Part shown: piece by piece, positions 1 to 64,000 of the stretch | Position numbering within the stretch: position 1 is the stretch's first letter | How the letters are laid out: the number at the start of each line of letters is the position of its first letter | Source of the DNA: an uncultured Eubacteriales bacterium | GTDB taxonomy: Bacteria; Bacillota; Clostridia; Lachnospirales; JAISER01 | Assembly (NCBI GenBank): GCA_964500895.1 | Contig: CAZCQP010000003.1 | Span: 35,044 to 99,043 of the forward strand | Length of the DNA stretch: 64,000 bases | Direction of reading: 5' to 3' | The notes under the pieces: generated by a model | Databases searched by the model: none | What the model was told of the DNA's origin: nothing | The model's input: the letters and a program-made list of their open reading frames with translations, nothing else | Position numbers and translations under genes: made by a program

Positions 1-393
1 CTCCCAGTGGATTGGTTCTGTATTGTTTCAATTGCAGGATGTACTTTGGAATAGTTTGAATCACGTAGGTGTACCTATTTGGTTAAACAATATGTTGGTT
101 TTGGGCATTTATAGAGTGGTTGCCTGGGTGGTGTCTGTGATGTTGCCCCCAATGGCTATTTTCTTTCCATTGTTTACCCTCTTGGAAGATTTGGGCTATT
201 TGCCCCGGGTGGCTTTTAACCTGGACTATCAATTTAAAAAGTGCTGTGCTTGCGGAAAGCAAGCGCTAACTATGTGCATGGGATTCGGATGCAACGCTGC
301 GGGGGTGGTAGGGTGCCGCATTATTGACTCCCCAAGGGAACGTTTAATTGCCATTCTTACCAATAACTTTGTGCCCTGCAACGGCCGGTTTCC
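1..393 (+). pseudogene. feoB: Ferrous iron transporter FeoB, upstream portion of a split gene (enters from window edge)
   Basis: Translation has FeoB membrane-domain motifs (FPLFTLLEDLGYLPRVAF, ILTNNFVPCNGRFP). After codon CCG at 392 it runs into 17 unrelated codons and a stop at 448. The expected continuation FPTLLALITIFF is at 12514. Confidence 0.85.
389..393. other. attL core of element 1 (TTTCC, repeated at 12514..12518)
   Basis: This is the only sequence shared at the two feoB break points. It sits in the same codon phase (TTT CCN = Phe-Pro) in both halves. Confidence 0.7.
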
Positions 394-423
394 GCCACCA
401 CACAAAGAGCAACACTATGCCGT

Positions 424-624
424 CTATTTAACTCCCTCCTGTGATTGAAGGATGGATAGCATTTTATCAATAACGGCTATCTTTTGTTCCGTGGTGAGCT
501 GCGACTGGTTTAACCTTCGCTCTATGACGTCTGCGTGAAACTGGCTTATGGGCTGGGCAAGGGCGTGTACATTGTTGTTATTGGTGGTATGTACGATAAT
601 GTTTTGAACATGGTTTTTTCTCAT
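424..624 (-). CDS. Small element-end protein (66 aa), candidate recombination directionality factor or regulator
   Basis: The ORF starts at MRKNHVQNIIVHTTNNNN..ADVIERRLNQSQLTTEQK. It resembles the small ORF at 42283..42450 in pattern (I.VH..N...V.....I......V..RL....T.E.K) and in position at the left end of the other element. Confidence 0.45.
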   Translation of the reverse strand: MRKNHVQNIIVHTTNNNNVHALAQPISQFHADVIERRLNQSQLTTEQKIAVIDKMLSILQSQEGVK

Positions 625-767
625 GCACACACTCCATTTCAAAAGCAATGTAGTGACAATGTATGCATGCACCGATTCGTCCAATAACAAAAAGAAAACG
701 AGAAAAAGCAGGGTTAATAAACAATGTTTTAACCAATAAAAATTAAAATTATTGTAGTCAAAGCAAG

Positions 768-782
768 TAATTGCAACAATTA
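768..782. promoter_or_regulatory. Perfect 6+3+6 palindrome TAATTG-CAA-CAATTA, with a related AATTG-CA-CAATT at 803..814; possible operator
   Basis: Read directly in the AT-rich spacer between the small ORF and the LacI-family regulator gene. Confidence 0.25.
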
Positions 783-911
783 AAAATTAAAACCTTTAGG
801 AAAATTGCACAATTATGCATTAAAGATTTATACAAAATATCTATTGCATGATTTGAAAAAAATGGTATGATTATGTTACACCGTGCTCGGACACGGTAGT
901 GAGGTGAGTGC

Positions 912-1940
912 TTGAAAGTTACTATAAAACGTATTGCAGAACTGGCAGGTGTATCAAGAGGCACCGCAGACAGGGTGTTAAATGGCAGAGGGGGCGCCAG
1001 CAAAGAAACAACCGAAAAAGTGCTGCAAATTGCCCAAAGCTTAGACTATAAGCCCAATGTAGCGGCCAAAGCGCTGGCGATGAAGCGGTACAGCAAAAAA
1101 AAGATTGGCGTGATACTCAATGCCCAGAGTAATCCGTTTTATGATGATGTGATTGAGGGCGTACATGAGCAGGCTAAACTTATTGCCGACTTAGGTTTTG
1201 AAGTGGTGGTAAAAACTGCAAAAGGTTATGATGTGCAACAACAAAGTGGGCTTATTGGCCAATTTATGGAAGATCAAATTTGCGGGCTGGCCATTTCCCC
1301 CATTAATGATATAGAGATAGCCAATAAAATTAATGAACTGGCCAACAGTGGCATTCCTGTTGTCACCGTTAACACAGACATTGAAAAGTCTAAGCGTTTG
1401 GCGTATGTGGGCAGCAATTACGAAAAGGGCGGCCGCATTGCAGCCGGTTTGTTTGGCATGACCTGTGGGCAAACAGAAAAAATTGGCATCGTCACAGGCT
1501 CTTTAAAGGTGCTGGGGCACAATTTGCGCATAAAAGGTTTTAAATCATGCATTAACCAAGACTTTCCCCGCATATCCATTGCGGATATATATGAATGTAA
1601 CGATAACGATGCGTTGGCATACCAGGTAACCAAGGAAATGCTTTTAAAAGACCAAGACATGACGGGTGTGTTTTTCACAGCCGCAGGCACAAAAGGCGGG
1701 CTTGAAGCCGTAAGAACAGTTTGCCCCCATAAAAAATTAAAAGTGGTTACTTTCGATTTTGTTCAGACAATTAAAGAAAACTTGCTGAACGATACCATCA
1801 TGGCCACCATTTGTCAGGAACCGTATCAGCAAGGGTTTTTAAGTATTAAGGTACTTTACGAATATATCATGTCGGGCATTTTGCCTGAAAGTGAATATAT
1901 TATTACAGACACATTTGTGAAAACAAAGTATAACCTGTAA
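912..1940 (+). CDS. LacI-family transcriptional regulator (TTG start)
   Basis: N-terminal [26 protein letters not shown] followed by a periplasmic-binding-protein-like sugar-binding fold. Confidence 0.85.
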
Positions 1941-1986
1941 TCAAGTAATGAAGGCTTGCTTCAACAGCAAACTAAAGGGGGATTAT

Positions 1987-3300
1987 ATGCATACTTTTTT
2001 TGAAAACATACCCGCCATCAAGTATGAGGGTAAGGACAGCACAAACCCGTTAGCATTTAAGCACTATAACCCGGAACAAATCATTATGGGCAAACCCATG
2101 AAAGAACATTTAAAGTTTGCCATGAGCTATTGGCACACCATGTGCGGCGCTGGTGGGGACCCTTTCGGCTCTCCCACGGTAGACAGAAGCTATGGGCAAG
2201 AAAACCCCATGGATATGGCCAAAGCAAAGGCAGACGCTGCCTTTGAATTTATGACCAAAATGGGCATTGAATATTTTTGTTTCCACGATGTAGACATTGC
2301 GCCGGAAGGCAACAGTTTAGAAGAATTTAAAGCCAATCTGGAAGAAATGACGGATTATATTAAGCAGCTGATGGATAAAACCGGAATCAAATTGCTGTGG
2401 GGAACGGCAAACCTGTTTTCCCACCCACGGTATATGCATGGCGCGGGAACTTCCCCTTATGCGGATGTTTTGGCCTGCGGGGCGTTTCAAATTAAAAATG
2501 CCATAGATGCCACCATTAAGCTGGGTGGTGCAGGGTATGTTTTCTGGGGCGGCCGTGAAGGTTATGAAACCCTGTTAAACACAGACATGGGGCTGGAGCT
2601 GGACAACATGGCCCGTTTAATGAAAATGGCAGTGCAGTATGGCCGTGCACAAGGGTTTAAAGGGGATTTCTACATAGAACCAAAACCAAAGGAACCCACC
2701 AAACATCAGTATGATTTTGACACGGCCACTGTTTTGGCATTCTTGCAAAAATACGGTTTAAAAGACGATTTTAAAGTGAACATAGAAGCCAACCACGCAA
2801 CCCTTGCCGGCCACACTTTCCAGCATGAGCTGGTGCTGGCCCGTGTGAATGGCATATTCGGCTCTATTGATGCCAACCAAGGCGACTACCTGCTGGGTTG
2901 GGACACAGACCAATTCCCTACCAACGTGCATGAAACCACCTTGTGTATGCTGGAAGTTTTAAAAGCAGGGGGCTTTACCAACGGCGGCCTGAACTTTGAT
3001 GCCAAGTTAAGACGGGGTTCTTTTCAGCCGGTGGACTTCTTCCACGCATACATCGGCGGGATGGATGCCTTTGCGTTGGGGCTTATCAAAGCAGCCAAGG
3101 TAATGGAAGACGGCCGTTTGAATCAATTCGTGGAAGAACGGTACAAAAGCTACCAATCCGGCATTGGCGCCAAAATTGTGGCAGGTGAAACAACTTTAGA
3201 AGAACTGGCAGCTTATGCGGCCAACATCCCAAATCCCACAGTGCAAAGTGGCGGGCAGGAGTATTTAGAAGGCGTTCTAAACCAAGTGATTTATTCTTAA
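1987..3300 (+). CDS. xylA: Xylose isomerase
   Basis: Motifs [30 protein letters not shown] and [24 protein letters not shown] lies before the ATG at 1987. Confidence 0.95.
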
Positions 3301-3318
3301 ATTAAGGGTGAATGTAAA

Positions 3319-4833
3319 GTGAAATACGTCATCGGCATAGACATTGGCACATCCGGCACAAAAACTTTGCTTGTAAGCCAAGCGGGGAAAATTGTTGCAT
3401 CGGCAAGTGCAGAATACCCTTTGTACCAGCCCCAAAACGGCTGGGCAGAGCAAGACCCTAACCACTGGTGGCAGGCCACGTGCACAACCATTCAATCTGT
3501 TTTAGTCCAGTCTGGCATAATGCCTGAAGAAATTGAAGGTATTGGTTTGTCCGGGCAAATGCACGGGCTGGTTATGCTGGATGTTAATGGTGAAGTGATT
3601 CGCCATGCCATTCTTTGGTGTGACCAGCGCACCGCCCAAGAGTGCGCAGACATTAACGGTTTGGTTGGTGAACAACGCCACGTTGAAATTGCGGCTAATC
3701 CACCCCTTACGGGTTTTACATCCCCTAAAATATTGTGGGTGCGCAAGCACGAACCAGAGCACTATGCCAAATGCCATAAAATATTGCTGCCAAAAGATTA
3801 CATCCGCTATAAGCTGACCGGGGAATTTGCCACGGAAGTGTCGGATGCTTCGGGCATGGGGCTGCTGGATGTGAAGGGCCGTTGCTGGTCTGAAGAAATA
3901 TTGGAAAAGTTGGACATAAACATCAACCTGCTGGGTAAGATGCATGAGTCTGTGGAAATTACCGGCCGGGTGACCCAACAAGCTTCCCAACAAACCGGCC
4001 TTGCAGAAGGCACGTTGGTGGCAGGTGGGGCTGGCGATAATGCAGCCGCAGCTGTAGGCACCGGCATTGTAAAAGATGGAAGGGCCTTTACGACCATTGG
4101 CACTTCCGGGGTGGTATATGCCCACACCTCCACACCCGTCATCGAATCAAAGGGGCGGATACATACGTTTTGTTCAGCTGTGCCCGGGGAATGGCATGTG
4201 ATGGGCGTCACCCAAGGGGCAGGCCTTTCCCTTCGCTGGTTGCGGGACACGGTGTGTACGGAGGAAGCGGCGGAAGCCAACATGCAGGGCACCGACCCAT
4301 ACGATGTGATGGCTAAAGAAGCAGAAACGGCACCCATTGGTGCTGAAAGTCTGGTGTTTCTGCCCTACTTAATGGGCGAGCGCACCCCCCATTTAAACCC
4401 CAACGCAAGGGGCGTGTTTTTCGGCTTGTCCCCCGTACATCATAGAAGCCACATGATTCGCAGCGTTATGGAAGGGGTTAGCTATTCACTGATGGACTGC
4501 CTGGCCTTGCTCAAAGAAATGGACATTGTCTGCAACGACATGACCATTTGCGGTGGGGGAGGGCGTAGCGCCTTCTGGTGCCAAATGCTGGCAGATATTT
4601 TTGGCAGCCCGGTGAAAACACTGCAAAGCGCAGAAGGCCCGGCTTTAGGTGTGGCCATTCTGGCAGGGGTTGGCGCCGGTTGGTTTCAAACCGTGGAAGA
4701 AGGTTGCCAACAGTTTTTGGCTACGAAAAAAAGCTATGAACCCCAAAACGAAAACAAACCGGCTTACGATAAGTATTATGACATTTATAAAAACCTTTAC
4801 AAAGATTTGGCCACACGGTTTAACGATTTGTAA
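3319..4833 (+). CDS. xylB: Xylulokinase (FGGY family, GTG start)
   Basis: YVIGIDIGTSGTKTLL, GLSGQMHGLV, GGAGDNAAAAVGTG. Immediately downstream of xylA. Confidence 0.9.
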   Translation: MKYVIGIDIGTSGTKTLLVSQAGKIVASASAEYPLYQPQNGWAEQDPNHWWQATCTTIQSVLVQSGIMPEEIEGIGLSGQMHGLVMLDVNGEVIRHAILWCDQRTAQECADINGLVGEQRHVEIAANPPLTGFTSPKILWVRKHEPEHYAKCHKILLPKDYIRYKLTGEFATEVSDASGMGLLDVKGRCWSEEILEKLDININLLGKMHESVEITGRVTQQASQQTGLAEGTLVAGGAGDNAAAAVGTGIVKDGRAFTTIGTSGVVYAHTSTPVIESKGRIHTFCSAVPGEWHVMGVTQGAGLSLRWLRDTVCTEEAAEANMQGTDPYDVMAKEAETAPIGAESLVFLPYLMGERTPHLNPNARGVFFGLSPVHHRSHMIRSVMEGVSYSLMDCLALLKEMDIVCNDMTICGGGGRSAFWCQMLADIFGSPVKTLQSAEGPALGVAILAGVGAGWFQTVEEGCQQFLATKKSYEPQNENKPAYDKYYDIYKNLYKDLATRFNDL

Positions 4834-4882
4834 TTAAAGACGCAACCACGATCAAACTTCATATTTTAAGGAGGTTTATGCC

Positions 4883-5875
4883 ATGGGAAAAAGACTTGTT
4901 ACATTATGCACATGCCAGTGGGCAGATTTGCCTTTGGAGGAGCTGTGCCAGTTGGCAGTACAAATGGGCTATGACGGCCTGGAACTGGCTTGCTGGGGCA
5001 ACGGTGTAGATTTGGACAAAGCCGCCGCAGACGACGGCTATGTAGCTGAAGTTTTAAACACCCTTAAAAAGTATAACCTGCAATGCAAGGCACTGGCCAC
5101 CCACATCATTGGCCAATGCGTGGGGGATGCCCCAGACGTGCGCTTGAACAACTTTGCCCCCCCTCAACTGGCCGATAAGCCGGAAGAAATTCGGCAATGG
5201 GGCATTGAGACTATGAAAAAAGCCGCCATTGTGGCTAAGAAAATGGGTGTTAAAGTCATTACAGGCTTTACCGGTTCCCCCATCTGGAAGTTTGTATACT
5301 CCTTCCCACAAACCACAGAGCAAATGGTGGAAGAAGGTTTTGACGAAATTGTACGGTTGTGGACGCCCATTTTGGAAGTGTTCAAAGAAAATGATGTGAA
5401 ATTTGCTTTGGAAGTGCACCCGGGGGAAATTGCTTTTGATTATTACTCCACCCAAAAACTACTGAAAAAGTTTGAGGGCGTTGAAGCATTTGGGCTGAAC
5501 TTTGACCCCAGCCATCTGCTGTGGCAAGGCATTAAGCCAGAGCTTTTCCTGCGGGATTTCATGCACAAAGTATACCATGTACATATGAAAGACGTGGCCG
5601 TAACGCTGGACGGCAGAAGCGGCATTTTAGGTTCCCACATTGATTTTGGCGACTTGCGCCGTGGCTGGAACTTCCGTTCTTTAGGCCATGGGGATGTAAA
5701 CTTTGAAGAAATTATCCGTACACTCAATGCTGCCGGTTACGACGGCCCGCTTTCCGTGGAATGGGAAGACAGCGGCATGGACCGCATTGAAGGGGCAACA
5801 GAAGCTGCTGCATTTGTGAAGAAAATTGACTTTAAAGCTTCCGATTTTAAGTTTGACGATGCCATTGCAAACTAA
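4883..5875 (+). CDS. Sugar phosphate isomerase/epimerase (xylose-isomerase-like TIM barrel)
   Basis: Family-typical pattern (GYDGLELA, ALEVHPGEIAF, HVHMKD, SVEWED). Confidence 0.75.
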   Translation: MGKRLVTLCTCQWADLPLEELCQLAVQMGYDGLELACWGNGVDLDKAAADDGYVAEVLNTLKKYNLQCKALATHIIGQCVGDAPDVRLNNFAPPQLADKPEEIRQWGIETMKKAAIVAKKMGVKVITGFTGSPIWKFVYSFPQTTEQMVEEGFDEIVRLWTPILEVFKENDVKFALEVHPGEIAFDYYSTQKLLKKFEGVEAFGLNFDPSHLLWQGIKPELFLRDFMHKVYHVHMKDVAVTLDGRSGILGSHIDFGDLRRGWNFRSLGHGDVNFEEIIRTLNAAGYDGPLSVEWEDSGMDRIEGATEAAAFVKKIDFKASDFKFDDAIAN

Positions 5876-5902
5876 TTTGAAACAATGGAAGGAGGATTGT
5901 GC

Positions 5903-7051
5903 ATGAAACGTGTGACATACGGCATGGTGGGCGGGCATCTTCATGCCTTTATCGGTGAGGTACACCGCAAAGCTTTAAATTATGACAACCGAGCCCGTTT
6001 GGTTGCCGGATGCTTTAGCTCCGATGCTGAAAAGAACAATGAAACCGGCCAGGCCTACAGCTTAGAGGACGGCCGGGTTTATGCAAGCTACGCCGATATG
6101 GCAGAAAAAGAAAGTGCACGTGAAGACGGCATTAACTTTGTTATCATCACCACGCCAAATCATTTGCATTATGCGGTGTCTAAGGCGTTTCTGGAAAAAG
6201 GCATTCATGTGGTGTGCGAAAAGCCTTTGTGCTTTGAAGTGGCGCAAGCCCAGGAACTGGTGGAGCTGGCAGAAAAGAAAAACCTGCTCTTTGCCGTTAC
6301 ATATTCATACACCGGCTACACCATGATTAAAGTTATGAAAGAAATGATTGCAAACGGGGCCATTGGCAATGTGGTGTCTGTAAATGGCGAATACATTCAG
6401 GAATGGCTCATTGACAACCTTTCCCCGGAACAACCAGGCACAGCAAAACTTTCTGTGTGGCGTACAGACCCTCAATATTCCGGCGTATCCAATTGCGTGG
6501 GGGATATTGGCACCCACATTGAAAACATGATTCACTATTTAACAGGTTTAAATATCAAGCGTTTGGCCGCTACCGTTAACCGTTTTGGGCACCCGCTGGA
6601 CTTAAACGCCAACATGCTCATCGAATACGACAACGGGGTGAACGGTGCATACTGGTGTTCCCAAATTGCAGCCGGTAAGTTGAACGGGTTTAAAGTGCGT
6701 ATTTATGGGGATTTAGGGGCACTGGAATGGGAACAACACTTCCCAGACTACGTTCAGTATACGCCAAAAGGCAAACCCACCCAAACCCTTTCCAGAGGCA
6801 CAGGTTATATCACGGAACAAGCGGGCGGATACAGCCGCATCCCCTCCGGCCACCCTGAAGGGCTGTATGTGGCGTTTGCTAACATGTACAAAAACATCAT
6901 CAGTGCGGTGTTAAAGCTGAAAGAAGGCCAGCAGCTTACCGAAGCAGATATGGATTTTGCAACGGTGAAGGACGGCTTAAATGGTGTGAAATTTGTGCAT
7001 GCCGTGATGGAAAGCGCAGAAAAAGGCGCTTGCTGGGTTGATGTAAACTGA
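5903..7051 (+). CDS. Gfo/Idh/MocA family oxidoreductase
   Basis: N-terminal Rossmann segment, ITTPNHLH and EKPL motifs. RBS AAGGAGG lies before the ATG at 5903. Confidence 0.8.
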   Translation: MKRVTYGMVGGHLHAFIGEVHRKALNYDNRARLVAGCFSSDAEKNNETGQAYSLEDGRVYASYADMAEKESAREDGINFVIITTPNHLHYAVSKAFLEKGIHVVCEKPLCFEVAQAQELVELAEKKNLLFAVTYSYTGYTMIKVMKEMIANGAIGNVVSVNGEYIQEWLIDNLSPEQPGTAKLSVWRTDPQYSGVSNCVGDIGTHIENMIHYLTGLNIKRLAATVNRFGHPLDLNANMLIEYDNGVNGAYWCSQIAAGKLNGFKVRIYGDLGALEWEQHFPDYVQYTPKGKPTQTLSRGTGYITEQAGGYSRIPSGHPEGLYVAFANMYKNIISAVLKLKEGQQLTEADMDFATVKDGLNGVKFVHAVMESAEKGACWVDVN

Positions 7052-7114
7052 GCATAGATGGTTTATGCAAGGTTTATATATGTACTGAAAATATAAAAAA
7101 ATGGAGGTCAAAGT

Positions 7115-8191
7115 ATGAAAAAAGCAATTGCATTAGGGCTTGCGCTGGTAATGTCTACCGCACTCCTGTTCACCGGATGCAGTTCTTCCACACCGGCTCC
7201 GTCTCCGGAAGCGCCTGCCGCTGAAGAACCGGCAGCCGAAACACTAGCTGTGCAAGAAGCACCCGCAGCAGACGGGGAAATTTCCATTCTCATTCCAGGT
7301 GCCACCCACGGTTGGCCGGTAGGCGTGTTGTACTACGCCAATGAGAAGCAAAAAGAGCTGGAAACATTAGGCCAAAAAGCGGTTGTATACACAGCAGACA
7401 CCGCACAAGCCCAGATTGAGAAACTGGAAGACTTGATGACCCGTTCCGACATTAAAGGCGTGATGATTTTACCTTTTGATAACAGCGTGGTCAACGCCGT
7501 TAAAGGCATGGAAGGCAAAGTACCTTTCGTTATGTTCGACCGTATTCTTGAAGGCGTCAATTCCAACGCCAACGTAATGGGCGACAACTTCGGCATTGGG
7601 TACGAAACCGCCAAGATTTTCCTTGAAAAAGGGCTGCAAAAAACCGACAAAATTTTAGAAATGCCTGGCGACAACTCCAGCGTTCCTGAAATGCGTTCCA
7701 ATGGCTTTAGAGAAGGCTTGAAAACACAAGGCGGCTGGACGGACGAAGAACTGAACGCTGCTATCTTCAAAACCGACTTCACTGGTTGGAGCCGTGACAA
7801 TTCCAAAACCTTGTTCGAGGGCTTCGTAGGCTCTAAAACACAAGAAGAACTTGATCAATACAAGTTTATCTTCACCCATGACGATGAAATCGCCATTGGT
7901 ATCTTCAACGCTATTCAAGCAGGCAACCTGGGCAAAAACATTGACAAAGTTGAAGTTTTAGCCGCTTCTGCCGGTAACCAAGAAATGTACAACATTCTGA
8001 ATGATGGCACCTATGCCGACCAGTTCTATCTGTTCTCTCTCACCTACCCGCCATACATGGTGCAAGACGCCATTGACGTGTTGGTGCAAGTGTTGAACGG
8101 CGAAACGGTTGACAAAGAAATTGTTATCCCTGTTAAAAAAGTGGATAGCACCAATGCCAAAGACTACTTAAATCCTGATTCACCTTATTAA
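7115..8191 (+). CDS. Sugar ABC transporter substrate-binding lipoprotein
   Basis: Lipoprotein signal (LLFTGC), Ala/Pro/Glu-rich linker, then a periplasmic sugar-binding fold. Confidence 0.8.
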   Translation: MKKAIALGLALVMSTALLFTGCSSSTPAPSPEAPAAEEPAAETLAVQEAPAADGEISILIPGATHGWPVGVLYYANEKQKELETLGQKAVVYTADTAQAQIEKLEDLMTRSDIKGVMILPFDNSVVNAVKGMEGKVPFVMFDRILEGVNSNANVMGDNFGIGYETAKIFLEKGLQKTDKILEMPGDNSSVPEMRSNGFREGLKTQGGWTDEELNAAIFKTDFTGWSRDNSKTLFEGFVGSKTQEELDQYKFIFTHDDEIAIGIFNAIQAGNLGKNIDKVEVLAASAGNQEMYNILNDGTYADQFYLFSLTYPPYMVQDAIDVLVQVLNGETVDKEIVIPVKKVDSTNAKDYLNPDSPY

Positions 8192-8275
8192 TCCGTTTCC
8201 TCTAGCAAAGGCTGTATGATGCAGTGCTTTATACAGCCTTTGCTTATAAAGTTTGCGAATAAGCGGGGGTCAAAC

Positions 8276-9790
8276 ATGCAGTTATTGGAAATGACAAACA
8301 TAAGCAAGTCGTTTTTTGGTGTTAAGGTATTAAACAATGTGACCCTCACAGTAGGCGAGGGCGAAACCCATGCCCTGCTGGGCGAAAACGGCGCAGGGAA
8401 ATCCACGCTGATGAACATTCTTGGCGGCGTTCACGAACGAGACAGCGGGGAAATTGTGCTTAACGGCAAAAAGATTGATAAAATCACCACCAAAACCGCT
8501 TCAGAGCTGGGCATTGCATTTGTACACCAGGAATTGAACCTTTTTAATGATCTAACCGTTTTTGAAAACATTTTTTTAAGAGAAGAAATTGTTAACCGCT
8601 TTGGAAAAGTGATGAACAAGGAAATGATTCAGTCTGTGGCGGTGCTTTTTGACGACCTGGGCGTGGAGATAGACCCTACAGTCATGGTGAGTGAATTGGA
8701 CACTGCCCAAAAGCAGCTACTGGAAATTGCCAAAGCTTTGCGCAAAGACGCCAACATTTTCATTATGGACGAGCCAACAACTGCCTTGGGTAATGCTGAA
8801 ATTGAAAAATTATTTGCTATCATTAACCGGCTGAAAGCAAAAGGGAAATCTTTTATCTTTATTTCCCATAAAATGCCAGAAATATTTACAATTGCCGATA
8901 AGTACACGGTGCTTAGAAACGGCAACTATGTGGGCTCTGGCCTTATTTCTGAAACCACGCCGGAAGCCGTTACCAAATTAATGGTGGGTGAATCCTACGA
9001 TAACAGTGACGTGTACAAGGAAAGGAAATTAACGGAACCTGTGTTGGAGCTTGAAAACTTTACCGGCACCGGTTTTACAGATATAAATTTAAAAATTTAC
9101 AAGGGTGAAATATTTAGTTTAACCGGGTTGCATGGGGCAGGGTGCAGTGAACTGTTGCAGTGTATGTTTGGCATAACACAGCCCACATCGGGCACCATGA
9201 AGGTGGCCGGAAAGGTTTACAATTGCAGCGGCATTCACCATGCCATGAAAAATAAAATTGCCATGCTGCCCTCTAACCGCAAAGAAAACTCTATTATTCC
9301 AGACATGAACTTGCTGGAAAATGCATACATATCCGAACATACGTTAAGCAGCGCAAAACAACATATATTCAAAAAAAATGAAGTCAGTAAATATAACCAT
9401 CTAAGCAAAATGCTCAACATTAAAGCCAATAACCACAATGACCTGATTGTTAGCCTAAGCGGTGGAAACCAGCAAAAAGTTGTTTTGGCCAAATGGCTGA
9501 ACACCCAGGCGGACATCTTTTTGTTCGACAACCCCACCCAAGGTATTGACGTTGGAGCCAAAAATGAAATTTATAAGCTGATTGTAGAGCTATCCAATCA
9601 AGGAAAGACCGTCATTGTGAATACGTTAGAAATATCTGAAATACAAAAAATATCAGACAGATGCGCAGTGTTTTACCATTCACATTTGCAAGTGGTGTTG
9701 GACAGGCAAAATATTAACGAGAAAACGGTGATGCTTTATGCCACAAATGCAGTCAGTATTTCGGAGGGTGACTATGAACAAGCAGAATAA
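8276..9790 (+). CDS. Sugar ABC transporter ATP-binding protein (two fused ABC domains)
   Basis: Walker A GENGAGKST, signature LSGGNQQK, duplicated ABC modules. RBS GGGGG lies before the ATG at 8276. Confidence 0.9.
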   Translation: MQLLEMTNISKSFFGVKVLNNVTLTVGEGETHALLGENGAGKSTLMNILGGVHERDSGEIVLNGKKIDKITTKTASELGIAFVHQELNLFNDLTVFENIFLREEIVNRFGKVMNKEMIQSVAVLFDDLGVEIDPTVMVSELDTAQKQLLEIAKALRKDANIFIMDEPTTALGNAEIEKLFAIINRLKAKGKSFIFISHKMPEIFTIADKYTVLRNGNYVGSGLISETTPEAVTKLMVGESYDNSDVYKERKLTEPVLELENFTGTGFTDINLKIYKGEIFSLTGLHGAGCSELLQCMFGITQPTSGTMKVAGKVYNCSGIHHAMKNKIAMLPSNRKENSIIPDMNLLENAYISEHTLSSAKQHIFKKNEVSKYNHLSKMLNIKANNHNDLIVSLSGGNQQKVVLAKWLNTQADIFLFDNPTQGIDVGAKNEIYKLIVELSNQGKTVIVNTLEISEIQKISDRCAVFYHSHLQVVLDRQNINEKTVMLYATNAVSISEGDYEQAE

Positions 9791-10766
9791 CGCTCAAAAA
9801 GAATCCATTTTAAAATGGCTGTGGTTTAATTTTAACTATGTTATCATTTTCTTTGTTATTTTTATTGCCTACTTAATTGTGAACGGCAAAGCCACCAACT
9901 GGGCAGCCATTACAAACATTATGCGCCACAGCTCCATCATTGGCATTGTGGCGTTGGCCATGGGGCTTATCATTCTTATCGGCAACATTGATTTGTCTGT
10001 AGGGTCAACGGTGGCATTAGTGGGCGGGTTTTCGGTGCTGGTGTTTAATGCTACGGGCAGCCTGGCACTGACCATTGTTTTCGGCATAGCGGCAGGTGGT
10101 GTTGCAGGGCTTATAAACGGTCTTTTAATTGGTAAGATTCGTATGCCTGCCTTCATCGCCACTCTGGCTACCATGATGATGTACCGTTCAGTTTCCCAGT
10201 ATTATTTAAGCAATACGGGTGTGGCCATGTATAAAATAGATGCCAATGCCGCCCAATATGATGCATTTTTTGCCTTGGGTAACGGCAATCAGTTTACCAT
10301 TCCCATTTTAACCATCATTTTTATTGTCATTGCCTGCATATTAATTTATGTAACAACCTCCACCAAATTCGGCAAAACGTTGTACGCCATTGGTAGCAAC
10401 GAAAAAGCCGCCAAATTAAGCGGTATTAACACCGAACGGGTTCGGGTGGTTGTATACGTAATAGCAGGGGCATTGGTTGGTTTGGCAGCGGTTATGTTTG
10501 CGGGGCAAAACGGAACCATCACCCCGTCTTCTGCGGGCAAAAACTATGAGCTTTATGCCATTGCGGCGGTAGTGATTGGTGGCCTTGAAATGTCTGGCGG
10601 CCGGGGCAAAATAATGGGCGTTATATTCGGTATGCTTACGTTTACAGTTATTGATAAAATCATTCTGTCCTTGGGGTATAACCCCCTCATTAATGATACC
10701 ATCAAAGGGGCTATTCTGCTTATTGCCATTATGCTGCAATTGCTGCAAAGCAGAAGGAAAGCCTAG
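9774..10766 (+). CDS. Sugar ABC transporter permease (ribose/xylose-type)
   Basis: Multi-pass hydrophobic protein with the GNIDLSVGS motif. The start overlaps the end of the ATPase gene. Confidence 0.85.
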   Translation: MNKQNNAQKESILKWLWFNFNYVIIFFVIFIAYLIVNGKATNWAAITNIMRHSSIIGIVALAMGLIILIGNIDLSVGSTVALVGGFSVLVFNATGSLALTIVFGIAAGGVAGLINGLLIGKIRMPAFIATLATMMMYRSVSQYYLSNTGVAMYKIDANAAQYDAFFALGNGNQFTIPILTIIFIVIACILIYVTTSTKFGKTLYAIGSNEKAAKLSGINTERVRVVVYVIAGALVGLAAVMFAGQNGTITPSSAGKNYELYAIAAVVIGGLEMSGGRGKIMGVIFGMLTFTVIDKIILSLGYNPLINDTIKGAILLIAIMLQLLQSRRKA

Positions 10767-10796
10767 TACCTACAAAAGCTTAATCCATACAAAAGC

Positions 10797-10827
10797 GTCC
10801 GCCGGCTCTGTTTTCGGCGGACATTTT
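10797..10827 (+). terminator. Rho-independent terminator after the ABC operon
   Basis: GTCCGCCG / CGGCGGAC stem followed by a T-rich tail. Confidence 0.6.
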
Positions 10828-10853
10828 ACTTTCTTAGAGGATGGTGATAGCTT

Positions 10854-12479
10854 TTGAAATTTTTTATATACAGCCGTAAGTCTGTCTATACCGGAAAGGG
10901 CGAAAGCATTGAAAACCAAATTGAAATGTGCAAACAGTACATTTTTACAAAGTTTCCAGGTGTAACGGATTTGGCGATGACCGTGTACGAAGATGAAGGT
11001 TTTTCAGCAAAGGATACGGCCAGGCCCCAGTTTCAAAAAATGTTAAAGGACATGAAGCAGGAAAAGCCAGACTTTGTGGTTTGCTACCGGCTGGACCGTA
11101 TCAGCCGTAATGTCAGCGACTTTTCTGCACTGATAGAAGAATTAAATGACCGCAGCATTTCCTTTGTATGCATTAAAGAAGAGTTTGATACTTCAAAACC
11201 AATGGGTAAGGCCATGATGTACATTGCTTCGGTTTTCGCCCAGTTAGAACGGGAAACCATTGCCGAACGGGTTCGTGATAATATGCTTATGCTTGCCCGC
11301 ACGGGGCGGTGGCTTGGGGGTACGACACCCACAGGGTATACGTCAGAAAAGGTGCAAGAGGTGATTGTAGACGGAAAAATGAAAACTGCTTGCAAGCTTA
11401 AAGAGAACCCAGAAGAGCTTCGGGCCGTTGACATGATGTTTGAAAAGTTTTTGGAACTGCGCAGCATATCCGGCGTAAGCAAACATCTGATGAAGCAGGG
11501 CATAAAGTCACGCAGAGGCAAACCTTACACCTTGCTCGGCATTAAAGAGATTTTGCAAAACCCGGTTTATTGCATGGCAGATAAAGATGCGTTGGACTAC
11601 TTTACCAAACAAAAGGCAGACGTTTGCTTCGAGGCAAAGGATTGTACGGATAAATATGGGCTGTTGTCGTACAACAAGCGTGATTACAAGAAAAAACACG
11701 CCCCAAGGCAACCTATAGATAAATGGATTATTGCCATGGGCAAACATAAGGGGCGAATACCAGGGCAAAAGTGGGTAACCGTGCAAAAGATACTGGCAGA
11801 CAACATGCCCACAGGCAAAAAATCTTCCAATATGCATAACGATTACGCTTTGCTTTCCGGGCTTATTTTCTGTGAAAAGTGTGGTAGCCGGATGTTTGCA
11901 AAGCCTCGCAGGAGTAAAGGCGCAAACCCTGATTTATTTGACTATATATGCAACAGTAAAATGCGTGGTGGCATGGCACTTTGCGATTGCCAAAACATTA
12001 GCGGGCAGCAAGCGGACGATATGGCCTGTGCATATCTGATGCAGTACACCAACGGGCATTCAAGCATTCATAAGCAACTGGAAAAGCTAAAAAGTGATTT
12101 GCAGAGCCGGGAACGTGAAAATCCCATGGCTGTACTCGAGGCAAGCATTAAAAAATGCAGCGAAGAAATGAACAATCTGGTAAATTCACTGACCCAAACA
12201 GGCCTTGGCACAGCATTCATACAGCGTGTTAATGACCGGATGACCACCCTGGACCAAGAGCTTACAGCGCTAAACAAAACCCGCAACCAGCTAGAGAAAG
12301 ATGCTGGTGGCATCTTTCAAAAGGAAATGCAGGTAGAACGGTTAGCCACTATGCTTATTAGCAAAAAAAGTTACTTTAATGCATTGACCATTCACGAAAA
12401 GCGTGTTTTAATTAAATTGATAGTAAAGAAAATGGTTTGGAATGGAAGGGACCTACATATTTTTATAAACGGTGCTTAG
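10854..12479 (+). CDS. Large serine recombinase (element 1, TTG start)
   Basis: Resolvase catalytic domain (IYSRKS, YRLDRISRN), recombinase domain, Cys-rich zinc-ribbon region (CEKCGS...C..C.C) and a C-terminal coiled coil. Ends 35 nt before the attR core. Confidence 0.9.
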   Translation: MKFFIYSRKSVYTGKGESIENQIEMCKQYIFTKFPGVTDLAMTVYEDEGFSAKDTARPQFQKMLKDMKQEKPDFVVCYRLDRISRNVSDFSALIEELNDRSISFVCIKEEFDTSKPMGKAMMYIASVFAQLERETIAERVRDNMLMLARTGRWLGGTTPTGYTSEKVQEVIVDGKMKTACKLKENPEELRAVDMMFEKFLELRSISGVSKHLMKQGIKSRRGKPYTLLGIKEILQNPVYCMADKDALDYFTKQKADVCFEAKDCTDKYGLLSYNKRDYKKKHAPRQPIDKWIIAMGKHKGRIPGQKWVTVQKILADNMPTGKKSSNMHNDYALLSGLIFCEKCGSRMFAKPRRSKGANPDLFDYICNSKMRGGMALCDCQNISGQQADDMACAYLMQYTNGHSSIHKQLEKLKSDLQSRERENPMAVLEASIKKCSEEMNNLVNSLTQTGLGTAFIQRVNDRMTTLDQELTALNKTRNQLEKDAGGIFQKEMQVERLATMLISKKSYFNALTIHEKRVLIKLIVKKMVWNGRDLHIFINGA

Positions 12480-12513
12480 AAAGATGCAAACTTCCCTTTT
12501 GGTTGGTGGCGCA

Positions 12514-13251
12514 TTTCCTACACTGCTTGCGCTCATTACCATTTTCTTTGCCATGGGGGCAACGGGGGTGTGGCAAAGCGTACTAAGCGCCATCATACTT
12601 ACAGGCATTATTGCACTGGGCGTAGCGGCCACTTTTTTAGCATCCAGATTTTTGTCTGGTACGGTGCTAAAAGGTACACCATCGTCCTTTACTCTGGAAC
12701 TTCCTCCTTACCGCAAGCCCCAAGTGGCCAAAGTGTTGGTGCGGTCGTTGTTTGATAGAACCCTCTTTGTGTTGGGCAGGGCGGTGAGCGTGGCGGCACC
12801 TGCGGGGTTAATCATTTGGCTTATGAGCAACATCGTTGTTGGAGATGTAAGCCTTTTGGCCCACTGTGCTGGCGTTTTAGACCCCTTTGCCAGGTTGTTG
12901 GGCATGGATGGTATTATTATGATGGCATTCATCCTTGGTTTTCCGGCCAATGAAATTGTGTTGCCCATCATTTTAATGGCATACTTGTCCCAAGGTACGT
13001 TAATGGAACCCACCAGCATGGAAAATTTGCGTACATTGCTGCTGGACAATGGCTGGACCGGAGTGACGGCAATTTGTGTGATGTTATTTTCGCTTATGCA
13101 TTGGCCCTGTTCCACCACTTGCCTAACCATTCGTAAAGAAACGGAAAGCATGAAATGGACGGCGGTAGCCTTCGTTTTGCCTACAGTTCTGGGCATGGCA
13201 GCCTGTTTTCTGGTGGCTACAGTGGCTCGGCTTCTAGGGCTGGGTCTATGA
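12514..13251 (+). pseudogene. feoB: FeoB, downstream portion of the split gene
   Basis: FPTLLALITIFF..LELPPYRKP..GFPANEIVLPI..HWPCSTT is the C-terminal FeoB membrane region. It is in phase with 1..393 across TTTCC. Confidence 0.85.
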
Positions 13252-13395
13252 TTTATGGAACTGTGTTTAAAAAAGAGCCTTTTATACAAGGTTTATACAA
13301 TAAACACTTGTGGTAAAGGCTCTTTTCGTTGTATGATATAAAAATACCATGCTGTAAAGTTAATAAGCACATCATTGAGAAAGGGCGGCGGCACT

Positions 13396-14496
13396 ATGGA
13401 TGCTTTTAATAAGGTTATGATTGTGGACGATACACCGGCAAACCTTAAACTATTAAAAGAAATGTTACAAAGAATTGGGTTTGACGTTTCTGTGTTTCGA
13501 AGTGCGATAGACGCCATTGAAGCCTTGGACTTAAACCCCCCAAGCATCATCTTGATGGACATCTCTATGCCGGACATGAATGGTTTTGAAGCATGTAAGA
13601 TTATAAAAGCTAATCCGGTACATAAGGATACCCCCATTATATTTATTAGCGCATTAAACGACGTTGAAGATAAAGTGAAAGCATTTGAATATGGCGGTGT
13701 GGACTATATTACAAAGCCTTTTGAATTTGAAGAAGTGAAAATGCGGGTGAGCACCCATTTACAAATTAGCAAGCTTCAAAAAGAAATACAAGCGTGGAAT
13801 AATTCGCTGGAAAGGCGGGTACAAAGTCAGCTGGATGAAATTGAACAGACCAATAAAAGGCTGATTCGGGCGCAAAATTCCACCATCATCGCCTTGGCAA
13901 AGTTATCTGAATGCCGGGACACGGATACAGGTTTGCATTTAGAACGGGTGGGGCATTATTGTGAAATTTTAGCTAAACATTTAATGCGTAAAAATATCTT
14001 TGCGGAAGTTGACGATGATTTTATTCATACGATTAAGTTGGTGGCCCCCCTCCACGATATTGGCAAAGTGGGTATCCCAGATAAAATATTGTTGAAACCG
14101 GGCAGGCTGGAACCCGATGAATTTGAAATTATGAAAACCCATGCCCAACTGGGGGCAAACACCTTTTTAGAGGTGAAGAAACAGATGTCTGAAACCGCCT
14201 ATTGCGAAATGGCTTATGATGTAATTTTATGCCATCATGAAAAATATGATGGTACCGGCTACCCTATAGGGTTGTCCGGAAACGACATTCCCCTAAGCGC
14301 AAGAATTATGGCGGTGGCGGATGTGTATGATGCCCTAAGGAGTAAACGGCCGTACAAAGAGCCGATTCCTAAAGAGCAGGCAGAGCAAATTATTATAGAC
14401 AGCTGTGAAAGCCATTTTGCACCAGAGCTGGTGGAAGCGTTTGTGGAAAATCATGATTCGTTAAATCAAGTAGCCGAAAGACTGATTGACATGTAG
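13396..14496 (+). CDS. Response regulator with HD-GYP domain (c-di-GMP phosphodiesterase type)
   Basis: REC domain ([15 protein letters not shown]) followed by HDIGKVGIP and [11 protein letters not shown]. Confidence 0.85.
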
Positions 14497-14519
14497 ACTT
14501 GAAAGAGGTGGCTTGGGCT

Positions 14520-17500
14520 ATGCAATCCCTACGCAATAAATTTGTGCTTAATGTTGTTTTGGTTTTTCTTACGGTGTTGGTGGGCCTGTTTTTTGTGTTT
14601 GTTTGCATATTGAATGCCTTTTTTAATGCTACAAAGACGTCTTTAGATTCCTTTGAAAACAAAGTGATGACGGAACACCTTAATCTTATTTTGACGAATC
14701 AAAGAGGCATTGTAGACAATTTAGCCATTAACGCCTTATTAACCGATTTGCTCTCGGCGTCATCTACTTGGGAGGAATTTAACACAGGAAAAAATTATGC
14801 ATTGTTTGAAGAAAACTTCCAAAATGCCTATGAAAAAATAAAAACGACTGAATTTGATCTGTGGATGATCCACATTTCCGGCGAATACATGCTGGTGAAC
14901 AGTCCTAAGGCACAACCCATCCGGTTGTCTGCCGACGATATGGAACGCATCAAGGTTTTGGTGGAAAGAACAACTATGTCCGGGCTTATTGCCCATTTAG
15001 ACGATAACGGTAATATGATCTGCGATATGGTTGCACCGGTTATGAAAAATGGTAAGCTGCTGGGGTTTGTAGGTACCACCATGAATTTGAAGCGTTTACT
15101 GGAGGATGTGACAGCACATGAAGAGCTGGCGCAACCGCCCACTAATTATTCTGTTATATTTCGGTTGTATAATTATGATTTAAAGAGATTCAATTACAGG
15201 GAATTTTGCTTGCAAGATACCCCGCTGCACTTTGAAGATTTACCGCTAGATTACATACAGGCACTGGAAGAATCCAAGGTGGACAGGCATAGCCACCAAA
15301 AAGGCCAGGCTTATTTGGGGGATTTGGATTTTGATGGGTGGTATCTGGCGTCTTTTCAACCTAATGGAGCCCTCCTAAGCTTGTTTTCAGAAAATTATAT
15401 TGCAGGTGGGCTGGTTTCTTATGGCCTCATTATGCTAGTGGTACTGGCAGTTGTAGGGCTTATTTCCTACCGCACCACCCAACCCATTTATGAACTGGGT
15501 TTATTGGTGAAAAATATTCAGCAAGGGTTGCCGTCTAAGCGGTTATCCGGCAACAATGAAGTGACTCAGGCTGCAAACAGCTTGATTGAAATGGTGGAAT
15601 ACAACAATAGGCTACTGCATGAAATTAAAAACATGGTATACAGCATTGGCAACGGCAATTTAATGAAGCGTTTGGACACAGACCGTTTGGACGCCCCAAA
15701 CAATGAAATTAAAGCTTCCCTTAATGCCATGATGGACAGCATTGTGGGCGTGTTTGATATATTGCCCATGGGCATATCCATTGTGGACAGTAGCTTTAAT
15801 ATTCTTTACGCCAACAAAAGCATCCTAGACATTTTAGGCTTGACACCTCAACAGGTGGAGCAGGGCCTCACGCTGTATGACTTGGATATTAAAAACAAGC
15901 AAAAGATTATGAACGAAATTAACCGCTGCAAAAAAGGGCGGGCTAACGGTACGGCCAATATATACACCATGGGTATGCATTTGAAATTTAATACCGTTCA
16001 CTTCGATTTCTCCGAACGTGCTGATGATACCCAAGTGTTTTTACAGGTTTTTGTTAACCAATCGGAAGTGATGGCCAAAATCAACGAACAGGAGCAGATT
16101 TTTGCCTATTTCGAGCATATGTCCTTTGTGACGCTGGAAGCGTTATCCCGGTTGTCCATGGGTGATTTTCAACATGCGGTTATTGAAGTGGGTCGGCGGC
16201 CTTCTGCACCATACCTGCAGTCTATGTTCGACCAGCAGGAAGCCATGGAAAAAGCTTTTAGAAGCACGGTTCATAACATTGAAACCATCATCACCCATTT
16301 AAGCGACACCACCCAGGATTTTGCCACAGGCAACCTGCATTCTGTGGTGGAATGCCGGGAAGCCACCGGGCAATATGCAGAGCTGGTTAAAACGGTTAAC
16401 CACTCCTTTGATGTTATCTTAAACTATTTTCAGGTTATTCCTATCCCCATTCGTATTGTGGGGGCAGACCATAAAATTAAGTTTTACAACAGAGCCAGCG
16501 TACAGGAAGGTTTTGGTTACAGCCAAAACAACTGCTTTAAGTTTTTAGGCAAAGATAAATCTTGCGATATTTGCCCCTTTGCAACCCAAAAAAGGCAAGT
16601 GGTCATCCAGGATATTATGGTCGATGGGGACGACGGAAACCCCATGTATTTTAAAGTGTTCCGTAACCCCCTGTATGATGAAACAGGTTCCATTTACGGC
16701 ATGTTGGAAATTTGTATTAACGAGACAGAGCTGGTGCGCTTAAGCAAAGCGGCAGAGAGCGCTAACAAAGCCAAAAGCTTGTTCATTGCCAACATGAGCC
16801 ATGAAATCCGCACCCCTATGAACGCCATTTTGGGCTATGCCCAGTTGTTACAGTTGAGTGAGCATATTAACAGTGCGGATATGTACTATGTGAACATCAT
16901 TAAACGCAACGGCAATCATCTGCTGGCTTTAATCAATGACATTCTGGTGCTGTCCAAAATTGAAGCAGGCAAAATTAATTTAAACGAAGGGCCTATTAGC
17001 TTGCGTCATTTGTTTGAGGATGTGGTCAATACCTTCACGCCACAAATGGATGCAAAAGGGTTGTTTTTTGAAATGACCATTTCAGATGACATTCCAGACC
17101 AAGTTACGGGGGACGGGGGCAAAGTACGCCAGATACTGTTTAACGTTATGAGCAATGCGGTGAAGTTTACAGACAAGGGGGGAATTGCGCTTCATGCTTC
17201 CCAAACGCCAGCCAGTAACGACCGCATTAAGGTTCAGATAGACGTGCGGGATACAGGCAAAGGCATTAAAAACGAGGAAATGCAACAGGTGTTTAATGCA
17301 TTTGAACAGACAGAGGCCGGCATTCAATCTGGCGGCGGCACAGGGCTTGGCATGTCCATTAGCCGTACCTTTGCCCGTATGATGGGCGGGGAGTTGTCTG
17401 TCATCAACTCCATGGAAGGCCATGGCACCACCTTTAGAATGGAGTTTACATTTAAAAATTGTCATTCCGCCGTTTTGCCAGAAATCCATGACGATAAGGA

Positions 17501-18131
17501 TTATGGAAAAATAAAAAAGATTAATAAAGAATTTACAATTTTGGTAGCAGATGATAAAATAGACAATAGGGAGATTCTTAAGAAACTCTTAACCAGGGTG
17601 GGCTTTCACGTGATTGAGGCGGAAAATGGACTTGAGGCTGTGGACATGTGGCAGAAAGAGCGCCCAGATTTGATCACTATGGATTTGCGAATGCCAAAGG
17701 TAAATGGCATTGAAGCAATTTTGCGTATACGGAAGGGGGAACAAGGGGCTTCTACGCCGATTATTGCTGTAACGGCTAATGCTTTTGACGAACATAAGCA
17801 GGAGGCGTTGGCTGCTGGTGCAAATGATTTTATATCAAAGCCTGTGGATATGGACCAGTTAATGCGTGCTATTAATGGCTTGCTGGATGTAACCTATGAA
17901 TTTGAAGAAGAAACAGACGAAGTGCCAGCCGAAACCAACATACCACAAAGCCCCATTGACCCAGAGACAAAGCAAGCACTGAAAGACGCCGTGTATAAAG
18001 GCGACTTTGACACGGTAATAACCTTGGCAGAATCCCTTCAAAATCAGAACCCCTTGTTGGCCGCCAAATTGTGTGAACTGGCGGACAATTTTGACAACAG
18101 GTCTATTCTAAGCTTGTTGGATCAAGGTTAA
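14520..18131 (+). CDS. Hybrid sensor histidine kinase (extracytoplasmic sensor, HAMP, PAS, HisKA-HATPase, REC, HPt-like tail)
   Basis: H-box [17 protein letters not shown]-boxes DTGKGI and GGTGLGMSI, receiver ILVADD...DLRMP. An in-frame TTG at 14499 is an alternative start. Confidence 0.85.
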
Positions 18132-18172
18132 TATGCGACAGGATGAGGATGAAAGCGAGGAGAAGTTTACAC

Positions 18173-18688
18173 ATGGACATTTCAGGAACGCGTTCGGAAG
18201 AAAATGTGAGATTGGCTTTTGCCGGTGAGTCTCAAGCCCGAAACAAATACACCTATTTTGCATTGCAAGCCAGGAATGAAGGCTTGACTAAAGTGGCGGA
18301 TCTTTTTGAAGAAATGGCCCGCAACGAAATGGAACATGCAAAAATTTGGTTTAAGCTTTTAAACAATGGCTTGGGTGAAAGTATGGAAAATCTGATGGCT
18401 GCTGCCGAAAGCGAACGGGAGGAATGGGAAAGCTTGTATCCTAGCTTTGCCCAAACCGCCAGAGATGAAGGGTTTGAGCTTTTAGCCATTATGTTTGATA
18501 ATATAGCGGCCATTGAAAAAAGCCATGAAAACCGTTTTCTTGAAATGCTGGCAGAGATTCAGGGTGAAAAAAACAAAAGCTCTGCCGTGGTGGAAATATC
18601 CCCGCCTGTCTATATTTGCAGCCGTTGTGGGTACAAACAAGAAACTGCCATGCACAAGTGCCCGGTTTGCGGCGAGCAGCTTACATAA
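18173..18688 (+). CDS. rbr: Rubrerythrin
   Basis: Ferritin-like ExxH motifs (ARNEMEHAKIW, EKSHENRF) plus a C-terminal rubredoxin-like CSRCG...CPVCG. Confidence 0.85.
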   Translation: MDISGTRSEENVRLAFAGESQARNKYTYFALQARNEGLTKVADLFEEMARNEMEHAKIWFKLLNNGLGESMENLMAAAESEREEWESLYPSFAQTARDEGFELLAIMFDNIAAIEKSHENRFLEMLAEIQGEKNKSSAVVEISPPVYICSRCGYKQETAMHKCPVCGEQLT

Positions 18689-18742
18689 AAGGGCAGCTGC
18701 CACCAGGGTGTGTTTGTTAATGAATGTTCAAACACTGCCTAG

Positions 18743-20938
18743 ATGGCGCTTGGTTATATTGATTGTAAAAAGGTTGTTAGGAAGGAACATGTTTCGTTGG
18801 ACATTTTAAAGCAATTGGAAGATGAATTTCAATTAAAGCCGTTTCAGGTGCAAAATACGGTAAATCTTTTAGACGAAGGGAACACCATTCCCTTTATCGC
18901 CCGTTACCGCAAGGAATTAACGGGTTCCATTGACGACCAGCTTTTAAGGGAACTTTACGACAGGCTGTGTTATTTGCGTAACTTGGAAGAACGGCGGGAA
19001 CAGGTGCGCAAATCTATTGCAGAGCAGGACAAGCTCACTGATGAGCTGTCTGCGAAGCTGGACGTTGCCACCACTTTGGTGGAATTAGAAGACATTTACC
19101 GGCCCTTTAAGCCCAAACGGCGCACCCGGGCGTCCATTGCCAAGGAACGAGGGCTGCAAGGCTTGGCGGATGTGCTATGGGCACAAGAAACCAAAACGCC
19201 CTTGGAAACCTTGGCAGAAGCTTACATCAACCCGGAAAAAGAGGTCCATTCTATCCAGGATGCTTTATCAGGTGCCAAAGACATTGTGGCGGAAATGATT
19301 TCAGATTCCGCCGATATTCGGAGCATGATTCGTAAAGAAACGGTTAGGAAAGGTTTTGTGGTGTCCAAGGCCACAGATGCCGAAAAACAAACGGTGTACG
19401 ACATGTATGCAGATTTTTCAGAGCCGGTGAGCCGCATTGCAGGGCACCGTATACTGGCTTTAAACCGGGGCGAAAAGGAAAAGCTGTTAACGGTTAAAAT
19501 TGAAGCCCCGGTGGAAGACATTTACAACAGGCTGGAAAAAGCGCTGCTGAAGAAAAACGACCATACCGCTCTGGCCATGCAGGAAACCATAGACGACAGC
19601 TACAAACGGCTGATTGCACCGTCTATTGAACGAGAAATACGCAATGATTTAACAGAAAAGGCAGAAGAAGGGGCCATTAAAGTCTTTGCCCAAAACTTAA
19701 AGCCTTTATTGTTGGAAGCGCCTTTAAAAGAACGGGTGGTTATGGCGCTGGACCCGGGGTTCCGCACAGGCTGCAAAATGGCTGTGATAGACGGCACAGG
19801 CAAGGTGTTAAGCACCGGCGTCATTTACCCCACCGCCCCCCAAAACAAAACCGAAGAAGCCAAAGCAAAGCTGTTGCCCCTCATTGAAAAATACGGGGTT
19901 TCTATTATTGCCATTGGCAACGGTACCGCCTCCAGAGAGACAGAAAGTTTTGTGGCGGACATGCTGAAAGGCATTCAAAGGGATGTAAAGTACGTGATTG
20001 TAAATGAAGCAGGGGCATCGGTTTACTCTGCTTCTAAGCTGGGGGCAGAGGAATTTCCAGACTTTGACGTGGCCCTGCGCAGTGCTGTTTCTATTGGCCG
20101 CCGGTTGCAAGACCCCCTGGCTGAACTGGTTAAAATAGACCCTAAAAGCATTGGGGTGGGGCAGTATCAGCATGACATGAACCAAAAACGTTTGGGCGAT
20201 ACATTGGGCGGTGTAGTGGAAGACTGTGTAAACAGCGTTGGGGTGGATTTAAACACCGCATCGCCGGCTTTGCTGTCTTATGTGTCTGGCATTTCTGCAA
20301 CATTAGCCAAAAATATTATAACGTTTAGGGAAGCAAATGGTAAGTTTAAAAGCCGCAGCCAACTTAAAAAAGTGGCCAAGCTGGGGCCTAAAGCTTTTGA
20401 ACAGTGTGCAGGATTTTTGCGTATTCCCGAAGGGGAGCATGTGCTGGATAATACGGGTGTACACCCGGAGTCTTACAAAGCGGCTCAACAGTTGTTACAG
20501 TCCTTGAACTATACGTTGGAGGATGTGCAGGGAAGAACACTTAAAAACATACAGAACAGCATTCGGGATATGAAAAAACTGGCGGAAGAATTGTCTATAG
20601 GGGTTCCCACCTTGCTGGACATTATTAAAGAGCTGGAAAAGCCGGGCAGAGACCCTCGGGATGCCGCACCCCCGGTTTTACGCAGCGATGTGCTGTCTAT
20701 GGAAGACTTAACCGAAGGCATGGTGCTGAAAGGTACAGTGCGCAACGTGATTGACTTTGGGGCGTTTGTGGACATTGGCGTTCATCAGGATGGGCTGGTG
20801 CACATTTCCCAAATTTCCGATAAATTCATTAAACATCCTTTAGATGCCGTAAGCATTGGCGATATTGTAACGGTTAAAGTTTTAAGTGTAGATTTAGGCA
20901 AAAAGCGCATTTCCCTCACCATGAAAGGCGTGGAGTAG
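18743..20938 (+). CDS. tex: Tex-like S1 RNA-binding transcription accessory protein (start uncertain; TTG at 18797 is possible)
   Basis: LLDEGNTIPFIARYRKE, YqgF-like GNGTASRETE, HhH region and a C-terminal S1 domain (GTVRNVIDFGAFVDIG). Confidence 0.9.
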   Translation: MALGYIDCKKVVRKEHVSLDILKQLEDEFQLKPFQVQNTVNLLDEGNTIPFIARYRKELTGSIDDQLLRELYDRLCYLRNLEERREQVRKSIAEQDKLTDELSAKLDVATTLVELEDIYRPFKPKRRTRASIAKERGLQGLADVLWAQETKTPLETLAEAYINPEKEVHSIQDALSGAKDIVAEMISDSADIRSMIRKETVRKGFVVSKATDAEKQTVYDMYADFSEPVSRIAGHRILALNRGEKEKLLTVKIEAPVEDIYNRLEKALLKKNDHTALAMQETIDDSYKRLIAPSIEREIRNDLTEKAEEGAIKVFAQNLKPLLLEAPLKERVVMALDPGFRTGCKMAVIDGTGKVLSTGVIYPTAPQNKTEEAKAKLLPLIEKYGVSIIAIGNGTASRETESFVADMLKGIQRDVKYVIVNEAGASVYSASKLGAEEFPDFDVALRSAVSIGRRLQDPLAELVKIDPKSIGVGQYQHDMNQKRLGDTLGGVVEDCVNSVGVDLNTASPALLSYVSGISATLAKNIITFREANGKFKSRSQLKKVAKLGPKAFEQCAGFLRIPEGEHVLDNTGVHPESYKAAQQLLQSLNYTLEDVQGRTLKNIQNSIRDMKKLAEELSIGVPTLLDIIKELEKPGRDPRDAAPPVLRSDVLSMEDLTEGMVLKGTVRNVIDFGAFVDIGVHQDGLVHISQISDKFIKHPLDAVSIGDIVTVKVLSVDLGKKRISLTMKGVE

Positions 20939-20968
20939 CTACAGAACACCGAATGCAATTTTTGACAA

Positions 20969-21002
20969 GTATAGCCGCCAAGTTTTTACATGGCGGCTAT
21001 AC
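20969..21002. terminator. Bidirectional hairpin terminator between convergent genes
   Basis: GTATAGCCGCCA / TGGCGGCTATAC 12-bp stem. Confidence 0.6.
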
Positions 21003-21007
21003 TTCGG

Positions 21008-21370
21008 TTATGTTGATTTTGTAAGGCCATAGCTCAAATCAATCAATTCAAAAACCCTTTCTTTTGGGCAAGAACCGTCGAGTAAAACTGTAATCCAATG
21101 TTCTTTGTTCATATGATAGGCCGGTAAGATACCAGCTTTGTTCCTAAGCGAGCCAATTAAAAGAGGGTCGCATTTTAGGAGAAGCGCATCAATCAGTTTG
21201 TTGCCAGGGAGGTTTAATTTATCCTCTGTAATATTCACGATTGCACCAAACCATTTTCGATTAGATTTATGCCGTAAAATTGCAGATTGGGGCGTTTTTG
21301 CCCACGGATAGTCAGGTTCAATATTGTACTTATCTTTCGCATAGATAAAGATTGCATCACGGTTTATCAT
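21008..21370 (-). CDS. MmcQ/YjbR family DNA-binding protein
   Basis: EPDYPW, HKSNRKWF, GILPAYHMNKEHWITV are family-typical. Confidence 0.75.
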   Translation of the reverse strand: MINRDAIFIYAKDKYNIEPDYPWAKTPQSAILRHKSNRKWFGAIVNITEDKLNLPGNKLIDALLLKCDPLLIGSLRNKAGILPAYHMNKEHWITVLLDGSCPKERVFELIDLSYGLTKST

Positions 21371-21433
21371 TTTACCCACTTCCTTTGTACAAGAATACAA
21401 CAAAGATCACCTAAATACAAATGCTATTTTTCC

Positions 21434-21603
21434 TTAGAGCCTGTTTTAATATCTTCATTGCAACGCCTTTTCGGCTGCTTTTCCGCCCTTCTTTGTCAGC
21501 CGCGCTAGTCATAATTGCTTATTATGCCGTCGCGCGGCCTCCTCGAATGGCGAAAAAGCATCTCGATAATCCGCTACAAGCAAGATATTAAACAGCCTCT
21601 TAA
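21434..21603 (-). repeat. MITE-like repeat, copy A (inverted relative to copy at 41402..41567)
   Basis: Termini TTAGAGCCTGTTTTAATATCTT / AAGATATTAAACAGCCTCTTAA are inverted repeats. The interior aligns by eye with 41440..41545 (TTTTTCGCCATT.GAGG...GGCATAATA...ACAAAGAAGGGCGGA). Confidence 0.6.
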
Positions 21604-21718
21604 ACTTATCATAAACAGAAAAATTTTATAAAGTGGCTGATGTGACCGGTCTGCCAAGCATAAATAACCTTCCGGCTTAATATATTTTTAGAATAGAAAG
21701 CCTAAGGAGGTTATTTGT

Positions 21719-23287
21719 ATGTCTTATGAGCTGGTCAGAGAGCGCATTGTTCTTGACGAAAAAATAGCCAAGGAGACCACCCAGGTATTGCTGGAGGGGG
21801 ACTTGATTGTACCGGATGTAAAGCCGGATGTATCTGTGGTGCTGCAAGCCGAAGCAAAAGCCAGCATAGACCGGGTGGATGCCGGCAGCAACCGGGTGAA
21901 TTTCGCAGGCAAGCTGTCTGTGCAAGTGCTGTATTTGGCACGGGGCAGTGAAAAGCCCGTACATAGTTTAACCCTTGTAACACCCATTGACGATTTTTTA
22001 AACATTGAAGGGGTAGGCAAGGACACCTGGGTGGAGGTAACCACCCACATTACCAACTTGGACTACAAAATGATTAACGACCGCAAAATTAACTATCGGG
22101 CTGTGGTGGACGTATGCGCCCAGTGTGAATGCACCAATGAACACGACATCATCACCCACATTAACAATGTGCCGGAAAATCAGCTTTTGAAAAGCAACCT
22201 TTTAATTAACCGGCGTGTGGACAATAAAGTAGAGCGCTTTGTGGTGAAAGATGAAATGCCGTTGCCTTCCGGCAAGCCCAACATCCGTGAAATTTTACAG
22301 TGCAGCATTTCTGTAGCCAACAAAGAAGTGCGTATGCATAACGGTCGTGTAGCTGTGAACGGTGAACTGTTGGTTTCCACCTTGTACCGGGGGGACAATG
22401 ACACCAGCATCATTGAGTTTGTGGAGCACGAAATGCCCTTCAACGGCAGCCTGGAGCTTTCCGGTGCGAAAGAAGACATGATGGCCGATGTGACCTTATC
22501 CGTCATCGAGCAATATGTGCAGCCCATCCAGGACAATGACGGGGAGGAACGGGTTTTAGAGGTGGAAGTTTCCATGAGCGCTATGGTGAAAGTGCATTGC
22601 CAGGAATCTATGGAGATTTTAGAAGATGCCCATTGCATTAATAAAAACTTGGTCATTAATAAAACACCCATGCAATATCCCAAACTGATTTGCCGCAACA
22701 AGAACCAGTCCCCCATTAAAGAAGTGGTGCAGCTCACCGATGAATGCCCAGACATTTTGCAAATTTTCCGGGTAAAGGGCCGTGCCATTGTAGACGATGT
22801 GAGCATCATTGACGACAAAGTGGTGGTGGAAGGGGCCATTGAAGCCAGCGTGCTTTATGTAGCGGAAAATGACCAAATGCCGCTATATTCCCACAATACC
22901 ATGGTGCCTTACCGCCAAACCATAGAAACAAAAGGGGCACTACCGGGAATGATGCCAGAGCTTTCTGCCAGCGTAGACCATGTGGCCTTTAACATGCTAA
23001 GCGGCAGAGAAATGGAGTTGCGGTTCCTGCTAAGCTTTAACACTCAGGTGTTTAACGTGATGGAAATGAACATGGTAACGGACATTTCCTTTGAGGACAT
23101 GGACAAAGCTGTGTTGGATTCCATGGCCAGCATGACCATCTATGTGGTGCAAAAAGAAGACACCCTGTGGCACATTGCCAAGAAATACAACACGTCTGTG
23201 GATGAGTTGATGAGCGTGAATGACATTGAAGACCCGCAGCGGGTGCCGGCTGGGCAAAGACTGCTTATTTTGAAAAAGGTTTGCTAA
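21719..23287 (+). CDS. DUF3794-repeat protein with C-terminal LysM domain (SipL/SpoVID-like coat morphogenetic candidate)
   Basis: C-terminal LysM (YVVQKEDTLWHIAKKYNTSVDELMSVNDI). The size and architecture match clostridial SipL-type proteins. Strong RBS AAGGAGG. Confidence 0.65.
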   Translation: MSYELVRERIVLDEKIAKETTQVLLEGDLIVPDVKPDVSVVLQAEAKASIDRVDAGSNRVNFAGKLSVQVLYLARGSEKPVHSLTLVTPIDDFLNIEGVGKDTWVEVTTHITNLDYKMINDRKINYRAVVDVCAQCECTNEHDIITHINNVPENQLLKSNLLINRRVDNKVERFVVKDEMPLPSGKPNIREILQCSISVANKEVRMHNGRVAVNGELLVSTLYRGDNDTSIIEFVEHEMPFNGSLELSGAKEDMMADVTLSVIEQYVQPIQDNDGEERVLEVEVSMSAMVKVHCQESMEILEDAHCINKNLVINKTPMQYPKLICRNKNQSPIKEVVQLTDECPDILQIFRVKGRAIVDDVSIIDDKVVVEGAIEASVLYVAENDQMPLYSHNTMVPYRQTIETKGALPGMMPELSASVDHVAFNMLSGREMELRFLLSFNTQVFNVMEMNMVTDISFEDMDKAVLDSMASMTIYVVQKEDTLWHIAKKYNTSVDELMSVNDIEDPQRVPAGQRLLILKKVC

Positions 23288-23294
23288 ATAAAAA

Positions 23295-23328
23295 GCAGCC
23301 GTGTAAACTCCAAAATTTACACGGCTGC
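23295..23328. terminator. Bidirectional hairpin terminator
   Basis: GCAGCCGTGTAAA / TTTACACGGCTGC stem flanked by A and T runs. Confidence 0.65.
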
Positions 23329-23331
23329 TTT

Positions 23332-23835
23332 TTATTTTAACCGGGCCATCACTAGTTCGTCTGCATATTTACCCAGGCGAATGGCGGCCTTGCGTTTATA
23401 CGCTTCCTGAACAAACCCCATTTTTTGATATAACCCAATGGCTGGGGTATTTTCTGCAAACACAGCCAGTTCCACACGTTCCAGTTTCAACCAGTTGTCT
23501 GCCAGATTTAGAATGGCTTCCATCAACTTTTGGCCAATGCCCTGGTGCTGATAACCGACATGTACCATTAAAAACAGACCGCCGCAGTGGCGAACGCGTG
23601 GGCTTTCATTCACCCATAACCCCACAAAACCTACCACTTTGGTATCGCCTTCCGGCAATGTAATTTCTGCCACAAGCCGATGGTTGTTTAAGCTGGTGTC
23701 GGATAACATGGCCTCAATGACAGCCACTTGTTCTGATGGAATGCCGCAGATGTTTTCCAACACCCCAGGCATCCGGCGGATGGCGCTAATGTCCAGTGCG
23801 TCTTGGGGCAGGGCAGGGCGGATATGTATGTTCAT
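23332..23835 (-). CDS. GNAT family N-acetyltransferase
   Basis: YQHQGIGQKLM acetyl-CoA motif. RBS AAAGGAG lies 8 nt before the ATG at 23835. Confidence 0.8.
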   Translation of the reverse strand: MNIHIRPALPQDALDISAIRRMPGVLENICGIPSEQVAVIEAMLSDTSLNNHRLVAEITLPEGDTKVVGFVGLWVNESPRVRHCGGLFLMVHVGYQHQGIGQKLMEAILNLADNWLKLERVELAVFAENTPAIGLYQKMGFVQEAYKRKAAIRLGKYADELVMARLK

Positions 23836-24371
23836 GCCAAACACTCCTTTCCCTGTGTCTCACCTTTCGCAATGCGTGCCATCAGGTAATCATCCATGTA
23901 AACCCCGTTCACCACGGTGGTTTTGCGCAAAACCCCTTCTTTTTCAAACCCCATTTTTTCATATAACCCAATAGCAGGGAGGTTATCGGTTAATACCGTT
24001 AGCTCCACCCGTGTGAGCATGAGCCATTGGTCTGCCATGTCCAAAAGCCCGGCTAAAAGCTGGCGGCCTATGCCTTGCCCTTGATAGCTTTCATCCACAA
24101 TCAAAGCCACATTGCCGCAATGGCGCATACGGGAAGTGCTTTCCAAGCGCAGCACACCAAAGCCAACCACTTGCTTTGTGCCGTCTTCCAAGGTGGTTTC
24201 GGCTACAAGGCCATGGCCGTTGGTGGTTTCTTGCTGCAAAAGCTGTAGGGTTTGGGCTGGGGTTTCTGTGGGCAGGGAAGCAATATTTTGCATCACCCCG
24301 GGCTGCAAACGCATACGGTTGATGTCCGGGGCATCTGCATTTAAACAAATGGGACGTATGACAAATTTCAT
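23832..24371 (-). CDS. GNAT family N-acetyltransferase (tandem paralog)
   Basis: YQGQGIGRQLL motif. Collinear similarity with the neighbouring GNAT. Confidence 0.8.
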   Translation of the reverse strand: MKFVIRPICLNADAPDINRMRLQPGVMQNIASLPTETPAQTLQLLQQETTNGHGLVAETTLEDGTKQVVGFGVLRLESTSRMRHCGNVALIVDESYQGQGIGRQLLAGLLDMADQWLMLTRVELTVLTDNLPAIGLYEKMGFEKEGVLRKTTVVNGVYMDDYLMARIAKGETQGKECLA

Positions 24372-24372
24372 G

Positions 24373-24849
24373 CTAGAGGGCCTCCTCTTTGCGTTTTTCA
24401 CGTAACTGCTTAAAATATGTTTTTAAAAGGGTTTGGCTTTCTTCGGCCAAAACTCCTTCAACCACCTCCACTTGATGGTTAAAAGCAGGGTGGTTTAAAA
24501 TATTTAAAATAGAGCCGCCGCAACCGGCCTTTGGGTTGCGGGTAGCAAACACCACCCGGGGAATGCGGGCTTGCACAATGGCCCCGGCGCACATGGGGCA
24601 GGGTTCCACTGTAACGTAAAGGGTGGTGTTTTCAAGCCGCCAATCACCCATATGGGTGCAGGCCTGTTCAATAGCCAATATTTCTGCATGGTGCAAAGGG
24701 TTTTTGTTGGTGTTGCGCAGGTTACACCCTTGGCCAATGATTTGGCCCTCATAGGCAATCACACAGCCAATGGGCACTTCGTCCAGGGCCAAAGCTTGCC
24801 GAGCCTGCTCCAGGCATTGCACCATGTAAAATGCGTCATCCAATTCCAC
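24373..24849 (-). CDS. tadA: tRNA adenosine(34) deaminase
   Basis: HAEILAI and PCPMCAGA zinc-binding motifs. Confidence 0.9.
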   Translation of the reverse strand: MELDDAFYMVQCLEQARQALALDEVPIGCVIAYEGQIIGQGCNLRNTNKNPLHHAEILAIEQACTHMGDWRLENTTLYVTVEPCPMCAGAIVQARIPRVVFATRNPKAGCGGSILNILNHPAFNHQVEVVEGVLAEESQTLLKTYFKQLREKRKEEAL

Positions 24850-25950
24850 TTAGTTCACCACCACGGCTGCGCCGGAAGTTTCCAGCTGCAACATGATATG
24901 TTTTTGCGCCGCATCATAACCGATGGACTTGGCTTCTACATTGGAAGCATCGCTGGCCAAATAATTCATGTTGGTAAGCCCCACTTTTACAGACCCCAAA
25001 GAAGCATGGGCACGGATATGGTAGCCATAGGCAGCGTTGGAAGGCATATTCATGGTAAGTTGGGCGTTGCTGGTTTCCGCAGACCAGTTGTAGTTGGAGA
25101 ATGCGGAAAACTGGCTAACATTACAGTGAATGCCGCCGTTAGCGGTGACCAGCTTCAACTGGCCAATGTCCATGTTGTTCATGGATACCTGGCTGTTAAA
25201 GTTATCAATGTGTGCGTTGGCACACACCATGTCTGAAACGTCCAAGTTGCCGTTAATTACTTGCAGCACCAGCATGTTGAACAAATGAGAAGGCACATAG
25301 CCTTCCACAGAAACAAACTCAAACTCCCGCTCGTCATAAAGCAACGTAAACTTATTACCCAGCTGGGTTAGGGAAATGGGGCAATCGAAGGGGGTGGATT
25401 TGCAGTTGATTTTTAATGTAATTTTATTGCCGTTGTAACCTTTCAGCCGCAAAGGCCCATTCAAGGCAGACAAATGCAGCTCGTTGTTGCCCTGGGGAAC
25501 CACCAGCTCGAATTCCCGAATAAAGGAGGAGGCTGGTGTTGTGGGGGTGCTGGCAGGTTTGGGTGGACGGGTTGTTTCCTTGGTTACATCGGAAATGGTT
25601 TGGGAAAGCTTGTCCGCCAGGTTTAAGGTGCCTTTCATGACAGCCTGGGATGCCCGTTGTAGCTTCGGTTCCAACGTTTTTGAAATTGTATTAAACTTTC
25701 CCCCCAAGTCTCCGGTAAACTCTTTAAAGCTCATGTCACTTTTGCTTGCGGTGCTGCCGCCACCACCGGCATTGCTTCTTGGTGCCTCGGCTTTTGCATC
25801 TGGTCTGGCTGTAAACGGGGGTGTTCCGGGCTTAGGTGCTTCTTTTGCATGGGTACCCCGCCCCGCAGCTTCTAATAGCCTGGCGGCTTCATCGGCGGTA
25901 ATGCGGCCATCTTCCAGCATTTTTAAAATTAATAATTTTTCATTTTCCAT
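24850..25950 (-). CDS. DUF4097-type beta-strand repeat protein with N-terminal SHOCT-like helix
   Basis: N-terminus ILKMLEDGRITADEAARLLEA, a low-complexity linker, then repetitive beta-rich C-terminal part. Confidence 0.55.
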   Translation of the reverse strand: MENEKLLILKMLEDGRITADEAARLLEAAGRGTHAKEAPKPGTPPFTARPDAKAEAPRSNAGGGGSTASKSDMSFKEFTGDLGGKFNTISKTLEPKLQRASQAVMKGTLNLADKLSQTISDVTKETTRPPKPASTPTTPASSFIREFELVVPQGNNELHLSALNGPLRLKGYNGNKITLKINCKSTPFDCPISLTQLGNKFTLLYDEREFEFVSVEGYVPSHLFNMLVLQVINGNLDVSDMVCANAHIDNFNSQVSMNNMDIGQLKLVTANGGIHCNVSQFSAFSNYNWSAETSNAQLTMNMPSNAAYGYHIRAHASLGSVKVGLTNMNYLASDASNVEAKSIGYDAAQKHIMLQLETSGAAVVVN

Positions 25951-26119
25951 ACTGTCCCTCCTAAGGGCTTAAAATCATGCATGAATAGGCATCGGATGTG
26001 ATAAAATGAATATATAGTTAATTCAATTGGAATAGTCTTGTGCAAGCGCAGGGCACACGTTTAAGCCCGGTTTTGGCTTAAACGGCTATAGCACAAAACA
26101 TCTAACAGAGGAGCCGACC

Positions 26120-26677
26120 ATGAACACCATTTCAGTATTTGTTATTGCTTTAAGCCTGGCCATGGACGCCTTTGGCGTTTCAGTCTCCAACGGATTGTTG
26201 CTGTATCGGGTACCATTACGGGTAGCCTTAAAGTTCGGTTTGTTTTTCGGTTTTTTTCAATTTGCCATGCCTTTGTTGGGTTATATGGGCGGCGTCACTT
26301 TGGGCAGCTCCTTGATGGCCATTGACAACTGGGTGTCCTTAGGGCTTTTGGGTACCATCGGGGGCAAAATGGTGTATGAATCTTTTCAGCAGGAAGAAGA
26401 AACAAACCCCTTAAACCCAGAAGATGTAACCAGTTTCAAACGGCTGGCTTTGTTGGCCGTGGCCACCAGCATTGACGCTTTTGCGGTGGGGGTGGCTTTC
26501 GCCATCGAGGGCATCAACATTTGGTATGCCGCTGCCATCATTGGGTTTGTAGCTTTTATTCTTTCCACATTTGGGGCGTTTGCAGGTTGCCGCATTGCAT
26601 TAAAGCCTCAAATTGCGGAACGGTTAGGCGGCTTCATCTTAATTGGCATCGGCATTAAAATTTTTCTTGGGGCGTAG
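26120..26677 (+). CDS. mntP: Manganese efflux pump MntP
   Basis: Duplicated SLAMDAF / TSIDAFAVG motifs in a six-helix protein. Confidence 0.8.
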   Translation: MNTISVFVIALSLAMDAFGVSVSNGLLLYRVPLRVALKFGLFFGFFQFAMPLLGYMGGVTLGSSLMAIDNWVSLGLLGTIGGKMVYESFQQEEETNPLNPEDVTSFKRLALLAVATSIDAFAVGVAFAIEGINIWYAAAIIGFVAFILSTFGAFAGCRIALKPQIAERLGGFILIGIGIKIFLGA

Positions 26678-27437
26678 GTGTGGTTAACCATTGATGAAAC
26701 ACCCCATCCAGCAATTTTTTGCTTTTTAAAGGGCCTTGTAAATGCTGCCCCACAAAAAAATCTGCCGCTTTTTTAAGTGCTTCCAATACAGGCCGGGAAG
26801 CTTCAAAGCCATAGGTTTTGTCGATGGGGCTGTCTAATATAACGGACAACGCATACACGGCTTCTTCCGGCAGTAATAGGGTGGGCGCATCCGTGGTTTT
26901 ACATACGGAGCACAAAACCCCGGCGGGGCAAAATCGCCTGGCCTTTTCTAAAGGCACTTCCCGCCCACAATGGGTGCAGTTGGAAAGGGCAGGGGAAAAA
27001 CCGTTCAGCTGCAACAGTTTTAACTGAAAAATGCAGCTTAAAAGGCCAGGGTTCACTCGTCCTTTGCTTAGAACCGAGAGTGTTTTTAAAAAAAACAATA
27101 AAATGTCATCACAAGGTAAGTCCAACGGTAAAAAAACGTGGCAAAGTTCTGAAAAATAGGCGGCTGCACATAAAGCCCCATAGTCCTGGCGAATGGGATA
27201 AAAGCTTTCAATCACATCCACCTGGGACAATACCGTGAACCGGCCGCCATCTAAAAGCACAAAGTCTGCATATGTAAACAACTCCGTACCGGCCAGAAAC
27301 TTACTTTTGGGCTTTCTGGCCCCTCTGGCCGATACGTATATTTTGCCTTTTTCTTTTAATAACAGGGTTAAGCGTTTGTCCGATTCCCCCACATCCATGG
27401 CGTTTAACACAACGCCCCGGCCTTTGAAGCTGTTCAT
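26655..27437 (-). CDS. recO: DNA repair protein RecO
   Basis: N-terminal OB-fold pattern (GVVL...GESDKRLTLL..KGK) and a CxxC...CxxC zinc module. era-yqzL-recO synteny. Confidence 0.85.
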   Translation of the reverse strand: MNSFKGRGVVLNAMDVGESDKRLTLLLKEKGKIYVSARGARKPKSKFLAGTELFTYADFVLLDGGRFTVLSQVDVIESFYPIRQDYGALCAAAYFSELCHVFLPLDLPCDDILLFFLKTLSVLSKGRVNPGLLSCIFQLKLLQLNGFSPALSNCTHCGREVPLEKARRFCPAGVLCSVCKTTDAPTLLLPEEAVYALSVILDSPIDKTYGFEASRPVLEALKKAADFFVGQHLQGPLKSKKLLDGVFHQWLTTPTPQEKF

Positions 27438-27577
27438 AGACCCGGACCTTGCTGGCTGGAAGAAGAAGGGAAGGGCTTGCCGTCTGACTGATGGCTTTTT
27501 AGCGAATAACCCATGTAGGCATCAATACTGCCTGATTTCTCAAAAACCCTCCAAAATAAATCCTCGTAAGCAGCCAT
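27434..27577 (-). CDS. YqzL-like small protein (47 aa, below the ORF-track cutoff)
   Basis: Hand translation: MAAYEDLFWRVFEKSGSIDAYMGYSLK.... RBS AAAGGGGG. ATGA overlap with the recO start. Conserved position between era and recO. Confidence 0.6.
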   Translation of the reverse strand: MAAYEDLFWRVFEKSGSIDAYMGYSLKSHQSDGKPFPSSSSQQGPGL

Positions 27578-27651
27578 GTTTCATTCCCCCTTTTTCATAA
27601 ATATTATCATATCCAGCCAATTTGCATTTATACGGATTAAAATTTGGAAGC

Positions 27652-28560
27652 TTAAATGCGCCTGCTATCGTAGCCGAAATTGCGCAGTTGCATGTCACTG
27701 TCCCGCCAGCCGGGCTTCACTTTCACCCATAACTGCAAATAAACGGGTGCGCCTAAGAATCGTTCCATGTCTTGCCGGGCACGCTTGCCAATGTCTTTCA
27801 GCATGGCCCCTTGTTTACCAATAATCATGCCTTTATGGGAAGCTTTTTCGCAGTAAATGTTCACGTCTATATCAAATAATTCTTGATTTTCTCTTTTTTT
27901 CATGGCTGCCACTTCGGTGAATAAGCCATGGGGCAGTTCCTCCTGCAAAAGCATTAGCGCTTTTTCCCGTACCATTTCCGCAACCAGCTGGCGTTCCGGT
28001 TCATCGGTAATCATATGCTCTGGAAAATATTGAGGGCCAATGGGCAGAAATGCTTTCACCGTGTCTAAAAGGTTGGACACATTGTCGCCGGTTTTGGCGG
28101 CAATGGGCACGATGGCTTTAAAAGGGTAACGGGCCTGGTAGCTGTCCATCACCTTTAAAAGCTGGGGTTTTTCCACGGTGTCCAGCTTATTAATCACTAG
28201 AATGACAGCACAGTCTTTCACCCGGCTTAATTTTTCCAAAATGGCAGAATCCTTGGCGTTAATCTTCTCAAAGGGTTCTACCATGTAAAGCACCACATCG
28301 GTGTCATTTAAGGATTTTTCAGCGCTGGTTTGCATGTAGGTGCCCAGCTTGGACTTGGGCGTATGCATACCGGGGGTGTCGATAAAAACAATTTGAAAAT
28401 CGTCCCGGGTTAAAATACTTTGAATTTTGCGCCGGGTGGTTTGGGGCTTGTTGGATACGATGTTGATTTTTTCGCCAATGAAGCAGTTGATTAAAGTTGA
28501 TTTTCCTACGTTTGGCCGCCCAATGACGGACACAAACCCGGAACGGAATTGTTGAGCCAA
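27652..28560 (-). CDS. era: GTPase Era
   Basis: GRPNVGKST, DTPG, NKLD and a C-terminal KH domain. Confidence 0.95.
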   Translation of the reverse strand: MAQQFRSGFVSVIGRPNVGKSTLINCFIGEKINIVSNKPQTTRRKIQSILTRDDFQIVFIDTPGMHTPKSKLGTYMQTSAEKSLNDTDVVLYMVEPFEKINAKDSAILEKLSRVKDCAVILVINKLDTVEKPQLLKVMDSYQARYPFKAIVPIAAKTGDNVSNLLDTVKAFLPIGPQYFPEHMITDEPERQLVAEMVREKALMLLQEELPHGLFTEVAAMKKRENQELFDIDVNIYCEKASHKGMIIGKQGAMLKDIGKRARQDMERFLGAPVYLQLWVKVKPGWRDSDMQLRNFGYDSRRI

Positions 28561-28574
28561 ATAATGTCCTCTTT

Positions 28575-29138
28575 TCAGTTTTTAATGATTTCTTCATATT
28601 TTGCTTTAATTGCTTTAAAATCCTCCCAGGCCGGGCGCTTGTTCTCAGGGTTGCGCAGCAATGCGGATGGGTGGTATGTAGCCATAAACTGCACCCCTTT
28701 GCGCTCAAACCATTGCCCACGCTGCTTGGTGATTTTAAAATCTTTATCAATCAGTGCCTGGGCAGCAATACGCCCCAGGCAAACCATGATTTTAGGCCGA
28801 ACCAGCAAAAACTGCTGGCGTAAATAGGGCAAACAGGCGGTCTGTTCATCGGGACGAGGGTCCCGGTTGTTGGGTGGCCGACATTTAACGATATTGGCAA
28901 TGTAAACCTCTTGCCGGGTAAGGCCGATGGCTTCCAGCATTTTGTCCAGCAATTGACCAGCCGCCCCCACAAAAGGCTCCCCTTGCATATCCTCGTGGTA
29001 GCCGGGGCCTTCCCCCACAAACATTAAGGAGGCATGGCGGTTGCCCACCCCAAGCACAACCTGATGGCGGTCTGTGTACAGACCACAGGCTGTACATGTG
29101 TTACATGCGCTTTCAAGGTTTTCCCAGCTTATGTCCAT
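28575..29138 (-). CDS. Uracil-DNA glycosylase, family 4
   Basis: CxxCxL, GEGPG, HPSALLR motifs. Confidence 0.85.
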   Translation of the reverse strand: MDISWENLESACNTCTACGLYTDRHQVVLGVGNRHASLMFVGEGPGYHEDMQGEPFVGAAGQLLDKMLEAIGLTRQEVYIANIVKCRPPNNRDPRPDEQTACLPYLRQQFLLVRPKIMVCLGRIAAQALIDKDFKITKQRGQWFERKGVQFMATYHPSALLRNPENKRPAWEDFKAIKAKYEEIIKN

Positions 29139-29139
29139 G

Positions 29140-30261
29140 TTACTTCTCTACCTTTGCCTGTTCTTGCTCAACCTCGGAGGTAGGCACCAGCACATCACCC
29201 TGATGCACATTAATCCAGGTTTTGCCTTTATTCATAACCAATGGGTTTCCCGCCTCGTCCGTCCACATCATGGGGGCGTTGTGGGAAGTTTTTGACCATT
29301 TAATGGGTATGTACATGCCGTCTGTCATATAGTATCCGCCGCCACTGCCCACAACATTCACGCTTCTGCGCCCGGCATCGTCACCGGAAATGACGCCCAT
29401 GGTGGTGAGCTGCACCAGTATGTTTTTCACCGCTAATTGTTCCCCGGTTTCTTCGTCTATATGTGGTTCTTCCCCTTGGTACACCAAATACATGCTGGTG
29501 TCTTTGTCATAAACAAAAGACCGGGTGTATGTGCTGGAGTAGGGGACGGTAACCACAGAGGCCGGTAATGCGCCGGTGGGTGTCATGTCCGTATCCGAAA
29601 ATTGGAAGGGAGTGGGTGCATCTTCATAAACGGTGGGGCGTTTAATATTTTTTTCTATCACCGTTAGCAGCCCTTTGCTGTCTGTATAAGAGCTGTGCTC
29701 GTACATGCCGGGAACATTGGCTCTAGCTGGGTCCCGCCAGAATGTGGCACCGTCTGCCATGCCGTCTAAGTGGTCTATGCCCAGGGAACTGATGGCATTA
29801 TACCCCGCAGGGCTGCCGCCGTGGTGGGCAAAGATGGCATCATGGTTCAGGGCAAAATCTAAGAAATAATCCCGGGTGCTACGTACCGGCCCAATTTTTT
29901 GGCTGTCAAAAGATTTAAACAAAGCCACAAGCCGGGTAATGTCCCCCTCTGCCAGCACCTCATAAATGAGGTCTGCCTGTGCAATGCCGCTTTGAGGTTT
30001 GGCTTTATGCAAGTTGTTAATGACAACGGCAATGGGCCGTCTTGCGGCGGCTTCTTCGTCGATGTATAACCCGGTTAAAGTGTCAATGGCTTTACCGGTT
30101 AAGTCTTCTTCAGGCTCGGGTGAGGGTTCTAAAGGTTCTGTTTCTGGTGCTTCTACAGGCAGTACTTCTGCGTCAACAGCTTCCGGCTGCTTACCTTTGC
30201 ATCCTGATAAAGACATGCTTCCAAGCACAAGGGCTAAAAAAACAATACAACATTTTTTCAT
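29140..30261 (-). CDS. DUF3048 (YerB-like) lipoprotein
   Basis: Lipobox LSGC. PIAVVINN...PQSGI...ADLIYE pattern. Confidence 0.7.
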   Translation of the reverse strand: MKKCCIVFLALVLGSMSLSGCKGKQPEAVDAEVLPVEAPETEPLEPSPEPEEDLTGKAIDTLTGLYIDEEAAARRPIAVVINNLHKAKPQSGIAQADLIYEVLAEGDITRLVALFKSFDSQKIGPVRSTRDYFLDFALNHDAIFAHHGGSPAGYNAISSLGIDHLDGMADGATFWRDPARANVPGMYEHSSYTDSKGLLTVIEKNIKRPTVYEDAPTPFQFSDTDMTPTGALPASVVTVPYSSTYTRSFVYDKDTSMYLVYQGEEPHIDEETGEQLAVKNILVQLTTMGVISGDDAGRRSVNVVGSGGGYYMTDGMYIPIKWSKTSHNAPMMWTDEAGNPLVMNKGKTWINVHQGDVLVPTSEVEQEQAKVEK

Positions 30262-30275
30262 GGCTAAAACTCCTG

Positions 30276-30740
30276 TTAGCGTAATAACTGCATGGTATTT
30301 AAAATTTCCTCCTGCAAACGCTGCATCTGCTGGTCTTCTTTGTAGGTGAGGTGGTCATAACCCAGCAAGTGCAGCATACTATGCACCGTTAAAAAGCCCA
30401 TTTCTCGCTGTAAACTGTGGCCGTAAGTATCGGCCTGGGCTGTGGCTGTTTCTATGGAGATGACAATGTCTCCTAAAGGAAGGCAAAAGCTCTGGTTATG
30501 CAAATCTTCCGGCGTACATAAAGGGAAGGAGAGCACATCTGTGGGGGTGTTTTTATGCCGGTACCTGGCGTTTAACTCCTGAATTTCCGCATCATCCACA
30601 ATGGATACACTCACCTCTACGGGCTGTTCAATGTGCTGATGGTGCAACGTTTCTTGAACCGCTTTGTGAATGACCTGCTCCAATTCCTCGGTTAAAGGCT
30701 GGGGGGTGCGGTTGTCTATGCTGATGTTCACGTCTGTCAT
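30276..30740 (-). CDS. ybeY: rRNA maturation endoribonuclease YbeY
   Basis: HSMLHLLGYDH zinc motif. Confidence 0.9.
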   Translation of the reverse strand: MTDVNISIDNRTPQPLTEELEQVIHKAVQETLHHQHIEQPVEVSVSIVDDAEIQELNARYRHKNTPTDVLSFPLCTPEDLHNQSFCLPLGDIVISIETATAQADTYGHSLQREMGFLTVHSMLHLLGYDHLTYKEDQQMQRLQEEILNTMQLLR

Positions 30741-32932
30741 GGGGTTTCCACCTTTTTATCTTCTGGGTAAGGCACACGTTCATGGTGCATCCCCTTAAAT
30801 ACAATGAGAAATGCATTGATGATGGTTTCCACATCACCAATGGTCAGCTGGCTGTCTACCAATTGGCCATCTTCCAGCTTGTCCTTCACCAGCTTGCGCA
30901 CAAGCATTTCCACTTCTGCCATAGACTTCCCGGCGGAAATGGTGGAACGCAAAGCAGCTTCCACGGTGTCTGCCATCATTACAATGGCGGCTTCCTGGGA
31001 TTGAGGGGTGATATAGGGGTAGCGAAAATCTTTTTCATCTACGGTTTCCGCTGGTTCATCTTGCTCTGTGGCCTGGGAATCTGCTTGCTTTTCTGCCGCC
31101 ATCCGCTGGGCTTTGACATAAAAAAACTTCATAAGTGTGGTGCCATGATGCTGGGCAATGATGTCGTGAATCACCCCGGGCAATCGATGTTTTTCAGCCA
31201 GTTCCAGCCCAAATGCCACGTGGCTGATGAGCACTTGTACACTGCTGTAGGGGTCCATATCATCATGAGGGTTTTGCCCCATCTGGTTTTCTGCAAAATA
31301 ATTGGGGTACTTCAGCTTCCCAACGTCGTGATAATAACCGGCTGCCCGTGCCAAAGCCGGGTTTGCCCCAATTTTGTAGGCAGCAGTTTCCGCCAGATTG
31401 GCCACAATGAGGCTATGGTGGTAGGTGCCCGGGGCTTCCAACGTAAGCCGGCGCAATAGGGGGTTATTGGGGTTGGCCATTTCAATCAGCCGGTAAGGGG
31501 TTACCACTCCAAAAACCACTTCCCAGAAAGGGGCGCTGCCAATGCTGACAATAACAGAAACCAGGCCCATGGCAGCAGCATACAGGGCTTGTATGAGCAT
31601 TTCAGAGGAATAGGAGCGGTCGAAGAACAAAGAGACCCCCACAAATGCCCCAAAACTGACAGCAGAAGTTAAAAGCCCAGCCATAATAATTTTGTTGCGC
31701 TCGTTGGTATAACGGGAAACGCACGCCGCAAAGGTGCCTGTGATGATATAGTACAACACAAAGGCGTTGTCTCCTTTGCAAATGAGCATGGAGACAATGG
31801 TGAGAAATACGTTGGTAAGCACCGCTATTCTAAAATCGAACAACATGGCCACCAGGATGACAAACACCAGATTGGCCGAAAACAAGTAGGGCAGCCCCAT
31901 GGTCAAGTAAGCAATGGCAATGCAGCTAACATACAGCGTAAAGAATAGCAACGCTTCCTTTTGTGTATAGATGGTGTGGGGGTAAAAAACACCCACGTAA
32001 ATGCAGAAAAGAGCAAACAGCCCGCAAATAATGAGCATGGCACCTGTAATGAGAAACCAGTTGGCACCATTGTTGTCCTCTTTAATTAGCTTCAGCTGCT
32101 CCATAACGGCATACGCTTCTTCTGAAATAATCTGCCCTTCGTCTACAATGGTTTGACCTTTTAAATAATAAACGGTTTCGTACTGGGAGGACCGTTCTGC
32201 CCGGGCCAATTGGGTGGCATCTTCATTCACCACAATGTTTGGCTGAATATAAGCCGCCACAATTTCATTACACAGGTTTTGGGTGTCTGCGTCTAAATCC
32301 AGCTTGTCCACGGCATTTTTAACCATTAAGAGGCCTTTGGCATCCACATCTTGAATGCCGTCTGCAAAAATGGATGCGGTCACATCCAGCACCTTTTGTT
32401 TAAAGGCAAGAAAATCACTTTCGCTCATGTCTAATAACAACCGGGTTAAATGGTCGTTTAAATAAATGGGCAAAACCAAGTTGGAAGCCGAAGCGTCTGT
32501 AGTGTTGGTGTTAGGAGAAACCGGCCTAGTTTGGCCTGCTTGCCCTTCTTGCAAAGCTTCCTCCGTTTGGGCGTCCATTTGAGACATAGCCGCAGACAAA
32601 GCCATGTTTTTCCGGGTGAGGGAAACCTTGTCAAAAAAACCTTCCAGCGCTTCCAACACTCTTTCATTGACTATGGTGTCCCGCTCCATAACCGGCTCCA
32701 TTTTTTTGGCGGCCTCGGCTGCTGTTGCCCGGTTGCGCTGGGTGGCTACGGTGTTTTCAATTTTTCTGGGGGCCCGTACACGCTGAAAAGACACCTGCCC
32801 CCGGGTGATGTTATAACCCTCCTGCACATATGCCCCGCCCATAACCAGCCCCACGGTAATGACCAGAGCTGTGAGCAATAACATATAGCGTAAACGTGAC
32901 CGTTTTCTGCTTTGACCAGTTTTCATAAGCAT
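30737..32932 (-). CDS. pgpH: 7TM-receptor HD phosphohydrolase (PgpH/YqfF type)
   Basis: Extracellular domain, seven hydrophobic helices, then HD domain (HHSLIVANL, YHDVGK). Position between phoH and ybeY. Confidence 0.8.
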   Translation of the reverse strand: MLMKTGQSRKRSRLRYMLLLTALVITVGLVMGGAYVQEGYNITRGQVSFQRVRAPRKIENTVATQRNRATAAEAAKKMEPVMERDTIVNERVLEALEGFFDKVSLTRKNMALSAAMSQMDAQTEEALQEGQAGQTRPVSPNTNTTDASASNLVLPIYLNDHLTRLLLDMSESDFLAFKQKVLDVTASIFADGIQDVDAKGLLMVKNAVDKLDLDADTQNLCNEIVAAYIQPNIVVNEDATQLARAERSSQYETVYYLKGQTIVDEGQIISEEAYAVMEQLKLIKEDNNGANWFLITGAMLIICGLFALFCIYVGVFYPHTIYTQKEALLFFTLYVSCIAIAYLTMGLPYLFSANLVFVILVAMLFDFRIAVLTNVFLTIVSMLICKGDNAFVLYYIITGTFAACVSRYTNERNKIIMAGLLTSAVSFGAFVGVSLFFDRSYSSEMLIQALYAAAMGLVSVIVSIGSAPFWEVVFGVVTPYRLIEMANPNNPLLRRLTLEAPGTYHHSLIVANLAETAAYKIGANPALARAAGYYHDVGKLKYPNYFAENQMGQNPHDDMDPYSSVQVLISHVAFGLELAEKHRLPGVIHDIIAQHHGTTLMKFFYVKAQRMAAEKQADSQATEQDEPAETVDEKDFRYPYITPQSQEAAIVMMADTVEAALRSTISAGKSMAEVEMLVRKLVKDKLEDGQLVDSQLTIGDVETIINAFLIVFKGMHHERVPYPEDKKVETP

Positions 32933-32961
32933 TCTTCCTTTGTAAACCCAAACAAGGGGCG

Positions 32962-33957
32962 TTACTGCCCACGCTTGTCCCTGGGCACTGTACGCTTCAC
33001 AGCAGCACGGGGCTTTTCATGTTTTTCATAGGCAGCAATGATGCGCTGTACCAAGGGGTGGCGCACAACATCCCGGTTGGTTAGATGGCAAATGCCTATG
33101 TCTTCCACATCTTTTAAAATACGAACGGCTTCTGTTAACCCAGACTTTTTGCCCTCTGGCAAGTCAATCTGGGTAATGTCCCCGGTGATAACGGCTTTAG
33201 AGCCAAAGCCGATACGGGTTAAAAACATTTTCATCTGTTCCGGGGTGGTATTTTGGGCCTCATCCAATACAATGAAGGAGTTGTCCAACGTTCGGCCACG
33301 CATATAAGCCAAAGGTGCCACCTCAATGGCCCCTCTTTCCATATGCTTTAAAAAGGTTTCAGCCCCCATAATCTCATATAGGGCATCGTACAGGGGGCGC
33401 AAATAGGGGTCTACCTTTTGCTGTAAATCCCCCGGCAAAAAACCCAGTTTTTCCCCGGCTTCAATGGCGGGGCGGGTTAAAATGATGCGGTTTACATCGT
33501 TATTTTTAAAAGCAGTAATGGCCATGGCCATGGCCAGATACGTTTTGCCGGTGCCTGCTGGGCCAACCCCAAACACCACCGTATTGCGGCGAATGAGCTC
33601 CACATACTTCTTTTGGCCAAGGGTTTTGGGGCTAAGCATTTTGCCGGTAACGGTGAGGCAAATATGGTCCCCGCTTAGCTTATCAATGTCTTTAAAGCCT
33701 TCGTCCTCTAAGGCAGCAATGAGATAATTCACTTTTTGTTCTTTAATTTCTTCTTTGGTGGCAGCAATTTCCGTTAATTTTTGAAGCACCGTGGCGGCTT
33801 TGTCTGCTTTTGCCCCGGCCACCAACACACAGTCGCCCCTGTTTACGATAGAAACCTCAAAAGCTCTTTCAATTTTGCGCACATTTTCATCTAGTTTCCC
33901 AAAGACGTTGCCGATGAGCACATTGGGAATGTCAACTTGCACTTTCTCCTGGGTCAT
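32962..33957 (-). CDS. phoH: PhoH-family ATPase
   Basis: Walker A GPAGTGKTYLA. LDEAQN. Confidence 0.9.
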   Translation of the reverse strand: MTQEKVQVDIPNVLIGNVFGKLDENVRKIERAFEVSIVNRGDCVLVAGAKADKAATVLQKLTEIAATKEEIKEQKVNYLIAALEDEGFKDIDKLSGDHICLTVTGKMLSPKTLGQKKYVELIRRNTVVFGVGPAGTGKTYLAMAMAITAFKNNDVNRIILTRPAIEAGEKLGFLPGDLQQKVDPYLRPLYDALYEIMGAETFLKHMERGAIEVAPLAYMRGRTLDNSFIVLDEAQNTTPEQMKMFLTRIGFGSKAVITGDITQIDLPEGKKSGLTEAVRILKDVEDIGICHLTNRDVVRHPLVQRIIAAYEKHEKPRAAVKRTVPRDKRGQ

Positions 33958-35167
33958 CTTCCGTTTCTTCCTCCACAGACGGCGTGATAAGCACTTGCCG
34001 CCCTATGCTTTCTATAGTAGTTATAATAGATTTTACCAGCATTTTATCATTATTTTCAATAAAATCAAAGTTTTTTTCAATAATATCCGCAGAAAAATCA
34101 AATTCACGAATAATACGCCCGGTGACCATGCGCTGGGCCAGCTCTTTCACTTGCTCTGGTGTGCGGCTTTTCTCCACCGGTTCAAACTCTGTATAGGTGG
34201 TGGTAACCAAAATGACCGGCAGGGGGTAATTCAGCCCAAAGCCCAGCTGCTTGCGGGAAACAGACTGATCAAAGTTGGTATAGGGGTTGGCATAAAAAGG
34301 CCAGTCTAGCCGTTTATCCAGCACCATAAGGCCGTAGTGCTTTTTGGTTTTGCCGGTGTAGCGTTTTTCTGTATAGTTGTAGGGAATTTCAAAATTTATT
34401 TCATAATACAGCTTGCACAAAACTTCCGCATCGGCATGGACGTATTCTTTCACGGCACCTGTTTCATCATTTTTAATGACCAATTCACCAGACACCAGCA
34501 GGTCGCCTTCGTGTACCACATCATTTTGTTTCACCAAGGGTGTTCCGGCGCTTGTGGCCACGCTCACCACCAGCCCGTCTTTGGCCGCTACCACATGGCA
34601 GGGGGTTTTACGGTCTACCAGCACTTGCTTGGGCAAGGCTTCTTTCAAGCTGACCGTGGCTTTGGTGCCCTTAATGTGTACATTCACCCAGACAATGTCC
34701 GGGAAGTGAACAAGCAGTGCCTGTTCCAGCGCTTTGGTGTCCAACTGATATTTAAAAACCCCCACGGTCATGTCTTGCTCTTTACAAAAGGCTTTAATAT
34801 CCCCAGGGTTCAAACGGTCTGTGCCAACCACATCCACCTGCCACACAAAAAGGGACAACCCGTAAATGGTAAAGACAAAAAAAGCCAGCCCGGCCAGGAG
34901 CAGCTTGCGTTTACGGTAGCGATGGGCCAGAAAAGGGTAGCCGGTTTTAGACACAATCTTCATGTGGCATTTTGTTTTTTTTGCACAGCTTTTTAAATGT
35001 TTAAATGCTTTGGCAGACACCTTCATGTAGACGGCATCTTGGGTGTATGCAACGTCCCAGATGTATACGTCTTGGTGTACTGCCAAATTAATAAACCGCT
35101 CCACTGAAAAGCCTGTTACTTTTATCATAACATATCCACGCAAGTATTGCCATAGCCAAATGAGCAT
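33932..35167 (-). CDS. yqfD: Sporulation protein YqfD
   Basis: N-terminus LRGYVMIKVTGFSVERFINL. One TM segment. Synteny with yqfC and phoH. Confidence 0.85.
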   Translation of the reverse strand: MLIWLWQYLRGYVMIKVTGFSVERFINLAVHQDVYIWDVAYTQDAVYMKVSAKAFKHLKSCAKKTKCHMKIVSKTGYPFLAHRYRKRKLLLAGLAFFVFTIYGLSLFVWQVDVVGTDRLNPGDIKAFCKEQDMTVGVFKYQLDTKALEQALLVHFPDIVWVNVHIKGTKATVSLKEALPKQVLVDRKTPCHVVAAKDGLVVSVATSAGTPLVKQNDVVHEGDLLVSGELVIKNDETGAVKEYVHADAEVLCKLYYEINFEIPYNYTEKRYTGKTKKHYGLMVLDKRLDWPFYANPYTNFDQSVSRKQLGFGLNYPLPVILVTTTYTEFEPVEKSRTPEQVKELAQRMVTGRIIREFDFSADIIEKNFDFIENNDKMLVKSIITTIESIGRQVLITPSVEEETEDDPGESAS

Positions 35168-35182
35168 ATAACCACCGATTTT

Positions 35183-35488
35183 CTAAAGAATGTATTCCAG
35201 TTTGGTCACCAAGCCTGTAACGGTAATGGCTTCTGCCGTAATGTGTTTTAAGATTAGTTTTTTGCCTTCAATTTTAAAAATGCCGCAACTGGTGTTGATG
35301 CGGATGCTTTCCTGGGTGTATTCAATCAGGTTTTTGTAGTTTTCAATTTTAATCTCTTCGTTGCCAACAATGGAGATGAGGGGCAGATTGGCCACGATTT
35401 CCTTTGGAAGCTCTAACAGGCTGATGAATTTGTCTCTAAGGTTAATTTTTGGCTTATCTGGCTTGCCCATGGCCATGGTCACAATCAT
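35183..35488 (-). CDS. yqfC: Sporulation protein YqfC
   Basis: LELPKEIVANLPLISIVGNEEIKIENYKNLIEY is family-typical. Confidence 0.85.
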   Translation of the reverse strand: MIVTMAMGKPDKPKINLRDKFISLLELPKEIVANLPLISIVGNEEIKIENYKNLIEYTQESIRINTSCGIFKIEGKKLILKHITAEAITVTGLVTKLEYIL

Positions 35489-35796
35489 CCCTCCCGGCAG
35501 TCACAGCAGTGCGATTAACAATATATCTTATTCATGGAAATGGCGTGATATTCGTGTTTTTGGGCACAGCAAAAAAGCCCGTGTTATAACGGGCTTAGGT
35601 TATTGACAAAAGACCTTGGGAAACTTTTTCGAGAAAAAGTTTCCCAAACCTTTCAAAAAGCTTTTGCCTAAAATGCCGCTAAGCGGCATTTTCATGAAGT
35701 TTTTGCACCGCTTTTTTCAAAAAGCGGTTAGGGTTCGGGGCAAAGCCCCGAGGTTTTTGCCAGTTGTCGACAGCCTGAAGCCCGTGTATAGCGGGC

Positions 35797-36492
35797 TTAA
35801 TACCACAAGGGCAATGTTTTATGTTCGGAAAAGCTGTAATACTGGTCCCCGGCGACAATGATGTGGTCTACCACTTCAATGCCTACTGGGGTTAATAGAT
35901 CTATAATTTTTTTGGTGGCGGTAATGTCGTTGCGGGAAGGAGAGAGCATTCCGCCGGGGTGATTGTGGGCCAACACCACCCCAGTGGCTTTATATTTTAG
36001 AAGTGTTTCCATAAGGTTTCGGGGGTATAGAGGGGCGTCTGTTTGGGTGCCCTCCGAAAGTTTTTCGGCATAAATCACTTTCCGGTGCAGGTTCAGGCAG
36101 ATGGCATAAAAGCATTCACGGTTTAAACCTAAAAGCAAAGACACCGCATAAAGCCCGGCTTTTCTAGAGGTATCCAGCACCTGGGCTTTGTTGTCGAACT
36201 TGCTGGCGGTATAGCGCCGAACCAGCCCCGGCACCATGGTCATGAGCACCGCAATATTTTTGCTCACCTTACAGCGGTTCATCACATCTTGTGGGTCGGC
36301 ATCAAACAGGTTATAGAGTGTACCGTATTCATTCAGCAGCTTATGGGCTAGTGCATTTGTGTCTTGCCTGGGTATGCAGTAGAAAAGTAAAAGTTCCAAC
36401 ACCTGGTGGTCTTCAAAGCTGTCTAGTCCGTCATGCATAAACCTTGTTCTCAGCCGCTCACGATGCCCGGTGTGTATTCCTTTTTCCTCCAT
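35797..36492 (-). CDS. radC: RadC-family JAB-domain protein
   Basis: GHRERLRTRF N-terminus and HNHPGG JAMM motif. Confidence 0.85.
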   Translation of the reverse strand: MEEKGIHTGHRERLRTRFMHDGLDSFEDHQVLELLLFYCIPRQDTNALAHKLLNEYGTLYNLFDADPQDVMNRCKVSKNIAVLMTMVPGLVRRYTASKFDNKAQVLDTSRKAGLYAVSLLLGLNRECFYAICLNLHRKVIYAEKLSEGTQTDAPLYPRNLMETLLKYKATGVVLAHNHPGGMLSPSRNDITATKKIIDLLTPVGIEVVDHIIVAGDQYYSFSEHKTLPLWY

Positions 36493-36500
36493 AACATCTC

Positions 36501-36977
36501 CTAATCATTTGTTTCCAAATACTGGGTAAGGGTGTGGAACTGCCCATCGTAGATGATTTGCAAAAGGGCGTCGGTACGCAGCAGTGCTTCATGCATCATG
36601 GCACTGGTGATAAGCCCTTTTGCCGCTGCTTCCGGCAACTCGGCTAAATCCATGACCTTCACAAAGCCGTTTTCGTAGACCACCACATCCACCAGTAAAT
36701 CGTTAAACACCCATTCGTTTTTTTTAGGGTTAAATAAAGACTGTATAATGTCGCAGTAATAATAAAGCAGCTGGCCGTTTTCGGTCATAAACCGGCTTAC
36801 TTTAAAGCCCTCTTTTAAAAAGTAACAAGAGCAACCATATGCAAAATCTTTCCGCAATTTCAGCGTTTCCCAATGTGTCACAATACGGTTGTCATCGTAA
36901 GCAACAATGCAGTCGTTCTTTAAGCAGACCAGTTCATCAGGGATGAACCTTCGGCGGTACAGGGTGGGGTGTGCCAT
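36501..36977 (-). CDS. DUF402 domain protein
   Basis: RRRFIPDE...YYYCDI pattern. RBS GGGAGG lies before the ATG at 36977. The longer ORF to 37043 overlaps the upstream gene. Confidence 0.65.
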   Translation of the reverse strand: MAHPTLYRRRFIPDELVCLKNDCIVAYDDNRIVTHWETLKLRKDFAYGCSCYFLKEGFKVSRFMTENGQLLYYYCDIIQSLFNPKKNEWVFNDLLVDVVVYENGFVKVMDLAELPEAAAKGLITSAMMHEALLRTDALLQIIYDGQFHTLTQYLETND

Positions 36978-36999
36978 GTGAAACCTCCCGTTATCATTT

Positions 37000-39231
37000 T
37001 TAGCTTGGATGATACGTCTGGAAAATGGTGTTAATGCCTTCACTAATGCCTTGAGCCGCTTGTTGTCTGTAGCTGTCTGTGGCCATACGTGCCGCTTCCT
37101 CTGGGTTGGATAAAAAGCCCAGCTCTATTAAGGCAGAAGGTATTTTTGTAAATTTAATGACATAAAACCCGCTTTCCATGGCTTTGCGGTCGGTGCTTTG
37201 CAAGTGTTTCAGCATACTCCTTTGCAGGGTGCTGGCCACTTCTTTTGAAGAAATGCCAATGGTGCCGTCGTTTGAATGGGTGAAATAATAAGTTTCTGTG
37301 CCGTTGGCTTTTGGGTTTTTGTCGGCGGCGTTGCAATGGATGGATACAAACAAATCTCCCAACGGGTTGGCAAAAGCCACTCTGTCTTCCAGGGTTATGT
37401 ACACATCTGATGTTCTTGTCATGTATACCTTTGTTTTGCCATCTTGTTCCAAAAGCTGGGCGGCTCTTTTAGCCACGTCAAAGTTCACATCTTTTTCCAC
37501 AAGACCATTACCGGAAGTTCCTGGGTCTTTACCCCCGTGGCCAGGGTCTAAAATGACCACCCGTTCATACTTATCTTTTGGAGCCACCGCAGTGATGGTG
37601 ATGGTTTGCCCTTTGTCCTCCACATTGTAAGCAAACACGGCTTTTTCCCGTAGCACCAGTTCTGTTTTGCCTTGGGCATTTTTCTGAATCAGTACAGATT
37701 GCATGGAAGCATCATTCAGCACGTATTCCCCGTAGCCCAGCAGGTTGGTGTAGTCCCCCGGAAGTACGAGGGTATAGGTCAGGTCGTTGTATCGGTCTAT
37801 GGCTTGCCAGCCCTGGCTGTTTAAAGCACCAGCACCACTTTTTTGAATGGTTAATGTTTTAGTTTTGCCGTCGTAACGGATGTTGCGGTAGGTGGGTTCC
37901 TTCAATCTTATAGTGACCACATTGCCACTAACAATCTTTTCAAACATGGCAGAACCTTTTAAGTCCAGCACCACCTGGGCTGTACCATTGCTGAGCTGAT
38001 TGGTGCGAATGGCTGTGGTAAAACGCCCGAACTGGCCTTGATTAAAGGCTTGTCCTAAGTCTGTATTCGGAACGTCAATCACCACCCGGTCTGGGTCTAT
38101 CAACGGATAAACGTTGGCGGTTGGGGGTTCGTTAAAGGTTAGGGTTACCACATCTTCAGCACCTTGGGTGGTGAAAACCACATTGGTCAGTTTGTTCCGT
38201 GCAAACTTAACCAGAAGCTGGGTGCGGTCGGCAGACAGAGACACTTCAAATTCGGCACCATCTGCTAAATCGAACACCACCCGGGTCACTTTTTCAGGCT
38301 CTGTCTGGTTTTGGGCAGTACGAATACGCTTGACCCCACTGTGTTCCACAACATATTCCGTTTGGTCCAGCTGCATGTGTGCTTTATGAATGTCCAGTAC
38401 AAGCCGGTTGTCTGGCAAAAGGCTTTTTTCAACCCGGCTAATAGCGCTGGACGCTTGAATGACAAAGTTATTTTGGTTGTTGCCGGGAAGCACAATTTTT
38501 GTAATGCGGGTTTCGGGTGCATCTATGGCAGAAATGGCACCGGTTGATTTATCTTTTGCCGCAGCACCCACAGCGGGGGAAGGCGTTGGCATTGGTGTGA
38601 CTGTTGGTGCAGGTGTGGCCACAGGTATTTGAGGCATGGGCGTAGGCACCGGCATAGGGGTGGGGGAGGGCGGAACCCCTGGGGTAGGCATCACCGGTAA
38701 ATCGGGCACAGGAATATAAGGCGGCGGGGTGGTAGGCACATCATCCATGGTTGGGGGAGTGTCTGCCCATTGGCTAATGCTGGCCACCCGTGCTGTAGGG
38801 TTCCAGTCTACCGTAAAGCCAAAGCATTCAGAAACAAAGCGCAGGGGTATCATGGTTTTGTTGTTAATGATTTTAGGCGGAACGGCCATGGGCATAAAAG
38901 TCCCGTCCACATTAGCAAACTTGTTGTCCACTTGCATCACCAGCAGACGTTTGCTGTAGCCCACGTATATTTCTCTAGTGTCTGGCTTCCAGTCTACCAC
39001 AGCGCCCAGCTTTTCAAACACCTCCCGGGCAGGTACCAATGTATACCCGTCATAAATGACAGGTTCCATGGGTAAATCGGTTAAAGTTTCACCGTTAATT
39101 TCCAGGCGTATACCCGATAGGTTGACGTTATTGGCTGGCGCTTGTGCTTGCGCATATGTAAATTGTACGGATTGAATGGATAGAGCAGCGGAGAGCGCCA
39201 ACGGAAGTAGACGCTTTAAAACATGGTTCAT
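37000..39231 (-). CDS. Secreted N-acetylmuramoyl-L-alanine amidase with copper-amine-oxidase-like N-domain, Pro-rich linker and AMIN-like repeats
   Basis: Signal peptide. A stalk domain (TMIPLRFVSECFG), PTPMP-type linker and a C-terminal Amidase_3 (VVILDPGHGGKDPG...SIHCNA). Confidence 0.8.
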   Translation of the reverse strand: MNHVLKRLLPLALSAALSIQSVQFTYAQAQAPANNVNLSGIRLEINGETLTDLPMEPVIYDGYTLVPAREVFEKLGAVVDWKPDTREIYVGYSKRLLVMQVDNKFANVDGTFMPMAVPPKIINNKTMIPLRFVSECFGFTVDWNPTARVASISQWADTPPTMDDVPTTPPPYIPVPDLPVMPTPGVPPSPTPMPVPTPMPQIPVATPAPTVTPMPTPSPAVGAAAKDKSTGAISAIDAPETRITKIVLPGNNQNNFVIQASSAISRVEKSLLPDNRLVLDIHKAHMQLDQTEYVVEHSGVKRIRTAQNQTEPEKVTRVVFDLADGAEFEVSLSADRTQLLVKFARNKLTNVVFTTQGAEDVVTLTFNEPPTANVYPLIDPDRVVIDVPNTDLGQAFNQGQFGRFTTAIRTNQLSNGTAQVVLDLKGSAMFEKIVSGNVVTIRLKEPTYRNIRYDGKTKTLTIQKSGAGALNSQGWQAIDRYNDLTYTLVLPGDYTNLLGYGEYVLNDASMQSVLIQKNAQGKTELVLREKAVFAYNVEDKGQTITITAVAPKDKYERVVILDPGHGGKDPGTSGNGLVEKDVNFDVAKRAAQLLEQDGKTKVYMTRTSDVYITLEDRVAFANPLGDLFVSIHCNAADKNPKANGTETYYFTHSNDGTIGISSKEVASTLQRSMLKHLQSTDRKAMESGFYVIKFTKIPSALIELGFLSNPEEAARMATDSYRQQAAQGISEGINTIFQTYHPS

Positions 39232-39447
39232 ACAGTACCTCCAGAATAGTTTGTACCATTATATCAAAATAAGGGGCACATGTGTTGTTTTTGTCTGTAT
39301 GTGAAATGAAATTGTAAAGATTGTCTTGCGGCACGAAGTGGGCATAAACAGCAAAATTGGTTCATATGGTGGGTAATAAGGTCTATTTAAAAGGAAAGCA
39401 CTGACAGAAGACCAAGCCATCAACCAGGGTTTTCCAATGTTAAAGGA

Positions 39448-40983
39448 GTGGGTTTTGTGAGAGACTGTGCAGTGGTGCGTATGCCCCAGCAAGATGGTTT
39501 ATGGTGTTTTTATAACACAGGCGAAGGCCGAATTGTTTATAAAACCTTTGGGAAGGGAAAATGGGGCCAGGAGCAGCCTTTGCTTTCAGGGGTGCGCAGC
39601 CCTTTTACTGTGAGTATGGATAAACAGGGCAAAGTGTATTTGTTTTGCCAGGATATTGACGGGCATATGTTGTTGTGTTCCAATACCAACAACAGCTGGG
39701 AAAGCAAAGTGGTGCTGGAAAATGTGCATCCCCACCATACATATACCGTATGTTTGCACCCCATGATTGCAGATGAAGGCATTTCCCTTATTTATAACAT
39801 GCCCAATCCAGAGGAGCGCAGCCAATACCTGGTGCACCAGTCTTTGCAGGAAAATGGCCGGTGGTCCATCGCATCCCGCATAGACCGGTTTGTGCCCCAA
39901 AGAGAGCAGCTTTACACATTGCAGCATGTAACCAGAGAACATGCGTTGTTGTTTTACCAGACACAAACACCGGAAAACAACGTGGGTTACCGGGAAATGA
40001 CCCCCCGTGTCTTGGGTAATTTCAACGGCATTCATTCCACAGCATATCCCATTGGTGACACCTCATTTTTAACCACCAGAGACGCCGTGCACAGTCTGAT
40101 TGTGGTTAAAAGCATATTTGGAAGCCAGTTGATATACAAGAAGAAAGAAACAGATGCTTTCAGTTCCCCAAATGTTTTGTGGGAAGCCCAAAACATTAGC
40201 CACGTGTTGCTATTTATTGTTCAAAACCGGTTGTATGCCACTTTCATGAGCAATAAACAACTGTTTATGTGTGTGTCCAAAGACAAAGGGGCTACATTTT
40301 CAAGGCCCATCCGCTACCAAAATAAGTTTTGTTTGAACCCGGTGAAAGCGGCTTATCTGTCTTATGAACCCCAGCATGAAAGCCAATTTTATTGCCATGA
40401 GGTATATGTAGACGCCAACAGCTTGTGGGACGTACAGCTTCTACCGGATATGTACGAGGACTTTTACCCCCTTGCAGAATACAAACCAGAGCCGCAACAA
40501 GAACCACAACCGATGCCTGTTAAAAAAATGGTGGCGGCACCGGAACCGGTTGAACCACCGGTCAATAAGCCAGCGTCACCACGCAATAAAATTGTGTTTG
40601 ATGAACACGAAATGTTCGATGAAAAGAAATTTATGATGGAAAACCGTTTGTCCATTTTGGAAAGGCAGAATCAAGAAAAGGAGTATCAAATTAATATACT
40701 CACCAAGACCGTTAAAGAAAAGCAAGCGTTGCTTCGGCAGATGGAAGAAGATTTTGCAGACCTGCAAAAACGGTTTCAAGCACTGAAAGAAGCTGTAAAC
40801 AAACCACCAAAGCCTTTAAAAAGCAACCCGGAAGTGTTTATTGTGAAGGCCGCTGAAGCGCAAGAAGTGCCTGACACGGAGGCATCTGCGGAAGAAGAAA
40901 AAAACGTGCCCGGTGAAGCTGATTTAACGGAGGAGAATGCGCAGCCTGTAGAGGAAGATTTGTCGCCAGAGGGCGAGGCGTAA
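39448..40983 (+). CDS. Hypothetical protein: beta-rich N-terminal part, Pro-rich spacer, coiled coil, acidic tail (start uncertain; GTG at 39457 fits the RBS better)
   Basis: Long ORF with RBS AAAGGAG. I recognise no family. Confidence 0.5.
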   Translation: MGFVRDCAVVRMPQQDGLWCFYNTGEGRIVYKTFGKGKWGQEQPLLSGVRSPFTVSMDKQGKVYLFCQDIDGHMLLCSNTNNSWESKVVLENVHPHHTYTVCLHPMIADEGISLIYNMPNPEERSQYLVHQSLQENGRWSIASRIDRFVPQREQLYTLQHVTREHALLFYQTQTPENNVGYREMTPRVLGNFNGIHSTAYPIGDTSFLTTRDAVHSLIVVKSIFGSQLIYKKKETDAFSSPNVLWEAQNISHVLLFIVQNRLYATFMSNKQLFMCVSKDKGATFSRPIRYQNKFCLNPVKAAYLSYEPQHESQFYCHEVYVDANSLWDVQLLPDMYEDFYPLAEYKPEPQQEPQPMPVKKMVAAPEPVEPPVNKPASPRNKIVFDEHEMFDEKKFMMENRLSILERQNQEKEYQINILTKTVKEKQALLRQMEEDFADLQKRFQALKEAVNKPPKPLKSNPEVFIVKAAEAQEVPDTEASAEEEKNVPGEADLTEENAQPVEEDLSPEGEA

Positions 40984-40988
40984 AGTTT

Positions 40989-41212
40989 AGAATCTGTATT
41001 TATAATAAGGAATGCTGGATTTTCGAGCGAATTTTTTGCCAGCTCAGCACGTTTGCTACACAAACGCCGCACCTTTGGTGCGTCCGGCCTTCTTGCCGGT
41101 GCATCAAGGCAAATTTTCGCAGGAATACCCTTGAGGTATTTCAAGAAAATTTAACGCAGTATGGCATAAAACCCGCCGAAAAGGCGGCGTTTCGTTTATG
41201 AATACAGGTTCT
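40989..41212. repeat. MITE-like repeat, copy C
   Basis: Termini AGAATCTGTATTTATAATAA and TTATGAATACAGGTTCT are inverted repeats. The interior is a chain of short hairpins. Confidence 0.5.
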
Positions 41213-41401
41213 TAGCAAAAGGCCTTGGGAAATATGCTGCTGCATTTTCCCAAGGCTTTTTGTTTTGTTTAACATTCTAGCTGGACATGCCTAATATTTT
41301 CTTCAAGATAGCGCCCAAAAATTTGGGTAGCTTAATAACGGTGAATTTCAACCCCTGCACCCCCATGACTACAGTTTACAAAAATGCCGGTTAAGACTGT
41401 T

Positions 41402-41567
41402 AGAAGCTGTATTCAATAATGGGTTGCCCGAATTTGAAACAGCGATTTTTCGCCATTTGAGGCGTGGCGGCGCAGGCATAATAGAAAAATTATGGCAAGC
41501 CGCCACAACAAAGAAGGGCGGAATAATCGCTTCAAAGGCGGGCGACAGCTTATTGAATACAGATTCT
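41402..41567 (+). repeat. MITE-like repeat, copy B
   Basis: Termini AGAAGCTGTATTCAATAA and TTATTGAATACAGATTCT (17/18 as inverted repeats). The interior is homologous to copy A. Confidence 0.65.
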
Positions 41568-41707
41568 TACATAAATAACAACCAGAACCCACAAATAAGC
41601 AGAATGGCCGCTATTAGCGCTCCTGCACTGCTTAATAATAGACCCAGAAACATGCCAAGCCCAAATAAAAAAGCACACAGACCGCATATTCTGCGCCGAA
41701 AGCACAT
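41567..41707 (-). CDS. Possible small membrane protein (46 aa, below the ORF-track cutoff)
   Basis: Hand translation: MCFRRRICGLCAFLFGLGMFLGLLLSSAGALIAAILLICGFWLLFM, preceded by AAAGGTGGG. No family recognised. Confidence 0.3.
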   Translation of the reverse strand: MCFRRRICGLCAFLFGLGMFLGLLLSSAGALIAAILLICGFWLLFM

Positions 41708-41867
41708 AGGGCATCCCACCTTTCCCGGTTGTTGCGTTGCCATTTTAAGAATTTTATAGTATGTATGTTATTCGGCATTTTTATATCATACGCCCAGGAG
41801 AAGAAAACGTGCACGTCCTTTTCCATGGAGACGGTTAAAGAGAAATATGTGAAATATGCGGTTTTCT

Positions 41868-41900
41868 TTCATAGAAACCCATTTGTCTTCATATACATTG
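41868..41900 (+). promoter_or_regulatory. SigmaE-like (mother-cell) promoter candidate for spoIIID
   Basis: tcATAg - 16 nt - CATATACATT, compared with the B. subtilis sigmaE pattern ATA-N16-18-CATACA-T. It lies ~35 nt upstream of the spoIIID RBS. Confidence 0.4.
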
Positions 41901-41933
41901 TAAAAATGAAATGTGTTAAGGAGGGGCAATTTC

Positions 41934-42048
41934 TTGAAAACTTATATTGAAGAAAGAGCCGTGGAAGTGGCAAATTTTATTATTAAAAACGATGCAACCG
42001 TCCGTGAGACAGCCAAAAAATTTGGCATTAGCAAATCTACTGTACATA
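41934..42048 (+). pseudogene. spoIIID: spoIIID, 5' part of a split gene (38 codons with the HTH; TTG start)
   Basis: LKTYIEERAVEVANFIIKNDATVRETAKKFGISKSTVH after RBS AAGGAGGGG. It then reads MDVI-stop (42060..42062) instead of the conserved KDVTERL. Confidence 0.85.
42044..42048. other. attL core of element 2 (ACATA, repeated at 63729..63733)
   Basis: This is the only sequence shared at the two spoIIID break points, and it is in the same codon phase. Confidence 0.7.
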
Positions 42049-42282
42049 TGGATGTCATATAAAAGAACGTTTCTTAGGTGTGAGGTATTTAAGCAAATGA
42101 TGGTGTGGGCGTTGCACAAAAAAAAATGGTGTTTTTTACGACCATATTTTATTGTAACAACCCAATTTAATAAATAAAACATTTTTGTTTTTGGTTTGTT
42201 TTTTTTAATAAATTTTTGGTTTGGGGTGTAAAAAAAAAATTGGGTTTTGTTTTACCAAATTTTTTTAGTGGAACGCCCACTT

Positions 42283-42450
42283 TTAAGTAAGAACGCCTTT
42301 TTGCTTTTCTTCTGTGTTTATACTGCGCTCGACAGACTCGGCAAGCCTTGTCCGTACCAGTTCTGCGCAAATTTTTATCAGCTCGTCAACCACCTGATGC
42401 ACCGGGTTCGGGTTATGAAAGGTTATGTGCAGGTGTTGCGGCTTTTTCAA
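42283..42450 (-). CDS. Small element-end protein (55 aa, TTG start), candidate directionality factor or regulator
   Basis: Hand translation: LKKPQHLHITFHNPNPVHQVVDELIKICAELVRTRLAESVERSINTEEKQKGVLT after AAAGGGGG. Same position, orientation and pattern as 424..624. Confidence 0.4.
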   Translation of the reverse strand: MKKPQHLHITFHNPNPVHQVVDELIKICAELVRTRLAESVERSINTEEKQKGVLT

Positions 42451-42519
42451 GCAAGCACCCCCTTTTTGCTTTACACCATTCTATGTCCTTAAACCCGTAT
42501 AAATGAAAAACAAAAAATG

Positions 42520-43752
42520 TTATAATTCTTCTTGGCCACGTTTGGCCATTTTAAAGTGATACATCAATTTATCTGCTTGCTCCAACAGTTCATCCACATT
42601 AAATGGCGTATCTTGTGCCACCTCCACAATGCCGTAGCTGATGGATGGCTGGTACGGCAGCTTTTCTTGGTGCTGTAAGCGCATAATTTCTACATTTGCC
42701 TGTTCTATCTTTTCTAAAGCCACATACTTCGGGCAGTTTGGAAGCAGCACAACAAATTCGTCCCCGCCCAAACGGGAAATGATATCGTTTTTTCTGAATG
42801 CATGGACTAAAATTTGAACAATCCATTGTAAATACCCATCCCCAGCAGCATGTCCAAACGTGTCATTCACCACTTTAAGCTTATCTACATCTACAAAACA
42901 CAAAGAAAAGCTTTGTTGGCTGGATAAAAGTTCGGCTATTTTTTCAAGGCAATACCTTCTGTTGTACACGGACGTCAGTGAATCAAAGTAGGCAATACTC
43001 TCCAGGCGCACTTTGCTCATGGTGGTCTCTAATAAATCGTGTTCCAGTGCCCGGGCCCGGCGCTCTGTTTCCAGGGTTTTGCTCATGCTTATGCCGTAGG
43101 ACAGGGTGATGTAGTACAAGCAAGCCAAAATAATAGGTGTTAGCAAATTAAGCAGTGTCAGTTCCACATAGGCGATGTTGTAGCCGTGGGTACCTGAAAA
43201 TATAAGCAAATAGATAAATAACAAAAAACCCAAAGAGGCGAAATAAACTTCATGCACTTTAGCCTGTGCAAATACGGCCAATTCGCTGAAGGTAACAAAT
43301 TTTTCAATGCGGAATAAAAACATAAAAATGTCCAAAAGCAAAAAGCTAATGGCTAGGCTTAGGTTGTACATGGTATCATTTCCAGAAATTTGGTTAATGG
43401 GTTGCAGGGTGACTAATGCAAAGCTGGATAAGATGATATTCCGAAGCGCTACAATGTTAAACATAAAAGTGCTGGCAACATAAATGATGCGTCTAACCGA
43501 AAGATGGTAAAAAAATAAAAACTCTAAAGAAATGGTGACGAAACCAGCCATATAAACAAAATAAATGTGAAAGCCTAAAGCGGAAAACAACAAATAAATA
43601 GCCGTATTCATTAAAGACATGAGTATTTTGGCTATAGGCTTTAAACGGACTGATGATAGGGCGTTTTCAATGTATGTAAAACCCACATAGTTATAAAACA
43701 CAAAAGAAATGCCACAAAAGAAACGTGCAAACCAAAACCAGCTCATTTCCAT
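42520..43752 (-). CDS. Membrane-anchored GGDEF diguanylate cyclase
   Basis: About 7 hydrophobic helices, then a GGDEF domain (RLGGDEFVVLL). Confidence 0.85.
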   Translation of the reverse strand: MEMSWFWFARFFCGISFVFYNYVGFTYIENALSSVRLKPIAKILMSLMNTAIYLLFSALGFHIYFVYMAGFVTISLEFLFFYHLSVRRIIYVASTFMFNIVALRNIILSSFALVTLQPINQISGNDTMYNLSLAISFLLLDIFMFLFRIEKFVTFSELAVFAQAKVHEVYFASLGFLLFIYLLIFSGTHGYNIAYVELTLLNLLTPIILACLYYITLSYGISMSKTLETERRARALEHDLLETTMSKVRLESIAYFDSLTSVYNRRYCLEKIAELLSSQQSFSLCFVDVDKLKVVNDTFGHAAGDGYLQWIVQILVHAFRKNDIISRLGGDEFVVLLPNCPKYVALEKIEQANVEIMRLQHQEKLPYQPSISYGIVEVAQDTPFNVDELLEQADKLMYHFKMAKRGQEEL

Positions 43753-43944
43753 GGCACCGGCCCCCTGTCTTTTCGGCGTGTTTAAGTATCAGTTTCTGTA
43801 TTATACTTCCACATATTGTAAGCAGTCAAGAAAACTTTTTTCAACGTTTCTCATGACAGTTTTCTTAATGCAATAGACATGCATGGCAAAATATTGTATG
43901 ATGTTTTTGCTTAACCTATTCAAAATGATGCAGAGGGATAACTG

Positions 43945-44868
43945 ATGGTAAACATACTCATGGCCACCTATAATGGTGAAAAATATTTAAAGGCGCAGCT
44001 GGATTCTCTTTTAAGCCAAACATTTGATGCATGGCAGTTGTTTGCCTGCGACGATGGCTCCAGTGACCACACATACGCCATATTACAGGATTATGCCAGC
44101 CGGGACGGGCGCATTCACATCAGTTGCAATGCCCAAAACACCGGAGGCGCTAAATATAACTTTTTTGGGCTAATGCAAAGACATAAGTCCGGCTATGTCA
44201 TGCTGTGTGACCAGGACGATGTATGGCTGCCTGAGAAAATTGAACGAACATTGCAAAAAATGCATGAAATGGAGGCGCAATTTAGCAGTGATACCCCCAT
44301 TCTTGTGCACACGGATTTAAAAGTGACAGATGGGACCCTTCATATTTTGTCCCATTCTTATGAGCACTACACCAAAGCCAATTTTGACAATACGGCTTTG
44401 TGCCATTTACTGACGGAAAACATTGCCGTGGGTTGTACAGTGATGTATAACCAGGCATTGGCGGCTTTTGTTGGTGAAATGCCTTCTTTTTTCATTATGC
44501 ATGATTTTTGGATGGCACAAACAGCGGCCATCTTTGGAAAAGTGGGGCATGTGGATGCCCCCACCATTTTATACCGGCAGCACGCCAATAACAGCAATGG
44601 GGCAAAGAACTTCCGCAATCTGTTTGCTGTGATACGGCTTGCACTTAACATTGATTTTCTTAAAACAAACCTTTCCAACACCTATTTGCAGGCAAATAGT
44701 TTGCTTCAAGCATACGAAGGCCGGTTGCCGGAAGCTGAAAAAGCCCTCTTGTTGGCTTATTGCAGCATTCCTTCATTACGTAAATGGAACCGCTGGCTAA
44801 TGCTGATTCGTCTGAAAACCTTAAAGCATAGCTTCCTTCGGAAGGTTGGCCACTTTTTGTTGGTGTAA
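43945..44868 (+). CDS. Family 2 glycosyltransferase (rhamnosyltransferase-like)
   Basis: ILMATYNGEKYLKAQLDSLLSQT...CDDGSSD...DQDD motifs. Confidence 0.8.
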   Translation: MVNILMATYNGEKYLKAQLDSLLSQTFDAWQLFACDDGSSDHTYAILQDYASRDGRIHISCNAQNTGGAKYNFFGLMQRHKSGYVMLCDQDDVWLPEKIERTLQKMHEMEAQFSSDTPILVHTDLKVTDGTLHILSHSYEHYTKANFDNTALCHLLTENIAVGCTVMYNQALAAFVGEMPSFFIMHDFWMAQTAAIFGKVGHVDAPTILYRQHANNSNGAKNFRNLFAVIRLALNIDFLKTNLSNTYLQANSLLQAYEGRLPEAEKALLLAYCSIPSLRKWNRWLMLIRLKTLKHSFLRKVGHFLLV

Positions 44869-44993
44869 CGCATATTCTGCGCTTGGCTTGTAACAAATGT
44901 TGGACAAGGTAGAACAATTGCTGTAAAATAGGTTATTATAAAAAAGCAAAGGTTATTTTGGCTTTTTACTTGTATAGACATGGAGGAATACAT

Positions 44994-45872
44994 ATGAAAG
45001 GTATTATTTTAGCCGGTGGCGCAGGAACACGATTATTTCCTTCTACATTAGCTGTATCAAAGCAAATGTTGACCATTTACGACAAACCTATGATTTATTA
45101 TCCTTTATCTACCTTGATGCTTTCCGGCATTCGGGAGGTACTTATTATCTCTACCCCTAGAGATTTGCCTATGTTTGAGGCCTTGTTAGGAGACGGCAAA
45201 AAGCTGGGCATGTCTTTTCAGTATATTGTGCAAGAAGCGCCCAAAGGGCTGGCGGAAGCTTTTATTTTGGGAGAAGACTTTATCGGAAAAGACAATGTCA
45301 CCCTGGTATTGGGGGATAATATTTTTTATGGTTACGGTTTTTCGGCAAGGTTGATGCAAACCGTGCAGCAAGTGGAAACAAACGAGGGCGCTGTTATTTT
45401 TGGGTACCATGTGTCTAACCCCAGTGATTTTGGTGTGGTGGACTTTGACCGGGAAGGTAACGTATTGTCTATTGAAGAGAAGCCCAAAGCGCCAAAATCT
45501 AACTATGCAGTGCCCGGTCTTTATTTTTATGACAATCAGGTGGTGGACATTGCAAAAGGGGTAACCCCTTCTGCTCGAGGTGAACTGGAAATAACGGCAG
45601 TGAACAATGCTTATTTAGCCATGACTAAGCTAAAAGTAGAGCTGTTTGGCCGTGGGATGGCTTGGCTGGACACTGGGACACACCGGGCAATGCTGGAAGC
45701 CGCCAACTTTATTGAAACGGTGCAAACCAGGCAAGGGCTTTATGTGGCATGTATTGAAGAAATTGCGTACCGGCAGGGGTTTATCAATGCCTCCGCACTT
45801 TACGGGCTGGGTGAAGCGCTTAAATATACCGAATACGGGCAATATATTATGGAGTTGGCAAACGGTGTGTAA
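44994..45872 (+). CDS. rfbA: Glucose-1-phosphate thymidylyltransferase
   Basis: [48 protein letters not shown] lies before the ATG at 44994. Confidence 0.93.
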
Positions 45873-45914
45873 GGCAGCAATAATTAAAAAATATTTTTTT
45901 ATGTTTCTTGCTTT

Positions 45915-45945
45915 TTAACCTCACCAGTTATGCTGGTGAGGTTAA
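45915..45945 (+). terminator. Rho-independent terminator after rfbA
   Basis: TTAACCTCACCAG / CTGGTGAGGTTAA 13-bp stem. Confidence 0.6.
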
Positions 45946-46235
45946 AAAGGTTAATAGCATCAGCGCTGACTAATAATAAATGCACTTTGTATAAAAAGCT
46001 ACTGCTTCTACTTCAATGTAATTAGTGCAAGATTTGATGTTTTACGTTCCTTATATAGGGGCGGAACCAGCATAACTGCCAACTATAGTCAACAAAGAAG
46101 CAGACCGTAAGAACAGTTTGAAAATTGGTGAATGCTGTCTTATATTTGAATAAAATGAGTTGTCAACGGTGGCAACTTCCGAAGGATCTTCCAACGTGTA
46201 GAAATGTTTCTTAATTGTATTTGGTTTGAACGCTT

Positions 46236-47022
46236 TTAGAACCTGTTTGCTATCTATCAAACCACAATGGCTTGATGTATAATTATATGAAAAAATTATA
46301 CATAGGAGCGAAAAATGAGAGCTGCATATCCAAGCGACGTAACCCGTGCGCAGTTTGAAGGCATACGTCATTATTTTGATACTAACAAGAAAAAATCAAC
46401 ATTTACGACATATTCTGTGCAGTTCTTTATGTGTTGCGGGAAGGTTGTAGGTGGCGTTCTCTACCACATGACTATCCCAAATGGAAGAATTGTTATAAAC
46501 ATTATAGGATATGAGATGCAAAAGGGCCTGATGGTAAAAGCCATCTTGGACAAAGCCCTTGAAAACCGCTCCCATTTGGTCTGTTACATTTGCGGTAGTC
46601 CGTCTATGGCGTGAGGAAGCTCCAGGGTATCAACCCCGATATGAATTTTAACCCCGGACACTTTTTCCCACCGTCATAGCCTTTTTCTTCGGCGGTGAAA
46701 GCGCTCTTTACACTCTTGGAATCAGTAATACTCATGGTGGTTTTGGGTTTCTGCCTTTGACAATGCGTTATGACATAACTAATTATGAAACCTTCTCCCC
46801 AAACCTTGCCAACATTATTAAAGTGCTTTGTGATGGTGATTTTACGGGCAAACCATTTGCTGATGCTATTATGAACTAATCAAAGCTGAAGTGGAAATAG
46901 CAAAATGCAAAGAACTTCACACATTTTTAGTTATCCCTATGCTTTGAGTAGTCGAGAGAACTTTCATTGCTTTTAAAGATGGTAAACAGGTTCTTGCAAC
47001 GTTATTGAATACAGGGTTCTTA
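46236..47022 (+). mobile_element. Decayed IS5-like insertion sequence (frameshifted, internally deleted transposase; central ~225 bp inverted)
   Basis: + strand: MRAAYPSDVTRAQFEGIR, LPHDYPKWKNCYKHYRIW. - strand at 46545..46772: TTMSITDSKSVKSAFTAEEKGYDGGKK, VDTLELPHA. + strand again: VLCDGDFTGKPFADAI, NAKNFTHF, SLLLK..RY-stop. Right terminus TTATTGAATACAGGGTTCTTA. Confidence 0.7.
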
Positions 47023-47252
47023 TAATATTCTGTAAAAGCGCTCAACACCTCAAAGCTCTATAAAGACAACGATTTTCAAAAATTATGCATGACTGCCTGC
47101 TTAATTACCATAGTATACTGGTACTTCTAGCTGGCGGGAGTGAAAGTGATTCCGTGGTTTTCAAGTAAATGTTGAATTTTTTAGCAAAATATAGTACAAT
47201 AAGAAATATGTTTAAATCACAGCATTTAATTTGACTTGTTTTAATTTTTATA

Positions 47253-48047
47253 TTGAAGGAAGGTTATACTACGAAAACTTATGTTGATACGTTTTTAAGA
47301 TTCAGAATATTACTTTACGACTTAGTTTTGAGAGATATTAAAGTAAAGTATCGCCGTTCTGTTTTGGGTGTTGTGTGGAGTGTTTTGAATCCTTTACTGA
47401 TGATGCTTGTTATGACAGCGGTCTTTTCGGCCGTTTTTAAAGTTAGTATACCTAACTTTCAGGGGTATTTTCTTACAGGTTTTGTCCTTTTTAATTTTTA
47501 TGGTGAGGCAACAAGTGGCGCAATGAGTTCAGTATTGGGATCGGCATCCCTTATAAAAAAGGTTTACATTCCTAAATATCTTTTTGCTGTAGAAAAAGTT
47601 TTGTTTGCTTTTATTAACTTTGCATTCGCACTTGCTGCTGTGGCTATCGTTTTGATTGCAACTAAGGTTCCTATTAAAATTACGGTTTTACTTGCTCCGA
47701 TTCCGGTTTTATATACTTTTATTTTTGCATTGGGAATTGGTCTTATACTCGCAGTCTGTGCTGTGTTTTTTAGAGATACATTACACTTATATACTGTTTT
47801 ATTGACAGCACTCAATTATTTTACCCCTATTTTTTATCCTGAAGATATTATACCGGAGAAGATACAGTGGTTATATTATTGCAATCCTCTGGTTCATTTT
47901 GTCAAATATTTTCGAAGTTGCGTGATTCATGGAGAAATTCCTGATTTGAAGACAAATTTGCTTTGTGCGGCATTTGCGTTTGGAGCGCTGATATTGGGCT
48001 TAATACTTTTTAAGAAAAAGCAAGACAGCTTTGTTCTTTATGTGTGA
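47253..48047 (+). CDS. Polysaccharide ABC exporter permease (Wzm/RgpC/TagG type)
   Basis: ABC-2 type permease. N-terminus LVLRDIKVKYRRSVLGVVWSVLNPLLMM. Confidence 0.85.
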   Translation: MKEGYTTKTYVDTFLRFRILLYDLVLRDIKVKYRRSVLGVVWSVLNPLLMMLVMTAVFSAVFKVSIPNFQGYFLTGFVLFNFYGEATSGAMSSVLGSASLIKKVYIPKYLFAVEKVLFAFINFAFALAAVAIVLIATKVPIKITVLLAPIPVLYTFIFALGIGLILAVCAVFFRDTLHLYTVLLTALNYFTPIFYPEDIIPEKIQWLYYCNPLVHFVKYFRSCVIHGEIPDLKTNLLCAAFAFGALILGLILFKKKQDSFVLYV

Positions 48048-48060
48048 GAAGGTGTTACGA

Positions 48061-48792
48061 ATGAACATTATAGAAGTACAGAACGTTTCAATGGTTTTTA
48101 ATCTTCTAAGAGAGCCAGTGTTTTCATTGAAAGAATATGTCATCAGCTTTTTAAAGGGACGTGTTCAGGTGGAAGAGTTTGTTGCGCTGTCTAATGTTAG
48201 TTTCGAAATAAAAAAGGGTGAAGTCTTTGGTATTGTGGGTGATAATGGAAGCGGAAAATCAACACTATTAAAGCTAATTGCAGGCGTTTATAAAGCGACA
48301 GATGGTAAGGTGAGTGTCTATGGTAAGGTTGCGCCATTAATTGAGCTTGGCGCAGGCTTTGACATGGACCTAACTGCCAGAGAAAATATTTTTTTAAATG
48401 GACTAATTCTTGGGTATACTAGAGAGTATATAATTGGGAAGTTTGATGAAATTGTTGCTTTTTCAGAAATAGGAGATTTTATTGATGTGCCTTTGAAAAA
48501 TTATTCATCGGGAATGGTTTCGCGTATTGCCTTTTCCATTGCCACTTGTACACAGCCGGATATATTAATTGCAGATGAGATTCTGTCGGTTGGAGATTTT
48601 GAATTTCAGGCTAAGTGCGAAAATCGAATTATGAACATGATGGCTAAAGGTACGACCGTAATTTTTGTTTCCCATTCCATTGATCAGGTTAAACGAATCT
48701 GTAAGAGAGCTGCCTGGCTAGATCATGGGAAGATTGTGACAATCGGTGATGTTGATTTTGTTTGTGATGCATATATTAATAAAATATATTAA
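48061..48792 (+). CDS. Polysaccharide ABC exporter ATP-binding protein (Wzt/RgpD/TagH type, no C-terminal glycan-binding extension)
   Basis: Walker A GDNGSGKST, signature YSSGM, Walker B ILIADE. Confidence 0.85.
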   Translation: MNIIEVQNVSMVFNLLREPVFSLKEYVISFLKGRVQVEEFVALSNVSFEIKKGEVFGIVGDNGSGKSTLLKLIAGVYKATDGKVSVYGKVAPLIELGAGFDMDLTARENIFLNGLILGYTREYIIGKFDEIVAFSEIGDFIDVPLKNYSSGMVSRIAFSIATCTQPDILIADEILSVGDFEFQAKCENRIMNMMAKGTTVIFVSHSIDQVKRICKRAAWLDHGKIVTIGDVDFVCDAYINKIY

Positions 48793-48810
48793 TTAAAGAG
48801 AGGTGTTTTT

Positions 48811-49644
48811 GTGACTAAAGTTTTGGTTACGGGTGCAGGCGGCTATATAGGAAGGCATATCATTTCCAAATTGCTCGACAAAGGTGCGGATGTTTCAGCA
48901 GTGGATATTGCCTTTAGTGAAATTGATTCAAGGATTAAGACAGTCATTGAGGCGGATATTTTCGATGGAGATCCACAAATATTTAAACGTTTGGGAAATC
49001 CCAACGTTTGTCTACATATGGCTTGGAAGGACGGATTTGTGCATCATTCGGATGAGCATATGTTAAATCTTTCAAAACATTATGAATTTATTAATAACAT
49101 GCTTAAAGGAGGTCTTTCACATATTGCGGTGATGGGCAGTATGCACGAGGTAGGGTATCATGAGGGTGCTATTGATGAGAACACGCCATGTAATCCTATC
49201 AGTATGTATGGTATTTCAAAGGATTCGTTAAGAAGGGCTTTGATAAGAAAGCTAGACGGCACAGATGTAGTTTGGCAGTGGATTAGGGCTTTTTATATTT
49301 ACGGTGATGACGAAAAAAATAATTCCATTTTTACAAAGCTTGTTCAAGCAGAAAAAGAAGGTAAATTAGAATTTCCTTTTACAACAGGTAAGAATAAATA
49401 TGATTTTATAAGTGTGACTGAATTGGCCGATCAAATCTCGGCTTGTGTTTTGCAAGATAAAATTACAGGAATTATCAACTGTTGTAGTGGAAGGCCAGTG
49501 TCGCTAGCTGAGCAAGTTGAGAAATTTATAGCTCAAAAGGGACTTAAAATTAGGCTTAAATATGGGGCGTTTCCAGATAGAACTTATGATTCTCCTGTTG
49601 TGTTTGGAGATTCGTTAAAGATCACCAAAATTATGAGAGGTTGA
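48811..49644 (+). CDS. NAD-dependent epimerase/dehydratase family protein (GTG start)
   Basis: VLVTGAGGYIGRH Rossmann motif and YGISK catalytic motif. Confidence 0.75.
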   Translation: MTKVLVTGAGGYIGRHIISKLLDKGADVSAVDIAFSEIDSRIKTVIEADIFDGDPQIFKRLGNPNVCLHMAWKDGFVHHSDEHMLNLSKHYEFINNMLKGGLSHIAVMGSMHEVGYHEGAIDENTPCNPISMYGISKDSLRRALIRKLDGTDVVWQWIRAFYIYGDDEKNNSIFTKLVQAEKEGKLEFPFTTGKNKYDFISVTELADQISACVLQDKITGIINCCSGRPVSLAEQVEKFIAQKGLKIRLKYGAFPDRTYDSPVVFGDSLKITKIMRG

Positions 49645-49648
49645 TTTT

Positions 49649-51436
49649 GTGAAAATAGCTTTTTCAGGCATCTTTGATATTGCAAATTATGGGGATCATC
49701 TTTTTCCGCTAGTTTTTGAAAAGAAACTTATGGATATGGGAGTAGATTGTGAGCTGTTTTTATTTTCGTGTTTTGAATGCAAGCAAGCATTGGGTATGAA
49801 CAAACAAGTATATGCCTTGAAAGATTTAGAAGAAAAGCATCTAGAGATTGGATTTGATGCCATTGTTGTTGCTGGAGGCTGGATAGCCCATTTTATATTA
49901 ATATCTCAAAAGCTTTCAAGGCTTGATCGAGAATTTATAGATTATTCTATTTTTGAAGCATGGATAACCCCCTCTCTCGTTGCCTTAAAGCATAACATTA
50001 AATTGATTTGGAATGCTCCTGATACCTGGTATGAATTTTCTTCAATATTTCAGGAGTTAATGAGGGGTTTGTGCTCTAGTGTTGATTATATTAGCGTAAG
50101 GAGTAAATTTTCTGTTGACGTTTTATCGAAGTCAGGTATTGATCCAGATAGATTGAATATATCACTAGATACAGCGTTTTTATTGCCTGAGGTTTTTGGT
50201 AAGGATGAGTTAATTCCTATTCGAAAAGACATTATCCCATTTGGTGATAAATATATTGTATATCATGCAAATAGAAATTTGCCAGAATCTGAAATTAACA
50301 CAGTAGTTGAAATTTTAGATTTTCTTGTTGAGCAATCATATCAAGTTGTTCTGTTACCATTAGCATATACGCATGATGATGAAAGTATATTAAGAAAAAT
50401 TAATGAAGTAGGTAATGGTAAATATTATTTGTTTGATAGAGAGTTAACGTTAAGAGAACAAATTAGTGTATTAGCATGTTGTGAGATGTATATTGGAGTG
50501 AGCTTTCATGGGGCTGTCACGGCATTTGCATATAATATTCCTGCGATTGCTTTTGATTCTCACCAGCAAAAGAAGAATTATGAAATATTTGAGCGTTTTA
50601 ATGCCGCACAATATTTTGTAACTGACGGACAAATGTTATCGGAGGTTGTAAAGTCGGCATTGTTACACTACAATGTAGACTTTAAATATGTACAATTTCA
50701 GATTTCACAAATTAATAAGCATTTTGAAAACATCTGTAAGTGTCTTACTTCTCCCATAAAAGATAAGGGAATCTCTGAATTTGCTAGTGCATTTAATAAT
50801 GCTATAAAACATCTGCATAAAAGTGACATACAAGCCAAAGACGAGCATATAAGGATGATGAGTGAAGCCTTAGGGGCGAAGGACAAGCATATAAACATGT
50901 TGAATGAAGCTATTGAGTTGAAGGATGGGCATATAGGGAGGTTAGATGAAGCCTTAGCGGCTAGGGATGAGCATATGAGGATATTGAATGAAGCCCTAGG
51001 GTATAAAGATGAGCACATAGGGATGCTGGATGAAGCCATAAGGTATAAGGATGGACATATAAGGGTGCTAGATGAAGCCATAGTAACTAAGGATGGGCAT
51101 ATAAGGATGCTAGACGAGGCCATGGTGGCTAAGGATGGGCATATAAGGATGCTAGACGAGGCCATGGTGGCTAAGGATGGGCATATAAAGATGCTAGATG
51201 AAGCCATAGTGGCTAAGGATGAGCACATTAGAATGTTAGATGAAGAAATGATGGTAAAGGATAAGCGATTAGAAGACTTCGAGAAAAACAATGCTTTTCA
51301 GATTGAAAGTATGCTTCAATTGGAGAAAGAAGTATCACAGTATAAACATATGATTTTTGCCATGGAAAATTCAAAATCGTGGAAGATTACAAGCCTTTTA
51401 CGTAAAGTAATGGCTTTATTTCGAGGGGGAAAATAA
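49649..51436 (+). CDS. Polysaccharide pyruvyl transferase fused to a C-terminal 14-residue-repeat coiled coil (GTG start)
   Basis: N-terminal ~390 aa resemble the pyruvyl transferase family (GIFDIANYGDHLFP...). The C-terminus has ten KD(G/E)HI(R/K)MLDEA(I/M)VA units followed by further coiled coil. Confidence 0.7.
   Translation: MKIAFSGIFDIANYGDHLFPLVFEKKLMDMGVDCELFLFSCFECKQALGMNKQVYALKDLEEKHLEIGFDAIVVAGGWIAHFILISQKLSRLDREFIDYSIFEAWITPSLVALKHNIKLIWNAPDTWYEFSSIFQELMRGLCSSVDYISVRSKFSVDVLSKSGIDPDRLNISLDTAFLLPEVFGKDELIPIRKDIIPFGDKYIVYHANRNLPESEINTVVEILDFLVEQSYQVVLLPLAYTHDDESILRKINEVGNGKYYLFDRELTLREQISVLACCEMYIGVSFHGAVTAFAYNIPAIAFDSHQQKKNYEIFERFNAAQYFVTDGQMLSEVVKSALLHYNVDFKYVQFQISQINKHFENICKCLTSPIKDKGISEFASAFNNAIKHLHKSDIQAKDEHIRMMSEALGAKDKHINMLNEAIELKDGHIGRLDEALAARDEHMRILNEALGYKDEHIGMLDEAIRYKDGHIRVLDEAIVTKDGHIRMLDEAMVAKDGHIRMLDEAMVAKDGHIKMLDEAIVAKDEHIRMLDEEMMVKDKRLEDFEKNNAFQIESMLQLEKEVSQYKHMIFAMENSKSWKITSLLRKVMALFRGGK
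50837..51256 (+). repeat. Ten tandem 42-bp coding repeats (two adjacent units identical)
   Basis: AAGGATGGGCATATAAGGATGCTAGACGAGGCCATGGTGGCT occurs twice in succession (51099..51182). The other units are diverged copies in the same phase. Confidence 0.9.
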
Positions 51437-51438
51437 CT

Positions 51439-53364
51439 ATGAGGTTTATAACAGATAAAACTGTTAAAAGATTAGCCATATACTTTTTTTACGATAGTAA
51501 TGGCATTGCCGATGAATATAACTTTTATTTACTTAACAATCTTAAAGAGCATGTAAACGAGCTCTTTGTTGTTTGTAATGGCATTTTATCGCCTGAGAGT
51601 AGAAAAAGGTTTTCTGATGTATCAGACCATCTTTTAGTAAGAGAAAATAAGGGGCTTGATGTTTGGGCATATAAAGAAGCTATGGCTTTCTATGGTTGGA
51701 AGAAGTTGTCAGAGTTTGACGAGGTTATACTCCTTAATTTCACCATATTTGGTCCACTATATCCATTTAAAGAAATGTTTGATACAATGGATGCAAAAGA
51801 TTTAGATTTTTGGGGTATTACAGTATGGCATACTATTCCATTTGACCCATTTGGAACAGTTAAGTATGGGTATATTCCTAAACACATCCAATCTCACTTT
51901 ATGGCATACCGTAAAACATTGGTTTCTAGCTATGAATTTCAGCAATACTGGGATAATATACCTGAAATCAATACATATGCAGAATCAATAGGCTTTCATG
52001 AAGCTATTTTCACAAAAGATTTTGAGGATAAAGGTTATAAATGGGATGCCTATGTTAATACAGATGAGTTAGAAAAACATACGGCTGGACCGATTAATTA
52101 TTATGTAAAATATCTTATTGAAAAGAAACGATGCCCTATTATTAAACGCCGTTCCTTTTTTCATCATATGGATGATGTACTGAACAATACCTGTGGTCAA
52201 GAGACAGTTGAAGCATTTAAATATATAGAGAATAACCTTGACTATGATGTTAACTTGATTTGGGATAATCTTCTTAGGACACAACATCAAAGTGATATAA
52301 AAAATCGGATGCATCTTAATTATATAATACCAACATCTTTTCTTAAATATTCAAATAGTTCACAAAAAAAGATGAAGGTTGCACTTATTGTGCATATTTA
52401 TTATAAAGATTTAATTAATTATTGCTTTAACTATGCAAAATCTATGCCGTCGTACGCTGACATATATGTAACAACTCAATCAGAAGATATGAGACAAGAA
52501 ATATTATCTATTTTTTCACAAATCGAGTGTAATAAACTTGAGGTTGTGTTAGTTGATAACAGAGGGCGTGATGTAAGCGCATTATTGATAGGCTGTAAGG
52601 AATTTATTATGGATTATGACCTTGTATGTTTTGCACATGATAAAAAAACAAAACATTTAGAACCACTGTCTGTGGGTGAATCGTTTTCATACACATGTTT
52701 TGAGAATGTACTTTATAATGAACCTTTTGTTGAAAATATTATCAATACTTTTTTAGATAATCCAAGATTGGGTTTATTAACCCCACCACCTCCTAATCAT
52801 GCGCAGTTTTTTACCACGATGGGATTTGTTTGGTCTATCAATTTTGAGGCCTGTAAAGATTTAGCAAAAAAGCTAAAGATTGATGTTCCTATGAGCTTGG
52901 AAAAGGACCCTATTGCACCGATAGGATCTATGTTTTGGTTTAGACCTGCTGCGCTGAAGCAGCTATTTGATTATAATTGGAAGTATGACGATTTTCCTGA
53001 GGAGCCACACAGCTTAGTTGATGGAACTATCTCTAATGCAATAGAAAGAATACATCCATTCGTTGCCCAACATAATGGATATTATCCTGCATGGGTATTT
53101 TCACAAAACTTTTCGTCAATTCAATTTACCAATTTATACTATATGTTTAGTGAAATTAACAAAGCTACAATGGCTAAATTGGGATTAGGGCCATATTTTG
53201 CAACAAAGATGCGCATTATGAACGACAATAATCTTGACAACTATAATCCTGAATTACAAATTACTTTTAAGAAATGGTTTTATACATTTTTAAAAAGGGT
53301 TTTACCTAAACCTGTATCTAATAGATTAATAGCTATAAAAAACAAGTATAAAAGCAGAGCATAA
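51439..53364 (+). CDS. Rhamnan synthesis protein F (RgpF)-like rhamnosyltransferase, copy 1
   Basis: LAIYFFYDSNGIADEY..., RGRDVSALL, FAHDKKT, PPPPNH and IERIHPF are characteristic of RgpF-family proteins. Confidence 0.8.
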   Translation: MRFITDKTVKRLAIYFFYDSNGIADEYNFYLLNNLKEHVNELFVVCNGILSPESRKRFSDVSDHLLVRENKGLDVWAYKEAMAFYGWKKLSEFDEVILLNFTIFGPLYPFKEMFDTMDAKDLDFWGITVWHTIPFDPFGTVKYGYIPKHIQSHFMAYRKTLVSSYEFQQYWDNIPEINTYAESIGFHEAIFTKDFEDKGYKWDAYVNTDELEKHTAGPINYYVKYLIEKKRCPIIKRRSFFHHMDDVLNNTCGQETVEAFKYIENNLDYDVNLIWDNLLRTQHQSDIKNRMHLNYIIPTSFLKYSNSSQKKMKVALIVHIYYKDLINYCFNYAKSMPSYADIYVTTQSEDMRQEILSIFSQIECNKLEVVLVDNRGRDVSALLIGCKEFIMDYDLVCFAHDKKTKHLEPLSVGESFSYTCFENVLYNEPFVENIINTFLDNPRLGLLTPPPPNHAQFFTTMGFVWSINFEACKDLAKKLKIDVPMSLEKDPIAPIGSMFWFRPAALKQLFDYNWKYDDFPEEPHSLVDGTISNAIERIHPFVAQHNGYYPAWVFSQNFSSIQFTNLYYMFSEINKATMAKLGLGPYFATKMRIMNDNNLDNYNPELQITFKKWFYTFLKRVLPKPVSNRLIAIKNKYKSRA

Positions 53365-53392
53365 TTATGTAAAATTGTTCGGAGGTTTTGAT

Positions 53393-55324
53393 ATGCATAA
53401 ACAAGCCTTAAAGCGGCTTGCAGTTTACTACTTTTATGATGCAGATGGTATTGCTGATGATTATGTTCTTTATTGCCTAAGTGAGCTCAAAAAAGATATC
53501 AACAATCTTCTGGTTATCTGCTATGGTAAGCTAAGTATTCCTAGTCGCCAGAAGTTGCAGCTGATTGCTGATTATGTCATTGTCAGCAGTGATGTAAACT
53601 ATAATATTCTAGCCTATAAAGAAGCGTTTAAGTTTTTTGGCTCACTAAAGCTTGCTGAATACGATGAAATTATTTTATTAGATTACACATTTTTTGGACC
53701 GCTCTACCCTTTTGAGGAAATGTTTAATAAAATGGATCGCTTAACGTTAGACTTTTGGGGGATAGCCACAGGTCACTATATCCCGTATGATCCCTATGGA
53801 ACAATAAAATATGGATATGTTCCTAAACACCTCCAAGATAATTTTATTGTTCTTCGCAAGTCATTGCTTCAAAGTGTAGAGTTTGGAAAATACTGGGAAA
53901 GTATTCCTGAAATATATTCAGATCAGCAATCAAAAGCATATTATGGTGTGGTTTTTACGAAGGAATTTGAAGACAAGGGATTTACATGGGATTCTTATAT
54001 AAACTCAGATGAGCTTGAAAAACATACACATGACCCATTAATTTATAGTGCTAAGTATCTTGTTGAAAAGAAACGTTGTCCCATTATTAAGCGGCTTTCG
54101 TTCTTTAACCATACGGGTGAAGCTATTAGTAATTCGTGTGGCCAGGAAGGACTTGAGGTGTATGAATACATTAGGGATAATCTTGACTATGATGTTAATA
54201 TGATATGGGATAACATTCTTCGGGTACAAAATCAGGCTGATATCAAGAATTGTATGCACTTGAATTATATACTTTCGTCTGTTTGCTGCAAGGAAAATAA
54301 GTCTATCAAGGACAAAGTTGCTCTAGTCATGCACATTTATTATGAGGACCTAATTGAAAGTTGTTATGAATACGCACAATCTATGCCTGAGTACGCTGAT
54401 ATATATGTAACCACGCATTGTGAGGCAATGAAGAGTCAGATATTAACTGTTTTTTCTAAAATGAGGTGTAATAAGCTTCAAGTAATTTTGGTTGATAACC
54501 GAGGACGCGATGTCAGTGCACTTCTTGTTGGGTGCAAAGGCTTTATTAAAGATTATGATATCGTATGTTTTGCCCACGACAAAAAAACAAAACAGGTGGA
54601 ACCTTATTCAATTGGTGAATCATTTGCCTATAAGTGTTTTGAAAATGTGTTATATAATGATAATTTTGTTAACAATGTGGTAGACACATTTTTATCTAAT
54701 CCGCGGTTAGGACTTTTAACACCGCCCCCTCCAAACCATTCCCCATTTTATATTACGTTGGGTTATGGTTGGAGTATAAATTATGAAATTAGCAAAAAGT
54801 TAGCGGATCAATTAAATGTTAAAGTACCTATAGATTGCAATAAGGATCCTATAGCGCCATTGGGAACAATGTTTTGGTTTAGAACCAAAGCGTTGGAATC
54901 ACTGTTTAAAGAAGACTGGGAATATGAAGATTTTCCTAAAGAACCAAATGCAAATGATGGTACTTTACTTCATGCATTTGAGAGATTATACCCATTTATT
55001 GCCCAAGATCATGGTTATTATCCTGCTTGGTTAATGGTTGATCATTACGCAAGGGTGGAGCATACGAACTTAGTGTATATGTTGAGCAGGCTTAATTCGC
55101 ATTTGTTCAAAGTTTATGGACTTAACTCTTATGCTGGTCTACTTGCTATGCTGGAGGCTTCAAAAGAACAAGACTGCCAAATGCCAGTCGCCATGAATCA
55201 AGATATCTTACTTAGACAGTTGTTAAAAAATAAGTTAAAAGCATTTTTACCACGGCCTTTATTCGTGCTCCTAATAAAATTTAAAAGAATGATATTTGGG
55301 CCGCATGGTGTTAAAGAAATATAA
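53393..55324 (+). CDS. RgpF-like rhamnosyltransferase, copy 2 (tandem paralog)
   Basis: Collinear with copy 1 over its full length (LAVYYFYDADGIADDY, RGRDVSALL, FAHDKKT, PPPPNH). RBS GGAGG lies before the ATG at 53393. Confidence 0.8.
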   Translation: MHKQALKRLAVYYFYDADGIADDYVLYCLSELKKDINNLLVICYGKLSIPSRQKLQLIADYVIVSSDVNYNILAYKEAFKFFGSLKLAEYDEIILLDYTFFGPLYPFEEMFNKMDRLTLDFWGIATGHYIPYDPYGTIKYGYVPKHLQDNFIVLRKSLLQSVEFGKYWESIPEIYSDQQSKAYYGVVFTKEFEDKGFTWDSYINSDELEKHTHDPLIYSAKYLVEKKRCPIIKRLSFFNHTGEAISNSCGQEGLEVYEYIRDNLDYDVNMIWDNILRVQNQADIKNCMHLNYILSSVCCKENKSIKDKVALVMHIYYEDLIESCYEYAQSMPEYADIYVTTHCEAMKSQILTVFSKMRCNKLQVILVDNRGRDVSALLVGCKGFIKDYDIVCFAHDKKTKQVEPYSIGESFAYKCFENVLYNDNFVNNVVDTFLSNPRLGLLTPPPPNHSPFYITLGYGWSINYEISKKLADQLNVKVPIDCNKDPIAPLGTMFWFRTKALESLFKEDWEYEDFPKEPNANDGTLLHAFERLYPFIAQDHGYYPAWLMVDHYARVEHTNLVYMLSRLNSHLFKVYGLNSYAGLLAMLEASKEQDCQMPVAMNQDILLRQLLKNKLKAFLPRPLFVLLIKFKRMIFGPHGVKEI

Positions 55325-55361
55325 CTTAAATAATAGATAATGGGATTAATGAGGTGTTGGT

Positions 55362-56762
55362 GTGGTCTTCTCGTCGACTATTTTTGTTTTTTTATTTCTG
55401 CCTGTTGTTTTAGGTGGTTATTACCTTATACGACATGAGTTTAGAAATACCTTCTTGCTTGTGTCTTCACTTCTATTTTATGCCTGGGGTGAACCTAAAT
55501 TTGTATTTATAATGATTGCTTCCATACTCGTTAATTATTGTATGGGAATTGCAATTGATGTAAGCCGTGATTGGCGCATTAGTATAAAACGATTTATTTT
55601 AATAGTTGCTATTTTATTAAATTTAGGATTACTGTTTTATTTTAAATATTTTGACTTTGCAGTAGATATTTTTAACGGCCTTTTTAAATCAAATATATCA
55701 CTAAGACATATTGCGCTTCCTATTGGTATAAGCTTTTTTACATTCCAAGGAATGTCTTACATTTTGGATTTATATATGGGCAAGGTGGAGGTGCAAAATA
55801 ACCCTTTAAATATTGCACTATATATAGCCTTGTTTCCTCAGCTAATTGCGGGGCCTATTGTTCGATATATAGATGTAAATGAGCAAATTGAAAGCAGAAC
55901 GTGTACTAGTGGTAAGTTTAATGCAGGTATTAAAAGGTTTATTATGGGCCTTGCCAAAAAGATTATATTGGCTAATTCTGTCGCAACAATTGCAGATAGC
56001 GCTTTTTCAACTCAGGTTTCTGAGTTATCAAGTATTATGTCTTGGCTAGGTATTATTTGCTATACATTTCAGATTTATTTTGATTTTTGCGGCTATTCGG
56101 ATATGGCAATAGGGCTTGGACAAATATTTGGCTTTGAATTTTTAGAAAATTTTAATTATCCATATACTTCTAAAAATATCACGGAGTTTTGGAGGAGATG
56201 GCACATTTCTCTATCATCTTGGTTTAGGGATTATGTTTACATACCTCTTGGCGGTAATAGGACAGGAAATGTGTATTTTAATCTTTTAACTGTTTTTTTT
56301 GTTACAGGATTATGGCATGGTGCATCTTGGAATTTTATTATTTGGGGCTTATGGCACGGTTTTTTTCTCATTGTAGAAAGAATATTGCGCCGAAAAGATG
56401 CTGATTTTAAGACGCTTCATTTGCTTAAAAGGGTTTATACTCTATTAGTTGTGATAATTGGTTGGGTAATGTTTAGAGCGCCAGATATCAATTATGGATT
56501 ATTATATATAAAATCCATGTTTAACTATTCATTTAATTCATTGCAAAATGACACAGCTTGCCTTTATTTTAAAGATAACTTTATAATCCTTATGATATGT
56601 GCTGTATTATGTACCCCATTAATAAAAATTTTAAAAGATAAATTTTCGGATTACAAGGCCTGTACGTTATTTGAGATTATTATTTATATGGTACTGTTTA
56701 TTATAAGCATATCTTATATGGTAAACAGTTCATATGATCCATTTATTTATTTTAATTTTTAA
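55362..56762 (+). CDS. MBOAT-family O-acyltransferase (AlgI/DltB-like, GTG start)
   Basis: Multi-pass protein with FWRRWHISLSSWFRDYVYIPLGGNR and the conserved His in WHGASWNF. Confidence 0.85.
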   Translation: MVFSSTIFVFLFLPVVLGGYYLIRHEFRNTFLLVSSLLFYAWGEPKFVFIMIASILVNYCMGIAIDVSRDWRISIKRFILIVAILLNLGLLFYFKYFDFAVDIFNGLFKSNISLRHIALPIGISFFTFQGMSYILDLYMGKVEVQNNPLNIALYIALFPQLIAGPIVRYIDVNEQIESRTCTSGKFNAGIKRFIMGLAKKIILANSVATIADSAFSTQVSELSSIMSWLGIICYTFQIYFDFCGYSDMAIGLGQIFGFEFLENFNYPYTSKNITEFWRRWHISLSSWFRDYVYIPLGGNRTGNVYFNLLTVFFVTGLWHGASWNFIIWGLWHGFFLIVERILRRKDADFKTLHLLKRVYTLLVVIIGWVMFRAPDINYGLLYIKSMFNYSFNSLQNDTACLYFKDNFIILMICAVLCTPLIKILKDKFSDYKACTLFEIIIYMVLFIISISYMVNSSYDPFIYFNF

Positions 56763-56774
56763 GGAGGTGTTTTA

Positions 56775-58280
56775 ATGAAGAGTAAAGGCTCTGATATTAT
56801 ATTGATAGGATTTTTTATAATAAGTATTTTTGTACTTTCAATATTATCATTAAAAACAACAGGTAAAGAAATATTAAACAAGCTAGAAACTACATCAATT
56901 CAGACTATCCAAAATGATTTGCAAGATATAGGGGAAATTTACAGAAATGGTTTTTTTCGTCGAAAAGATTTTATAAATGCTTATGGTGCTGTTCAGCTTA
57001 TGCTTAATAAAAGAATGATTGGAGACAAGGAATTTTATAAGGACAATAATGGATTTATGCAAGCATTTTATTCAAATGATGATTGGAGTAATTTTGAAGA
57101 CGAAGTAATTAATTTAAAGAAAATTACTGATCAAAAAGGAGTTCCTTTGCTATATGTGCAAATTCCCTCTAGGGTTATTCCAGGGTATACTAAACTCCCA
57201 GCAGGATTTGTTAATAATAAAAATATTGCTATGGATAAATTACTATCAGGTCTTTCTCTTGCTGATATAAATGTTTTGGATTACAGATCGTATGTGAACA
57301 AAGATTCGGTTGATTCAAGTAATGTTTTTTTAAAAACAGATTTTCATTTGACAACTGAGGCCGAACTTGATGTTCTAAAAAAACTAGTGCATGAATTAGA
57401 GTCTAAATATGGATTAACATTTGATAATAAGGATGTAATAATGGATATGCAAAATTATCATTTGGATACAAGAAAATTTTTAGGTAATTATGCGTTTTCA
57501 TCAGGGAAATATTTTGCAGGTTTAGATTATTTTAATATGTATATTCCCAAATTCGACACTAGCTTTCTGCTTACAGATGAATATGGGAATAAAATAAAGG
57601 ATGGAAGTTTTCAAGATGTCTTAATGAATGGTTATCAATATACTACGCAATCTCAAAATGAATCTGAATTAATATATTGGATTACCAATTATATGCAGTA
57701 TACGAGACCATGTTATCGTTTTGAAAACCGGATGGTAGATAAAAATAATATTCTCATTGCCATGGATAGTATGGGATTTAGAACCGCTGCGTATCTTTCT
57801 TTGATGTGTAATGGTTTAACTGTAGTTGATCCTAGATTTGAAGGAAATAAGGGTTATTTAATTAGAGAAATAAATAACAATGACTATGATGTGGTCATTT
57901 TATTACAGGCTAAGTCACTTGTAGATAGTCCATTAGTTCCCAAAAAGCTAGGGGCAGAAATTATTTATGATGATACATTAGGTATCGTCAAACGGAATGA
58001 AAAGTACACATTTCGTATTTCTGTTAGGAATACGGGTGATCGCATATGGAATGCAAAGGATATGATTAAACTCTGCATATTCCAAGATGGTGTAGATTAT
58101 GGCTATAGAATTTCTTTGCCAGAAGGTGTTGAGGTGAAACCTGGAGAAGACTATACGTTTGAATTGAATAATTTCGTTGCCCCCCCCACTAATAGCACCT
58201 ATTTGGAATATCAAATGGTTGAGGAAGGTATTGACTGGTTTGGCGAAAAGAAACGGGTTGATATTCAAGTTAATGATTAG
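56775..58280 (+). CDS. AlgJ/AlgX-like (DHHW-type) acyl-transfer partner protein with C-terminal Ig/NBR1-like domain
   Basis: N-terminal anchor and a TDFHLT motif matching the D-x-H pattern of AlgJ-type proteins. The beta-rich C-terminal ~110 aa follow. Directly downstream of the MBOAT gene. Confidence 0.6.
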   Translation: MKSKGSDIILIGFFIISIFVLSILSLKTTGKEILNKLETTSIQTIQNDLQDIGEIYRNGFFRRKDFINAYGAVQLMLNKRMIGDKEFYKDNNGFMQAFYSNDDWSNFEDEVINLKKITDQKGVPLLYVQIPSRVIPGYTKLPAGFVNNKNIAMDKLLSGLSLADINVLDYRSYVNKDSVDSSNVFLKTDFHLTTEAELDVLKKLVHELESKYGLTFDNKDVIMDMQNYHLDTRKFLGNYAFSSGKYFAGLDYFNMYIPKFDTSFLLTDEYGNKIKDGSFQDVLMNGYQYTTQSQNESELIYWITNYMQYTRPCYRFENRMVDKNNILIAMDSMGFRTAAYLSLMCNGLTVVDPRFEGNKGYLIREINNNDYDVVILLQAKSLVDSPLVPKKLGAEIIYDDTLGIVKRNEKYTFRISVRNTGDRIWNAKDMIKLCIFQDGVDYGYRISLPEGVEVKPGEDYTFELNNFVAPPTNSTYLEYQMVEEGIDWFGEKKRVDIQVND

Positions 58281-58363
58281 CAGGGTTTAAAGAATTGCTA
58301 TTTATACTTTCTTTTATATTAAAATTATGATAAAATTATAAAAAACAAATTGGAGTTGAGACG

Positions 58364-58930
58364 GTGTCAAAATTTAAAATTACACCCACAAAAATTAAGG
58401 ATTTGATTGTTATAGAATCGACTGTTTTTGGCGATAACCGTGGTTATTTTATGGAAACTTATAATCAGAGAGCGTACTCAGAAATTGGGCTAAACATGTG
58501 TTTTGTGCAGGACAACCAGTCGAAGTCAAAACAAGGCGTCTTACGGGGGCTTCATTTTCAAAAGGAGAAGCCCCAGGGTAAACTTGTGCGTGTAATTTCT
58601 GGTAAGGTTTATGATGTTGCTCTTGATATTCGTCCAAATAGTCCTACTTTTGGACAATGGGAGGGTATATTGCTTTCAGCTGAAAATAAGCTGCAGTTTT
58701 ATGTTCCGGAAGGATTTGCACATGGTTTCTTAGTTGTAAGCGAAACCGCTGAGTTTGTCTACAAATGTACGCAGCTTTACGACCCAACTGATGAAGGTGG
58801 GATTATGTTTAACGACCCTGATCTAAATATCGATTGGCAAAAATATTTTAATGGGGACCCTATACTATCAGATAAAGATAAGAAAAACATGAGTTTAAAA
58901 GAATATGTTAGTGCCTTAAAAAAGGTATAA
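58364..58930 (+). CDS. rfbC: dTDP-4-dehydrorhamnose 3,5-epimerase (GTG start)
   Basis: FGDNRGYFMETYN, VQDNQSKS..GVLRGLHFQ, VPEGFAHGF. Confidence 0.92.
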   Translation: MSKFKITPTKIKDLIVIESTVFGDNRGYFMETYNQRAYSEIGLNMCFVQDNQSKSKQGVLRGLHFQKEKPQGKLVRVISGKVYDVALDIRPNSPTFGQWEGILLSAENKLQFYVPEGFAHGFLVVSETAEFVYKCTQLYDPTDEGGIMFNDPDLNIDWQKYFNGDPILSDKDKKNMSLKEYVSALKKV

Positions 58931-59340
58931 TTTTAGCCGGTGGTTCAGGAACAAGACTTTAAGGTTTTGAATATTTATGATCTTCTTGACGTGATACTAT
59001 TAGAAGATTTGCTGGATGATTGTCCATAGTTGGGACGTGATGCCACAAAAAGATGCAAGGTACTATGCGGACTATCGAATGCAATTTATTTTAGTTAGTG
59101 GTGTTATTGATATAGCAATGGAAGCCTGTGCCTTGAAATAAAATGCTTTACAGATATCGTTTTAGTACTATATACAGAAGAACAGAATCTCTTAAAAGGC
59201 TACTGGATTTGGATATCACGTTACTAACTGGTAAGATTATGATTATGGTGTGATTGAGTTTGATAAAGACTGTAACGTGCTTTGAACAGGGGAAGCCATA
59301 AGGTTCCTTGAAGTGAGGTATGGTAAATCAGGCAAAGCTT
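58922..59340 (+). pseudogene. rfbA: Decayed second copy of glucose-1-phosphate thymidylyltransferase
   Basis: [13 protein letters not shown]-stop at 58922..58963 with no start codon. Further on, GFGYHVTN..DYGVIEFDKDCNVL-stop matches the middle of RmlA. Multiple stops and deletions. Confidence 0.75.
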
Positions 59341-59458
59341 TTGCTCATGTTTTTGAGAAATTGCATGTTATAGTCCATGGATGACAAAAGAGATGTTTTT
59401 AACATATGCTAGCATGTTGTGCAACGTTGAGTTTGCAGTTTGAATAAAGGAGTATTGC

Positions 59459-60292
59459 ATGAAAATTCTAATAACGGGTTCGAAGGGGCAATTAGGACAG
59501 GAATTACTGTCATTAACTAACGAAACGATTATTGATACTGATATAGAACTTAATATCGTGGACCTAGATACATTATATAGATTTGTGAAGGACAAGCATT
59601 TTGATGCTATTATTAATTGTGCTGCGTATACAAATGTTGATGGCTGTGAAGATAATATTGATGATGCTTACCATATAAATGCTGTAGGTGCTAGAAACCT
59701 TGCTTTAATTGCAGAACAAAAAAAGGCAAAACTGTTTCATATTTCTACTGATTACGTTTTTGATGGATTGTCGAAGGAACCGTATAGGGAGTATGATGTC
59801 CCAAATCCACAAAGTGTGTATGGTAAATCTAAGCTCCTGGGAGAACATTTTGTTCGTGATTTTTGCGGCAAATATTTTATAATTCGCACTGCGTGGCTGT
59901 ACTCAAAGATAAATAAAAATTTTGTTCAAACAATGATTAGTTTGGGACAAAGCAAAAATGAAATTAATGTCGTAAATGATCAAAGGGGAAATCCTACAAA
60001 TGTAAAGGATTTGGCAAACCATATTCTAAGCCTTTTAAGAACTGATTATTATGGAATATATCATATAACCGGCAAGGGTGAGTGTAGTTGGTATGACTTT
60101 GCCAAACGGATAATGGAGTTAAGTGGTAGTAAATGTAGGGTTAATCCCATTACTTCGAAAGAATATCCCCAAAAGGCAAAACGTCCAAAGTATTCATCAC
60201 TTGATAATTTAGCATTAAGAGCAAGTATTGGAGATCATATGCGAGATTGGGATGTAGCACTTGAAGACTATTTTAAGGAGATGGTAAAATGA
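59459..60292 (+). CDS. rfbD: dTDP-4-dehydrorhamnose reductase
   Basis: MKILITGSKGQLG, INCAAYTNVD, STDYVFDG, YGKSKLLGE. Confidence 0.92.
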   Translation: MKILITGSKGQLGQELLSLTNETIIDTDIELNIVDLDTLYRFVKDKHFDAIINCAAYTNVDGCEDNIDDAYHINAVGARNLALIAEQKKAKLFHISTDYVFDGLSKEPYREYDVPNPQSVYGKSKLLGEHFVRDFCGKYFIIRTAWLYSKINKNFVQTMISLGQSKNEINVVNDQRGNPTNVKDLANHILSLLRTDYYGIYHITGKGECSWYDFAKRIMELSGSKCRVNPITSKEYPQKAKRPKYSSLDNLALRASIGDHMRDWDVALEDYFKEMVK

Positions 60293-61305
60293 AAACTTAT
60301 CTGGTAACAGGAGGCGCTGGGTTCATAGGCAGCAATTTTATATTGTATATGCTTGAAAAATATCCAGAAATAAAAATTATTAACGTAGATTGTTTAACCT
60401 ATGCTGGCAATATTGACAATCTGAAGACAGTGGAAAATGATCCTCGCTATTGTTTTGTAAAGGCAGATATTTGTGACAGTGAAGCCATAAAAAATATTTT
60501 TAATGAAGAAATCAATTATGTGGTTAACTTTGCGGCTGAAAGTCATGTTGACCGCTCCATAGAAACACCCGGTGTTTTTGCAAATACTAACATTATCGGT
60601 ACACTTAATCTACTTAACCATGCGAAACATGCTTGGCAAATAAGAGATGATACGTATAAAACAGGCGTAAAATTTCTTCAGGTTTCAACAGATGAGGTTT
60701 ATGGTTCATTGGGTTCAACAGGATTGTTTACGGAAGATACACCTCTTGATCCCCATAGCCCATATTCAGCAAGTAAGGCATCTGCTGATATGTTTGTAAA
60801 GGCATATTTTGACACCTACAAAATGCCTGTTAACATTACTCGATGTAGTAACAACTATGGTGAGTTTCAGTTTCCTGAAAAATTGATTCCTCTTGTAATT
60901 AATAACCTTTTACAGTATAGAAAGGTACCTATTTACGGGGATGGAAAACAGGTGCGGGATTGGCTTTATGTTAAGGATCACTGCAAGGCAATTGATATGG
61001 TTATAAATGGTGGGGTGCTTGGAGAGGTTTATAATGTGGGTGGCTCTAATGAAAGGGAAAATATCATAATTGTTAAAACTATTATTAAATATCTTAATCA
61101 AAACTACGACAGTAGAATATCTGAGGATTTAATCGGCTATGTAACAGACAGAAAGGGTCATGATCGTCGATATGGTATCGATGCAACTAAAATTAAAAAC
61201 GAACTTGGCTGGACACCAGATACTATGTTTGATGAAGGCATTATCAATACCATCAAATGGTATTTGGATAATAGAGACTGGGTTAAGAAGTTATTGAAAG
61301 AATAA
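60289..61305 (+). CDS. rfbB: dTDP-glucose 4,6-dehydratase
   Basis: LVTGGAGFIGSNF, AAESHVDRS, STDEVYG, YSASKASAD. Confidence 0.93.
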   Translation: MKTYLVTGGAGFIGSNFILYMLEKYPEIKIINVDCLTYAGNIDNLKTVENDPRYCFVKADICDSEAIKNIFNEEINYVVNFAAESHVDRSIETPGVFANTNIIGTLNLLNHAKHAWQIRDDTYKTGVKFLQVSTDEVYGSLGSTGLFTEDTPLDPHSPYSASKASADMFVKAYFDTYKMPVNITRCSNNYGEFQFPEKLIPLVINNLLQYRKVPIYGDGKQVRDWLYVKDHCKAIDMVINGGVLGEVYNVGGSNERENIIIVKTIIKYLNQNYDSRISEDLIGYVTDRKGHDRRYGIDATKIKNELGWTPDTMFDEGIINTIKWYLDNRDWVKKLLKE

Positions 61306-61340
61306 ATGTAATAAAAGAGATAGGGGTACAGAAAGTTTCA

Positions 61341-61420
61341 AAAGATTGGAGTAGAAAACCTTTGAGTTGCCGTAAATGATTGTGGCAATCAATCAAAAAG
61401 GAGCAATATCCGATGGCTAA
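61341..61420 (+). repeat. Left arm of an ~80 bp imperfect inverted repeat
   Basis: Aligns with the reverse complement of 62076..62155. Identical blocks are GGAGTAGAAAACC, AAATGATTGTG and ATATCCGATGGCTAA, with roughly four-fifths identity overall by eye. Confidence 0.85.
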
Positions 61421-62075
61421 GAAACTGAATAACACAGATAGCTATTGCAGCGAGCGACAAGATTACCAAGTAGGCCTTTTGGACAATGTTTAACCAAGTT
61501 TGGTTGGTAGCGGGTACGGGCACTACCGAGGCCTGGCTGACCATTTGGCAGGATAGTATCCAAAGAGGTTTACAAAGGTAATAAAGGTACTCTTGGAAGG
61601 GTGTGGAGGAACTCTCACGCCTCTAGAGATTTCAGGAATATTATCCCTACCAATTGCTGCCATTAAGAATATCTACCCATAAAATGGAATAGGTGTATTC
61701 GATTTCGGAAGCACGTTCATCAAGTTCACTGGCCATACTGCTTGCCTGGCTGCAGGGATACCCCGGCTTACTAACGCTTCTTGAATAACCCTGTACCAAG
61801 GCCGTTTCACTACGCTTAAGGTTGCTGATAAAGACCGGAGCATATCCGATCTTACGTACCTTCGGTACCATGGGTTATACAGTACCCGAACGAGTATTGC
61901 ACCTACAGGGATGATATCCGAGTCGGTAGCTTATGACCTGAGTTGTACTCCAATTTATCGGAAAAAGTTCTGCTTTTATCAACTGTTCTCTTAGCCACTT
62001 GAGTATGGAAAGCATCTGATCATGATTGCTTAGCACTGCAGTAATAATTCTGTCAATTTGTGTTGTTTTATTTTT

Positions 62076-62155
62076 TAGCCATCGGATATAGCTCCCTTTT
62101 GATGATTGTCACAATCATTTTATGGAGCACCGATGGTTTTCTACTCCCATCCTTT
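62076..62155 (-). repeat. Right arm of the inverted repeat (overlaps the recombinase leader)
   Basis: See the left arm. The arms bracket a 655 bp core (61421..62075) with no convincing ORF. Confidence 0.85.
62102..62118. promoter_or_regulatory. Perfect 8+1+8 palindrome ATGATTGT-C-ACAATCAT (operator-like), overlapping a weak TTGATG-N16-TATGGA promoter-like pattern facing the recombinase gene
   Basis: Read directly, ~80 nt upstream of the recombinase ATG. The copy in the left arm (61377..61394) is degenerate. Confidence 0.35.
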
Positions 62156-62198
62156 TTGCAATTTATGCTACTCTATCAAAGAAAACAAGGGTGATGCT

Positions 62199-63734
62199 AT
62201 GCGAACCGTTGCGTATTGCCGTGTTTCTACAAGTAAAGATGAACAATTAGACAGTTTAGCAGCACAGCAAAGGTTTTTTACGGAGTATTCAGAAAAGAAC
62301 AATTATCATTTAGTCCAAATATATGCCGATGAGGGTAAGAGTGGAACGAAGCTTAAAAACCGCACACAGCTTCTGAAGCTTTTGGCAGATGCTAAAAAGC
62401 AAATGTTTGATATTGTGCTTATCAAAGACGTTTCGCGGCTTGCCAGAAACACTGTTGACTTTTTGACGAGCATACGTGCGCTCAAGGCATTAGGGGTTAA
62501 GGTTGTATTTGTGAATTACGACCAAACCGATTCAGACAGTTCGGAATTTATGCTTACATTGCTTTCAGCAATTGCGCAGGAGGAATCAGCAAACACATCA
62601 AAGCGTGTGAAGTTTGGAAAGAAGATGAACGCCGAAAAAGGGCGTGTTCCTAACATTGTATACGGATACAACAAGCAAGTTGGGGACTACTTTAGCCTAG
62701 AAATTAACGAGCCCGAAGCACAGGTTGTTAGGGACATCTTTGATATGTATGTTAATGAAAATTTTGGAGCAAATAAAATAGCCATGACATTAAACGCTAA
62801 AGGGTATAAAACAAAACGTGGCTGTAAGTGGACGCAAAATGCCATTGCAAGGATTTTGGCCAACCAAATTTACATAGGCCGGGTTATCAATGGCAAGGAA
62901 GAAGTGGAGGATTTTCTAACAGGCAAGCGAAAAGAGAAAAATCAGCATGAATGGATTATAACCGAAAATGAAGCGCTGCGCATTATACCAGATGAGCTGT
63001 TTGATAAGGCTCAAAAAACATTAGCGCAAAGAACCCAAACTTTTAATATAACAGGGGAACGTAATTCAGACAAGCATGTTTTCAGCAAGCTTATCAAATG
63101 TTCTTGTTGTCATTCGTCATTCAGGCAATCCGTTAGAACATATAAAAATACATACACCAAGTGGGTATGCACAGGGCGCAATGCCAAAGGAGCTGGGTTT
63201 TGTATCAATAAAACTGTTATTGATGAAGCTCAACTTTTAGAAGCAATTAAAGCATACTTTGTTGAGCTGTTAATGCAGAAACCCAGCTTTATTAAAAGTA
63301 AAATTAATCAACTCAATAGACTTTATCAATCGAAAGATGAAAACGTGCAATCGGAAAAGACCCTCATGCGTGAAAGAAACCGACTAAATAAACTGAAACA
63401 AAAACAAATTGAGATGTATGAAGCCGACATCATCAGCCTTGATGCATTAAAAGAACGCACACAAGAACTGGATGCACACCTTGTAAGCGTGGATGAGCAG
63501 CTGCATATGATTCAAATGAATGTGAGCAAAAGTGATATGTTTAAAAATGCATTAATGGAAACCTTTTGCGACATAGAGAATGGGTTGAAAGCCGAGCATT
63601 TCACCAATGCCATGCTAAACAGGGTGATAGAGAAAATAACCGTAGACGAAAACGGCAAAATTGATGTGTACCTACGTTTATTAAGTGACATCGGTATGGA
63701 AAATAGCGTTCTATTAAGCAACGACCAAACATAA
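62199..63734 (+). CDS. Large serine recombinase (element 2, SpoIVCA/CisA-like)
   Basis: VAYCRVSTSKDEQ catalytic Ser, IKDVSRLARN, recombinase domain, Cys cluster (CSCCHS...C...C) and a long C-terminal coiled coil. The start is taken at MRTVAY after AAGGG. The stop TAA overlaps the attR core. Confidence 0.9.
   Translation: MRTVAYCRVSTSKDEQLDSLAAQQRFFTEYSEKNNYHLVQIYADEGKSGTKLKNRTQLLKLLADAKKQMFDIVLIKDVSRLARNTVDFLTSIRALKALGVKVVFVNYDQTDSDSSEFMLTLLSAIAQEESANTSKRVKFGKKMNAEKGRVPNIVYGYNKQVGDYFSLEINEPEAQVVRDIFDMYVNENFGANKIAMTLNAKGYKTKRGCKWTQNAIARILANQIYIGRVINGKEEVEDFLTGKRKEKNQHEWIITENEALRIIPDELFDKAQKTLAQRTQTFNITGERNSDKHVFSKLIKCSCCHSSFRQSVRTYKNTYTKWVCTGRNAKGAGFCINKTVIDEAQLLEAIKAYFVELLMQKPSFIKSKINQLNRLYQSKDENVQSEKTLMRERNRLNKLKQKQIEMYEADIISLDALKERTQELDAHLVSVDEQLHMIQMNVSKSDMFKNALMETFCDIENGLKAEHFTNAMLNRVIEKITVDENGKIDVYLRLLSDIGMENSVLLSNDQT
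63729..63733. other. attR core of element 2 (ACATA)
   Basis: Matches 42044..42048. Confidence 0.7.
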
Positions 63735-63897
63735 AGATGTTACAGAACGATTGATTAAAATTAACCCCAAATTGGCAGGCGAAGCACGCAGAGTGCTGGA
63801 AGTGAACAAATCCCAGCGCCATATTCGTGGAGGGCTGGCTACGAAAGAAAAATACATGACGCTGCCGGGAAGCATTGGGTTGAAAAAACTGAAATAG
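63733..63897 (+). pseudogene. spoIIID: spoIIID, 3' part of the split gene (54 codons)
   Basis: KDVTERLIKINPKLAGEARRVLEVNKSQRHIRGGLATKEKY... is the conserved SpoIIID C-terminal region. It is in phase with 41934..42047 across ACATA, giving a 92-codon ORF. Confidence 0.85.
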
Positions 63898-63909
63898 CCA
63901 GTAAACACC

Positions 63910-63948
63910 ACACCCCCTTGACTTATATTTGTCTTGGGGGTGTTTTTC
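63910..63948 (+). terminator. Rho-independent terminator after spoIIID
   Basis: ACACCCCC / GGGGGTGT stem followed by TTTTT. Confidence 0.65.
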
Positions 63949-64000
63949 GTAAATATATGCATGTCGTGCTGTCTTTCTGAATGAAAGTTTGCTATAATTG

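Follow-up and report, generated by a model that had tools for sequence, protein, structure and literature searches.

A probable large serine recombinase island with sugar-utilisation cargo inside feoB of an uncultured Eubacteriales bacterium

Results

Structure of the interrupted feoB locus

The window analysed here is a stretch of 64,000 nucleotides from an uncultured Eubacteriales bacterium (GCA_964500895.1, CAZCQP010000003.1:35044-99043). Close to its start, feoB is interrupted by an insert of 12,120 bp (394-12513, Table 1). FeoB is read in frame 2 as ...NNFVPCNGRFP up to base 394 and the frame is picked up again at 12514, the cut being located in a conserved codon at ...CNGRF|P (window 393/394). 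The upstream part showed 78% identity to residues 257-387 of a full-length FeoB (P0010, 629 aa) and the downstream part 69% to residues 383-628. When bases 2-393 and 12519-13251 were joined, an open frame of 374 aa was obtained, which aligned to residues 257-629 of P0010 with 72% identity and 0 gaps across the junction. Therefore, the halves are collinear parts of one gene. The first-pass annotation had claimed a feoB split at 394/12514 and had named collinearity of the halves as one point on which this claim could fail; both the coordinates and the collinearity held. No FeoB with more than 72% identity was present in the protein collection, and the organism had no close relative in the collections. 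The alternative that the two stretches of feoB are fragments of unrelated paralogues, or were brought together by a misassembly, found no point in its favour and has practically no probability left. It is refuted by the gapless, in-frame join and by 72 independent loci, in isolates as well as in MAGs, at which the identical architecture recurs.

Table 1. Features of the feoB locus and its insert (window coordinates).
Feature	Position	Strand	Details
feoB, upstream part	1..393	+	begins before window start; last residues ...NNFVPCNGRF(P); translation, alignments
TT crossover, attL	389..390	.	bases 1-2 of Phe codon; sole sequence common to attL and attR across family members
P' arm (element left end)	391..416	.	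TCCGCCACCACACAAAGAGCAAC; fits family P' consensus TGCGCCACCAyACAAAGGGAAAC; inverted partner of P arm
66-aa conserved partner (P0241)	424..624	-	candidate recombination directionality factor or regulator; family HMM
LacI-family sugar-responsive regulator	912..1940	+	PF00356 and PF13407 (LacI and Peripla_BP_4)
xylA, xylose isomerase	1948..3300	+	TIGR02630, 709 bits (cutoff 533)
xylB, xylulokinase	3319..4833	+	TIGR01312, 588 bits (cutoff 380); FGGY_N and FGGY_C
Xylose-isomerase-like TIM-barrel (AP_endonuc_2) protein	4883..5875	+	PF01261, E=6.6e-42
Gfo/Idh/MocA oxidoreductase	5885..7051	+	PF01408, PF22725, PF02894
Monosaccharide ABC importer	7115..10766	+	Peripla_BP_4/BPD_transp_2 type; PF13407, PF00005 (two copies), PF02653
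Importer, binding protein	7115-8191	+	
Importer, double ATPase	8216-9790	+	
Importer, permease	9738-10766	+	
Intrinsic-terminator-like hairpin	10797..10822	+	9-bp stem, 7 GC pairs, then T-run; between sugar operon and LSR gene
Large serine recombinase (LSR), 541 aa	10854..12479	+	TTG start; catalytic motif YSRKS; PF00239, PF07508, PF13408
P arm (element right end)	12490..12513	.	ACTTCCCTTTTGGTTGGTGGCGCA; 0 mismatches to pattern TTTGGNTGGTGGCGYATT
TT crossover, attR	12514-12515		within downstream feoB part
feoB, downstream part	12514..13251	+	opens with FPTLLALITIFF; reaches stop codon; alignments

The genes of the insert are those that had first been listed. Besides the small ORF and the recombinase, Pfam and NCBIfam searches support a LacI-type regulator, xylA and xylB, genes for a TIM-barrel protein and a Gfo/Idh/MocA oxidoreductase, and an ABC importer made up of three genes. 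The xylose utilisation module is supported by equivalog models for xylA and xylB, both of which scored above their NCBIfam cutoffs; xylA had no Pfam match. The remaining NCBIfam matches were all below cutoff: RbsR/CcpA-like models for the regulator, AraG, XylG, RbsA(-like) and GguB models for the importer's ATPase and permease, and those for the oxidoreductase. No NCBIfam match was obtained for the binding protein. Six window proteins were found in the protein collection as singletons at 90% identity, and four further exact sequences were absent from it.

The LSR is full length and contains all three expected domains (Resolvase, Recombinase and Zn_ribbon_recom). It has the N-terminal resolvase domain with the nucleophilic serine (PF00239, E=4.3e-36, profile positions 2-145) and the C-terminal Recombinase and zinc-ribbon domains of an LSR. 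The YxRxS motif is intact, as it is in 79 of the 79 family members checked. Over its full length, the protein is 69-78% identical to 119 database proteins.

Phage, conjugation and replication families were absent from the element in Pfam and NCBIfam and, for six of its proteins, in PHROGs, which agrees with the first reading of the gene content. The PHROGs matches were limited to the LSR (integrase) and the LacI regulator (a generic DNA-binding family). None of the element's 10 ORFs encodes a relaxase, a type IV secretion component or a coupling protein, and the element thus does not qualify as an ICE. It is integrated and non-self-transmissible. A prophage or phage-like element was rejected, as phage structural, lysis and replication genes are absent and the LSR clade is rare in IMG/VR. 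Close relatives of the window LSR made up only 2 of 35 IMG/VR matches and therefore, the clade is not phage-borne.

Attachment sites and crossover

TTTCC is found at 389-393 and 12514-12518 in identical codon phase (TTT CCN). This repeat had been noted before and is present in the window, but the crossover itself is confined to TT; the two junctions of the relatives have only TT in common. The additional TCC reflects a chance match of the element arm to the codons of feoB. Among 56 unique junctions of the family, the att arms are conserved. The pattern matched by the P arm was derived from aligned family junctions; a later family attR consensus agrees with this arm as well. In the family, attP is quasi-palindromic around the TT crossover (…TGGTGGCGCA-TT-TGCGCCACCA…). 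The reconstructed attP of the window (TTTGGTTGGTGGCGCA-TT-TCCGCCACCACACAAA) is inverted-symmetric about TT at 13 of 16 positions, in line with the inverted arms described earlier for the joined ends, and the symmetry of the reconstructed attB is weak. The locus thus has the short quasi-palindromic attP, hybrid attL and attR and 2-bp crossover of an LSR element, without target duplication. The join is in frame and bases were neither gained nor lost. No match was found in metagenome contigs for the family-consensus attP (the circular form) or the window's exact attB (the empty site), and neither extra att-like sites nor pseudogene fragments were found inside the element.

The halves of FeoB could in principle be made as separate polypeptides that assemble, so that the insertion would be phenotypically silent. 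The downstream half opens with an in-frame GTG (12472) and some relatives have separate genes for the G-domain and the membrane domain (392-aa membrane-only matches). Still, a working split protein is highly unlikely, since the protein is interrupted within the conserved Gate motif of its membrane domain, a convincing ribosome-binding site is absent ahead of 12472 and expression would be impossible from elements in inverted orientation.

A family of feoB-specific islands

Relatives of the LSR are encoded in 233 genomic stretches. The feoB-specific family was defined in the present analysis as elements with an LSR of this clade that abuts a feoB cut at CNGRF|P. Of 87 loci examined, 72, from many genera of Clostridia, have feoB adjoining the LSR end and cut at the identical residue; the LSRs at these feoB loci are 47-78% identical to the window LSR. 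The window element agrees with them in both the residue and the TT and contains the conserved partner gene (62-70 aa in the family). It is a member of a widespread and apparently unnamed clostridial family of feoB-specific LSR islands.

LSRs with 98-99% identity lie beside FeoB fragments with only 59-62% identity in Eisenbergiella, two Lachnospiraceae MAGs and Fumia and therefore, the family moves between genera. Between family elements, DNA identity of 94-96% ends no more than a few bases from the crossover. The cargo is different in each element while the ends are constant. It comprises Ldh (lactate) with malic enzyme, RloB with an AAA ATPase, HydE/G/F, an SLH protein, GH42 (β-galactosidase) with an ABC transporter and a two-component system, a sulfatase with a CoA-transferase, Kdp, a LytTR two-component system with ABC exporters, or Hachiman with EcoRII (restriction). 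Several relatives have a small RHH gene just upstream of the LSR gene, which the window element does not. The earlier description as a minimal recombinase-plus-cargo element is strongly supported with regard to site specificity, sugar cargo and the lack of transfer and phage genes, but the element is not a one-off: it belongs, as a quite ordinary case, to a large family in which the cargo varies freely.

Some relatives carry transfer functions: L016 encodes Rep_trans, FtsK and two DUF961 proteins (Tn916-like transfer genes), and L002 a coupling protein (T4CP), DUF3801 and DUF6017. Given such relatives with the same type of LSR, the window element might be what is left of an ICE or IME (integrative conjugative or mobilisable element) that lost its transfer genes and later received the sugar genes as a replacement. 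This origin is unlikely. At least 10 independent complete elements of 2.7-10.7 kb consist of LSR, partner and cargo without transfer-gene remnants, minimal members comprise the divergent partner/LSR pair alone, and the window element is free of pseudogene fragments and additional att-like sites.

The 66-aa partner protein

The small ORF at the left end is no part of the cargo. It is a conserved backbone gene of the family and the partner of the LSR. Its HMM matched in 26 related loci as well as in the window (E=3e-31), including every complete element examined, and partner identity tracks LSR identity (r=0.82). The ORF is intact and has an ATG start preceded by GGAG (Shine-Dalgarno). At 50% identity, the partner family falls into approx. 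100 clusters; with few exceptions, these are stand-alone proteins of about 50-116 aa, mostly 60-70 aa. An AF2 model of the 66-aa protein predicted a helical hairpin (pLDDT 80); neither its sequence nor its fold had a match in Pfam, PHROGs or PDB. Linkage to the LSR, small size and co-divergence make it a candidate directionality (excision) factor. Recombination directionality factors are diverse in structure (PMC12286644).

Discussion

The region 394-12513 is very probably an LSR integrative island of the feoB-specific family. Its circular form would have carried a quasi-palindromic attP of about 50 bp (…CCCTTTTGGTTGGTGGCGCA-TT-TCCGCCACCACACAAAG…), which the element's own LSR would have recombined with an attB in feoB, where the gene encodes the highly conserved CNGRFP, with exchange at TT of the Phe codon. 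The reaction is conservative: feoB is split without gain or loss of a base, and reversal would regenerate the gene exactly. Two genes form the backbone, with the LSR and the 66-aa helical protein at opposite ends, and everything between them is exchangeable cargo. In the window, this cargo is the LacI-regulated xylA-xylB module, the TIM-barrel/oxidoreductase pair and the monosaccharide ABC importer. Spread presumably depends on helper elements, as some relatives have Tn916-like transfer or coupling-protein genes.

The element matches its surroundings in base composition, as had been remarked, with a GC content of 0.455 in element and flank and a tetranucleotide correlation of 0.97 between the two (flank against flank 0.92-0.96). 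This host-like composition and the identity of only 78% between the LSR and its nearest relative both argue for long residence. They are consistent with an old LSR integration which is now immobile and has left feoB permanently knocked out and the sugar module simply chromosomal, as are the lack of attB and attP in metagenome contigs and of transfer genes in the element. Such a fixed insertion is a tentative possibility and somewhat doubtful, as no part of the element is decayed: the full-length LSR has its catalytic motif, the partner is intact with its Shine-Dalgarno sequence, and both att arms fit the family consensus. The window copy may still be excisable.

Toggling of feoB by precise excision is mechanistically possible, with no direct support. 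A regulatory switch, in which feoB would be turned on and off by reversible excision in response to iron limitation or another physiological cue, would fit the conservative reaction with its exact restoration of feoB. It would also fit the orientation of the LSR gene, which is co-directional with feoB in 62 of 72 elements, and therefore read-through from the feo promoter could reach the element genes. Moreover, a second LSR element in the window splits spoIIID, the classic arrangement for programmed excision. A switch appears decidedly unlikely nonetheless: no iron-linked regulation was seen, the 10 elements in opposite orientation are scattered over the LSR tree, the family acts as a horizontally moving cargo carrier and the window's two LSRs are only 24% identical.

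Phage regulatory switches ('active lysogeny', Listeria comK prophage) share the mechanism, in that a serine-integrase element reversibly disrupts a host gene; unlike these, the window element has no phage genes, and its conditional excision is not evidenced. Sporulation intervening elements include skin in sigK, SPβ in spsM (SprA/SprB) and the non-prophage gerE element of Bacillus cereus (PMC12286644). They likewise have an LSR gene at one end and split a host gene in frame, which is rebuilt by precise excision (for the window element, this is mechanistically possible), and a small directionality factor of approx. 60-75 aa accompanies the LSR, comparable to the 66-aa candidate. In contrast to their targets, feoB is no mother-cell gene, and the feoB family shows transfer between genera and free exchange of cargo, whereas programmed excision is not evidenced. 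Their true analogue in the window is the other element, in spoIIID.

Site-specific LSR clusters that each target a single conserved host gene cluster were catalogued by Durrant et al. 2022 (PMC10083194), and the feoB family is an instance of the same general phenomenon. The terms feoB, FeoB_C and Gate are absent from the text and supplements of that study, which also describes neither the conserved partner of 66 aa nor the cargo-only architecture. DUF4368 marks the multi-targeting LSR clade (PMC10083194); unlike members of that clade, the window LSR has no DUF4368 domain in Pfam.

SCC/SCCmec elements, moved by Ccr LSRs, are similar in being cargo-only and non-conjugative, in their integration at one chromosomal site and in their highly variable cargo between constant ends. 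The window LSR is weakly akin to CcrB and CcrC. It is no Ccr orthologue, as it scored 125.9 bits with the CcrB and 109 bits with the CcrC model (cutoff 900 for each), and an assignment to SCC was rejected. SCC elements have the CcrAB pair and use the 3' end of rlmH (orfX), which is left intact, whereas the window element has one LSR with the 66-aa partner and disrupts feoB mid-gene; the hosts of the feoB family, by contrast, are Clostridia.

Tn5397 (TndX) and Tn4451/Tn4453 (TnpX) resemble the feoB family in that they occur in Clostridia, have an LSR at the end of the element and use a 2-bp crossover, and Tn5397 contains a Tn916-like conjugation module as attached to some relatives of the window LSR. 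In contrast to these transposons, the window element lacks genes for transfer or mobilisation and the feoB family is strictly specific to one feoB codon.

feoB is split in frame by the island

The FeoB frame open at the start of the window (frame 2) reads …NNFVPCNGRFP up to base 394 and is followed by 18 foreign codons and a stop. It restarts at 12514 with FPTLLALITIFF and ends with a stop at 13251. Joining bases 2–393 and 12519–13251 gave an open frame of 374 residues, which aligned with 72% identity to residues 257–629 of the full-length FeoB P0010 (629 aa), gap-free at and near the junction. Thousands of FeoB proteins matched the joined protein (E ≤ 0.001), and 94–100% of it was covered in the 120 best matches listed. 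Both halves are collinear, and the broken feoB of this genome is accounted for by the island. The first-pass annotation had read feoB as split in this way, with a TTTCC shared by both junctions in the same phase and inverted arms at the joined element ends, and each of these readings was confirmed. TTTCC occurs at the left (attL) and the right junction (attR) in identical codon phase. The attP rebuilt from the window, TTTGGTTGGTGGCGCA-TT-TCCGCCACCACACAAA, is symmetric about TT at 13 of 16 positions, and the rebuilt attB shows weak symmetry only. The predicted attB of the organism is …AACGGCCGG-TT-TCCTACACTG… and the predicted attP of the element is …GGTGGCGCA-TT-TCCGCCACC….

Gene content and composition

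The island covers 12,120 bp. Its proteins were annotated with Pfam and NCBIfam, and six element proteins also with PHROGs.

Features of the island in feoB and the families matched
Feature	Window position	Families and scores
Island	394-12513	
TTTCC at attL	389-393	
P' arm (left end)	391-416	
Partner protein P0241, 66 aa	424-624 (-)	
LacI-family regulator	912-1940	PF00356, PF13407
xylA	1948-3300	TIGR02630, 709 bits (cutoff 533)
xylB	3319-4833	TIGR01312, 588 bits (cutoff 380)
Xylose-isomerase-like TIM barrel	4883-5875	PF01261
Gfo/Idh/MocA oxidoreductase	5885-7051	PF01408, PF22725, PF02894
Monosaccharide ABC importer (binding protein, double ATPase, permease)	7115-10766	PF13407, PF00005 (two), PF02653
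Strong terminator-like hairpin	10797-10822	
Large serine recombinase (LSR), 541 aa	10854-12479	Resolvase, Recombinase, Zn_ribbon_recom
P arm (right end)	12490-12513	
TTTCC at attR	12514-12518	

None of the families of phage, conjugation or replication genes was matched in Pfam and NCBIfam or, for the six proteins, in PHROGs. The gene list of the first-pass annotation and its statement that such genes are missing stood, as did its remark on a chromosome-like base composition. The GC content was 0.455 both in the element and in the 33-kb flank, and tetranucleotide usage correlated with r of 0.97 between element and flank, compared to 0.92–0.96 for flank chunks with each other. Further att-like sites, which would be a sign of tandem accretion, were not found within the element.

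A family of recombinases in one codon of feoB

Homologues of the LSR number in the thousands; among database proteins, the best 119 share 69–78% identity with it along the full length, and almost all consist of 541 aa. Relatives were searched in one genome per prokaryotic species, which gave 233 stretches. The 80 best of these (47–83% identity) were kept and, together with seven metagenome loci, make up the 87 loci compared here. At 72 of the 87, a feoB fragment lies directly at the 3' end of the LSR gene and is cut at the exact residue seen in the window. The LSR is followed by the downstream half of feoB from the Phe of the FP motif at 62 of these loci, as in the window, and at the other ten the upstream half (…CNGRF) abuts the LSR end in opposite orientation. 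Among the remaining 15 loci, seven end within approx. 200 bases of the LSR, two carry cargo 3' of the LSR and then the same arm-plus-feoB junction, one has the upstream half of feoB at its left end and four were left without an assigned arrangement. The last one, L043, extends only approx. 500 bases beyond the LSR, and there the second Gate motif of feoB adjoins the P arm. At L043:2536-2600, the junction reads …FP/ANEIVVPIII and not …FP/TLL, which is explained either by integration into an internal paralogous pseudo-site or by a deletion between the two FP motifs.

Hosts of the LSR include Oscillospiraceae, Lachnospiraceae (Eisenbergiella, Hungatella, Lacrimispora), Anaerotignum, Pseudoflavonifractor, Butyricicoccus, Anaerotruncus and Brassicibacter as well as MAGs labelled Peptococcaceae and Paenibacillaceae. 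Close relatives accounted for two of 35 LSR matches in IMG/VR, the others being at most 54% identical, and the clade is therefore not phage-borne. A description of the family was not found in the searchable literature, nor was a paper that connects feoB to serine recombinases, integrative elements or attB in this sense. The first-pass annotation was right to see an integrative element, which is real, but the window's element is not a one-off: it is an ordinary, cargo-only member of a widespread, apparently unnamed family. The family is large and spans many taxa. Its small LSR islands all sit in one conserved feoB codon and move genes for defence, transport and metabolism among Clostridia of the gut and the environment. 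The family also supplies many natural LSR/attP/attB triplets and, with the partner protein described below, a candidate cognate recombination directionality factor (RDF), which is of practical use for integrase toolkits.

Attachment sites and polarity

The alignment of 56 unique right junctions gave the consensus AAAgTTgCCcTTtGgnTGGTGGCGCA-TT-tCCnACncTnATtGC, and left junctions read …TGCAAyGGnCGn-TT-TGCGCCACCAyACAAAGGGAAAC. The element arms of the family are inverted copies of one another. As TT is the sole sequence common to both junctions in every element (for instance in L011, with TTTGC at attL and TTCCC at attR), the crossover was assigned to this dinucleotide of the Phe codon; a 2-bp asymmetric core is expected of an LSR. 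The clade consists of site-specific LSRs that integrate at TT in the CNGRFP-coding stretch of feoB, and the disruption of the gene is conservative and in frame. The window's P arm fits the pattern TTTGGNTGGTGGCGYATT, written from the family junctions, with 0 mismatches. Its P' arm is off the family consensus at a few positions and starts with TCC instead of TGC, and for this reason TTTCC appears to be duplicated instead of TT.

Ten of the 72 elements are inverted with identical att geometry (L001, L014, L024, L029, L035, L041, L057, L066, L068 and L074). Both junctions are alike in the feoB sense, as in L074, and only the interior is flipped relative to attP. By LSR similarity, inverted elements are scattered among direct ones, so polarity was switched several times. 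These repeated flips fit an attP that is nearly palindromic and takes its direction from TT versus AA alone.

Horizontal movement and exchange of cargo

LSRs 98–99% identical were found beside FeoB C-terminal fragments only 59–62% identical in Eisenbergiella porci (L016), two Lachnospiraceae MAGs (L017, L019) and Fumia xinanensis (L026). Among these loci, the DNA is 94–96% identical through the element, and this similarity ends a few bases from the crossover. LSR identity of at least 90% coincided with FeoB identity below 75% in 21 of 56 locus pairs. The family spreads horizontally, and its cargo is exchangeable.

Cargo of related elements in feoB
Locus	Cargo	Size
L013, L042	lactate/malate dehydrogenase, malic enzyme	4.7-4.9 kb
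L027	RloB, AAA_21 ATPase	4.4 kb
L028	GH42 β-galactosidase, sugar ABC transporter, two-component system	10.7 kb
L036	two radical-SAM proteins (one with BATS domain) and HydF, read as HydE/G/F	10.7 kb
L072	2409-aa SLH surface protein	10.5 kb
L082	sulfatase, CoA-transferase	7.5 kb
L089-L091	LytTR two-component system, ABC exporters	approx. 9 kb
L092-L094	KdpABC/DE	>10 kb
L001, L088	Hachiman; in L088 also EcoRII/Vsr	not delimited

Besides LSR and partner, the smallest element (L067, 2.7 kb) contains a single 143-aa ORF. Transfer functions are linked to other members: in L016, a Tn916-type set of Rep_trans, FtsK and two DUF961 genes lies beside SMODS/SLATT, and in L002, a coupling protein, DUF3801 and DUF6017 are neighbours of HsdR (type I restriction subunit), GmrSD and an APH-family phosphotransferase. 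The window's sugar module was present in none of the 87 loci, with distant LacI, kinase and permease analogues in L053 only. The xylose module of this genome is horizontally deliverable cargo and not core metabolism.

In the Hungatella locus L088, a second recombinase of 649 aa with Resolvase and Recombinase domains (L088:1-1369) lies approx. 9 kb upstream of the feoB-specific LSR, with the Hachiman and EcoRII/Vsr genes in between; this points to a composite or nested island.

A conserved 66-residue partner

The small ORF at the left end, which the first-pass annotation lists, turned out to be the second backbone gene. Its start codon is the ATG at 624, with GGAG upstream. Eight copies were used to build an HMM, which matched in 26 related loci and the window, every complete element included. 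The gene is almost always on the strand opposite to the LSR and lies at the far element end or, in minimal members, directly divergent from the LSR. When 1.84 billion representatives were searched exhaustively with HMMER, approx. 100 clusters were obtained, compared to two matches in a word-indexed search; nearly all are stand-alone proteins of approx. 50–116 residues, most of them 60–70. Pairwise identities of partner and LSR were correlated (Pearson r=0.82, 232 pairs) despite unrelated DNA in between.

AlphaFold2 with 80 sequences predicted a disordered N-terminus followed by a confident two-helix hairpin (pLDDT 80); a model from two sequences was of low confidence (pLDDT 65). The partner had no match in Pfam, PHROGs or PDB sequences, nor, with the 80-sequence model, among PDB folds. 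A tautomerase, the only match in a PDB profile search, was insignificant (E=0.74) and was put down to local similarity of a motif. No called gene is on record for the 66-aa protein. As the known directionality factors of LSRs are small proteins of diverse structure (PMC12286644), the partner is proposed as cognate RDF or LSR regulator. Its linkage, size and co-divergence make it a plausible candidate for the element's RDF, at slightly less than even odds.

A 69-aa homologue, 57% identical, was found at L130:10001-10210 next to PhdYeFM/PIN and BlaR/BlaI-like genes. No feoB or LSR of this clade was among the called genes within 10 kb, and thus the partner family is not limited strictly to elements in feoB. 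Directly upstream of the LSR, some loci have a 52–57-aa Arc/CopG-like ribbon-helix-helix gene (L002:9839-9997, L011:9831-10004, L089-L094:9839-9997). It is absent from the window's element, where the terminator and 31 bp precede the LSR instead.

State of the window's copy and proposed mechanism

The window's LSR is full length with the catalytic YSRKS, a motif that each of the 79 relatives checked has kept. The partner gene is likewise intact, as are both att arms, and no decay was seen in the element. Host-like composition and a nearest LSR of only 78% identity speak against a recent arrival. Neither the circular form, searched as the family-consensus attP (TGGYGGCGYATTKSCRCMRCCAYRCAAAR), nor the empty site, searched as the exact reconstructed attB of this organism, had a match in JGI metagenome contigs. 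A conspecific genome was not present in the collections: the closest FeoB among 5.8 billion proteins was 72% identical, the six window proteins contained in the collection formed singletons at 90% identity, and another four exact sequences were absent. The look-up of the LacI regulator returned only a 2.2-kb Logan contig (L132, run SRR10912416) encoding the identical protein; raw reads of this organism therefore exist.

In established LSR chemistry, attP × attB recombination needs the integrase alone, and the reverse normally needs an RDF. The reverse reaction would rebuild feoB exactly. Whether the window's copy is still able to excise is judged an even chance. Transfer would depend on helpers such as related conjugative members, and the family offers a clean system for how cargo-only islands spread without transfer genes of their own. 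feoB may be favoured as a target because it is probably often redundant and because the motif is nearly invariant in nucleotides across Clostridia. The conditional toggle of iron uptake proposed in the first-pass annotation is possible, though unlikely.

Further leads from the family are its single-codon target, the conserved partner, the dual polarity and one integration module shared by cargo-only and conjugative members. In a joint reading, LSR and partner would form a dedicated, previously unnamed SCC-like modular cargo platform of Clostridia that lands universally in the invariant CNGRFP codons of feoB. The helical hairpin of 66 aa would be a new type of RDF, and conditional excision would couple the element state to ferrous-iron uptake. 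If so, iron import would be traded against xylose catabolism in this organism; taken as a whole, this reading is improbable.

Most LSR genes of the family, the window's included, start with TTG and not ATG (79 related genes compared). Judged from the start codon, this conserved weak start suggests low translation of the recombinase.

Comparison with known systems

Like SCC, the window's element is an LSR-moved, cargo-only cassette at one chromosomal site; unlike SCC, it lacks a Ccr orthologue and is inserted in a gene other than rlmH. In its split-gene geometry it resembles the sporulation intervening elements, but feoB is not a mother-cell gene. Tn5397 and Tn4451 are related in type, whereas the window's element is without transfer genes. 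Its LSR is also without the DUF4368 domain of multi-targeting LSRs (PMC10083194). LSR clusters devoted to one target gene have been catalogued as a general phenomenon, with no mention of feoB in the searched text and supplements (PMC10083194).

A second recombinase element in spoIIID

A second, unrelated LSR (24% identical to the feoB-element LSR) is located at 62106-63734 and ends 1 bp before the C-terminal part of spoIIID (DVTERLIKINPKLAGEARRVLEVNKSQRHIRGG…, 63736-63897), whose N-terminal part (…AKKFGISKSTVHMDV) is situated near 42,030. Thus, spoIIID is split by an element of approx. 21.7 kb (window approx. 41,900-63,900), which is the window's true sporulation intervening element. It contains a GGDEF gene, glycosyltransferases and a low-GC block (0.29–0.36) at 47–61 kb. 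Within it, a 99-aa ORF (MRAAYPSDVTRAQFEGIRHYF…, 46315-46614) presumably resembles an N-terminal fragment of an IS5-type transposase.

Follow-up and report, generated by a model that had tools for sequence, protein, structure and literature searches.

We propose that two small proteins, ORF1 and ORF2, probably act as recombination directionality factors (RDFs), each for the cognate large serine recombinase (LSR) that drives its element. The elements, which carry cargo and split genes, form two unrelated lineages, one targeting feoB and the other spoIIID. The window, by which we mean the whole 64,000-nt stretch of DNA analysed (G000:C3:35044-99043), contains one insertion of each kind. Each small gene is conserved and travels only with its own LSR clade, and no gene other than the small gene and the LSR gene is constant across the complete elements compared; an effect of the small proteins on directionality is what we infer. 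The suggestion that both are candidate RDFs was made in a first-pass annotation of the window, and is now well supported by the linkage to LSR clades, by apparent two-gene elements in both families, and by the predicted binding of ORF1 to LSR1. As expected for RDFs as a class, the small gene lies on the same element as, and is co-inherited with, one cognate LSR.

Two insertions with a common layout

Element 1 (394-12518, 12.1 kb) interrupts feoB, whose 5' part stops at ...NGRFP on the TTTCC core and whose 3' part restarts past the second TTTCC (Table 1). Its cargo comprises genes for a LacI-type regulator, a sugar kinase, an isomerase-like protein, an oxidoreductase and ABC transporters. The target is an iron transporter gene, which places Element 1 outside the class of sporulation-gene intervening elements, and the split copy may simply be tolerated because genome G000 has two other, intact copies of feoB. 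Element 2 (about 42056-63741, 21.7 kb) interrupts spoIIID and carries a gene for a GGDEF protein together with rhamnan/polysaccharide genes. The two spoIIID halves rejoin in frame at GATGT, and Element 2 belongs with the sporulation-gene intervening elements in that a mother-cell gene is split in frame and precise excision would rebuild spoIIID. A 522-aa ORF at 21719..23287, considered as a recombinase for Element 1, was ruled out, being SipL/SpoVID-like.

The first-pass annotation had described a small minus-strand ORF at the left end and an LSR at the right end of both elements. This layout is real: both ORFs and both LSRs are present as described, and both ORFs have Shine-Dalgarno sites, with GGAG lying 7 nt 5' of the ATG of ORF1 and GGGGGTG preceding the TTG of ORF2. 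The lengths and strands given for the two ORFs were likewise correct. Their supposedly similar distance from attL is approximate only: measured from the att core inwards, ORF1 extends from its stop codon at 31 nt to its start at 231 nt, ORF2 from a stop at 228 nt to a start at 395 nt. ORF2 and LSR2 are 19.7 kb apart in the window. By this geometry, excision as a circle would leave the small ORF and the LSR gene pointing towards each other across attP, as had been foreseen.

Table 1 Features of the two LSR insertions in the window.
Feature	Position	Strand	Remarks
feoB 5' portion, 3' end (Gate domain)	2..393	+	Pfam Gate match; stops at attL1, core TTTCC 389-393
ORF1, 66 aa, ATG start, candidate RDF of the feoB element	424..624	-	Outward-facing; conserved family
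Promoter-like bipartite motif 5' of ORF1, TTATTGG-N15-CATACATT	658..687	-	
LSR1, 541 aa, feoB-targeting large serine recombinase	10854..12479	+	Resolvase + Recombinase + Zn_ribbon_recom
attR1 core TTTCC (12514-12518), then feoB 3' portion	12514..13251	+	FeoB_C + Gate
spoIIID 5' portion, to attL2 core GATGT (42051-42055)	41913..42055	+	Pfam SpoIIID positions 1-40 of 82
ORF2, 55 aa, TTG start, FHNPN motif, candidate RDF of the spoIIID element	42283..42450	-	Conserved family
Sigma-E-like promoter match, TCATTTA-N14-CATAGAAT	42478..42506	-	Ends 27 nt 5' of ORF2 start; consensus as we take it to be
LSR2, 542-aa frame, spoIIID-targeting large serine recombinase	62106..63734	+	Resolvase + Recombinase + Zn_ribbon_recom
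attR2 core GATGT (63737-63741) and spoIIID 3' portion	63737..63897	+	

The annotation had also seen a loose sequence pattern shared by the two small proteins, which we could not raise above chance. BLASTP of ORF1 against ORF2 gave E=0.13 over 12 residues; an HMM of the ORF1 family (150 members) scored ORF2 at 5.3 bits, with E=36 among the 42,835 frames of the genome; and hhalign of the two family alignments returned a probability of 3.5% and E=0.012, with 36 aligned columns in register from residue 1, that is, at the N-terminus. AlphaFold2 models agree in plan, both proteins beginning with 16-18 extended residues and continuing as helix: in ORF1, residues 1-18 are without secondary structure and helices span 19-40 and 45-63 (mean pLDDT 81.9), and in ORF2, residues 1-16 are extended and a single helix spans 17-53 (mean pLDDT 84.7). 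Homology of ORF1 and ORF2 was rejected as unproven on the BLASTP, HMM and hhalign results, leaving architecture alone in common. Nor is there support for the related idea of a single family for both insertions, as LSR1 and LSR2 are 24% identical, the targets and att cores differ, and the two ORF families are separate. Judged by sequence, the two small proteins appear to represent two families, with no demonstrable homology, in two separate element lineages.

Linkage of each small gene to one recombinase clade

The first relatives of ORF1 were P0002, the single relative from a word-based search (57% identity), and a third look-alike on contig C38 found by tblastn of the genome. A profile seeded with these three sequences (ORF1, P0002 and the C38 homologue), from which ORF2 was deliberately excluded, retrieved 473 cluster representatives at E<=0.001, 51 of them at E<=1e-10; the 150 representatives listed are 47-126 aa long, mostly 55-70. 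Both small-protein families are unannotated. None of 10 ORF1-family clusters looked up carries a name, the ESM Atlas matches are all 'hypothetical protein' clusters (scores 0.84-0.88), and a Foldseek comparison of the ORF1 model with the PDB yielded one match at E=9.4, which is meaningless. The first-pass annotation had proposed profile searches with both peptides; Pfam-A, NCBIfam and PHROGs contain no above-threshold match for ORF1, ORF2, P0002 or the C38 homologue, and thus assign ORF1 and ORF2 to no family. The family signatures have no occurrence in the one supplement of PMC12286644 that was searched.

A survey of whether homologues are systematically linked to LSR genes, also proposed in the annotation, ties the homologues of each ORF to one LSR clade. 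For ORF1, GTDB species genomes were scanned with a 12-sequence alignment covering the close 'MRKN' subtype, giving 41 pattern matches, 21 of which encode an ORF1 relative. Fragments of feoB are present at 16 of these 21 loci, and in nine of the 21 the 3' end of the ORF directly abuts a feoB fragment via the att arm TTTGTGTGGTGGC. In six loci (L002, L006, L014, L017, L021, L022) the arrangement is that of the window, with ORF and feoB 5' part convergent, and in three (L003, L004, L010) the ORF reads toward the feoB 3' part. At L018 the contig stops 172 nt past the ORF, with the LSR and the feoB 3' part at the opposite end; at L007, L009, L011, L016 and L019 ORF and feoB are separated by a second LSR element; and at L013 the feoB 5' part and an LSR are upstream of the ORF. 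The five loci without a feoB fragment are L005, L008, L012, L015 and L020, of which L012 has a contig end close beyond the ORF and L020 one about 2.3 kb beyond it. Ten of the 21 loci have an LSR inside the +-10 kb fetched, and that of L004 is 11.5 kb off on the same contig. Junctions of the ORF1-type loci run from the ORF through the att arm to host DNA, and the ORF therefore belongs to a conserved LSR-attP-ORF module. Several feoB loci hold tandem arrays of LSR elements.

Five complete feoB elements (the window, L002, L014, L018 and L022) were compared by all-against-all BLASTP of frames of at least 40 aa. Shared regions are confined to the LSR gene, with its shadow frames, and the small ORF. 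The five carry unrelated cargo, covering sugar catabolism, type I R-M, NrdD/NrdG, glycosyltransferases, and AAA_21 plus RloB. Two of the loci from the 401-genome comparison below are apparently cargo-free, the ORF-side host junction being unseen in either: L042 has a feoB 3'-like part, the LSR and, 360 nt away and divergent, the ORF, with no cargo between ORF and LSR, and L043 has the ORF, the LSR 155 nt on and a feoB 3'-like part, with no intervening cargo.

Co-occurrence was assessed in a sample of 401 genomes of the order, G000 among them. The ORF1-family profile (E<=1e-6) and the LSR1 clade (>=59% identity to LSR1) are each found in 11 genomes and together in 10, although these ten are not independent counts, because six belong to one genus. 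The exceptions are G030, which has the LSR only, and G210, which has only a weak, partial ORF match. Being related, the genomes compared are not mutually independent. The LSR1 clade is large, with more than 120 clusters at 69-78% identity. An ORF1 relative is also encoded in the sigK-splitting, skin-like element of genome G000 itself, 3.2 kb inside attL and not at the end.

ORF2 has no relatives by word-based search, and a six-frame search of 400 other genomes of the order gave weak matches in eight (E 4.5e-7 to 4e-3). The family is recognised by the motif ...L.I.FHNPN..e....L.k..aE..., in which the F-NPN residues are invariant across a 10-sequence alignment with an overall identity of 25-40%; none of these 10 members reaches the Pfam threshold. 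Up to 20 kb were inspected around nine matches, with an LSR HMM built from the genome's own LSRs. At six of the nine loci (L033, L035, L037, L038, L039, L041) an LSR gene directly follows the FHNPN ORF on the same strand; at L040 the LSR is 4.6 kb away and divergent, and at L034 and L036 the contig is without an LSR. The seven FHNPN-linked LSRs are 47-57% identical to LSR2, compared with at most 31% for all other LSRs compared (genome G000 and the feoB loci), and spoIIID halves flank six of the nine loci. L037 provides a two-gene element of about 2 kb in spoIIID (spoIIID 5' 9508-9645, ORF 9929-10072, LSR 10099-11631, spoIIID 3' 11639-11761), the stretch from attL to the ORF holding in addition two overlapping frames of 48-49 codons.

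With LSR2 as the only query, clade members (42-57% identity, E<=1e-100) turned up in 36 of the 401 genomes, spread over 31 of 180 genera. A further 20 LSR2-clade loci were selected by LSR and fetched with about 2.5 kb upstream. A spoIIID 3' fragment is just past the LSR in 17 of the 20; in L062 it is about 470 nt away. An FHNPN-family ORF (HMM E<=0.01) lies within the fetched stretch at 10 of the 20 loci. Three misses (L056, L058, L063) have less than 350 nt upstream; at the other seven, with about 2.3-2.6 kb upstream (L049 about 2.3 kb), no FHNPN ORF was seen, and the gene may lie farther off, as in the window, or be absent.

Predicted complex and promoter-like motifs

Complex prediction was carried out for the ORF1/LSR1 pair, using residues 320-541 of LSR1 (57-row alignment) and ORF1 (69-row alignment). 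The complex scored 0.71, against 0.02 for the best of three controls. The mark applied is reached by 116 of 157 solved complexes and by 2 of 215 mismatched pairs, figures which are approximate here since self-made alignments were used. Repeat runs had at least 84% of contacts in common, with a partner pLDDT of at least 77. An origin of the score in model memory seems unlikely, though possible, because to our knowledge there is no solved complex of the ORF1/LSR1 family.

The most confident predicted contacts pair ORF1 residues 6-12, the conserved V-Q-N-I-I-V-H, with LSR1 residues 532-538, a nearly invariant C-terminal stretch. The helices of ORF1 are predicted to contact LSR1 residues 380-419 and 490-523. 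The Pfam zinc-ribbon match on LSR1 covers 333-389, and in our interpretation the helices would meet LSR1 where the zinc ribbon ends and at the two feet of what we take to be the coiled coil. Known RDFs are reported to bind their LSR at DBD2 (the zinc-ribbon domain) near the base of the coiled coil, and the predicted ORF1 site on LSR1 matches that reported site. The model supports, rather than shows, binding of ORF1 to its LSR.

Genes of the ORF1 family are preceded by a bipartite motif, GGTAATAGGAC - 13 nt - TCATA(C/A)AAT. The pattern KMATAGG-N14-16-CATAMAAT, allowing up to 3 mismatches, is present in 18 of 23 upstream regions, 16 of the 18 having it 29-36 nt ahead of the start codon. Among 5000 random genomic 90-mers it occurs in 71, a control that flatters the motif because the pattern was derived from the same data. 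The match of ORF1 itself is weak, with 3 mismatches. For the FHNPN family we used the sigma-E consensus, which we take to be KMATAWW-13/15-CATACAHT. With up to 3 mismatches it occurs in six of 10 upstream regions, 53-64 nt before the Phe codon, L034 having no mismatch and the window (ORF2) two. The match of L041 is similarly placed but has 4 mismatches, that of L035 has 3 but is at 122 nt, and the upstream regions of L036 and L037 have no match.

Across the window, matches to this presumed consensus are not enriched (10 against 8.8 expected), and scans for sigma-70 found no convincing promoter before ORF1 or ORF2. One of the 10 matches precedes sipL. A check of the same pattern on spoIVA, spoIID, spoIIP, sipL, spoIIID and yqfD gave plausible matches only for sipL (2 mismatches), spoIIID (3) and one spoIIP copy (3), and it carries no evidential weight because the start codons are uncertain.

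The CATA-type -10 and kmATA-type -35 motifs of both families suggest expression in the sporulating mother cell. Sigma-E and sigma-K promoters are described as having a common -10 and differing at one -35 position (PMC517825). As feoB is not a sporulation gene, a mother-cell promoter on the feoB element has no obvious rationale. Mother-cell timing of the small genes would parallel that of sprB, skr and CD1234.

Directionality, alternatives and known systems

We envisage that the LSR alone would integrate the element (attP x attB). Once made, the small protein would pair its N-terminal strand with the C-terminal strand of the LSR, and its helices would pack where the zinc-ribbon domain joins the coiled coil. 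Relief of the block on attL x attR would then let the element be excised and the split gene rebuilt; excision in the mother cell would leave the element in the germ line.

We consider it unlikely that the small proteins are instead DNA-binding regulators of the element, that is, ribbon-helix-helix-like or antitoxin-like dimers controlling expression of the LSR or cargo, or element maintenance. The ORF1 model has a suitable order of strand, helix and helix, the N-terminal strand being unformed in the monomer; both small-protein families are mildly basic (pI 9.5 for ORF1, with a family median of 9.05, and 8.0 for ORF2); and Pfam antitoxin families match below threshold, Unstab_antitox at E 0.04-0.09 and RelB_like_antitoxin at E 0.037 in one member of the ORF2-family alignment. 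At L042 and L043, moreover, the ORF is divergent from the LSR over a short intergenic region, a layout typical of repressors. However, no Pfam, NCBIfam or PHROG family reaches threshold, the helices of ORF1 (22 and 19 residues) are longer than what we take to be usual for ribbon-helix-helix proteins, and ORF2 is modelled as one long helix. The predicted hetero-complex of ORF1 with its LSR (0.71 against 0.02 for the best control) also speaks against regulation, and the small gene is kept where no cargo is left to regulate.

An LSR partner with some other role, such as a stabiliser or chaperone, an inhibitor acting to hold the element in place, or a block on re-integration or on entry of a second element, would have the same linkage and predicted binding as an RDF, and the tandem arrays of LSR elements in feoB imply competition for the site. 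Every characterised small LSR partner in comparable elements is nevertheless an RDF (SprB, GirX, CD1234, Skr), and the predicted site coincides with that reported for RDFs, so we regard such a role as quite improbable. Least credible by far is that the two frames are open by chance, or are decayed relics close to the element ends, and make no functional product. Both ORFs are short, ORF2 starts with TTG, and the word-based search found one relative of ORF1 and none of ORF2, but the ORF1 family has 473 representatives, F-NPN is invariant in an ORF2 family 25-40% identical overall, both ORFs have good Shine-Dalgarno sites and conserved upstream motifs, and both models reach a mean pLDDT of 82-85. 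At the level of conservation, chance frames can be regarded as already refuted.

An RDF function fits a kind of system that is known, namely an LSR with a tiny RDF in a gene-intervening element (SprA/SprB, GirC/GirX, SpoIVCA/Skr, CD1231/CD1234). SprB, GirX, Skr and CD1234 were set beside the ORF1 and ORF2 families by their published descriptions. SprB of the Bacillus subtilis SPbeta prophage, which splits spsM, has 58 aa, and together with SprA is necessary and sufficient for SPbeta excision (PMC4191935). It resembles our candidates as a small protein without similarity to characterised proteins, encoded at the element end beside the 5' half of the split gene (its gene adjoins yodU) with a sigma-E/K-type promoter directly upstream. 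Unlike SPbeta, the elements here are non-phage, their targets are feoB and spoIIID, and ORF1 belongs to a large family of its own. The gin element in gerE of B. cereus resembles those described here in being a non-phage gene-intervening element whose LSR needs a tiny factor: GirC requires GirX (42 aa, no conserved motif in the published description) to excise, and GirX also inhibits integration (PMC5595907). The spoIIID element of L037, at about 2 kb, is a comparable minimal unit, whereas the elements here have other target genes, encode another protein family and often carry large metabolic or cell-surface cargo.

The skin elements in sigK likewise use small RDFs, Skr (64 aa) with SpoIVCA in B. 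subtilis (PMC6957869) and CD1234 (72 aa) with CD1231 in Clostridioides difficile (PMC5025042). Skr overlaps spoIVCA, lying directly upstream of the LSR gene, and a comparable overlap of 1 nt joins the FHNPN ORF and the LSR gene at L039. CD1234 binds its LSR and is sigma-E- and SpoIIID-dependent, and both Skr and CD1234 are described as being under sigma-E control. The ORF1 relative in the sigK-splitting element of genome G000 adds to the likeness; the target of Element 1, in contrast to sigK, is not a sporulation gene. A full-text literature search, limited to journals outside subscription, found no paper on a split spoIIID or feoB, and what we appear to add is the ORF1 family as partner of feoB elements, the predicted interface and the conserved promoter motif.

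RDFs are hard to find, and are described in the abstract of a 2025 paper as having neither sequence conservation nor synteny with the integrase gene (PMC12286644). Here two unannotated families are tied to two abundant LSR clades, and each tie yields an integrase-RDF pair that can be tested, has defined att sites and is of use for reversible genome engineering. Such pairs would help explain how conserved genes of gut Clostridia come to house, and to let go of, cargo for sugar use, restriction and cell-wall polysaccharide. If excision occurs in sporulating cells, spoIIID would join the developmentally rearranged regulators.

More tentatively, and with considerable doubt, feoB elements may apply the logic of skin outside sporulation genes. 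The helper gene has a strongly conserved promoter-like motif of mother-cell type, so that excision of the feoB element would be confined to the disposable mother cell and the spore genome would keep the element. If this is true, excision would restore feoB in the mother cell, or release circular element DNA when that cell lyses, and developmentally timed excision would be a general lifestyle of cargo-carrying LSR elements in spore-forming Clostridia, beyond sporulation genes.

Recombinases and small candidate partner genes in the genome

A search of the 2.77-Mb genome of this uncultured Eubacteriales bacterium with the large serine recombinase (LSR) 'Recombinase' domain returned 16 matches. 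Genes of the ORF1 family, candidate recombination directionality factors, are present in only two of the LSR elements of this genome and an FHNPN gene, the ORF2 type, in only one; therefore, the remaining recombinases must either have different partners or work without one. On contig C38 of the same genome (locus L001, 3886-14186), a further LSR element, the third that splits a gene, interrupts sigK; its cargo comprises a gene for a 730-aa repeat protein and polyamine genes, which by translation are SAM decarboxylase-like, decarboxylase, spermidine synthase-like and agmatinase-like.

Coordinates of features of the feoB, spoIIID and sigK elements
Feature	Location	Strand	Remarks
attP arm sequences	window 389-406 and 12497-12518; L004 10240-10285; L002 10425-10470		feoB elements
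Element 2 cargo	window 42520-61305		GGDEF diguanylate cyclase and full dTDP-rhamnose/rhamnan-type polysaccharide cluster
Inverted repeat, 48-nt arms	window 61392-61439 and 62056-62103		83% complementary
Inverted repeat, 21-nt arms	window 61340-61360 and 62135-62155
sigK 5' part	L001 3886-~4215
Short-subtype ORF1 relative	L001 7402-7578	-	in sigK element, 3.2 kb inside attL
LSR of sigK element	L001 12089-13828		sigK 3' part next

Insertions in feoB and their attP arms

The attP arms of the feoB elements are near-perfect inverted repeats (TTTGTGTGGTGGC) flanking an 8-bp spacer, GCATTTCC, and by reading of the sequence the centre of this attP is TT. At L003, L004 and L010, it is the 3' part of feoB, not the 5' part, that adjoins the small-ORF arm; thus, in some feoB elements the gene content is flipped relative to the core. 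Tandem LSR elements mark feoB as an insertion hot spot (L007, L009, L011, L016 and L019; also L013 and L014). Between the ORF1-type element and feoB lies a second element, which carries DsbD/VanW/MCP cargo and a different LSR, ~20% identical to that of Element 1 (LSR1), and L009 has a third LSR near the feoB 5' end, adjoining feoA.

The spoIIID-splitting elements

Elements that split spoIIID and carry recombinases of the clade of LSR2, the Element 2 recombinase, are common in an order-level sample (36 of 401 genomes; 31 of 180 genera), and the spoIIID 3' fragment lies directly 3' of the LSR in 17 of the 20 loci checked (L044-L063). Immediately 5' of LSR2, inverted repeats (window 61336-62155) enclose ~620-770 bp, a segment that could be invertible or inserted; an Rfam search of this region gave no match at E<=0.01. 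The polysaccharide cluster of Element 2 encodes RmlA-, RmlB-, RmlC- and RmlD-type enzymes, as assigned by Pfam domains, along with two RgpF proteins, an ABC-2 exporter, a pyruvyl transferase and an MBOAT protein. On excision, the mother cell would lose these cell-surface genes.

Follow-up and report, generated by a model that had tools for sequence, protein, structure and literature searches.

In the window, the whole 64,000-nucleotide stretch of DNA analysed here, the gene for the mother-cell regulator SpoIIID is split by an intervening element bounded by a large serine recombinase (LSR), and precise deletion of this element restores the gene. We consider it probable that this is a site-specific integrative element, inserted at codon 38 of spoIIID within the recognition helix and excised in the mother cell by means of a small protein under the control of sigmaE, so that spoIIID is restored.

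The split spoIIID gene

The 5' fragment starts with TTG at 41934, behind the ribosome binding site AAGGAGG (41918..41924), and forms a 42-codon open reading frame ending ...TVRETAKKFGISKSTVH-MDVI and a stop, of which the first 38 codons are SpoIIID; the helix-turn-helix is cut between SKSTVH and KD. The 3' fragment reads KDVTERLIKINP...RHIRGGLATKEKY.... An ACATA core is present twice, at 42044..42048 and 63729..63733, in identical codon phase, and in-silico removal of 42049..63733 (21,685 bp), which fuses 42048 to 63734, yields a 92-codon spoIIID reading frame whose product matches Pfam PF12116 with 133.6 bits (cut-off 27) over profile positions 1-79 of 82. The initial annotation had described a 38-codon SpoIIID start with a strong ribosome binding site that breaks off at 42048, a remainder from 63733 that overlaps the recombinase stop codon and is followed by a terminator, a shared ACATA in one codon phase and a 92-codon gene after deletion; all of these are confirmed, the stop codon being the TAA at 63732..63734. 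The putative sigmaE-type promoter of spoIIID fits the mother-cell consensus of Bacillus subtilis and Clostridioides difficile (-35 ATA, -10 CATA; PMC3789822), and a comparable motif lies 5' of the intact spoIIID in a related locus (L081).

The initial annotation had also pointed to relatives as a place to seek an uninterrupted spoIIID, and such empty sites exist. The closest intact SpoIIID orthologues (92-93 aa) share 85-88% identity with the joined protein, are colinear with it and read through the junction without interruption (...GISKSTVHKDVTERL...), and the exact predicted junction 27-mer, TCTACTGTACATAAAGATGTTACAGAA, was found in one metagenome contig. Comparison with intact orthologues indicates purifying selection on both spoIIID halves, with pN of 0.06-0.10 and pS of 0.64-0.98. 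There is no second spoIIID copy within the 64-kb window, and yqfD, a sporulation gene nearby, is intact.

Table 1. Features of the split spoIIID locus, in window coordinates.
Feature	Position	Strand	Details
Putative sigmaE-type promoter of spoIIID	41869..41898	+	TCATAGA-N14-CATATACAT; read from sequence
spoIIID 5' fragment	41934..42062	+	38 SpoIIID codons, element-encoded MDVI and stop; from sequence
attL	42024..42070		spoIIID B arm, crossover dinucleotide CA 42045-42046, element P' arm ending AGAACGT (42064..42070)
Intervening element	42047..63731		21,685 bp
Candidate recombination directionality factor	42283..42450	-	55 aa, LKKPQHLHITFHNPN...; family HMM match 82.7 bits
Putative mother-cell-type promoter of small gene	42478..42506	-	-10 CATAGAAT (42485..42478), weak -35 TCATTTA (42506..42500)
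Membrane GGDEF diguanylate cyclase	42520..43752	-	Cargo
Polysaccharide cluster	43945..61305	+	Cargo, rhamnose type; Pfam
GT2	43945-44868	+	Pfam
RmlA	44958-45872	+	Pfam
ABC-2 permease	47253-48047	+	Pfam
ABC ATPase	48031-48792	+	Pfam
Epimerase	48811-49644	+	Pfam
Pyruvyl transferase	49649-51436	+	Pfam
Two RgpF rhamnan synthesis proteins	51439-53364, 53375-55324	+	Pfam
MBOAT	55362-56762	+	Pfam
AlgX-like	56775-58280	+	Pfam, under curated cut-off
RmlC	58364-58930	+	Pfam
RmlD	59459-60292	+	Pfam
RmlB	60289-61305	+	Pfam
Inverted repeats around decayed IS256-like remnant	61340..62155		Immediately 5' of recombinase gene
Large serine recombinase, 511 aa	62199..63734	+	Resolvase, Recombinase and zinc-ribbon domains
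attR	63706..63749		Element P arm GCGTTCT (63706..63712), CA 63730-63731, spoIIID B' arm, GAACG 63745..63749
spoIIID 3' fragment	63733..63897	+	Codons 39-92 and stop (63895..63897)
Intrinsic terminator of spoIIID	63910..63943	+	Hairpin, predicted fold -21.4 kcal/mol, z = -4.2

Recombinase, attachment sites and cargo

The element encodes only one LSR, which matches PF00239, PF07508 and PF13408, each over its cut-off. Its catalytic Ser10 lies within AYCRVST, and R8, S10, R80 and R83 are invariant in a 30-sequence alignment. The stop codon of the recombinase comes from spoIIID sequence, overlapping attR, and in the circular excised form the reading frame is predicted to be longer by 17 codons. No convincing recombinase promoter was found, a sigma70 scan performing no better than on shuffled controls.

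Joining the element ends produces a symmetric attP, GCGTTCT-N17-CA-N17-AGAACGT, centred on the CA at 42045-46 / 63730-31; the symmetric LSR site proposed in the initial annotation is real and is refined to this pattern. Across the family the P and P' arms are inverted repeats (CCGTTCT-N17-CA-N17-AGAACGG), and the P' arm of attL is kept in 10 other loci and in phage attP sites. GTNAC stands at +8..12 in P' as in B', and the positions of GAACG are +19..23 (P') and +14..18 (B'). This is the displacement by 5 bp towards the centre known for the zinc-ribbon motif in LSR attB relative to attP (PMC3783163); of the two attB arms only B' shows it, B being degenerate with little symmetry to B'.

The element has a G+C content of about 33-43%, lower than the roughly 44-52% of the host DNA immediately upstream. 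Its GGDEF gene has a sigma70-like promoter (TTGACT-18-TATAAT, 43829..43800), and the cargo of rhamnose-polysaccharide and diguanylate cyclase genes is presumably useful to the growing cell. Judged by the Pfam matches of open reading frames of at least 90 aa, the element is not a prophage, as all cargo frames with a match belong to polysaccharide, transport or signalling functions. Between the cargo and the recombinase, inverted repeats of 100 bp (61340-61439 / 62056-62155, 79% identical) flank an IS remnant with a weak match to Pfam Transposase_mut that falls under the cut-off (E = 0.002).

Relatives in genomes and phages

The analysis covered the best 80 LSR homologues in species-representative genomes (L001-L080). 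In 76 of the 80 the recombinase is followed by a spoIIID 3' fragment, mostly in Lachnospiraceae and Oscillospiraceae; it abuts the fragment directly in 73 of these and lies 1.9-2.3 kb upstream in the other three. All of the 3' fragments are open to the normal stop over 45-56 codons, and none is degraded. Because the same architecture is present in 76 independent assemblies, the split junction is not due to chance, and the recombinase family is dedicated to spoIIID. The elements of this large, so far scarcely described family share this precise target and very probably excise, with restoration of the gene. The carriers of sibling elements include several cultured isolates.

A free, uninterrupted attP (CGTTCT-N17-CA-N17-AGAACG) adjoins an LSR homologue in five viral contigs, representing at least three distinct sequences. 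Every match to the pattern (5/5) adjoins an LSR, and the pattern is absent from all 80 integrated genome loci. The free phage attP is the site made by joining the ends of the window element. Genes for DNA polymerase, ligase, endolysin and tail fibres are present on one of the five contigs, and those siblings of the window element that sit on viral contigs are phages.

A candidate directionality factor and its promoter

Of the 80 genome loci, 66 encode a homologue of the 55-residue protein found next to attL; every one of the 11 complete elements has it, as do the phage contigs, and this protein and the LSR are the sole genes common to the 11 complete elements. It co-varies with the LSR (r = 0.66), in comparison with r = 0.18-0.20 for either protein against the host SpoIIID fragment. 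Searches of Pfam, NCBIfam, PHROGs and PDB gave no match, whether to a known directionality factor or to any other protein, and a single-sequence AlphaFold2 model (mean pLDDT 79.8) consists of an N-terminal tail and one long helix. In the family its gene is positioned either directly upstream of the integrase gene or across attP from it, the latter as in SPbeta and phi3T (PMC6957869), and by description the protein resembles Skr, SprB and CD1234 in size and position (PMC6957869, PMC5025042). These features suggest that the protein of about 55 residues is likely a recombination directionality factor. The regulated component is more likely this small accessory protein, which the initial annotation had missed, than the recombinase.

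Upstream of the small gene, 46 of 67 loci carry the motif [AC]TA[TA][TA]-N13-15-CATA, against a chance expectation of 2.2, with phage contigs L165-L167 among them, and 31 of 67 carry GGACAA there (chance expectation 2.7). Promoter conservation among related elements partly reflects shared descent and is not independent evidence. In relatives the GGACAA, which resembles a SpoIIID box (B. subtilis consensus TAGGACAAGC; PMC11180830), often directly follows the -10. In the window promoter GGACA overlaps the -10, and the family-type -35 and the GGACAA box are missing. The small gene also lies 70 nt downstream of the GGDEF gene with its strong sigma70-like promoter, with no terminator predicted between them, so that read-through could make the factor constitutive. 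The argument of the initial annotation that recombination here cannot need SpoIIID, as spoIVCA does, is logically sound and fits the mother-cell-type promoter of the small gene.

Comparison with known elements

A split spoIIID is already on record in one case, Ruminiclostridium cellulolyticum H10, whose 64.7-kb skin-like element in this gene is listed without analysis in a supplementary table of Galperin et al. (2022). Compared by this listing, the two elements share the host gene and a recombinase of 511 aa (Ccel_3111 in H10), and differ in that the H10 recombinase adjoins the 5' fragment on the opposite strand. The description of spoIIID as an unusual host in the initial annotation stands for the literature, but not for the genomes of Clostridia, where it is a very common target.

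The skin element of C. difficile (recombinase CD1231, directionality factor CD1234; PMC5025042) is similar in that its excision restores a mother-cell regulator and that CD1234, a protein of 72 aa without database relatives, sets directionality and cell type (PMC5025042). It differs in its target, sigK, and in the requirement of CD1234 for both sigmaE and SpoIIID, which would be impossible in the window host before excision. The B. subtilis skin element (SpoIVCA, Skr; sigK) is likewise a defective element with the unit attL-rdf-int-attR, in which a sigmaE promoter precedes Skr, a 64-aa frame directly 5' of the integrase (PMC6957869). Most sibling elements are laid out in this way. In contrast to the window element, transcription of spoIVCA and skr requires SpoIIID, skin is phage-derived, the window cargo being a polysaccharide cluster, and the targets and att sites are unlike.

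In SPbeta (SprA/SprB; spsM) and phi3T (kamA) the integrase and directionality factor lie at opposite element ends, with nothing but attP between them in the circle (PMC6957869), an arrangement shared with the window, and sprB has a mother-cell sigmaE/K promoter (PMC4191935); unlike the window element, these are active 130-kb phages with an extra stress-inducible promoter and late, non-regulatory target genes. The gin element in gerE of B. cereus ATCC 10987 (GirC/GirX) is also of non-phage type; it encodes a serine recombinase together with an accessory factor and splits a very small gene that codes for a mother-cell transcription factor (PMC5595907). However, gin has three recombinases and interrupts the final regulator in the cascade, whereas the window element has one and splits an early-acting gene directly under sigmaE.

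Proposed excision cycle and alternatives

We infer the timing and cell specificity of excision, the role of the small protein and the feedback by SpoIIID as follows. Vegetative cells and the forespore would keep the element integrated, and it would thus be inherited through the spore. In the mother cell, sigmaE would activate two promoters, those of the broken spoIIID and of the small protein, which would serve the recombinase as directionality factor in an attL x attR reaction at the central CA. The predicted products are a circle carrying attP and an intact 92-codon spoIIID under its own sigmaE promoter, and the restored SpoIIID would drive the next mother-cell stage. In many sibling elements SpoIIID may then shut the factor off, as the GGACAA box after the small-gene -10 suggests. 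Speaking against this cycle are the IS remnant close 5' of a recombinase gene for which no convincing promoter was found, a small-gene promoter in the window that keeps only its -10, the possible read-through from the GGDEF gene, the lack of similarity between the small protein and known directionality factors in the databases searched, and the low symmetry of the B arm with B'.

Excision might instead be stochastic or stress-induced, as in an ordinary prophage or genomic island, with only element-free cells finishing sporulation; the element would then be no mother-cell switch but a brake on sporulation that can be reversed. The real phages with free attP in the family, the possible co-transcription of the small gene with the sigma70-driven GGDEF gene and the weakness of the window's own mother-cell promoter are in keeping with such behaviour. 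Loss before sporulation would, however, deprive the spore lineage of the element, which is nevertheless kept in 76 species-level genomes with the spoIIID halves intact. The CATA-type promoter common to most small genes points to mother-cell expression, and the characterised analogues are all mother-cell specific (PMC4191935, PMC5025042, PMC6957869), so that we regard non-developmental excision as unlikely. More improbable still is a dead insertion that has permanently inactivated spoIIID in an organism that is asporogenous or relies on another copy. The visible genome amounts to 64 kb and the IS debris indicates some decay within the element, but the spoIIID halves, under purifying selection, and their promoter, ribosome binding site and terminator are intact, as are the recombinase, the small protein, both att arms and the nearby yqfD, and the split state is conserved in 76 species with no degraded 3' fragment. 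R. cellulolyticum H10 is a spore former. Its spoIIID is likewise split, and the genome table of Galperin et al. (2022) gives it a 'Y' in each of two unlabelled status columns. A chimeric contig joining unrelated sequence within spoIIID is conceivable for a source that is probably metagenome-derived, with MAGs as nearest relatives, but highly improbable, as the two junctions share one 5-bp core in identical codon phase and have conserved P / P' arms that are also seen across 76 independent assemblies and at phage attP sites.

Implications

In the studied intervening elements known to us (sigK, spsM, spoVFB, spoVR, gerE, kamA and yabG), all targets act at or after the SpoIIID step, and both skin elements use SpoIIID as the trigger for excision. 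With spoIIID itself split, release must come from sigmaE alone, which would place the element one step higher in the mother-cell cascade, where it could delay or gate all downstream mother-cell events. New here are the family of LSRs associated with spoIIID, its free phage attP, the accompanying protein of about 55 residues and the mother-cell-type promoter of this protein in most relatives. The LSR family is widespread in Lachnospiraceae, Oscillospiraceae and relatives and is not the curiosity of one genome; as several carriers are cultured, the idea is directly testable. The results further provide a well-defined attP/attB pair and a candidate for a new directionality factor family of serine integrases, and they present spoIIID as a safe harbour in which gut spore formers carry phage-defence and cell-surface cargo.

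More tentatively, and as a joint proposal that may or may not hold in all its parts, a single LSR family common to temperate phages and small cargo islands (abortive-infection genes, polysaccharide loci, metabolic genes) could place spoIIID, whose product is the first mother-cell transcription factor made under sigmaE, among the sporulation genes that are most often interrupted in Clostridia of the gut and the environment. The LSR family would be paired with a new directionality factor family, expressed from a mother-cell promoter that does not need SpoIIID and later turned off by the SpoIIID whose restoration it assists. If so, the system would constitute a self-limiting genetic timer between sigmaE activation and SpoIIID accumulation.

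The spoIIID gene is interrupted by a serine-recombinase element

The initial annotation held that spoIIID is split by a serine-recombinase element, and the split is real: both halves of the gene were located, and deletion of 42049..63733 (21,685 bp) joins them into an uninterrupted 92-codon spoIIID that scores 133.6 bits against Pfam SpoIIID (cut-off 27). The 5' half supplies 38 SpoIIID residues (..TVRETAKKFGISKSTVH) and then runs through four foreign codons to a stop. The remaining details of that description were also borne out by the sequence, with ACATA present at both junctions in identical codon phase and a hairpin terminator following the 3' remainder. No second SpoIIID-like sequence was detected elsewhere within the 64-kb window.

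Features of the interrupted spoIIID locus and its element
Feature	Position	Strand	Remarks
spoIIID 5' half	start TTG 41934, stop 42060..42062	+	RBS AAGGAGG upstream
Small gene	42283..42450	-	55-codon ORF; leftmost gene of the element
Membrane GGDEF diguanylate cyclase			next after the small gene, left to right; near-consensus sigma70 promoter
Rhamnose-containing polysaccharide cluster		+	long gene cluster after the GGDEF gene
Probable decayed IS256-like remnant	61340..62155		100-bp inverted repeats, 79% identical, around ~600 bp
Large serine recombinase	62199..63734	+	511 residues; Resolvase, Recombinase and zinc-ribbon domains; catalytic serine in AYCRVST
spoIIID 3' half	63733 to 63897 (stop)	+	reads KDVTERLIKINP...RHIRGGLATKEKY...
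Hairpin terminator of spoIIID	63910..63943	+	-21.4 kcal/mol, z = -4.2

A dead insertion, in which the element has permanently inactivated spoIIID, is unlikely given the state of the locus. When both halves are compared with intact orthologues, pS is 0.64-0.98 (saturated) while pN is only 0.06-0.10, and the adjacent yqfD scores above its equivalog cut-off. The recombinase, the small protein and both att arms are likewise all intact. Reading the split spoIIID as the host of an intervening element is supported.

A second large serine recombinase lies at 10854..13251 (541 aa, 24% identical to that of the element) and shares 8 nt with the beginning of a 259-aa ORF, which encodes the C-terminal membrane part of FeoB alone (FeoB_C and Gate domains). 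No FeoB N-terminal part was found in the window. Since this recombinase abuts a 3' gene piece as the other does at spoIIID, a second element may split feoB.

A recombinase family dedicated to spoIIID

A protein search with the recombinase found over 120 clusters that share 52-66% identity with it, nearly all of 510-530 residues; the few clusters with a named source are all from Clostridia. Scanning the recombinase alignment against one genome per species gave at least 597 relatives, the best 80 of which were kept. A spoIIID 3' fragment lies downstream of the recombinase in 76 of these 80 loci, directly abutting it in 73 and 1.9-2.3 kb away in three, and the other four loci include contigs that end 0.2-0.7 kb from the recombinase. 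Among the hosts are Blautia, Schaedlerella, Acetatifactor, Flavonifractor, Pseudoflavonifractor, Acutalibacter, Ruminococcus, Christensenellaceae, Peptococcaceae, Ethanoligenens and a Defluviitaleaceae MAG. Cultured strains with an element of this kind include Schaedlerella arabinosiphila DSM 106076 (L049), Blautia ammoniilytica (L015), Flavonifractor sp. An82 (L053), Pseudoflavonifractor phocaeensis An569 (L027), Solibaculum intestinale (L031), Acetanaerobacterium elongatum and R. cellulolyticum H10. Every 3' fragment is open through the normal stop (45-56 codons), and both halves of spoIIID are present in 10 loci, where the elements measure just 4-10 kb. This recombinase family is dedicated to spoIIID. 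Identity between recombinases correlates poorly with identity between host SpoIIID sequences (r = 0.18), and the locus with the host fragment nearest to that of the window (L063, 91%) carries a recombinase that is just 52% identical; together these values indicate that the elements move between lineages.

In three of the small sibling elements, anti-phage genes occupy the stretch that separates the small gene from the recombinase. One (L019, 4252..6205) encodes AbiLi/AbiLii (AAA_21 and RloB), which was tested; another (L049, 7872..9801) has an AbiLi/AbiLii look-alike pair, judged by eye from ORF translations; and the third (L040, 6414..9969) has a Schlafen-like ATPase with AbiU/AIPR.

Attachment sites in integrated, free and empty form

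The attR junctions of 77 sequences (the 76 loci and the window) aligned without gaps, and 11 sequences were available for attL. The element-side arm at attR reads gaaaCCGTTCTaattnGTAACnaccata, followed by CA, and that at attL reads CA-tatggttGTAACaaaatAGAACGG. Joined, the family arms form a nearly perfect inverted repeat, CCGTTCT-N17-CA-N17-AGAACGG, with GCGTTCT-N17-CA-N17-AGAACGT as its counterpart in the window, in agreement with the initial proposal that the element ends join into a symmetric attP; this symmetry identifies CA as the crossover dinucleotide. GTNAC occupies +8..12 both on the spoIIID side and in the element-side arm P', while GAACG lies at +14..18 on the spoIIID side as against +19..23 in P', i.e. 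5 bp inward. Among serine integrases, such an inward shift of the outer motif by 5 bp in attB relative to attP is an established rule (Rutherford et al., 2013, PMC3783163). Symmetry is poor in the left arm of attB.

The recombinase stop codon TAA (63732..63734) falls on the spoIIID side of the crossover and is therefore spoIIID-derived, so that in the excised circle the ORF would extend by 17 codons, to 528 from 511. With its stop borrowed from spoIIID, the enzyme would have a different C-terminus in the integrated and free states. The recombinase ORF likewise crosses attP in a 62-kb viral contig (L084), which encodes a DNA polymerase, helicase/exonuclease, NAD ligase, endolysin and tail fibres. 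Here the small gene is followed by the recombinase (51% identical to that of the window) and then by aCCGTTCT-N17-CA-N17-AGAACGGt, and spoIIID sequence is absent. An exact scan of the viral collection with CGTTCT-N8-AC-N7-CA-N7-GT-N8-AGAACG gave five matches, every one at the 3' end of a recombinase of this family; the looser CGTTCT-N17-CA-N17-AGAACG was absent from all integrated genome loci (L001-L080).

The stretch ...GISKSTVHKDVTERL... is present in intact SpoIIID proteins that share 85-88% identity with the predicted product, and the genes encoding them are colinear with the join predicted here. The uninterrupted spoIIID expected to contain the predicted junction was also recovered, as an exact 27-mer within an intact spoIIID on one metagenome contig.

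The outer att motif occurs twice more at 42271..42295, as GGAACGCC and AGAACGCC spaced 20 bp apart, ~200 bp inside the left end of the element and at the 3' terminus of the small gene, preceded by an A/T-rich low-complexity stretch (42100..42260). These copies could be accessory binding sites, or chance occurrences.

Contents of the element

The element is AT-rich: its G+C content is about 33-43%, compared with about 44-52% for host DNA immediately upstream. Its polysaccharide cluster encodes a GT2 glycosyltransferase, RmlA, an ABC-2 permease and ATPase, an epimerase, a pyruvyl transferase, two RgpF rhamnan-synthesis proteins and an MBOAT acyltransferase, whose partner matches AlgX under the Pfam cut-off, and then RmlC, RmlD and RmlB. 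By its Pfam matches this cargo is without phage genes, and identity as a prophage was rejected. The pyruvyl transferase (ORF 49649..51436) has a C-terminal run of ~10 copies of a 42-bp (14-residue) repeat (50840..51266; unit ..KDGHIRMLDEAxVA..), predicted to form a coiled coil. Two gaps in the cluster, 45918..47253 and 58930..59459, hold no convincing gene; the former, with overlapping ORFs at 46051..46371 (minus) and 46315..46614 (plus) that match no family, may be IS debris.

The inverted repeats between rmlB and the recombinase enclose a weak IS256/Mutator transposase signal, and the region is probably a decayed insertion sequence, whose arrival may have moved the small gene away from the position upstream of the recombinase that it usually occupies. 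An invertible promoter switch was considered for these repeats and set aside, the IS256-like remnant being the simpler reading. Rfam gave nothing across the whole window at gathering score, and 61250..62250 returned noise only.

A small protein is a candidate directionality factor

The small elements have just two genes in common, the recombinase and an ORF of ~55-60 residues with the motif KLNYRFHNPN..TADYILK..EAN..KVE.AI. An HMM of this protein found a copy in 66 of the 80 genome loci, in all 11 complete elements (window included) and in the phage contigs; in most of the 14 loci lacking a match, <2 kb of sequence precedes the recombinase. The small protein and the recombinase co-vary (r = 0.66). 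Searches of Pfam, NCBIfam, PHROGs and PDB sequences gave no match to the small protein, a word-indexed protein search returned only the query itself, and phmmer against 1.8 billion representatives gave four weak matches. As database searches were nearly empty, the family was defined by six-frame HMM searches of the fetched loci. A single-sequence model predicts one long helix preceded by an extended N-terminal tail.

In most loci the small gene lies immediately upstream of the recombinase, as skr does relative to spoIVCA. The copy in the window is located at the far end of the element and on the other strand; the opposite strand is also used in L063 and four further loci. In the SPbeta and phi3T circles just attP separates the two genes (PMC6957869), and the same is predicted for the window. 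Known directionality factors are small and mutually unrelated, such as Skr (64 aa) and CD1234 (72 aa) (PMC6957869, PMC5025042). Linkage, size and position make the small protein a candidate directionality factor.

Regulation of the element and spoIIID

We infer the regulation of the element and spoIIID from motifs upstream of their genes. In the window, spoIIID is preceded by TCATAGA-N14-CATATACAT, which matches mother-cell sigmaE promoters well. In 46 of 67 loci the small gene has [AC]TA[TA][TA]-N13-15-CATA upstream of it, against 2.2 expected by chance (typically ggACTATTT-N13-CATAGTTAT), a conservation that is partly inheritance because the elements are related; the same promoter precedes the small gene in the phage contigs L165-L167. 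GGACAA is found upstream of the small gene in 31 of 67 loci (2.7 expected), usually nine bases past CATA, and constitutes the core of TAGGACAAGC, the SpoIIID site of B. subtilis (PMC11180830). That GGACAA sits over the expected start of transcription suggests that SpoIIID, once made, represses the small gene through it.

The small-gene promoter of the window retains its -10 (CATAGAAT, 42485..42478), with a weak -35 and GGACA overlapping the -10. Between the small gene and the sigma70-driven GGDEF gene that precedes it by 70 nt, no terminator is predicted. No recombinase promoter was recognised, and sigma70 and terminator scans of the recombinase and left-end regions did not rise above shuffled controls, the GGDEF promoter excepted. 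Transcription from the spoIIID promoter would cross attL and run antisense into the small gene (41934..42450), making the two promoters convergent, and perhaps prone to interference, in the integrated state.

Discussion

The element in the window belongs to a known class, the intervening elements of sporulation genes, for which sigK, spsM, spoVFB, spoVR, gerE, kamA and yabG are the targets in the literature. The sole mention of spoIIID found in that literature is for R. cellulolyticum H10, to which Galperin et al. (2022) devote one sentence and one supplementary table row, with sites, accessory factor, regulation and distribution left unanalysed. The H10 element is 64.7 kb long, and its 511-aa recombinase adjoins the 5' fragment of spoIIID. 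As a target, spoIIID turns out to be barely documented yet very common. The main interest of these elements lies in where spoIIID stands in the cascade, in how broad the family is and in its previously unrecognised small partner protein.

Follow-up and report, generated by a model that had tools for sequence, protein, structure and literature searches.

A predicted pyruvyl transferase on a repeat-built helical stalk, a candidate chain terminator for a wall polymer of a gut Firmicute

Length control of the rhamnose-rich wall polysaccharides of Gram-positive bacteria has, to our knowledge, no settled explanation, although these polymers serve as phage receptors and vaccine antigens and play a role in cell shape. 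The coiled-coil ruler model of chain length comes from a small number of O antigens of Gram-negative bacteria, capped by methyl, phosphate or Kdo. Within the 64,000 nt of DNA from an uncultured Eubacteriales bacterium analysed here (the window), a gene for a pyruvyl-transferase/coiled-coil protein, PvT-CC, raises the question whether a pyruvate cap and a coiled-coil ruler could together end the growth of a wall polymer, as a sequence-only reading had proposed. We consider it probable, at roughly 60%, that PvT-CC is the chain terminator of an ABC-transporter-dependent cell-wall polymer of 6-deoxyhexose (rhamnose) type in a spore-forming gut Firmicute. It is most likely the chain-capping, length-setting part of wall polymer assembly; the design is a known one, whereas its capping chemistry seems not to have been described before.

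The PvT-CC gene, its head and its cluster

The gene and its parts are located as follows:
49649..51436, + strand: PvT-CC gene, 595 aa, GTG start, TAA stop
49685..50563, + strand: polysaccharide pyruvyl transferase domain, aa 13-305 (PF04230, E=1.8e-27)
50774..51370, + strand: predicted helical stalk, aa 376-574 (AF2 helices 376-479 and 484-574)
50837..51256, + strand: ten in-phase tandem units of 42 bp each (14 residues, two heptads), aa 397-536
51087..51188, + strand: strictly periodic stretch with a direct repeat of 60 nt, exact at offset 42
51371..51433, + strand: C-terminal conserved motif SKSWKITSLLRKVMALFRGGK, basic, net +5 (AF2 helix 576-592)

The N-terminus 'KIAFSGVFD' matches the homologues in alignment, and the ribosome-binding site GAGAGG lies within the 3' end of the upstream SDR gene. 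A full-length PS_pyruv_trans domain is followed by a helix of ~200 residues with the repeats and by a basic C-terminal SKSWKIT. What had been seen in the sequence before, namely the head, the repeats, their identical copies and a short ATPase, was borne out on recomputation. No protein in the databases searched exceeded 44% identity to PvT-CC, no close relative turned up when metagenomes were scanned and an exact-sequence look-up with contigs of PvT-CC gave no match; the window proteins present in the protein collection are all singletons at 90% identity. An antisense open reading frame (50698..51291) was rejected as a gene because it is the stop-free reverse strand of the repeat array.

A profile search had been named as the check on the N-terminal domain, and PF04230 matched PvT-CC with 97.4 bits (cut-off 25.3) over profile positions 1-279 of 280. 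AF2 modelled the complete GT-B-like globular head, aa 1-367, with a pLDDT >90; according to this model and Foldseek it consists of two Rossmann-like (alpha/beta/alpha) domains. The best Foldseek matches of the head model were UDP-GlcNAc 2-epimerases of GT-B-like fold (E about 1e-10), a class that also dominates the structural neighbours reported for the pyruvyl transferase WbbZ (PMC10629545), and solved pyruvyl transferases were absent from the top 50. Among 51 homologues, N13-Y-G15-D16, R151-S-K-F-S155 and H287 either do not vary or are conserved to at least 90%. The head carries all three motifs conserved in the class, NxGD, Rxxx(S/T) and His (PMC10629545), and by domain identity and motifs it is a bona fide member of the pyruvyl transferase family.

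A diverged enzyme of PF04230 fold that transfers another group, or uses a donor other than PEP, is very improbable given the full-profile Pfam match far over its cut-off and the three intact class-wide motifs. Such an enzyme would fit the outcome of sequence searches in the PDB, where queries with the complete protein, its separate head and tail and the family profile returned generic coiled coils only and no solved pyruvyl transferase. It would also fit a Ser located two residues N-terminal of the conserved His (S-[FLMY]-H) in 161 of 161 family members examined. In Pvg1p, whose conserved His we take to be His339, Arg337 would then stand at this place, in a comparison of unaligned positions. 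According to PMC10629545, Arg337 of Pvg1p contacts the phosphate of PEP.

The sequence-only reading had cited CsaB as precedent. CsaB proved unsuitable as a comparator, because PvT-CC scored 44 bits against its equivalog model TIGR03609, far under the cut-off of 213.1. The idea that a pyruvylated polymer acts as ligand for SLH anchors was rejected: the window proteins scanned contained no SLH domain, and the CsaB equivalog score was the low one just given.

PvT-CC is embedded in the following cluster:
43945..44868, + strand: GT2 glycosyltransferase, start of the cluster
44958..45872, + strand: RmlA
47253..48047, + strand: Wzm-type ABC-2 permease (PF01061)
48031..48792, + strand: Wzt-type ATPase, 253 aa, ABC_tran domain only, without C-terminal carbohydrate-binding module
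48811..49644, + strand: extended SDR, 277 aa, nucleotide-sugar epimerase/reductase type (PF01370)
51439..53364, + strand: RgpF-family glycosyltransferase 1, putative polymerase (PF05045, 660 bits)
53375..55324, + strand: RgpF-family glycosyltransferase 2 (PF05045, 605 bits)
55362..58280, + strand: MBOAT acyltransferase and AlgX/SGNH-like partner, a probable glycan O-acetylation pair
58364..61305, + strand: RmlC, RmlD and RmlB, giving complete dTDP-L-rhamnose synthesis with RmlA

The first RgpF gene starts 2 nt past the PvT-CC stop, with its own ribosome-binding site at the junction. The MBOAT and AlgX/SGNH-like pair is kept in two homologous loci, L001 and L005. As had been noted, the exporter ATPase has no glycan-cap-binding extension. 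Calling the glycan a rhamnan was an assumption; the relatives of the SDR in the PDB are sugar-nucleotide epimerases and 4-reductases, and a second 6-deoxyhexose may take part, because this extra SDR is co-conserved.

The repeat array and the helical stalk

The ten 14-residue units described before were found in frame at aa 397-536, and Tandem Repeats Finder reported period 42, 9.7 copies and 78% matches at 50840..51245; its rows with periods 84 and 126 represent the same array. The consensus KDGHI(R/K)(M/V)LDEA(I/M)V(A/T) fits units 6-9, while units 1-5 and 10 are more diverged, with 25-36 of 42 nt shared. The reported pair of identical DNA copies was confirmed (51099-51140 equals 51141-51182). 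In unit phase, units 7 (51089-51130) and 8 (51131-51172) are identical DNA and therefore represent the latest duplication in the array. At the protein level the tail has a self-similarity segment score of 43, compared with at most 5 for shuffled tails.

The exact repeat interrupts the Logan unitigs built from the source gut metagenome. Unitig depth in run X1 was 8.3 for the repeat, 4.3 for the loop and 5.1-5.6 for the flanks, which agrees with the assembled copy number at a depth of only about 5x. Four metagenome runs from one study gave the same sequence, in contigs only and with neither joints nor variants, at a depth of 3-6x that says nothing on rare repeat variants. The expected variation in PvT-CC's own repeats was thus not seen in these four metagenomes, and no relative is closer than 44% identity. 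Slippage, the mechanism suggested at the outset, is better replaced by occasional unequal recombination, given the age and divergence of eight of the ten units.

The further heptad-like sequence claimed outside the array is real, because the heptad phase remains constant past the array, from ~aa 391 to 572, with 6 of 8 a/d positions hydrophobic throughout (phase scan). The period-3.5 power in the stalk is 9.2x background. Structure prediction upheld the long helix with its constant register; the AF2 monomer model nevertheless kinks at aa 480-483, where the helix is broken with low confidence, and leaves room for a fold-back hairpin of about half the length. Each 14-residue unit has Lys at one of four core positions and Gly at an f position, making the stalk a non-ideal coiled coil. 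As a query, the coil alone (aa 376-595) had no match at E<=1e-3.

The C-terminal helix has a hydrophobic moment of 0.37-0.40 and a charge of +5, and the motif is a putative docking element for the membrane or the polymerase. In relatives that stand alone, the signature S-x-S-W-[KR]-[IL]-T is located 12-26 aa before the C-terminal end; in fused relatives it marks the junction of coil and GT. When a set of 5.8 billion proteins was searched with a profile built from the SWKIT tail (the final ~40-50 residues), only 15 candidates emerged, none scoring.

Relatives, fusions and stalk lengths

The PvT-CC family comprises 566 clusters at E<=1e-30, and its genes usually neighbour Wzm/Wzt, an RgpF-type polymerase and the conserved SDR. 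All of these occur together in loci of Lachnospiraceae, Bifidobacterium, Arcanobacterium, Faecalibacillus and Hydromonas, and the neighbourhood of Wzm, Wzt and polymerising GTs recurs in at least ten loci of other taxa. An RgpF gene is present in 11 of 14 homologous loci; the SDR is co-conserved with PvT-CC and RgpF at 51-66% identity in 11 homologous loci from several phyla. At the cut-off of 30.4 bits, Wzt_C was detected on the neighbouring Wzt in loci L004 (35.3 bits) and L005 (57.9 bits); the match in L009 (20.1 bits) fell below it. In Enterobacter, one homologue is encoded by an orphan gene, flanked by fieF and cpxP and lacking a polysaccharide cluster in its vicinity, so a protein of this type can exist apart from a dedicated polymerase gene.

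All 14 long family members tested share the order PS_pyruv_trans, spacer, SxSW(K/R)IT motif and one to three GT modules. These modules are 2xGT2, WbsX with the C-terminal half of RgpF, GT4 with GT2, or a single GT2, and the head is always at the spacer end distal to them. Two of three fusions examined lie directly downstream of Wzm and a short Wzt; one fusion gene has no transporter gene nearby.

Across the family, between 133 and 399 residues separate the catalytic His and the Trp of the motif, and the long register-preserving stalk is conserved across phyla in split and fused forms. Independent heptad-multiple repeats with periods of 7, 14, 21, 28 or 35 residues occur in at least ten members. 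In three pairs of relatives with 98.8-100% identity, the stalks differ by exactly 21, 14 or 7 residues; the 21-aa and 14-aa differences correspond to exactly one repeat unit each. All stalk indels observed keep the heptad phase, a sign of selection that maintains the rod intact. P0019 and P0247 also differ by 7 aa, but this difference stems from an N-terminal start-codon call and was not counted as variation of the stalk.

Proposed capping and length setting, and known systems

The proposal of a terminator and ruler gained comparative support from the fusions to polymerase-type GTs, from Wzt_C beside two homologues and from the stalk steps of 21, 14 and 7 residues; capping and length control themselves are what we infer. 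According to this proposal, the C-terminal motif would dock PvT-CC at the membrane or the RgpF polymerase, and an oligomeric coil would set the head up to about 27 nm away, where it would reach the non-reducing end only once the undecaprenyl-linked chain is long enough. The head would then convert a vicinal diol of the terminal sugar to a pyruvate ketal with PEP as donor, removing a hydroxyl required for the next glycosyl transfer, and elongation would stop. The capped chain would be exported by Wzm/Wzt, and export is probably not cap-gated, because the Wzt lacks a cap-reading module. Duplication or loss of repeat units could shift the stalk length in whole-heptad steps and thereby alter the glycan length distribution.

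The length of the stalk need not be read out. An enzyme that decorates the polymer would place ketals along the chain or on the lipid-linked primer, with a coil that merely oligomerises and tethers. In 2-linked rhamnose the 3,4-diol stays free, so internal O3/O4 pyruvylation is chemically possible. Moreover, CsaB-type enzymes work on lipid-linked repeat units (PMC6801904), the Wzt in the window has no cap reader and the Enterobacter orphan lies away from a dedicated polymerase gene. We nevertheless judge decoration unlikely: in the fusions the head is always distal to the polymerase modules, across a spacer, a placement that PMC11231755 treats as diagnostic of terminators; Wzt_C is present on some of the neighbouring transporters, and stalk length evolves fast and always in heptad multiples. 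Capping might also proceed without a ruler, so that some chains receive a terminal epitope or ligand, length is set by the balance of polymerase and transporter, and the repeats are neutral, recombination-prone tether filler. WbbZ provides the example, since it caps only part of the O1 chains and its loss or overexpression barely alters the length pattern (PMC10629545, PMC11231755), with a transporter that lacks a cap-binding module; the window Wzt is likewise short. WbbZ has no coiled coil, however, and the retention of a register-preserving stalk across phyla, split or fused, together with the heptad phasing of all observed indels, makes this explanation quite unlikely for PvT-CC.

Several observations count against the terminator reading itself. 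The Wzt of the window lacks the cap-binding module that defines classical capped systems, and WbbZ, the sole characterised terminal pyruvyl transferase, does not control chain length in vivo. The kinked monomer model, the non-ideal coil, the Enterobacter orphan, the fusion without a nearby transporter and the lack of solved pyruvyl transferases in the Foldseek top 50 belong here as well.

A bolder version, which we regard as doubtful, is that the array is a tunable ruler, in which 14-residue (~2 nm) units gained or lost by unequal recombination reset the modal length of a pyruvate-capped 6-deoxyhexose wall polymer in gut Firmicutes and Actinobacteria lineages, without a cap-reading transporter. 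If so, it would provide standing variation in wall-glycan length, selectable by phages or host immunity. A widespread family of stalked pyruvyl transferases would add a new capping chemistry to the ruler model and extend the model to monoderm gut commensals (Lachnospiraceae, Bifidobacterium, Faecalibacillus). Relatives one repeat unit apart would serve as natural 'length mutants', the ruler idea would become open to a direct test where no transporter reads the cap, and the proteins may offer modular parts for glycoengineering of defined-length polymers.

A full-text literature search found no description of a fusion between a pyruvyl transferase and a coiled coil; the census of terminators by Mann et al. 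2019 (Glycobiology 29:822) may already list the architecture. Among known enzymes, CsaB of Bacillus and Paenibacillus shares with PvT-CC the PF04230 domain and the setting of a wall polymer in Gram-positive bacteria; in B. anthracis the pyruvylation is terminal. It has no coil and modifies ManNAc for the anchoring of SLH proteins, and its pathway in B. anthracis is proposed to be Wzx/Wzy-dependent (PMC6801904), unlike the Wzm/Wzt cluster of PvT-CC. WbbZ of Klebsiella pneumoniae O1b is also of PF04230 class and acts on an ABC-transporter-dependent glycan whose transporter lacks a cap-binding module; it is PEP-dependent, forms the ketal on the non-reducing terminal sugar, and this terminal pyruvate halts polymerisation in vitro (PMC10629545). 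In PDB sequence searches it had no detectable similarity to PvT-CC, and in contrast to the latter with its predicted long coil, WbbZ has 329 aa, no coiled coil, a gene unlinked to the main locus and no role in chain length.

WbdD and WbbB are the precedents for terminators whose coiled coil is a ruler, and the layout occurs also in Klebsiella O4 and O7 (PMC11231755). WbbB (Klebsiella O12) and ORF6 (Klebsiella O7) combine head, coiled coil and GT modules in one polypeptide, the layout of the 14 long PvT-CC relatives, with a Kdo transferase or methyltransferase-kinase in place of the pyruvyl transferase; PvT-CC represents the split form, with the RgpF polymerase in the next gene. WbdD (E. coli O9a / Klebsiella O3, O5) resembles PvT-CC in being a stand-alone protein with an N-terminal catalytic head and an extended coiled coil, a predicted one in PvT-CC, in a Wzm/Wzt-dependent pathway with the polymerase as a separate protein, multi-GT in the WbdD system (PMC11231755). 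No sequence similarity was detected between the two stalks. WbdD differs in its kinase/methyltransferase head, in the cap-binding module of its Wzt and in serving a Gram-negative O antigen instead of a Firmicute wall polymer. Its C-terminus is membrane-associated and recruits the polymerase (PMC11231755), a part whose putative counterpart in PvT-CC would be the basic motif.

Head, repeat array and stalk of PvT-CC

PvT-CC, the pyruvyl-transferase/coiled-coil protein of the window, consists of 595 aa encoded by the ORF 49649..51436 (+). Its start codon is GTG, and the upstream GAGAGG falls within the final codons of the preceding SDR gene. The stop codon is separated by a 2-nt gap from the ATG of the following RgpF gene, for which a separate ribosome-binding site, GAGGGGGA, is present.

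The sequence-only reading had called the N-terminal domain a pyruvyl transferase, and profile search agrees: the PS_pyruv_trans profile (PF04230) aligns along its whole length with aa 13-305, at 97.4 bits versus a cut-off of 25.3. The CsaB profile gave 44 bits, far under its cut-off of 213, and the WcaK matches were also far under cut-off. Glycan pyruvyl transferases share three conserved motifs, NxGD, Rxxx(S/T) and a His (PMC10629545); all three are present in PvT-CC (N13-G15-D16, R151-S155 and H287) and vary little or not at all among 51 homologues. In the AlphaFold2 model (mean pLDDT 87.4), aa 1-367 form a confident two-domain alpha/beta head. Its closest solved folds are UDP-GlcNAc 2-epimerases, the neighbour class also reported for the crystal structure of the pyruvyl transferase WbbZ (PMC10629545).

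Tandem Repeats Finder detected a 42-bp array of 9.7 copies with 78% matches, and in-frame reading gave the 14-residue units that had been described from the sequence alone:

50837..51256 (+), ten in-frame 14-residue units, aa 397-536

Units 7 and 8 have identical DNA, the exact match at offset 42 runs for 60 nt from 51087, and the segment 51099..51182, singled out earlier, does bound two identical 42-mers. Other unit pairs mostly have just 25-38 of 42 nt in common, hence the array is mostly old, with one recent duplication. The self-similarity score of the tail is 43, versus at most 5 for shuffled tails. Logan unitigs from the gut metagenome from which the window originates break exactly at the identical units, and their depths (repeat 8.3, loop 4.3, flanks 5.1-5.6) are consistent with the assembled copy number, at a coverage of only ~5x. 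An antisense ORF of 197 aa wholly inside the array (50698-51291, - strand) is not likely a gene but a reverse reading of the repeats without stops. Three stretches within aa 379-441 gave a sub-threshold NCBIfam match to "Cbp1 family collagen-binding glycoprotein adhesin" (42.8 bits, cut-off 90), which probably reflects common coiled-coil repeat character.

Helices are predicted at aa 376-479, 484-574 and 576-592. The heptad phase is unchanged from about aa 391 to 572, with hydrophobic residues at 6 of 8 a/d positions in each 28-residue window, and the core of each 14-residue unit reads I(a)-L(d)-I(a)-K(d). By arithmetic with textbook values, a fully extended coiled coil of ~180 residues at ~0.15 nm would measure about 27 nm, to which one unit would add about 2 nm. 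The model is kinked at aa 480-483 with low confidence; monomer predictions of coiled coils typically yield such kinks, and a stalk folded back there as a hairpin is a possible alternative shape. The core motif [H/Y]-I-x-x-L-[D/E] (g-a-b-c-d-e) recurs through aa 397-536 and in the tails of many homologues. It resembles R-h-x-x-h-E, a motif through which short coiled coils trimerise, and may hint at a trimeric stalk, as in the chain terminator WbdD. The protein ends in a basic helix of 21 residues, SKSWKITSLLRKVMALFRGGK, whose net charge is +5.

Relatives, fusions and stalk length

A word-indexed search returned 51 homologues with 30-44% identity, all with PF04230 and with variable tail lengths, while an exhaustive profile search yielded 4861 cluster representatives at E<=1e-3 and 566 at E<=1e-30. 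Neighbouring genes encode RgpF, the same SDR (51-66% identical) and the ABC exporter Wzm/Wzt, an arrangement seen in Lachnospiraceae, Bifidobacterium, Arcanobacterium, Faecalibacillus and one Hydromonas. The locus of an uncultured Lachnospiraceae (L001) is syntenic with the window; its 615-aa protein has its own 42-bp array (5.7 copies, units K-x-KD-x-YI-x-SLE) and ends in MEQSISWKITKILRKGK. There are counter-examples to strict clustering. In Enterobacter roggenkampii and E. quasiroggenkampii (L032, L033, 10001-11509) the gene for a 502-aa homologue, constant in length across many genomes, is a lone insertion between fieF and cpxP with no polysaccharide cluster anywhere near, and for one fusion protein no transporter gene was found nearby. 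In the P0038 cluster (Agathobacter rectalis), many of the members listed (15 of the 40 read, out of 970) have 240 instead of 446 aa, which points to frequent truncation in that species or to a gene that was called in two parts.

Among the 150 best family representatives, 17 are 1025-1747 aa long. In all 14 long members scanned, an N-terminal PS_pyruv_trans domain is followed by a spacer and then by one, two or three glycosyltransferase modules (GT2 alone or in two copies, GT4 together with GT2, or WbsX with the C-terminal half of RgpF). A motif present in 32 of 166 members, S-x-S-W-[KR]-[IL]-T, is located 12-26 residues before the C-terminus in stand-alone forms, and in fused forms where the spacer meets the glycosyltransferase modules. 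PvT-CC ends with this junction motif, therefore it looks like a split form of the fusions, in which the polymerase would be the product of the next gene.

Stalk length is the variable trait of the family. Measured from the catalytic His to the motif Trp, the separation varies between 133 and 399 residues (291 in PvT-CC, whose tail ranks 8th longest among 144 stand-alone forms). At least 10 members have unrelated tandem repeats of their own, whose periods are multiples of seven (7, 14, 21, 28 or 35), save one of 24. Comparisons of near-identical proteins within 90%-identity clusters revealed differences confined to the stalk: P0030 and P0192 differ by one 21-residue unit (otherwise 100% identical), P0018 and P0203 by one 14-residue unit (99.8%) and P0023 and P0204 by 7 residues within a repeat (98.8%). 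Clusters without strong repeats had constant length. As to the proposal that slippage or recombination alters the stalk, the family data show natural gain and loss of units in register-preserving steps, while the PvT-CC gene itself displayed just one recent duplication and variants of it were not found. Unit turnover is closer to occasional unequal recombination than to a fast switch.

Gene cluster, exporter and host

The PvT-CC cluster spans 17 kb on a single strand, in the following order:

GT2, RmlA, transposase remnant, Wzm, Wzt, SDR, PvT-CC, RgpF x2, MBOAT, AlgX-like, RmlC, RmlD, RmlB

The 1.4-kb rmlA-wzm gap (45900-47200) contains frameshifted pieces of an IS-type transposase, e.g. LREGCRWRSLPHDYPKWKNCYKHY, with no intact ORF left. 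The G+C content of the cluster (43945-61305) is 0.30-0.38 versus 0.45-0.50 on the left (upstream) side, and a large serine recombinase (62106-63734) is encoded downstream; both together suggest a horizontally exchanged or hypervariable glycan locus.

The host is an endospore-forming, Clostridia-type Firmicute, judged from these genes:

21719-23287, SipL (with LysM)
33932-35167, YqfD
37000-39231, 743-aa amidase with Cu_amine_oxidN1 and AMIN

Window proteins found in the collection were all singletons at 90% identity, therefore the lineage is unsampled.

The exporter ATPase lacks a glycan-cap-binding extension, as had been noted: Wzt has 253 aa with ABC_tran as its sole domain, therefore export is probably not gated by a cap. 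Homologue-adjacent Wzt proteins carry the cap-binding module Wzt_C in Arcanobacterium bovis (35.3 bits) and bacterium 1XD42-54 (57.9 bits), with a match under cut-off in Bifidobacterium stellenboschense (20.1 bits). Wzt is short in five further loci, the window among them, and in both transporter-bearing fusion loci examined. The members of one subfamily (P0123, P0128, P0132, P0139, P0144, P0150, P0156 and P0170) have an extra domain of ~120 residues between head and coil (~aa 400-530) with the pattern Y/FxDxGxGFSE...RIDPxE, absent from PvT-CC. By analogy with the module modelled in Klebsiella O7 ORF6, it might bind carbohydrate in cis.

The rml genes of the cluster make dTDP-L-rhamnose; the acceptor of the head may be rhamnose or another 6-deoxyhexose. 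The SDR (48811-49644), a short extended SDR of 277 aa, is strictly co-conserved with both PvT-CC and RgpF. Its identity is 51-66% across Firmicutes, Actinobacteria and one betaproteobacterium, and in Bifidobacterium it is placed among the rml genes. It is related to sugar-nucleotide epimerases and 4-reductases. As a lead, its product may be a second dTDP-6-deoxyhexose such as 6-deoxy-talose, which could be the capped sugar.

A proposed terminator with a pyruvyl-transferase head

The reading with the best support makes PvT-CC a split terminator of the WbdD type whose head is a pyruvyl transferase. Its C-terminal motif would attach the protein to the membrane or to RgpF, and the stalk would keep the head at a distance from the polymerase. 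The head would then add a pyruvate ketal to a vicinal diol of the terminal 6-deoxyhexose, which would prevent any further transfer. For WbbZ, a terminal pyruvate halts the polymerase in vitro (PMC10629545), and in WbdD and WbbB chain length is set by coil length (PMC11231755); for PvT-CC, both capping and coil-set length are inferred. As Wzt lacks a cap-binding module, the ruler, if real, would work alone, and uncapped chains might be exported too.

In rival readings, the enzyme sits on a scaffold and decorates the chain internally, adds a cap as WbbZ does without a ruler role, or is diverged and uses another donor. The last is favoured by the Ser-[FLMY]-His sequence (aa 285-287 in PvT-CC), with Ser two residues before the catalytic His in all 161 family members checked. 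If the conserved His of the pyruvyl transferase Pvg1p is His339, the family Ser may be equivalent to Pvg1p Arg337. Arg337 reportedly contacts the PEP phosphate (PMC10629545).

Terminators with a coiled coil are known, and so is terminal pyruvylation. In the searchable literature we found neither their combination nor fused pyruvyl transferase-coil-polymerase proteins, although the census of Mann et al. 2019 may list such architectures; natural single-unit length alleles of such stalks were likewise not found there. Klebsiella O12 WbbB is an established case of the terminator-coiled coil-polymerase layout, which has also been described for O7 ORF6 (PMC11231755); the fused relatives of PvT-CC have the same layout. 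PvT-CC itself would resemble WbdD as a split terminator and differ from it in that the head is a pyruvyl transferase.
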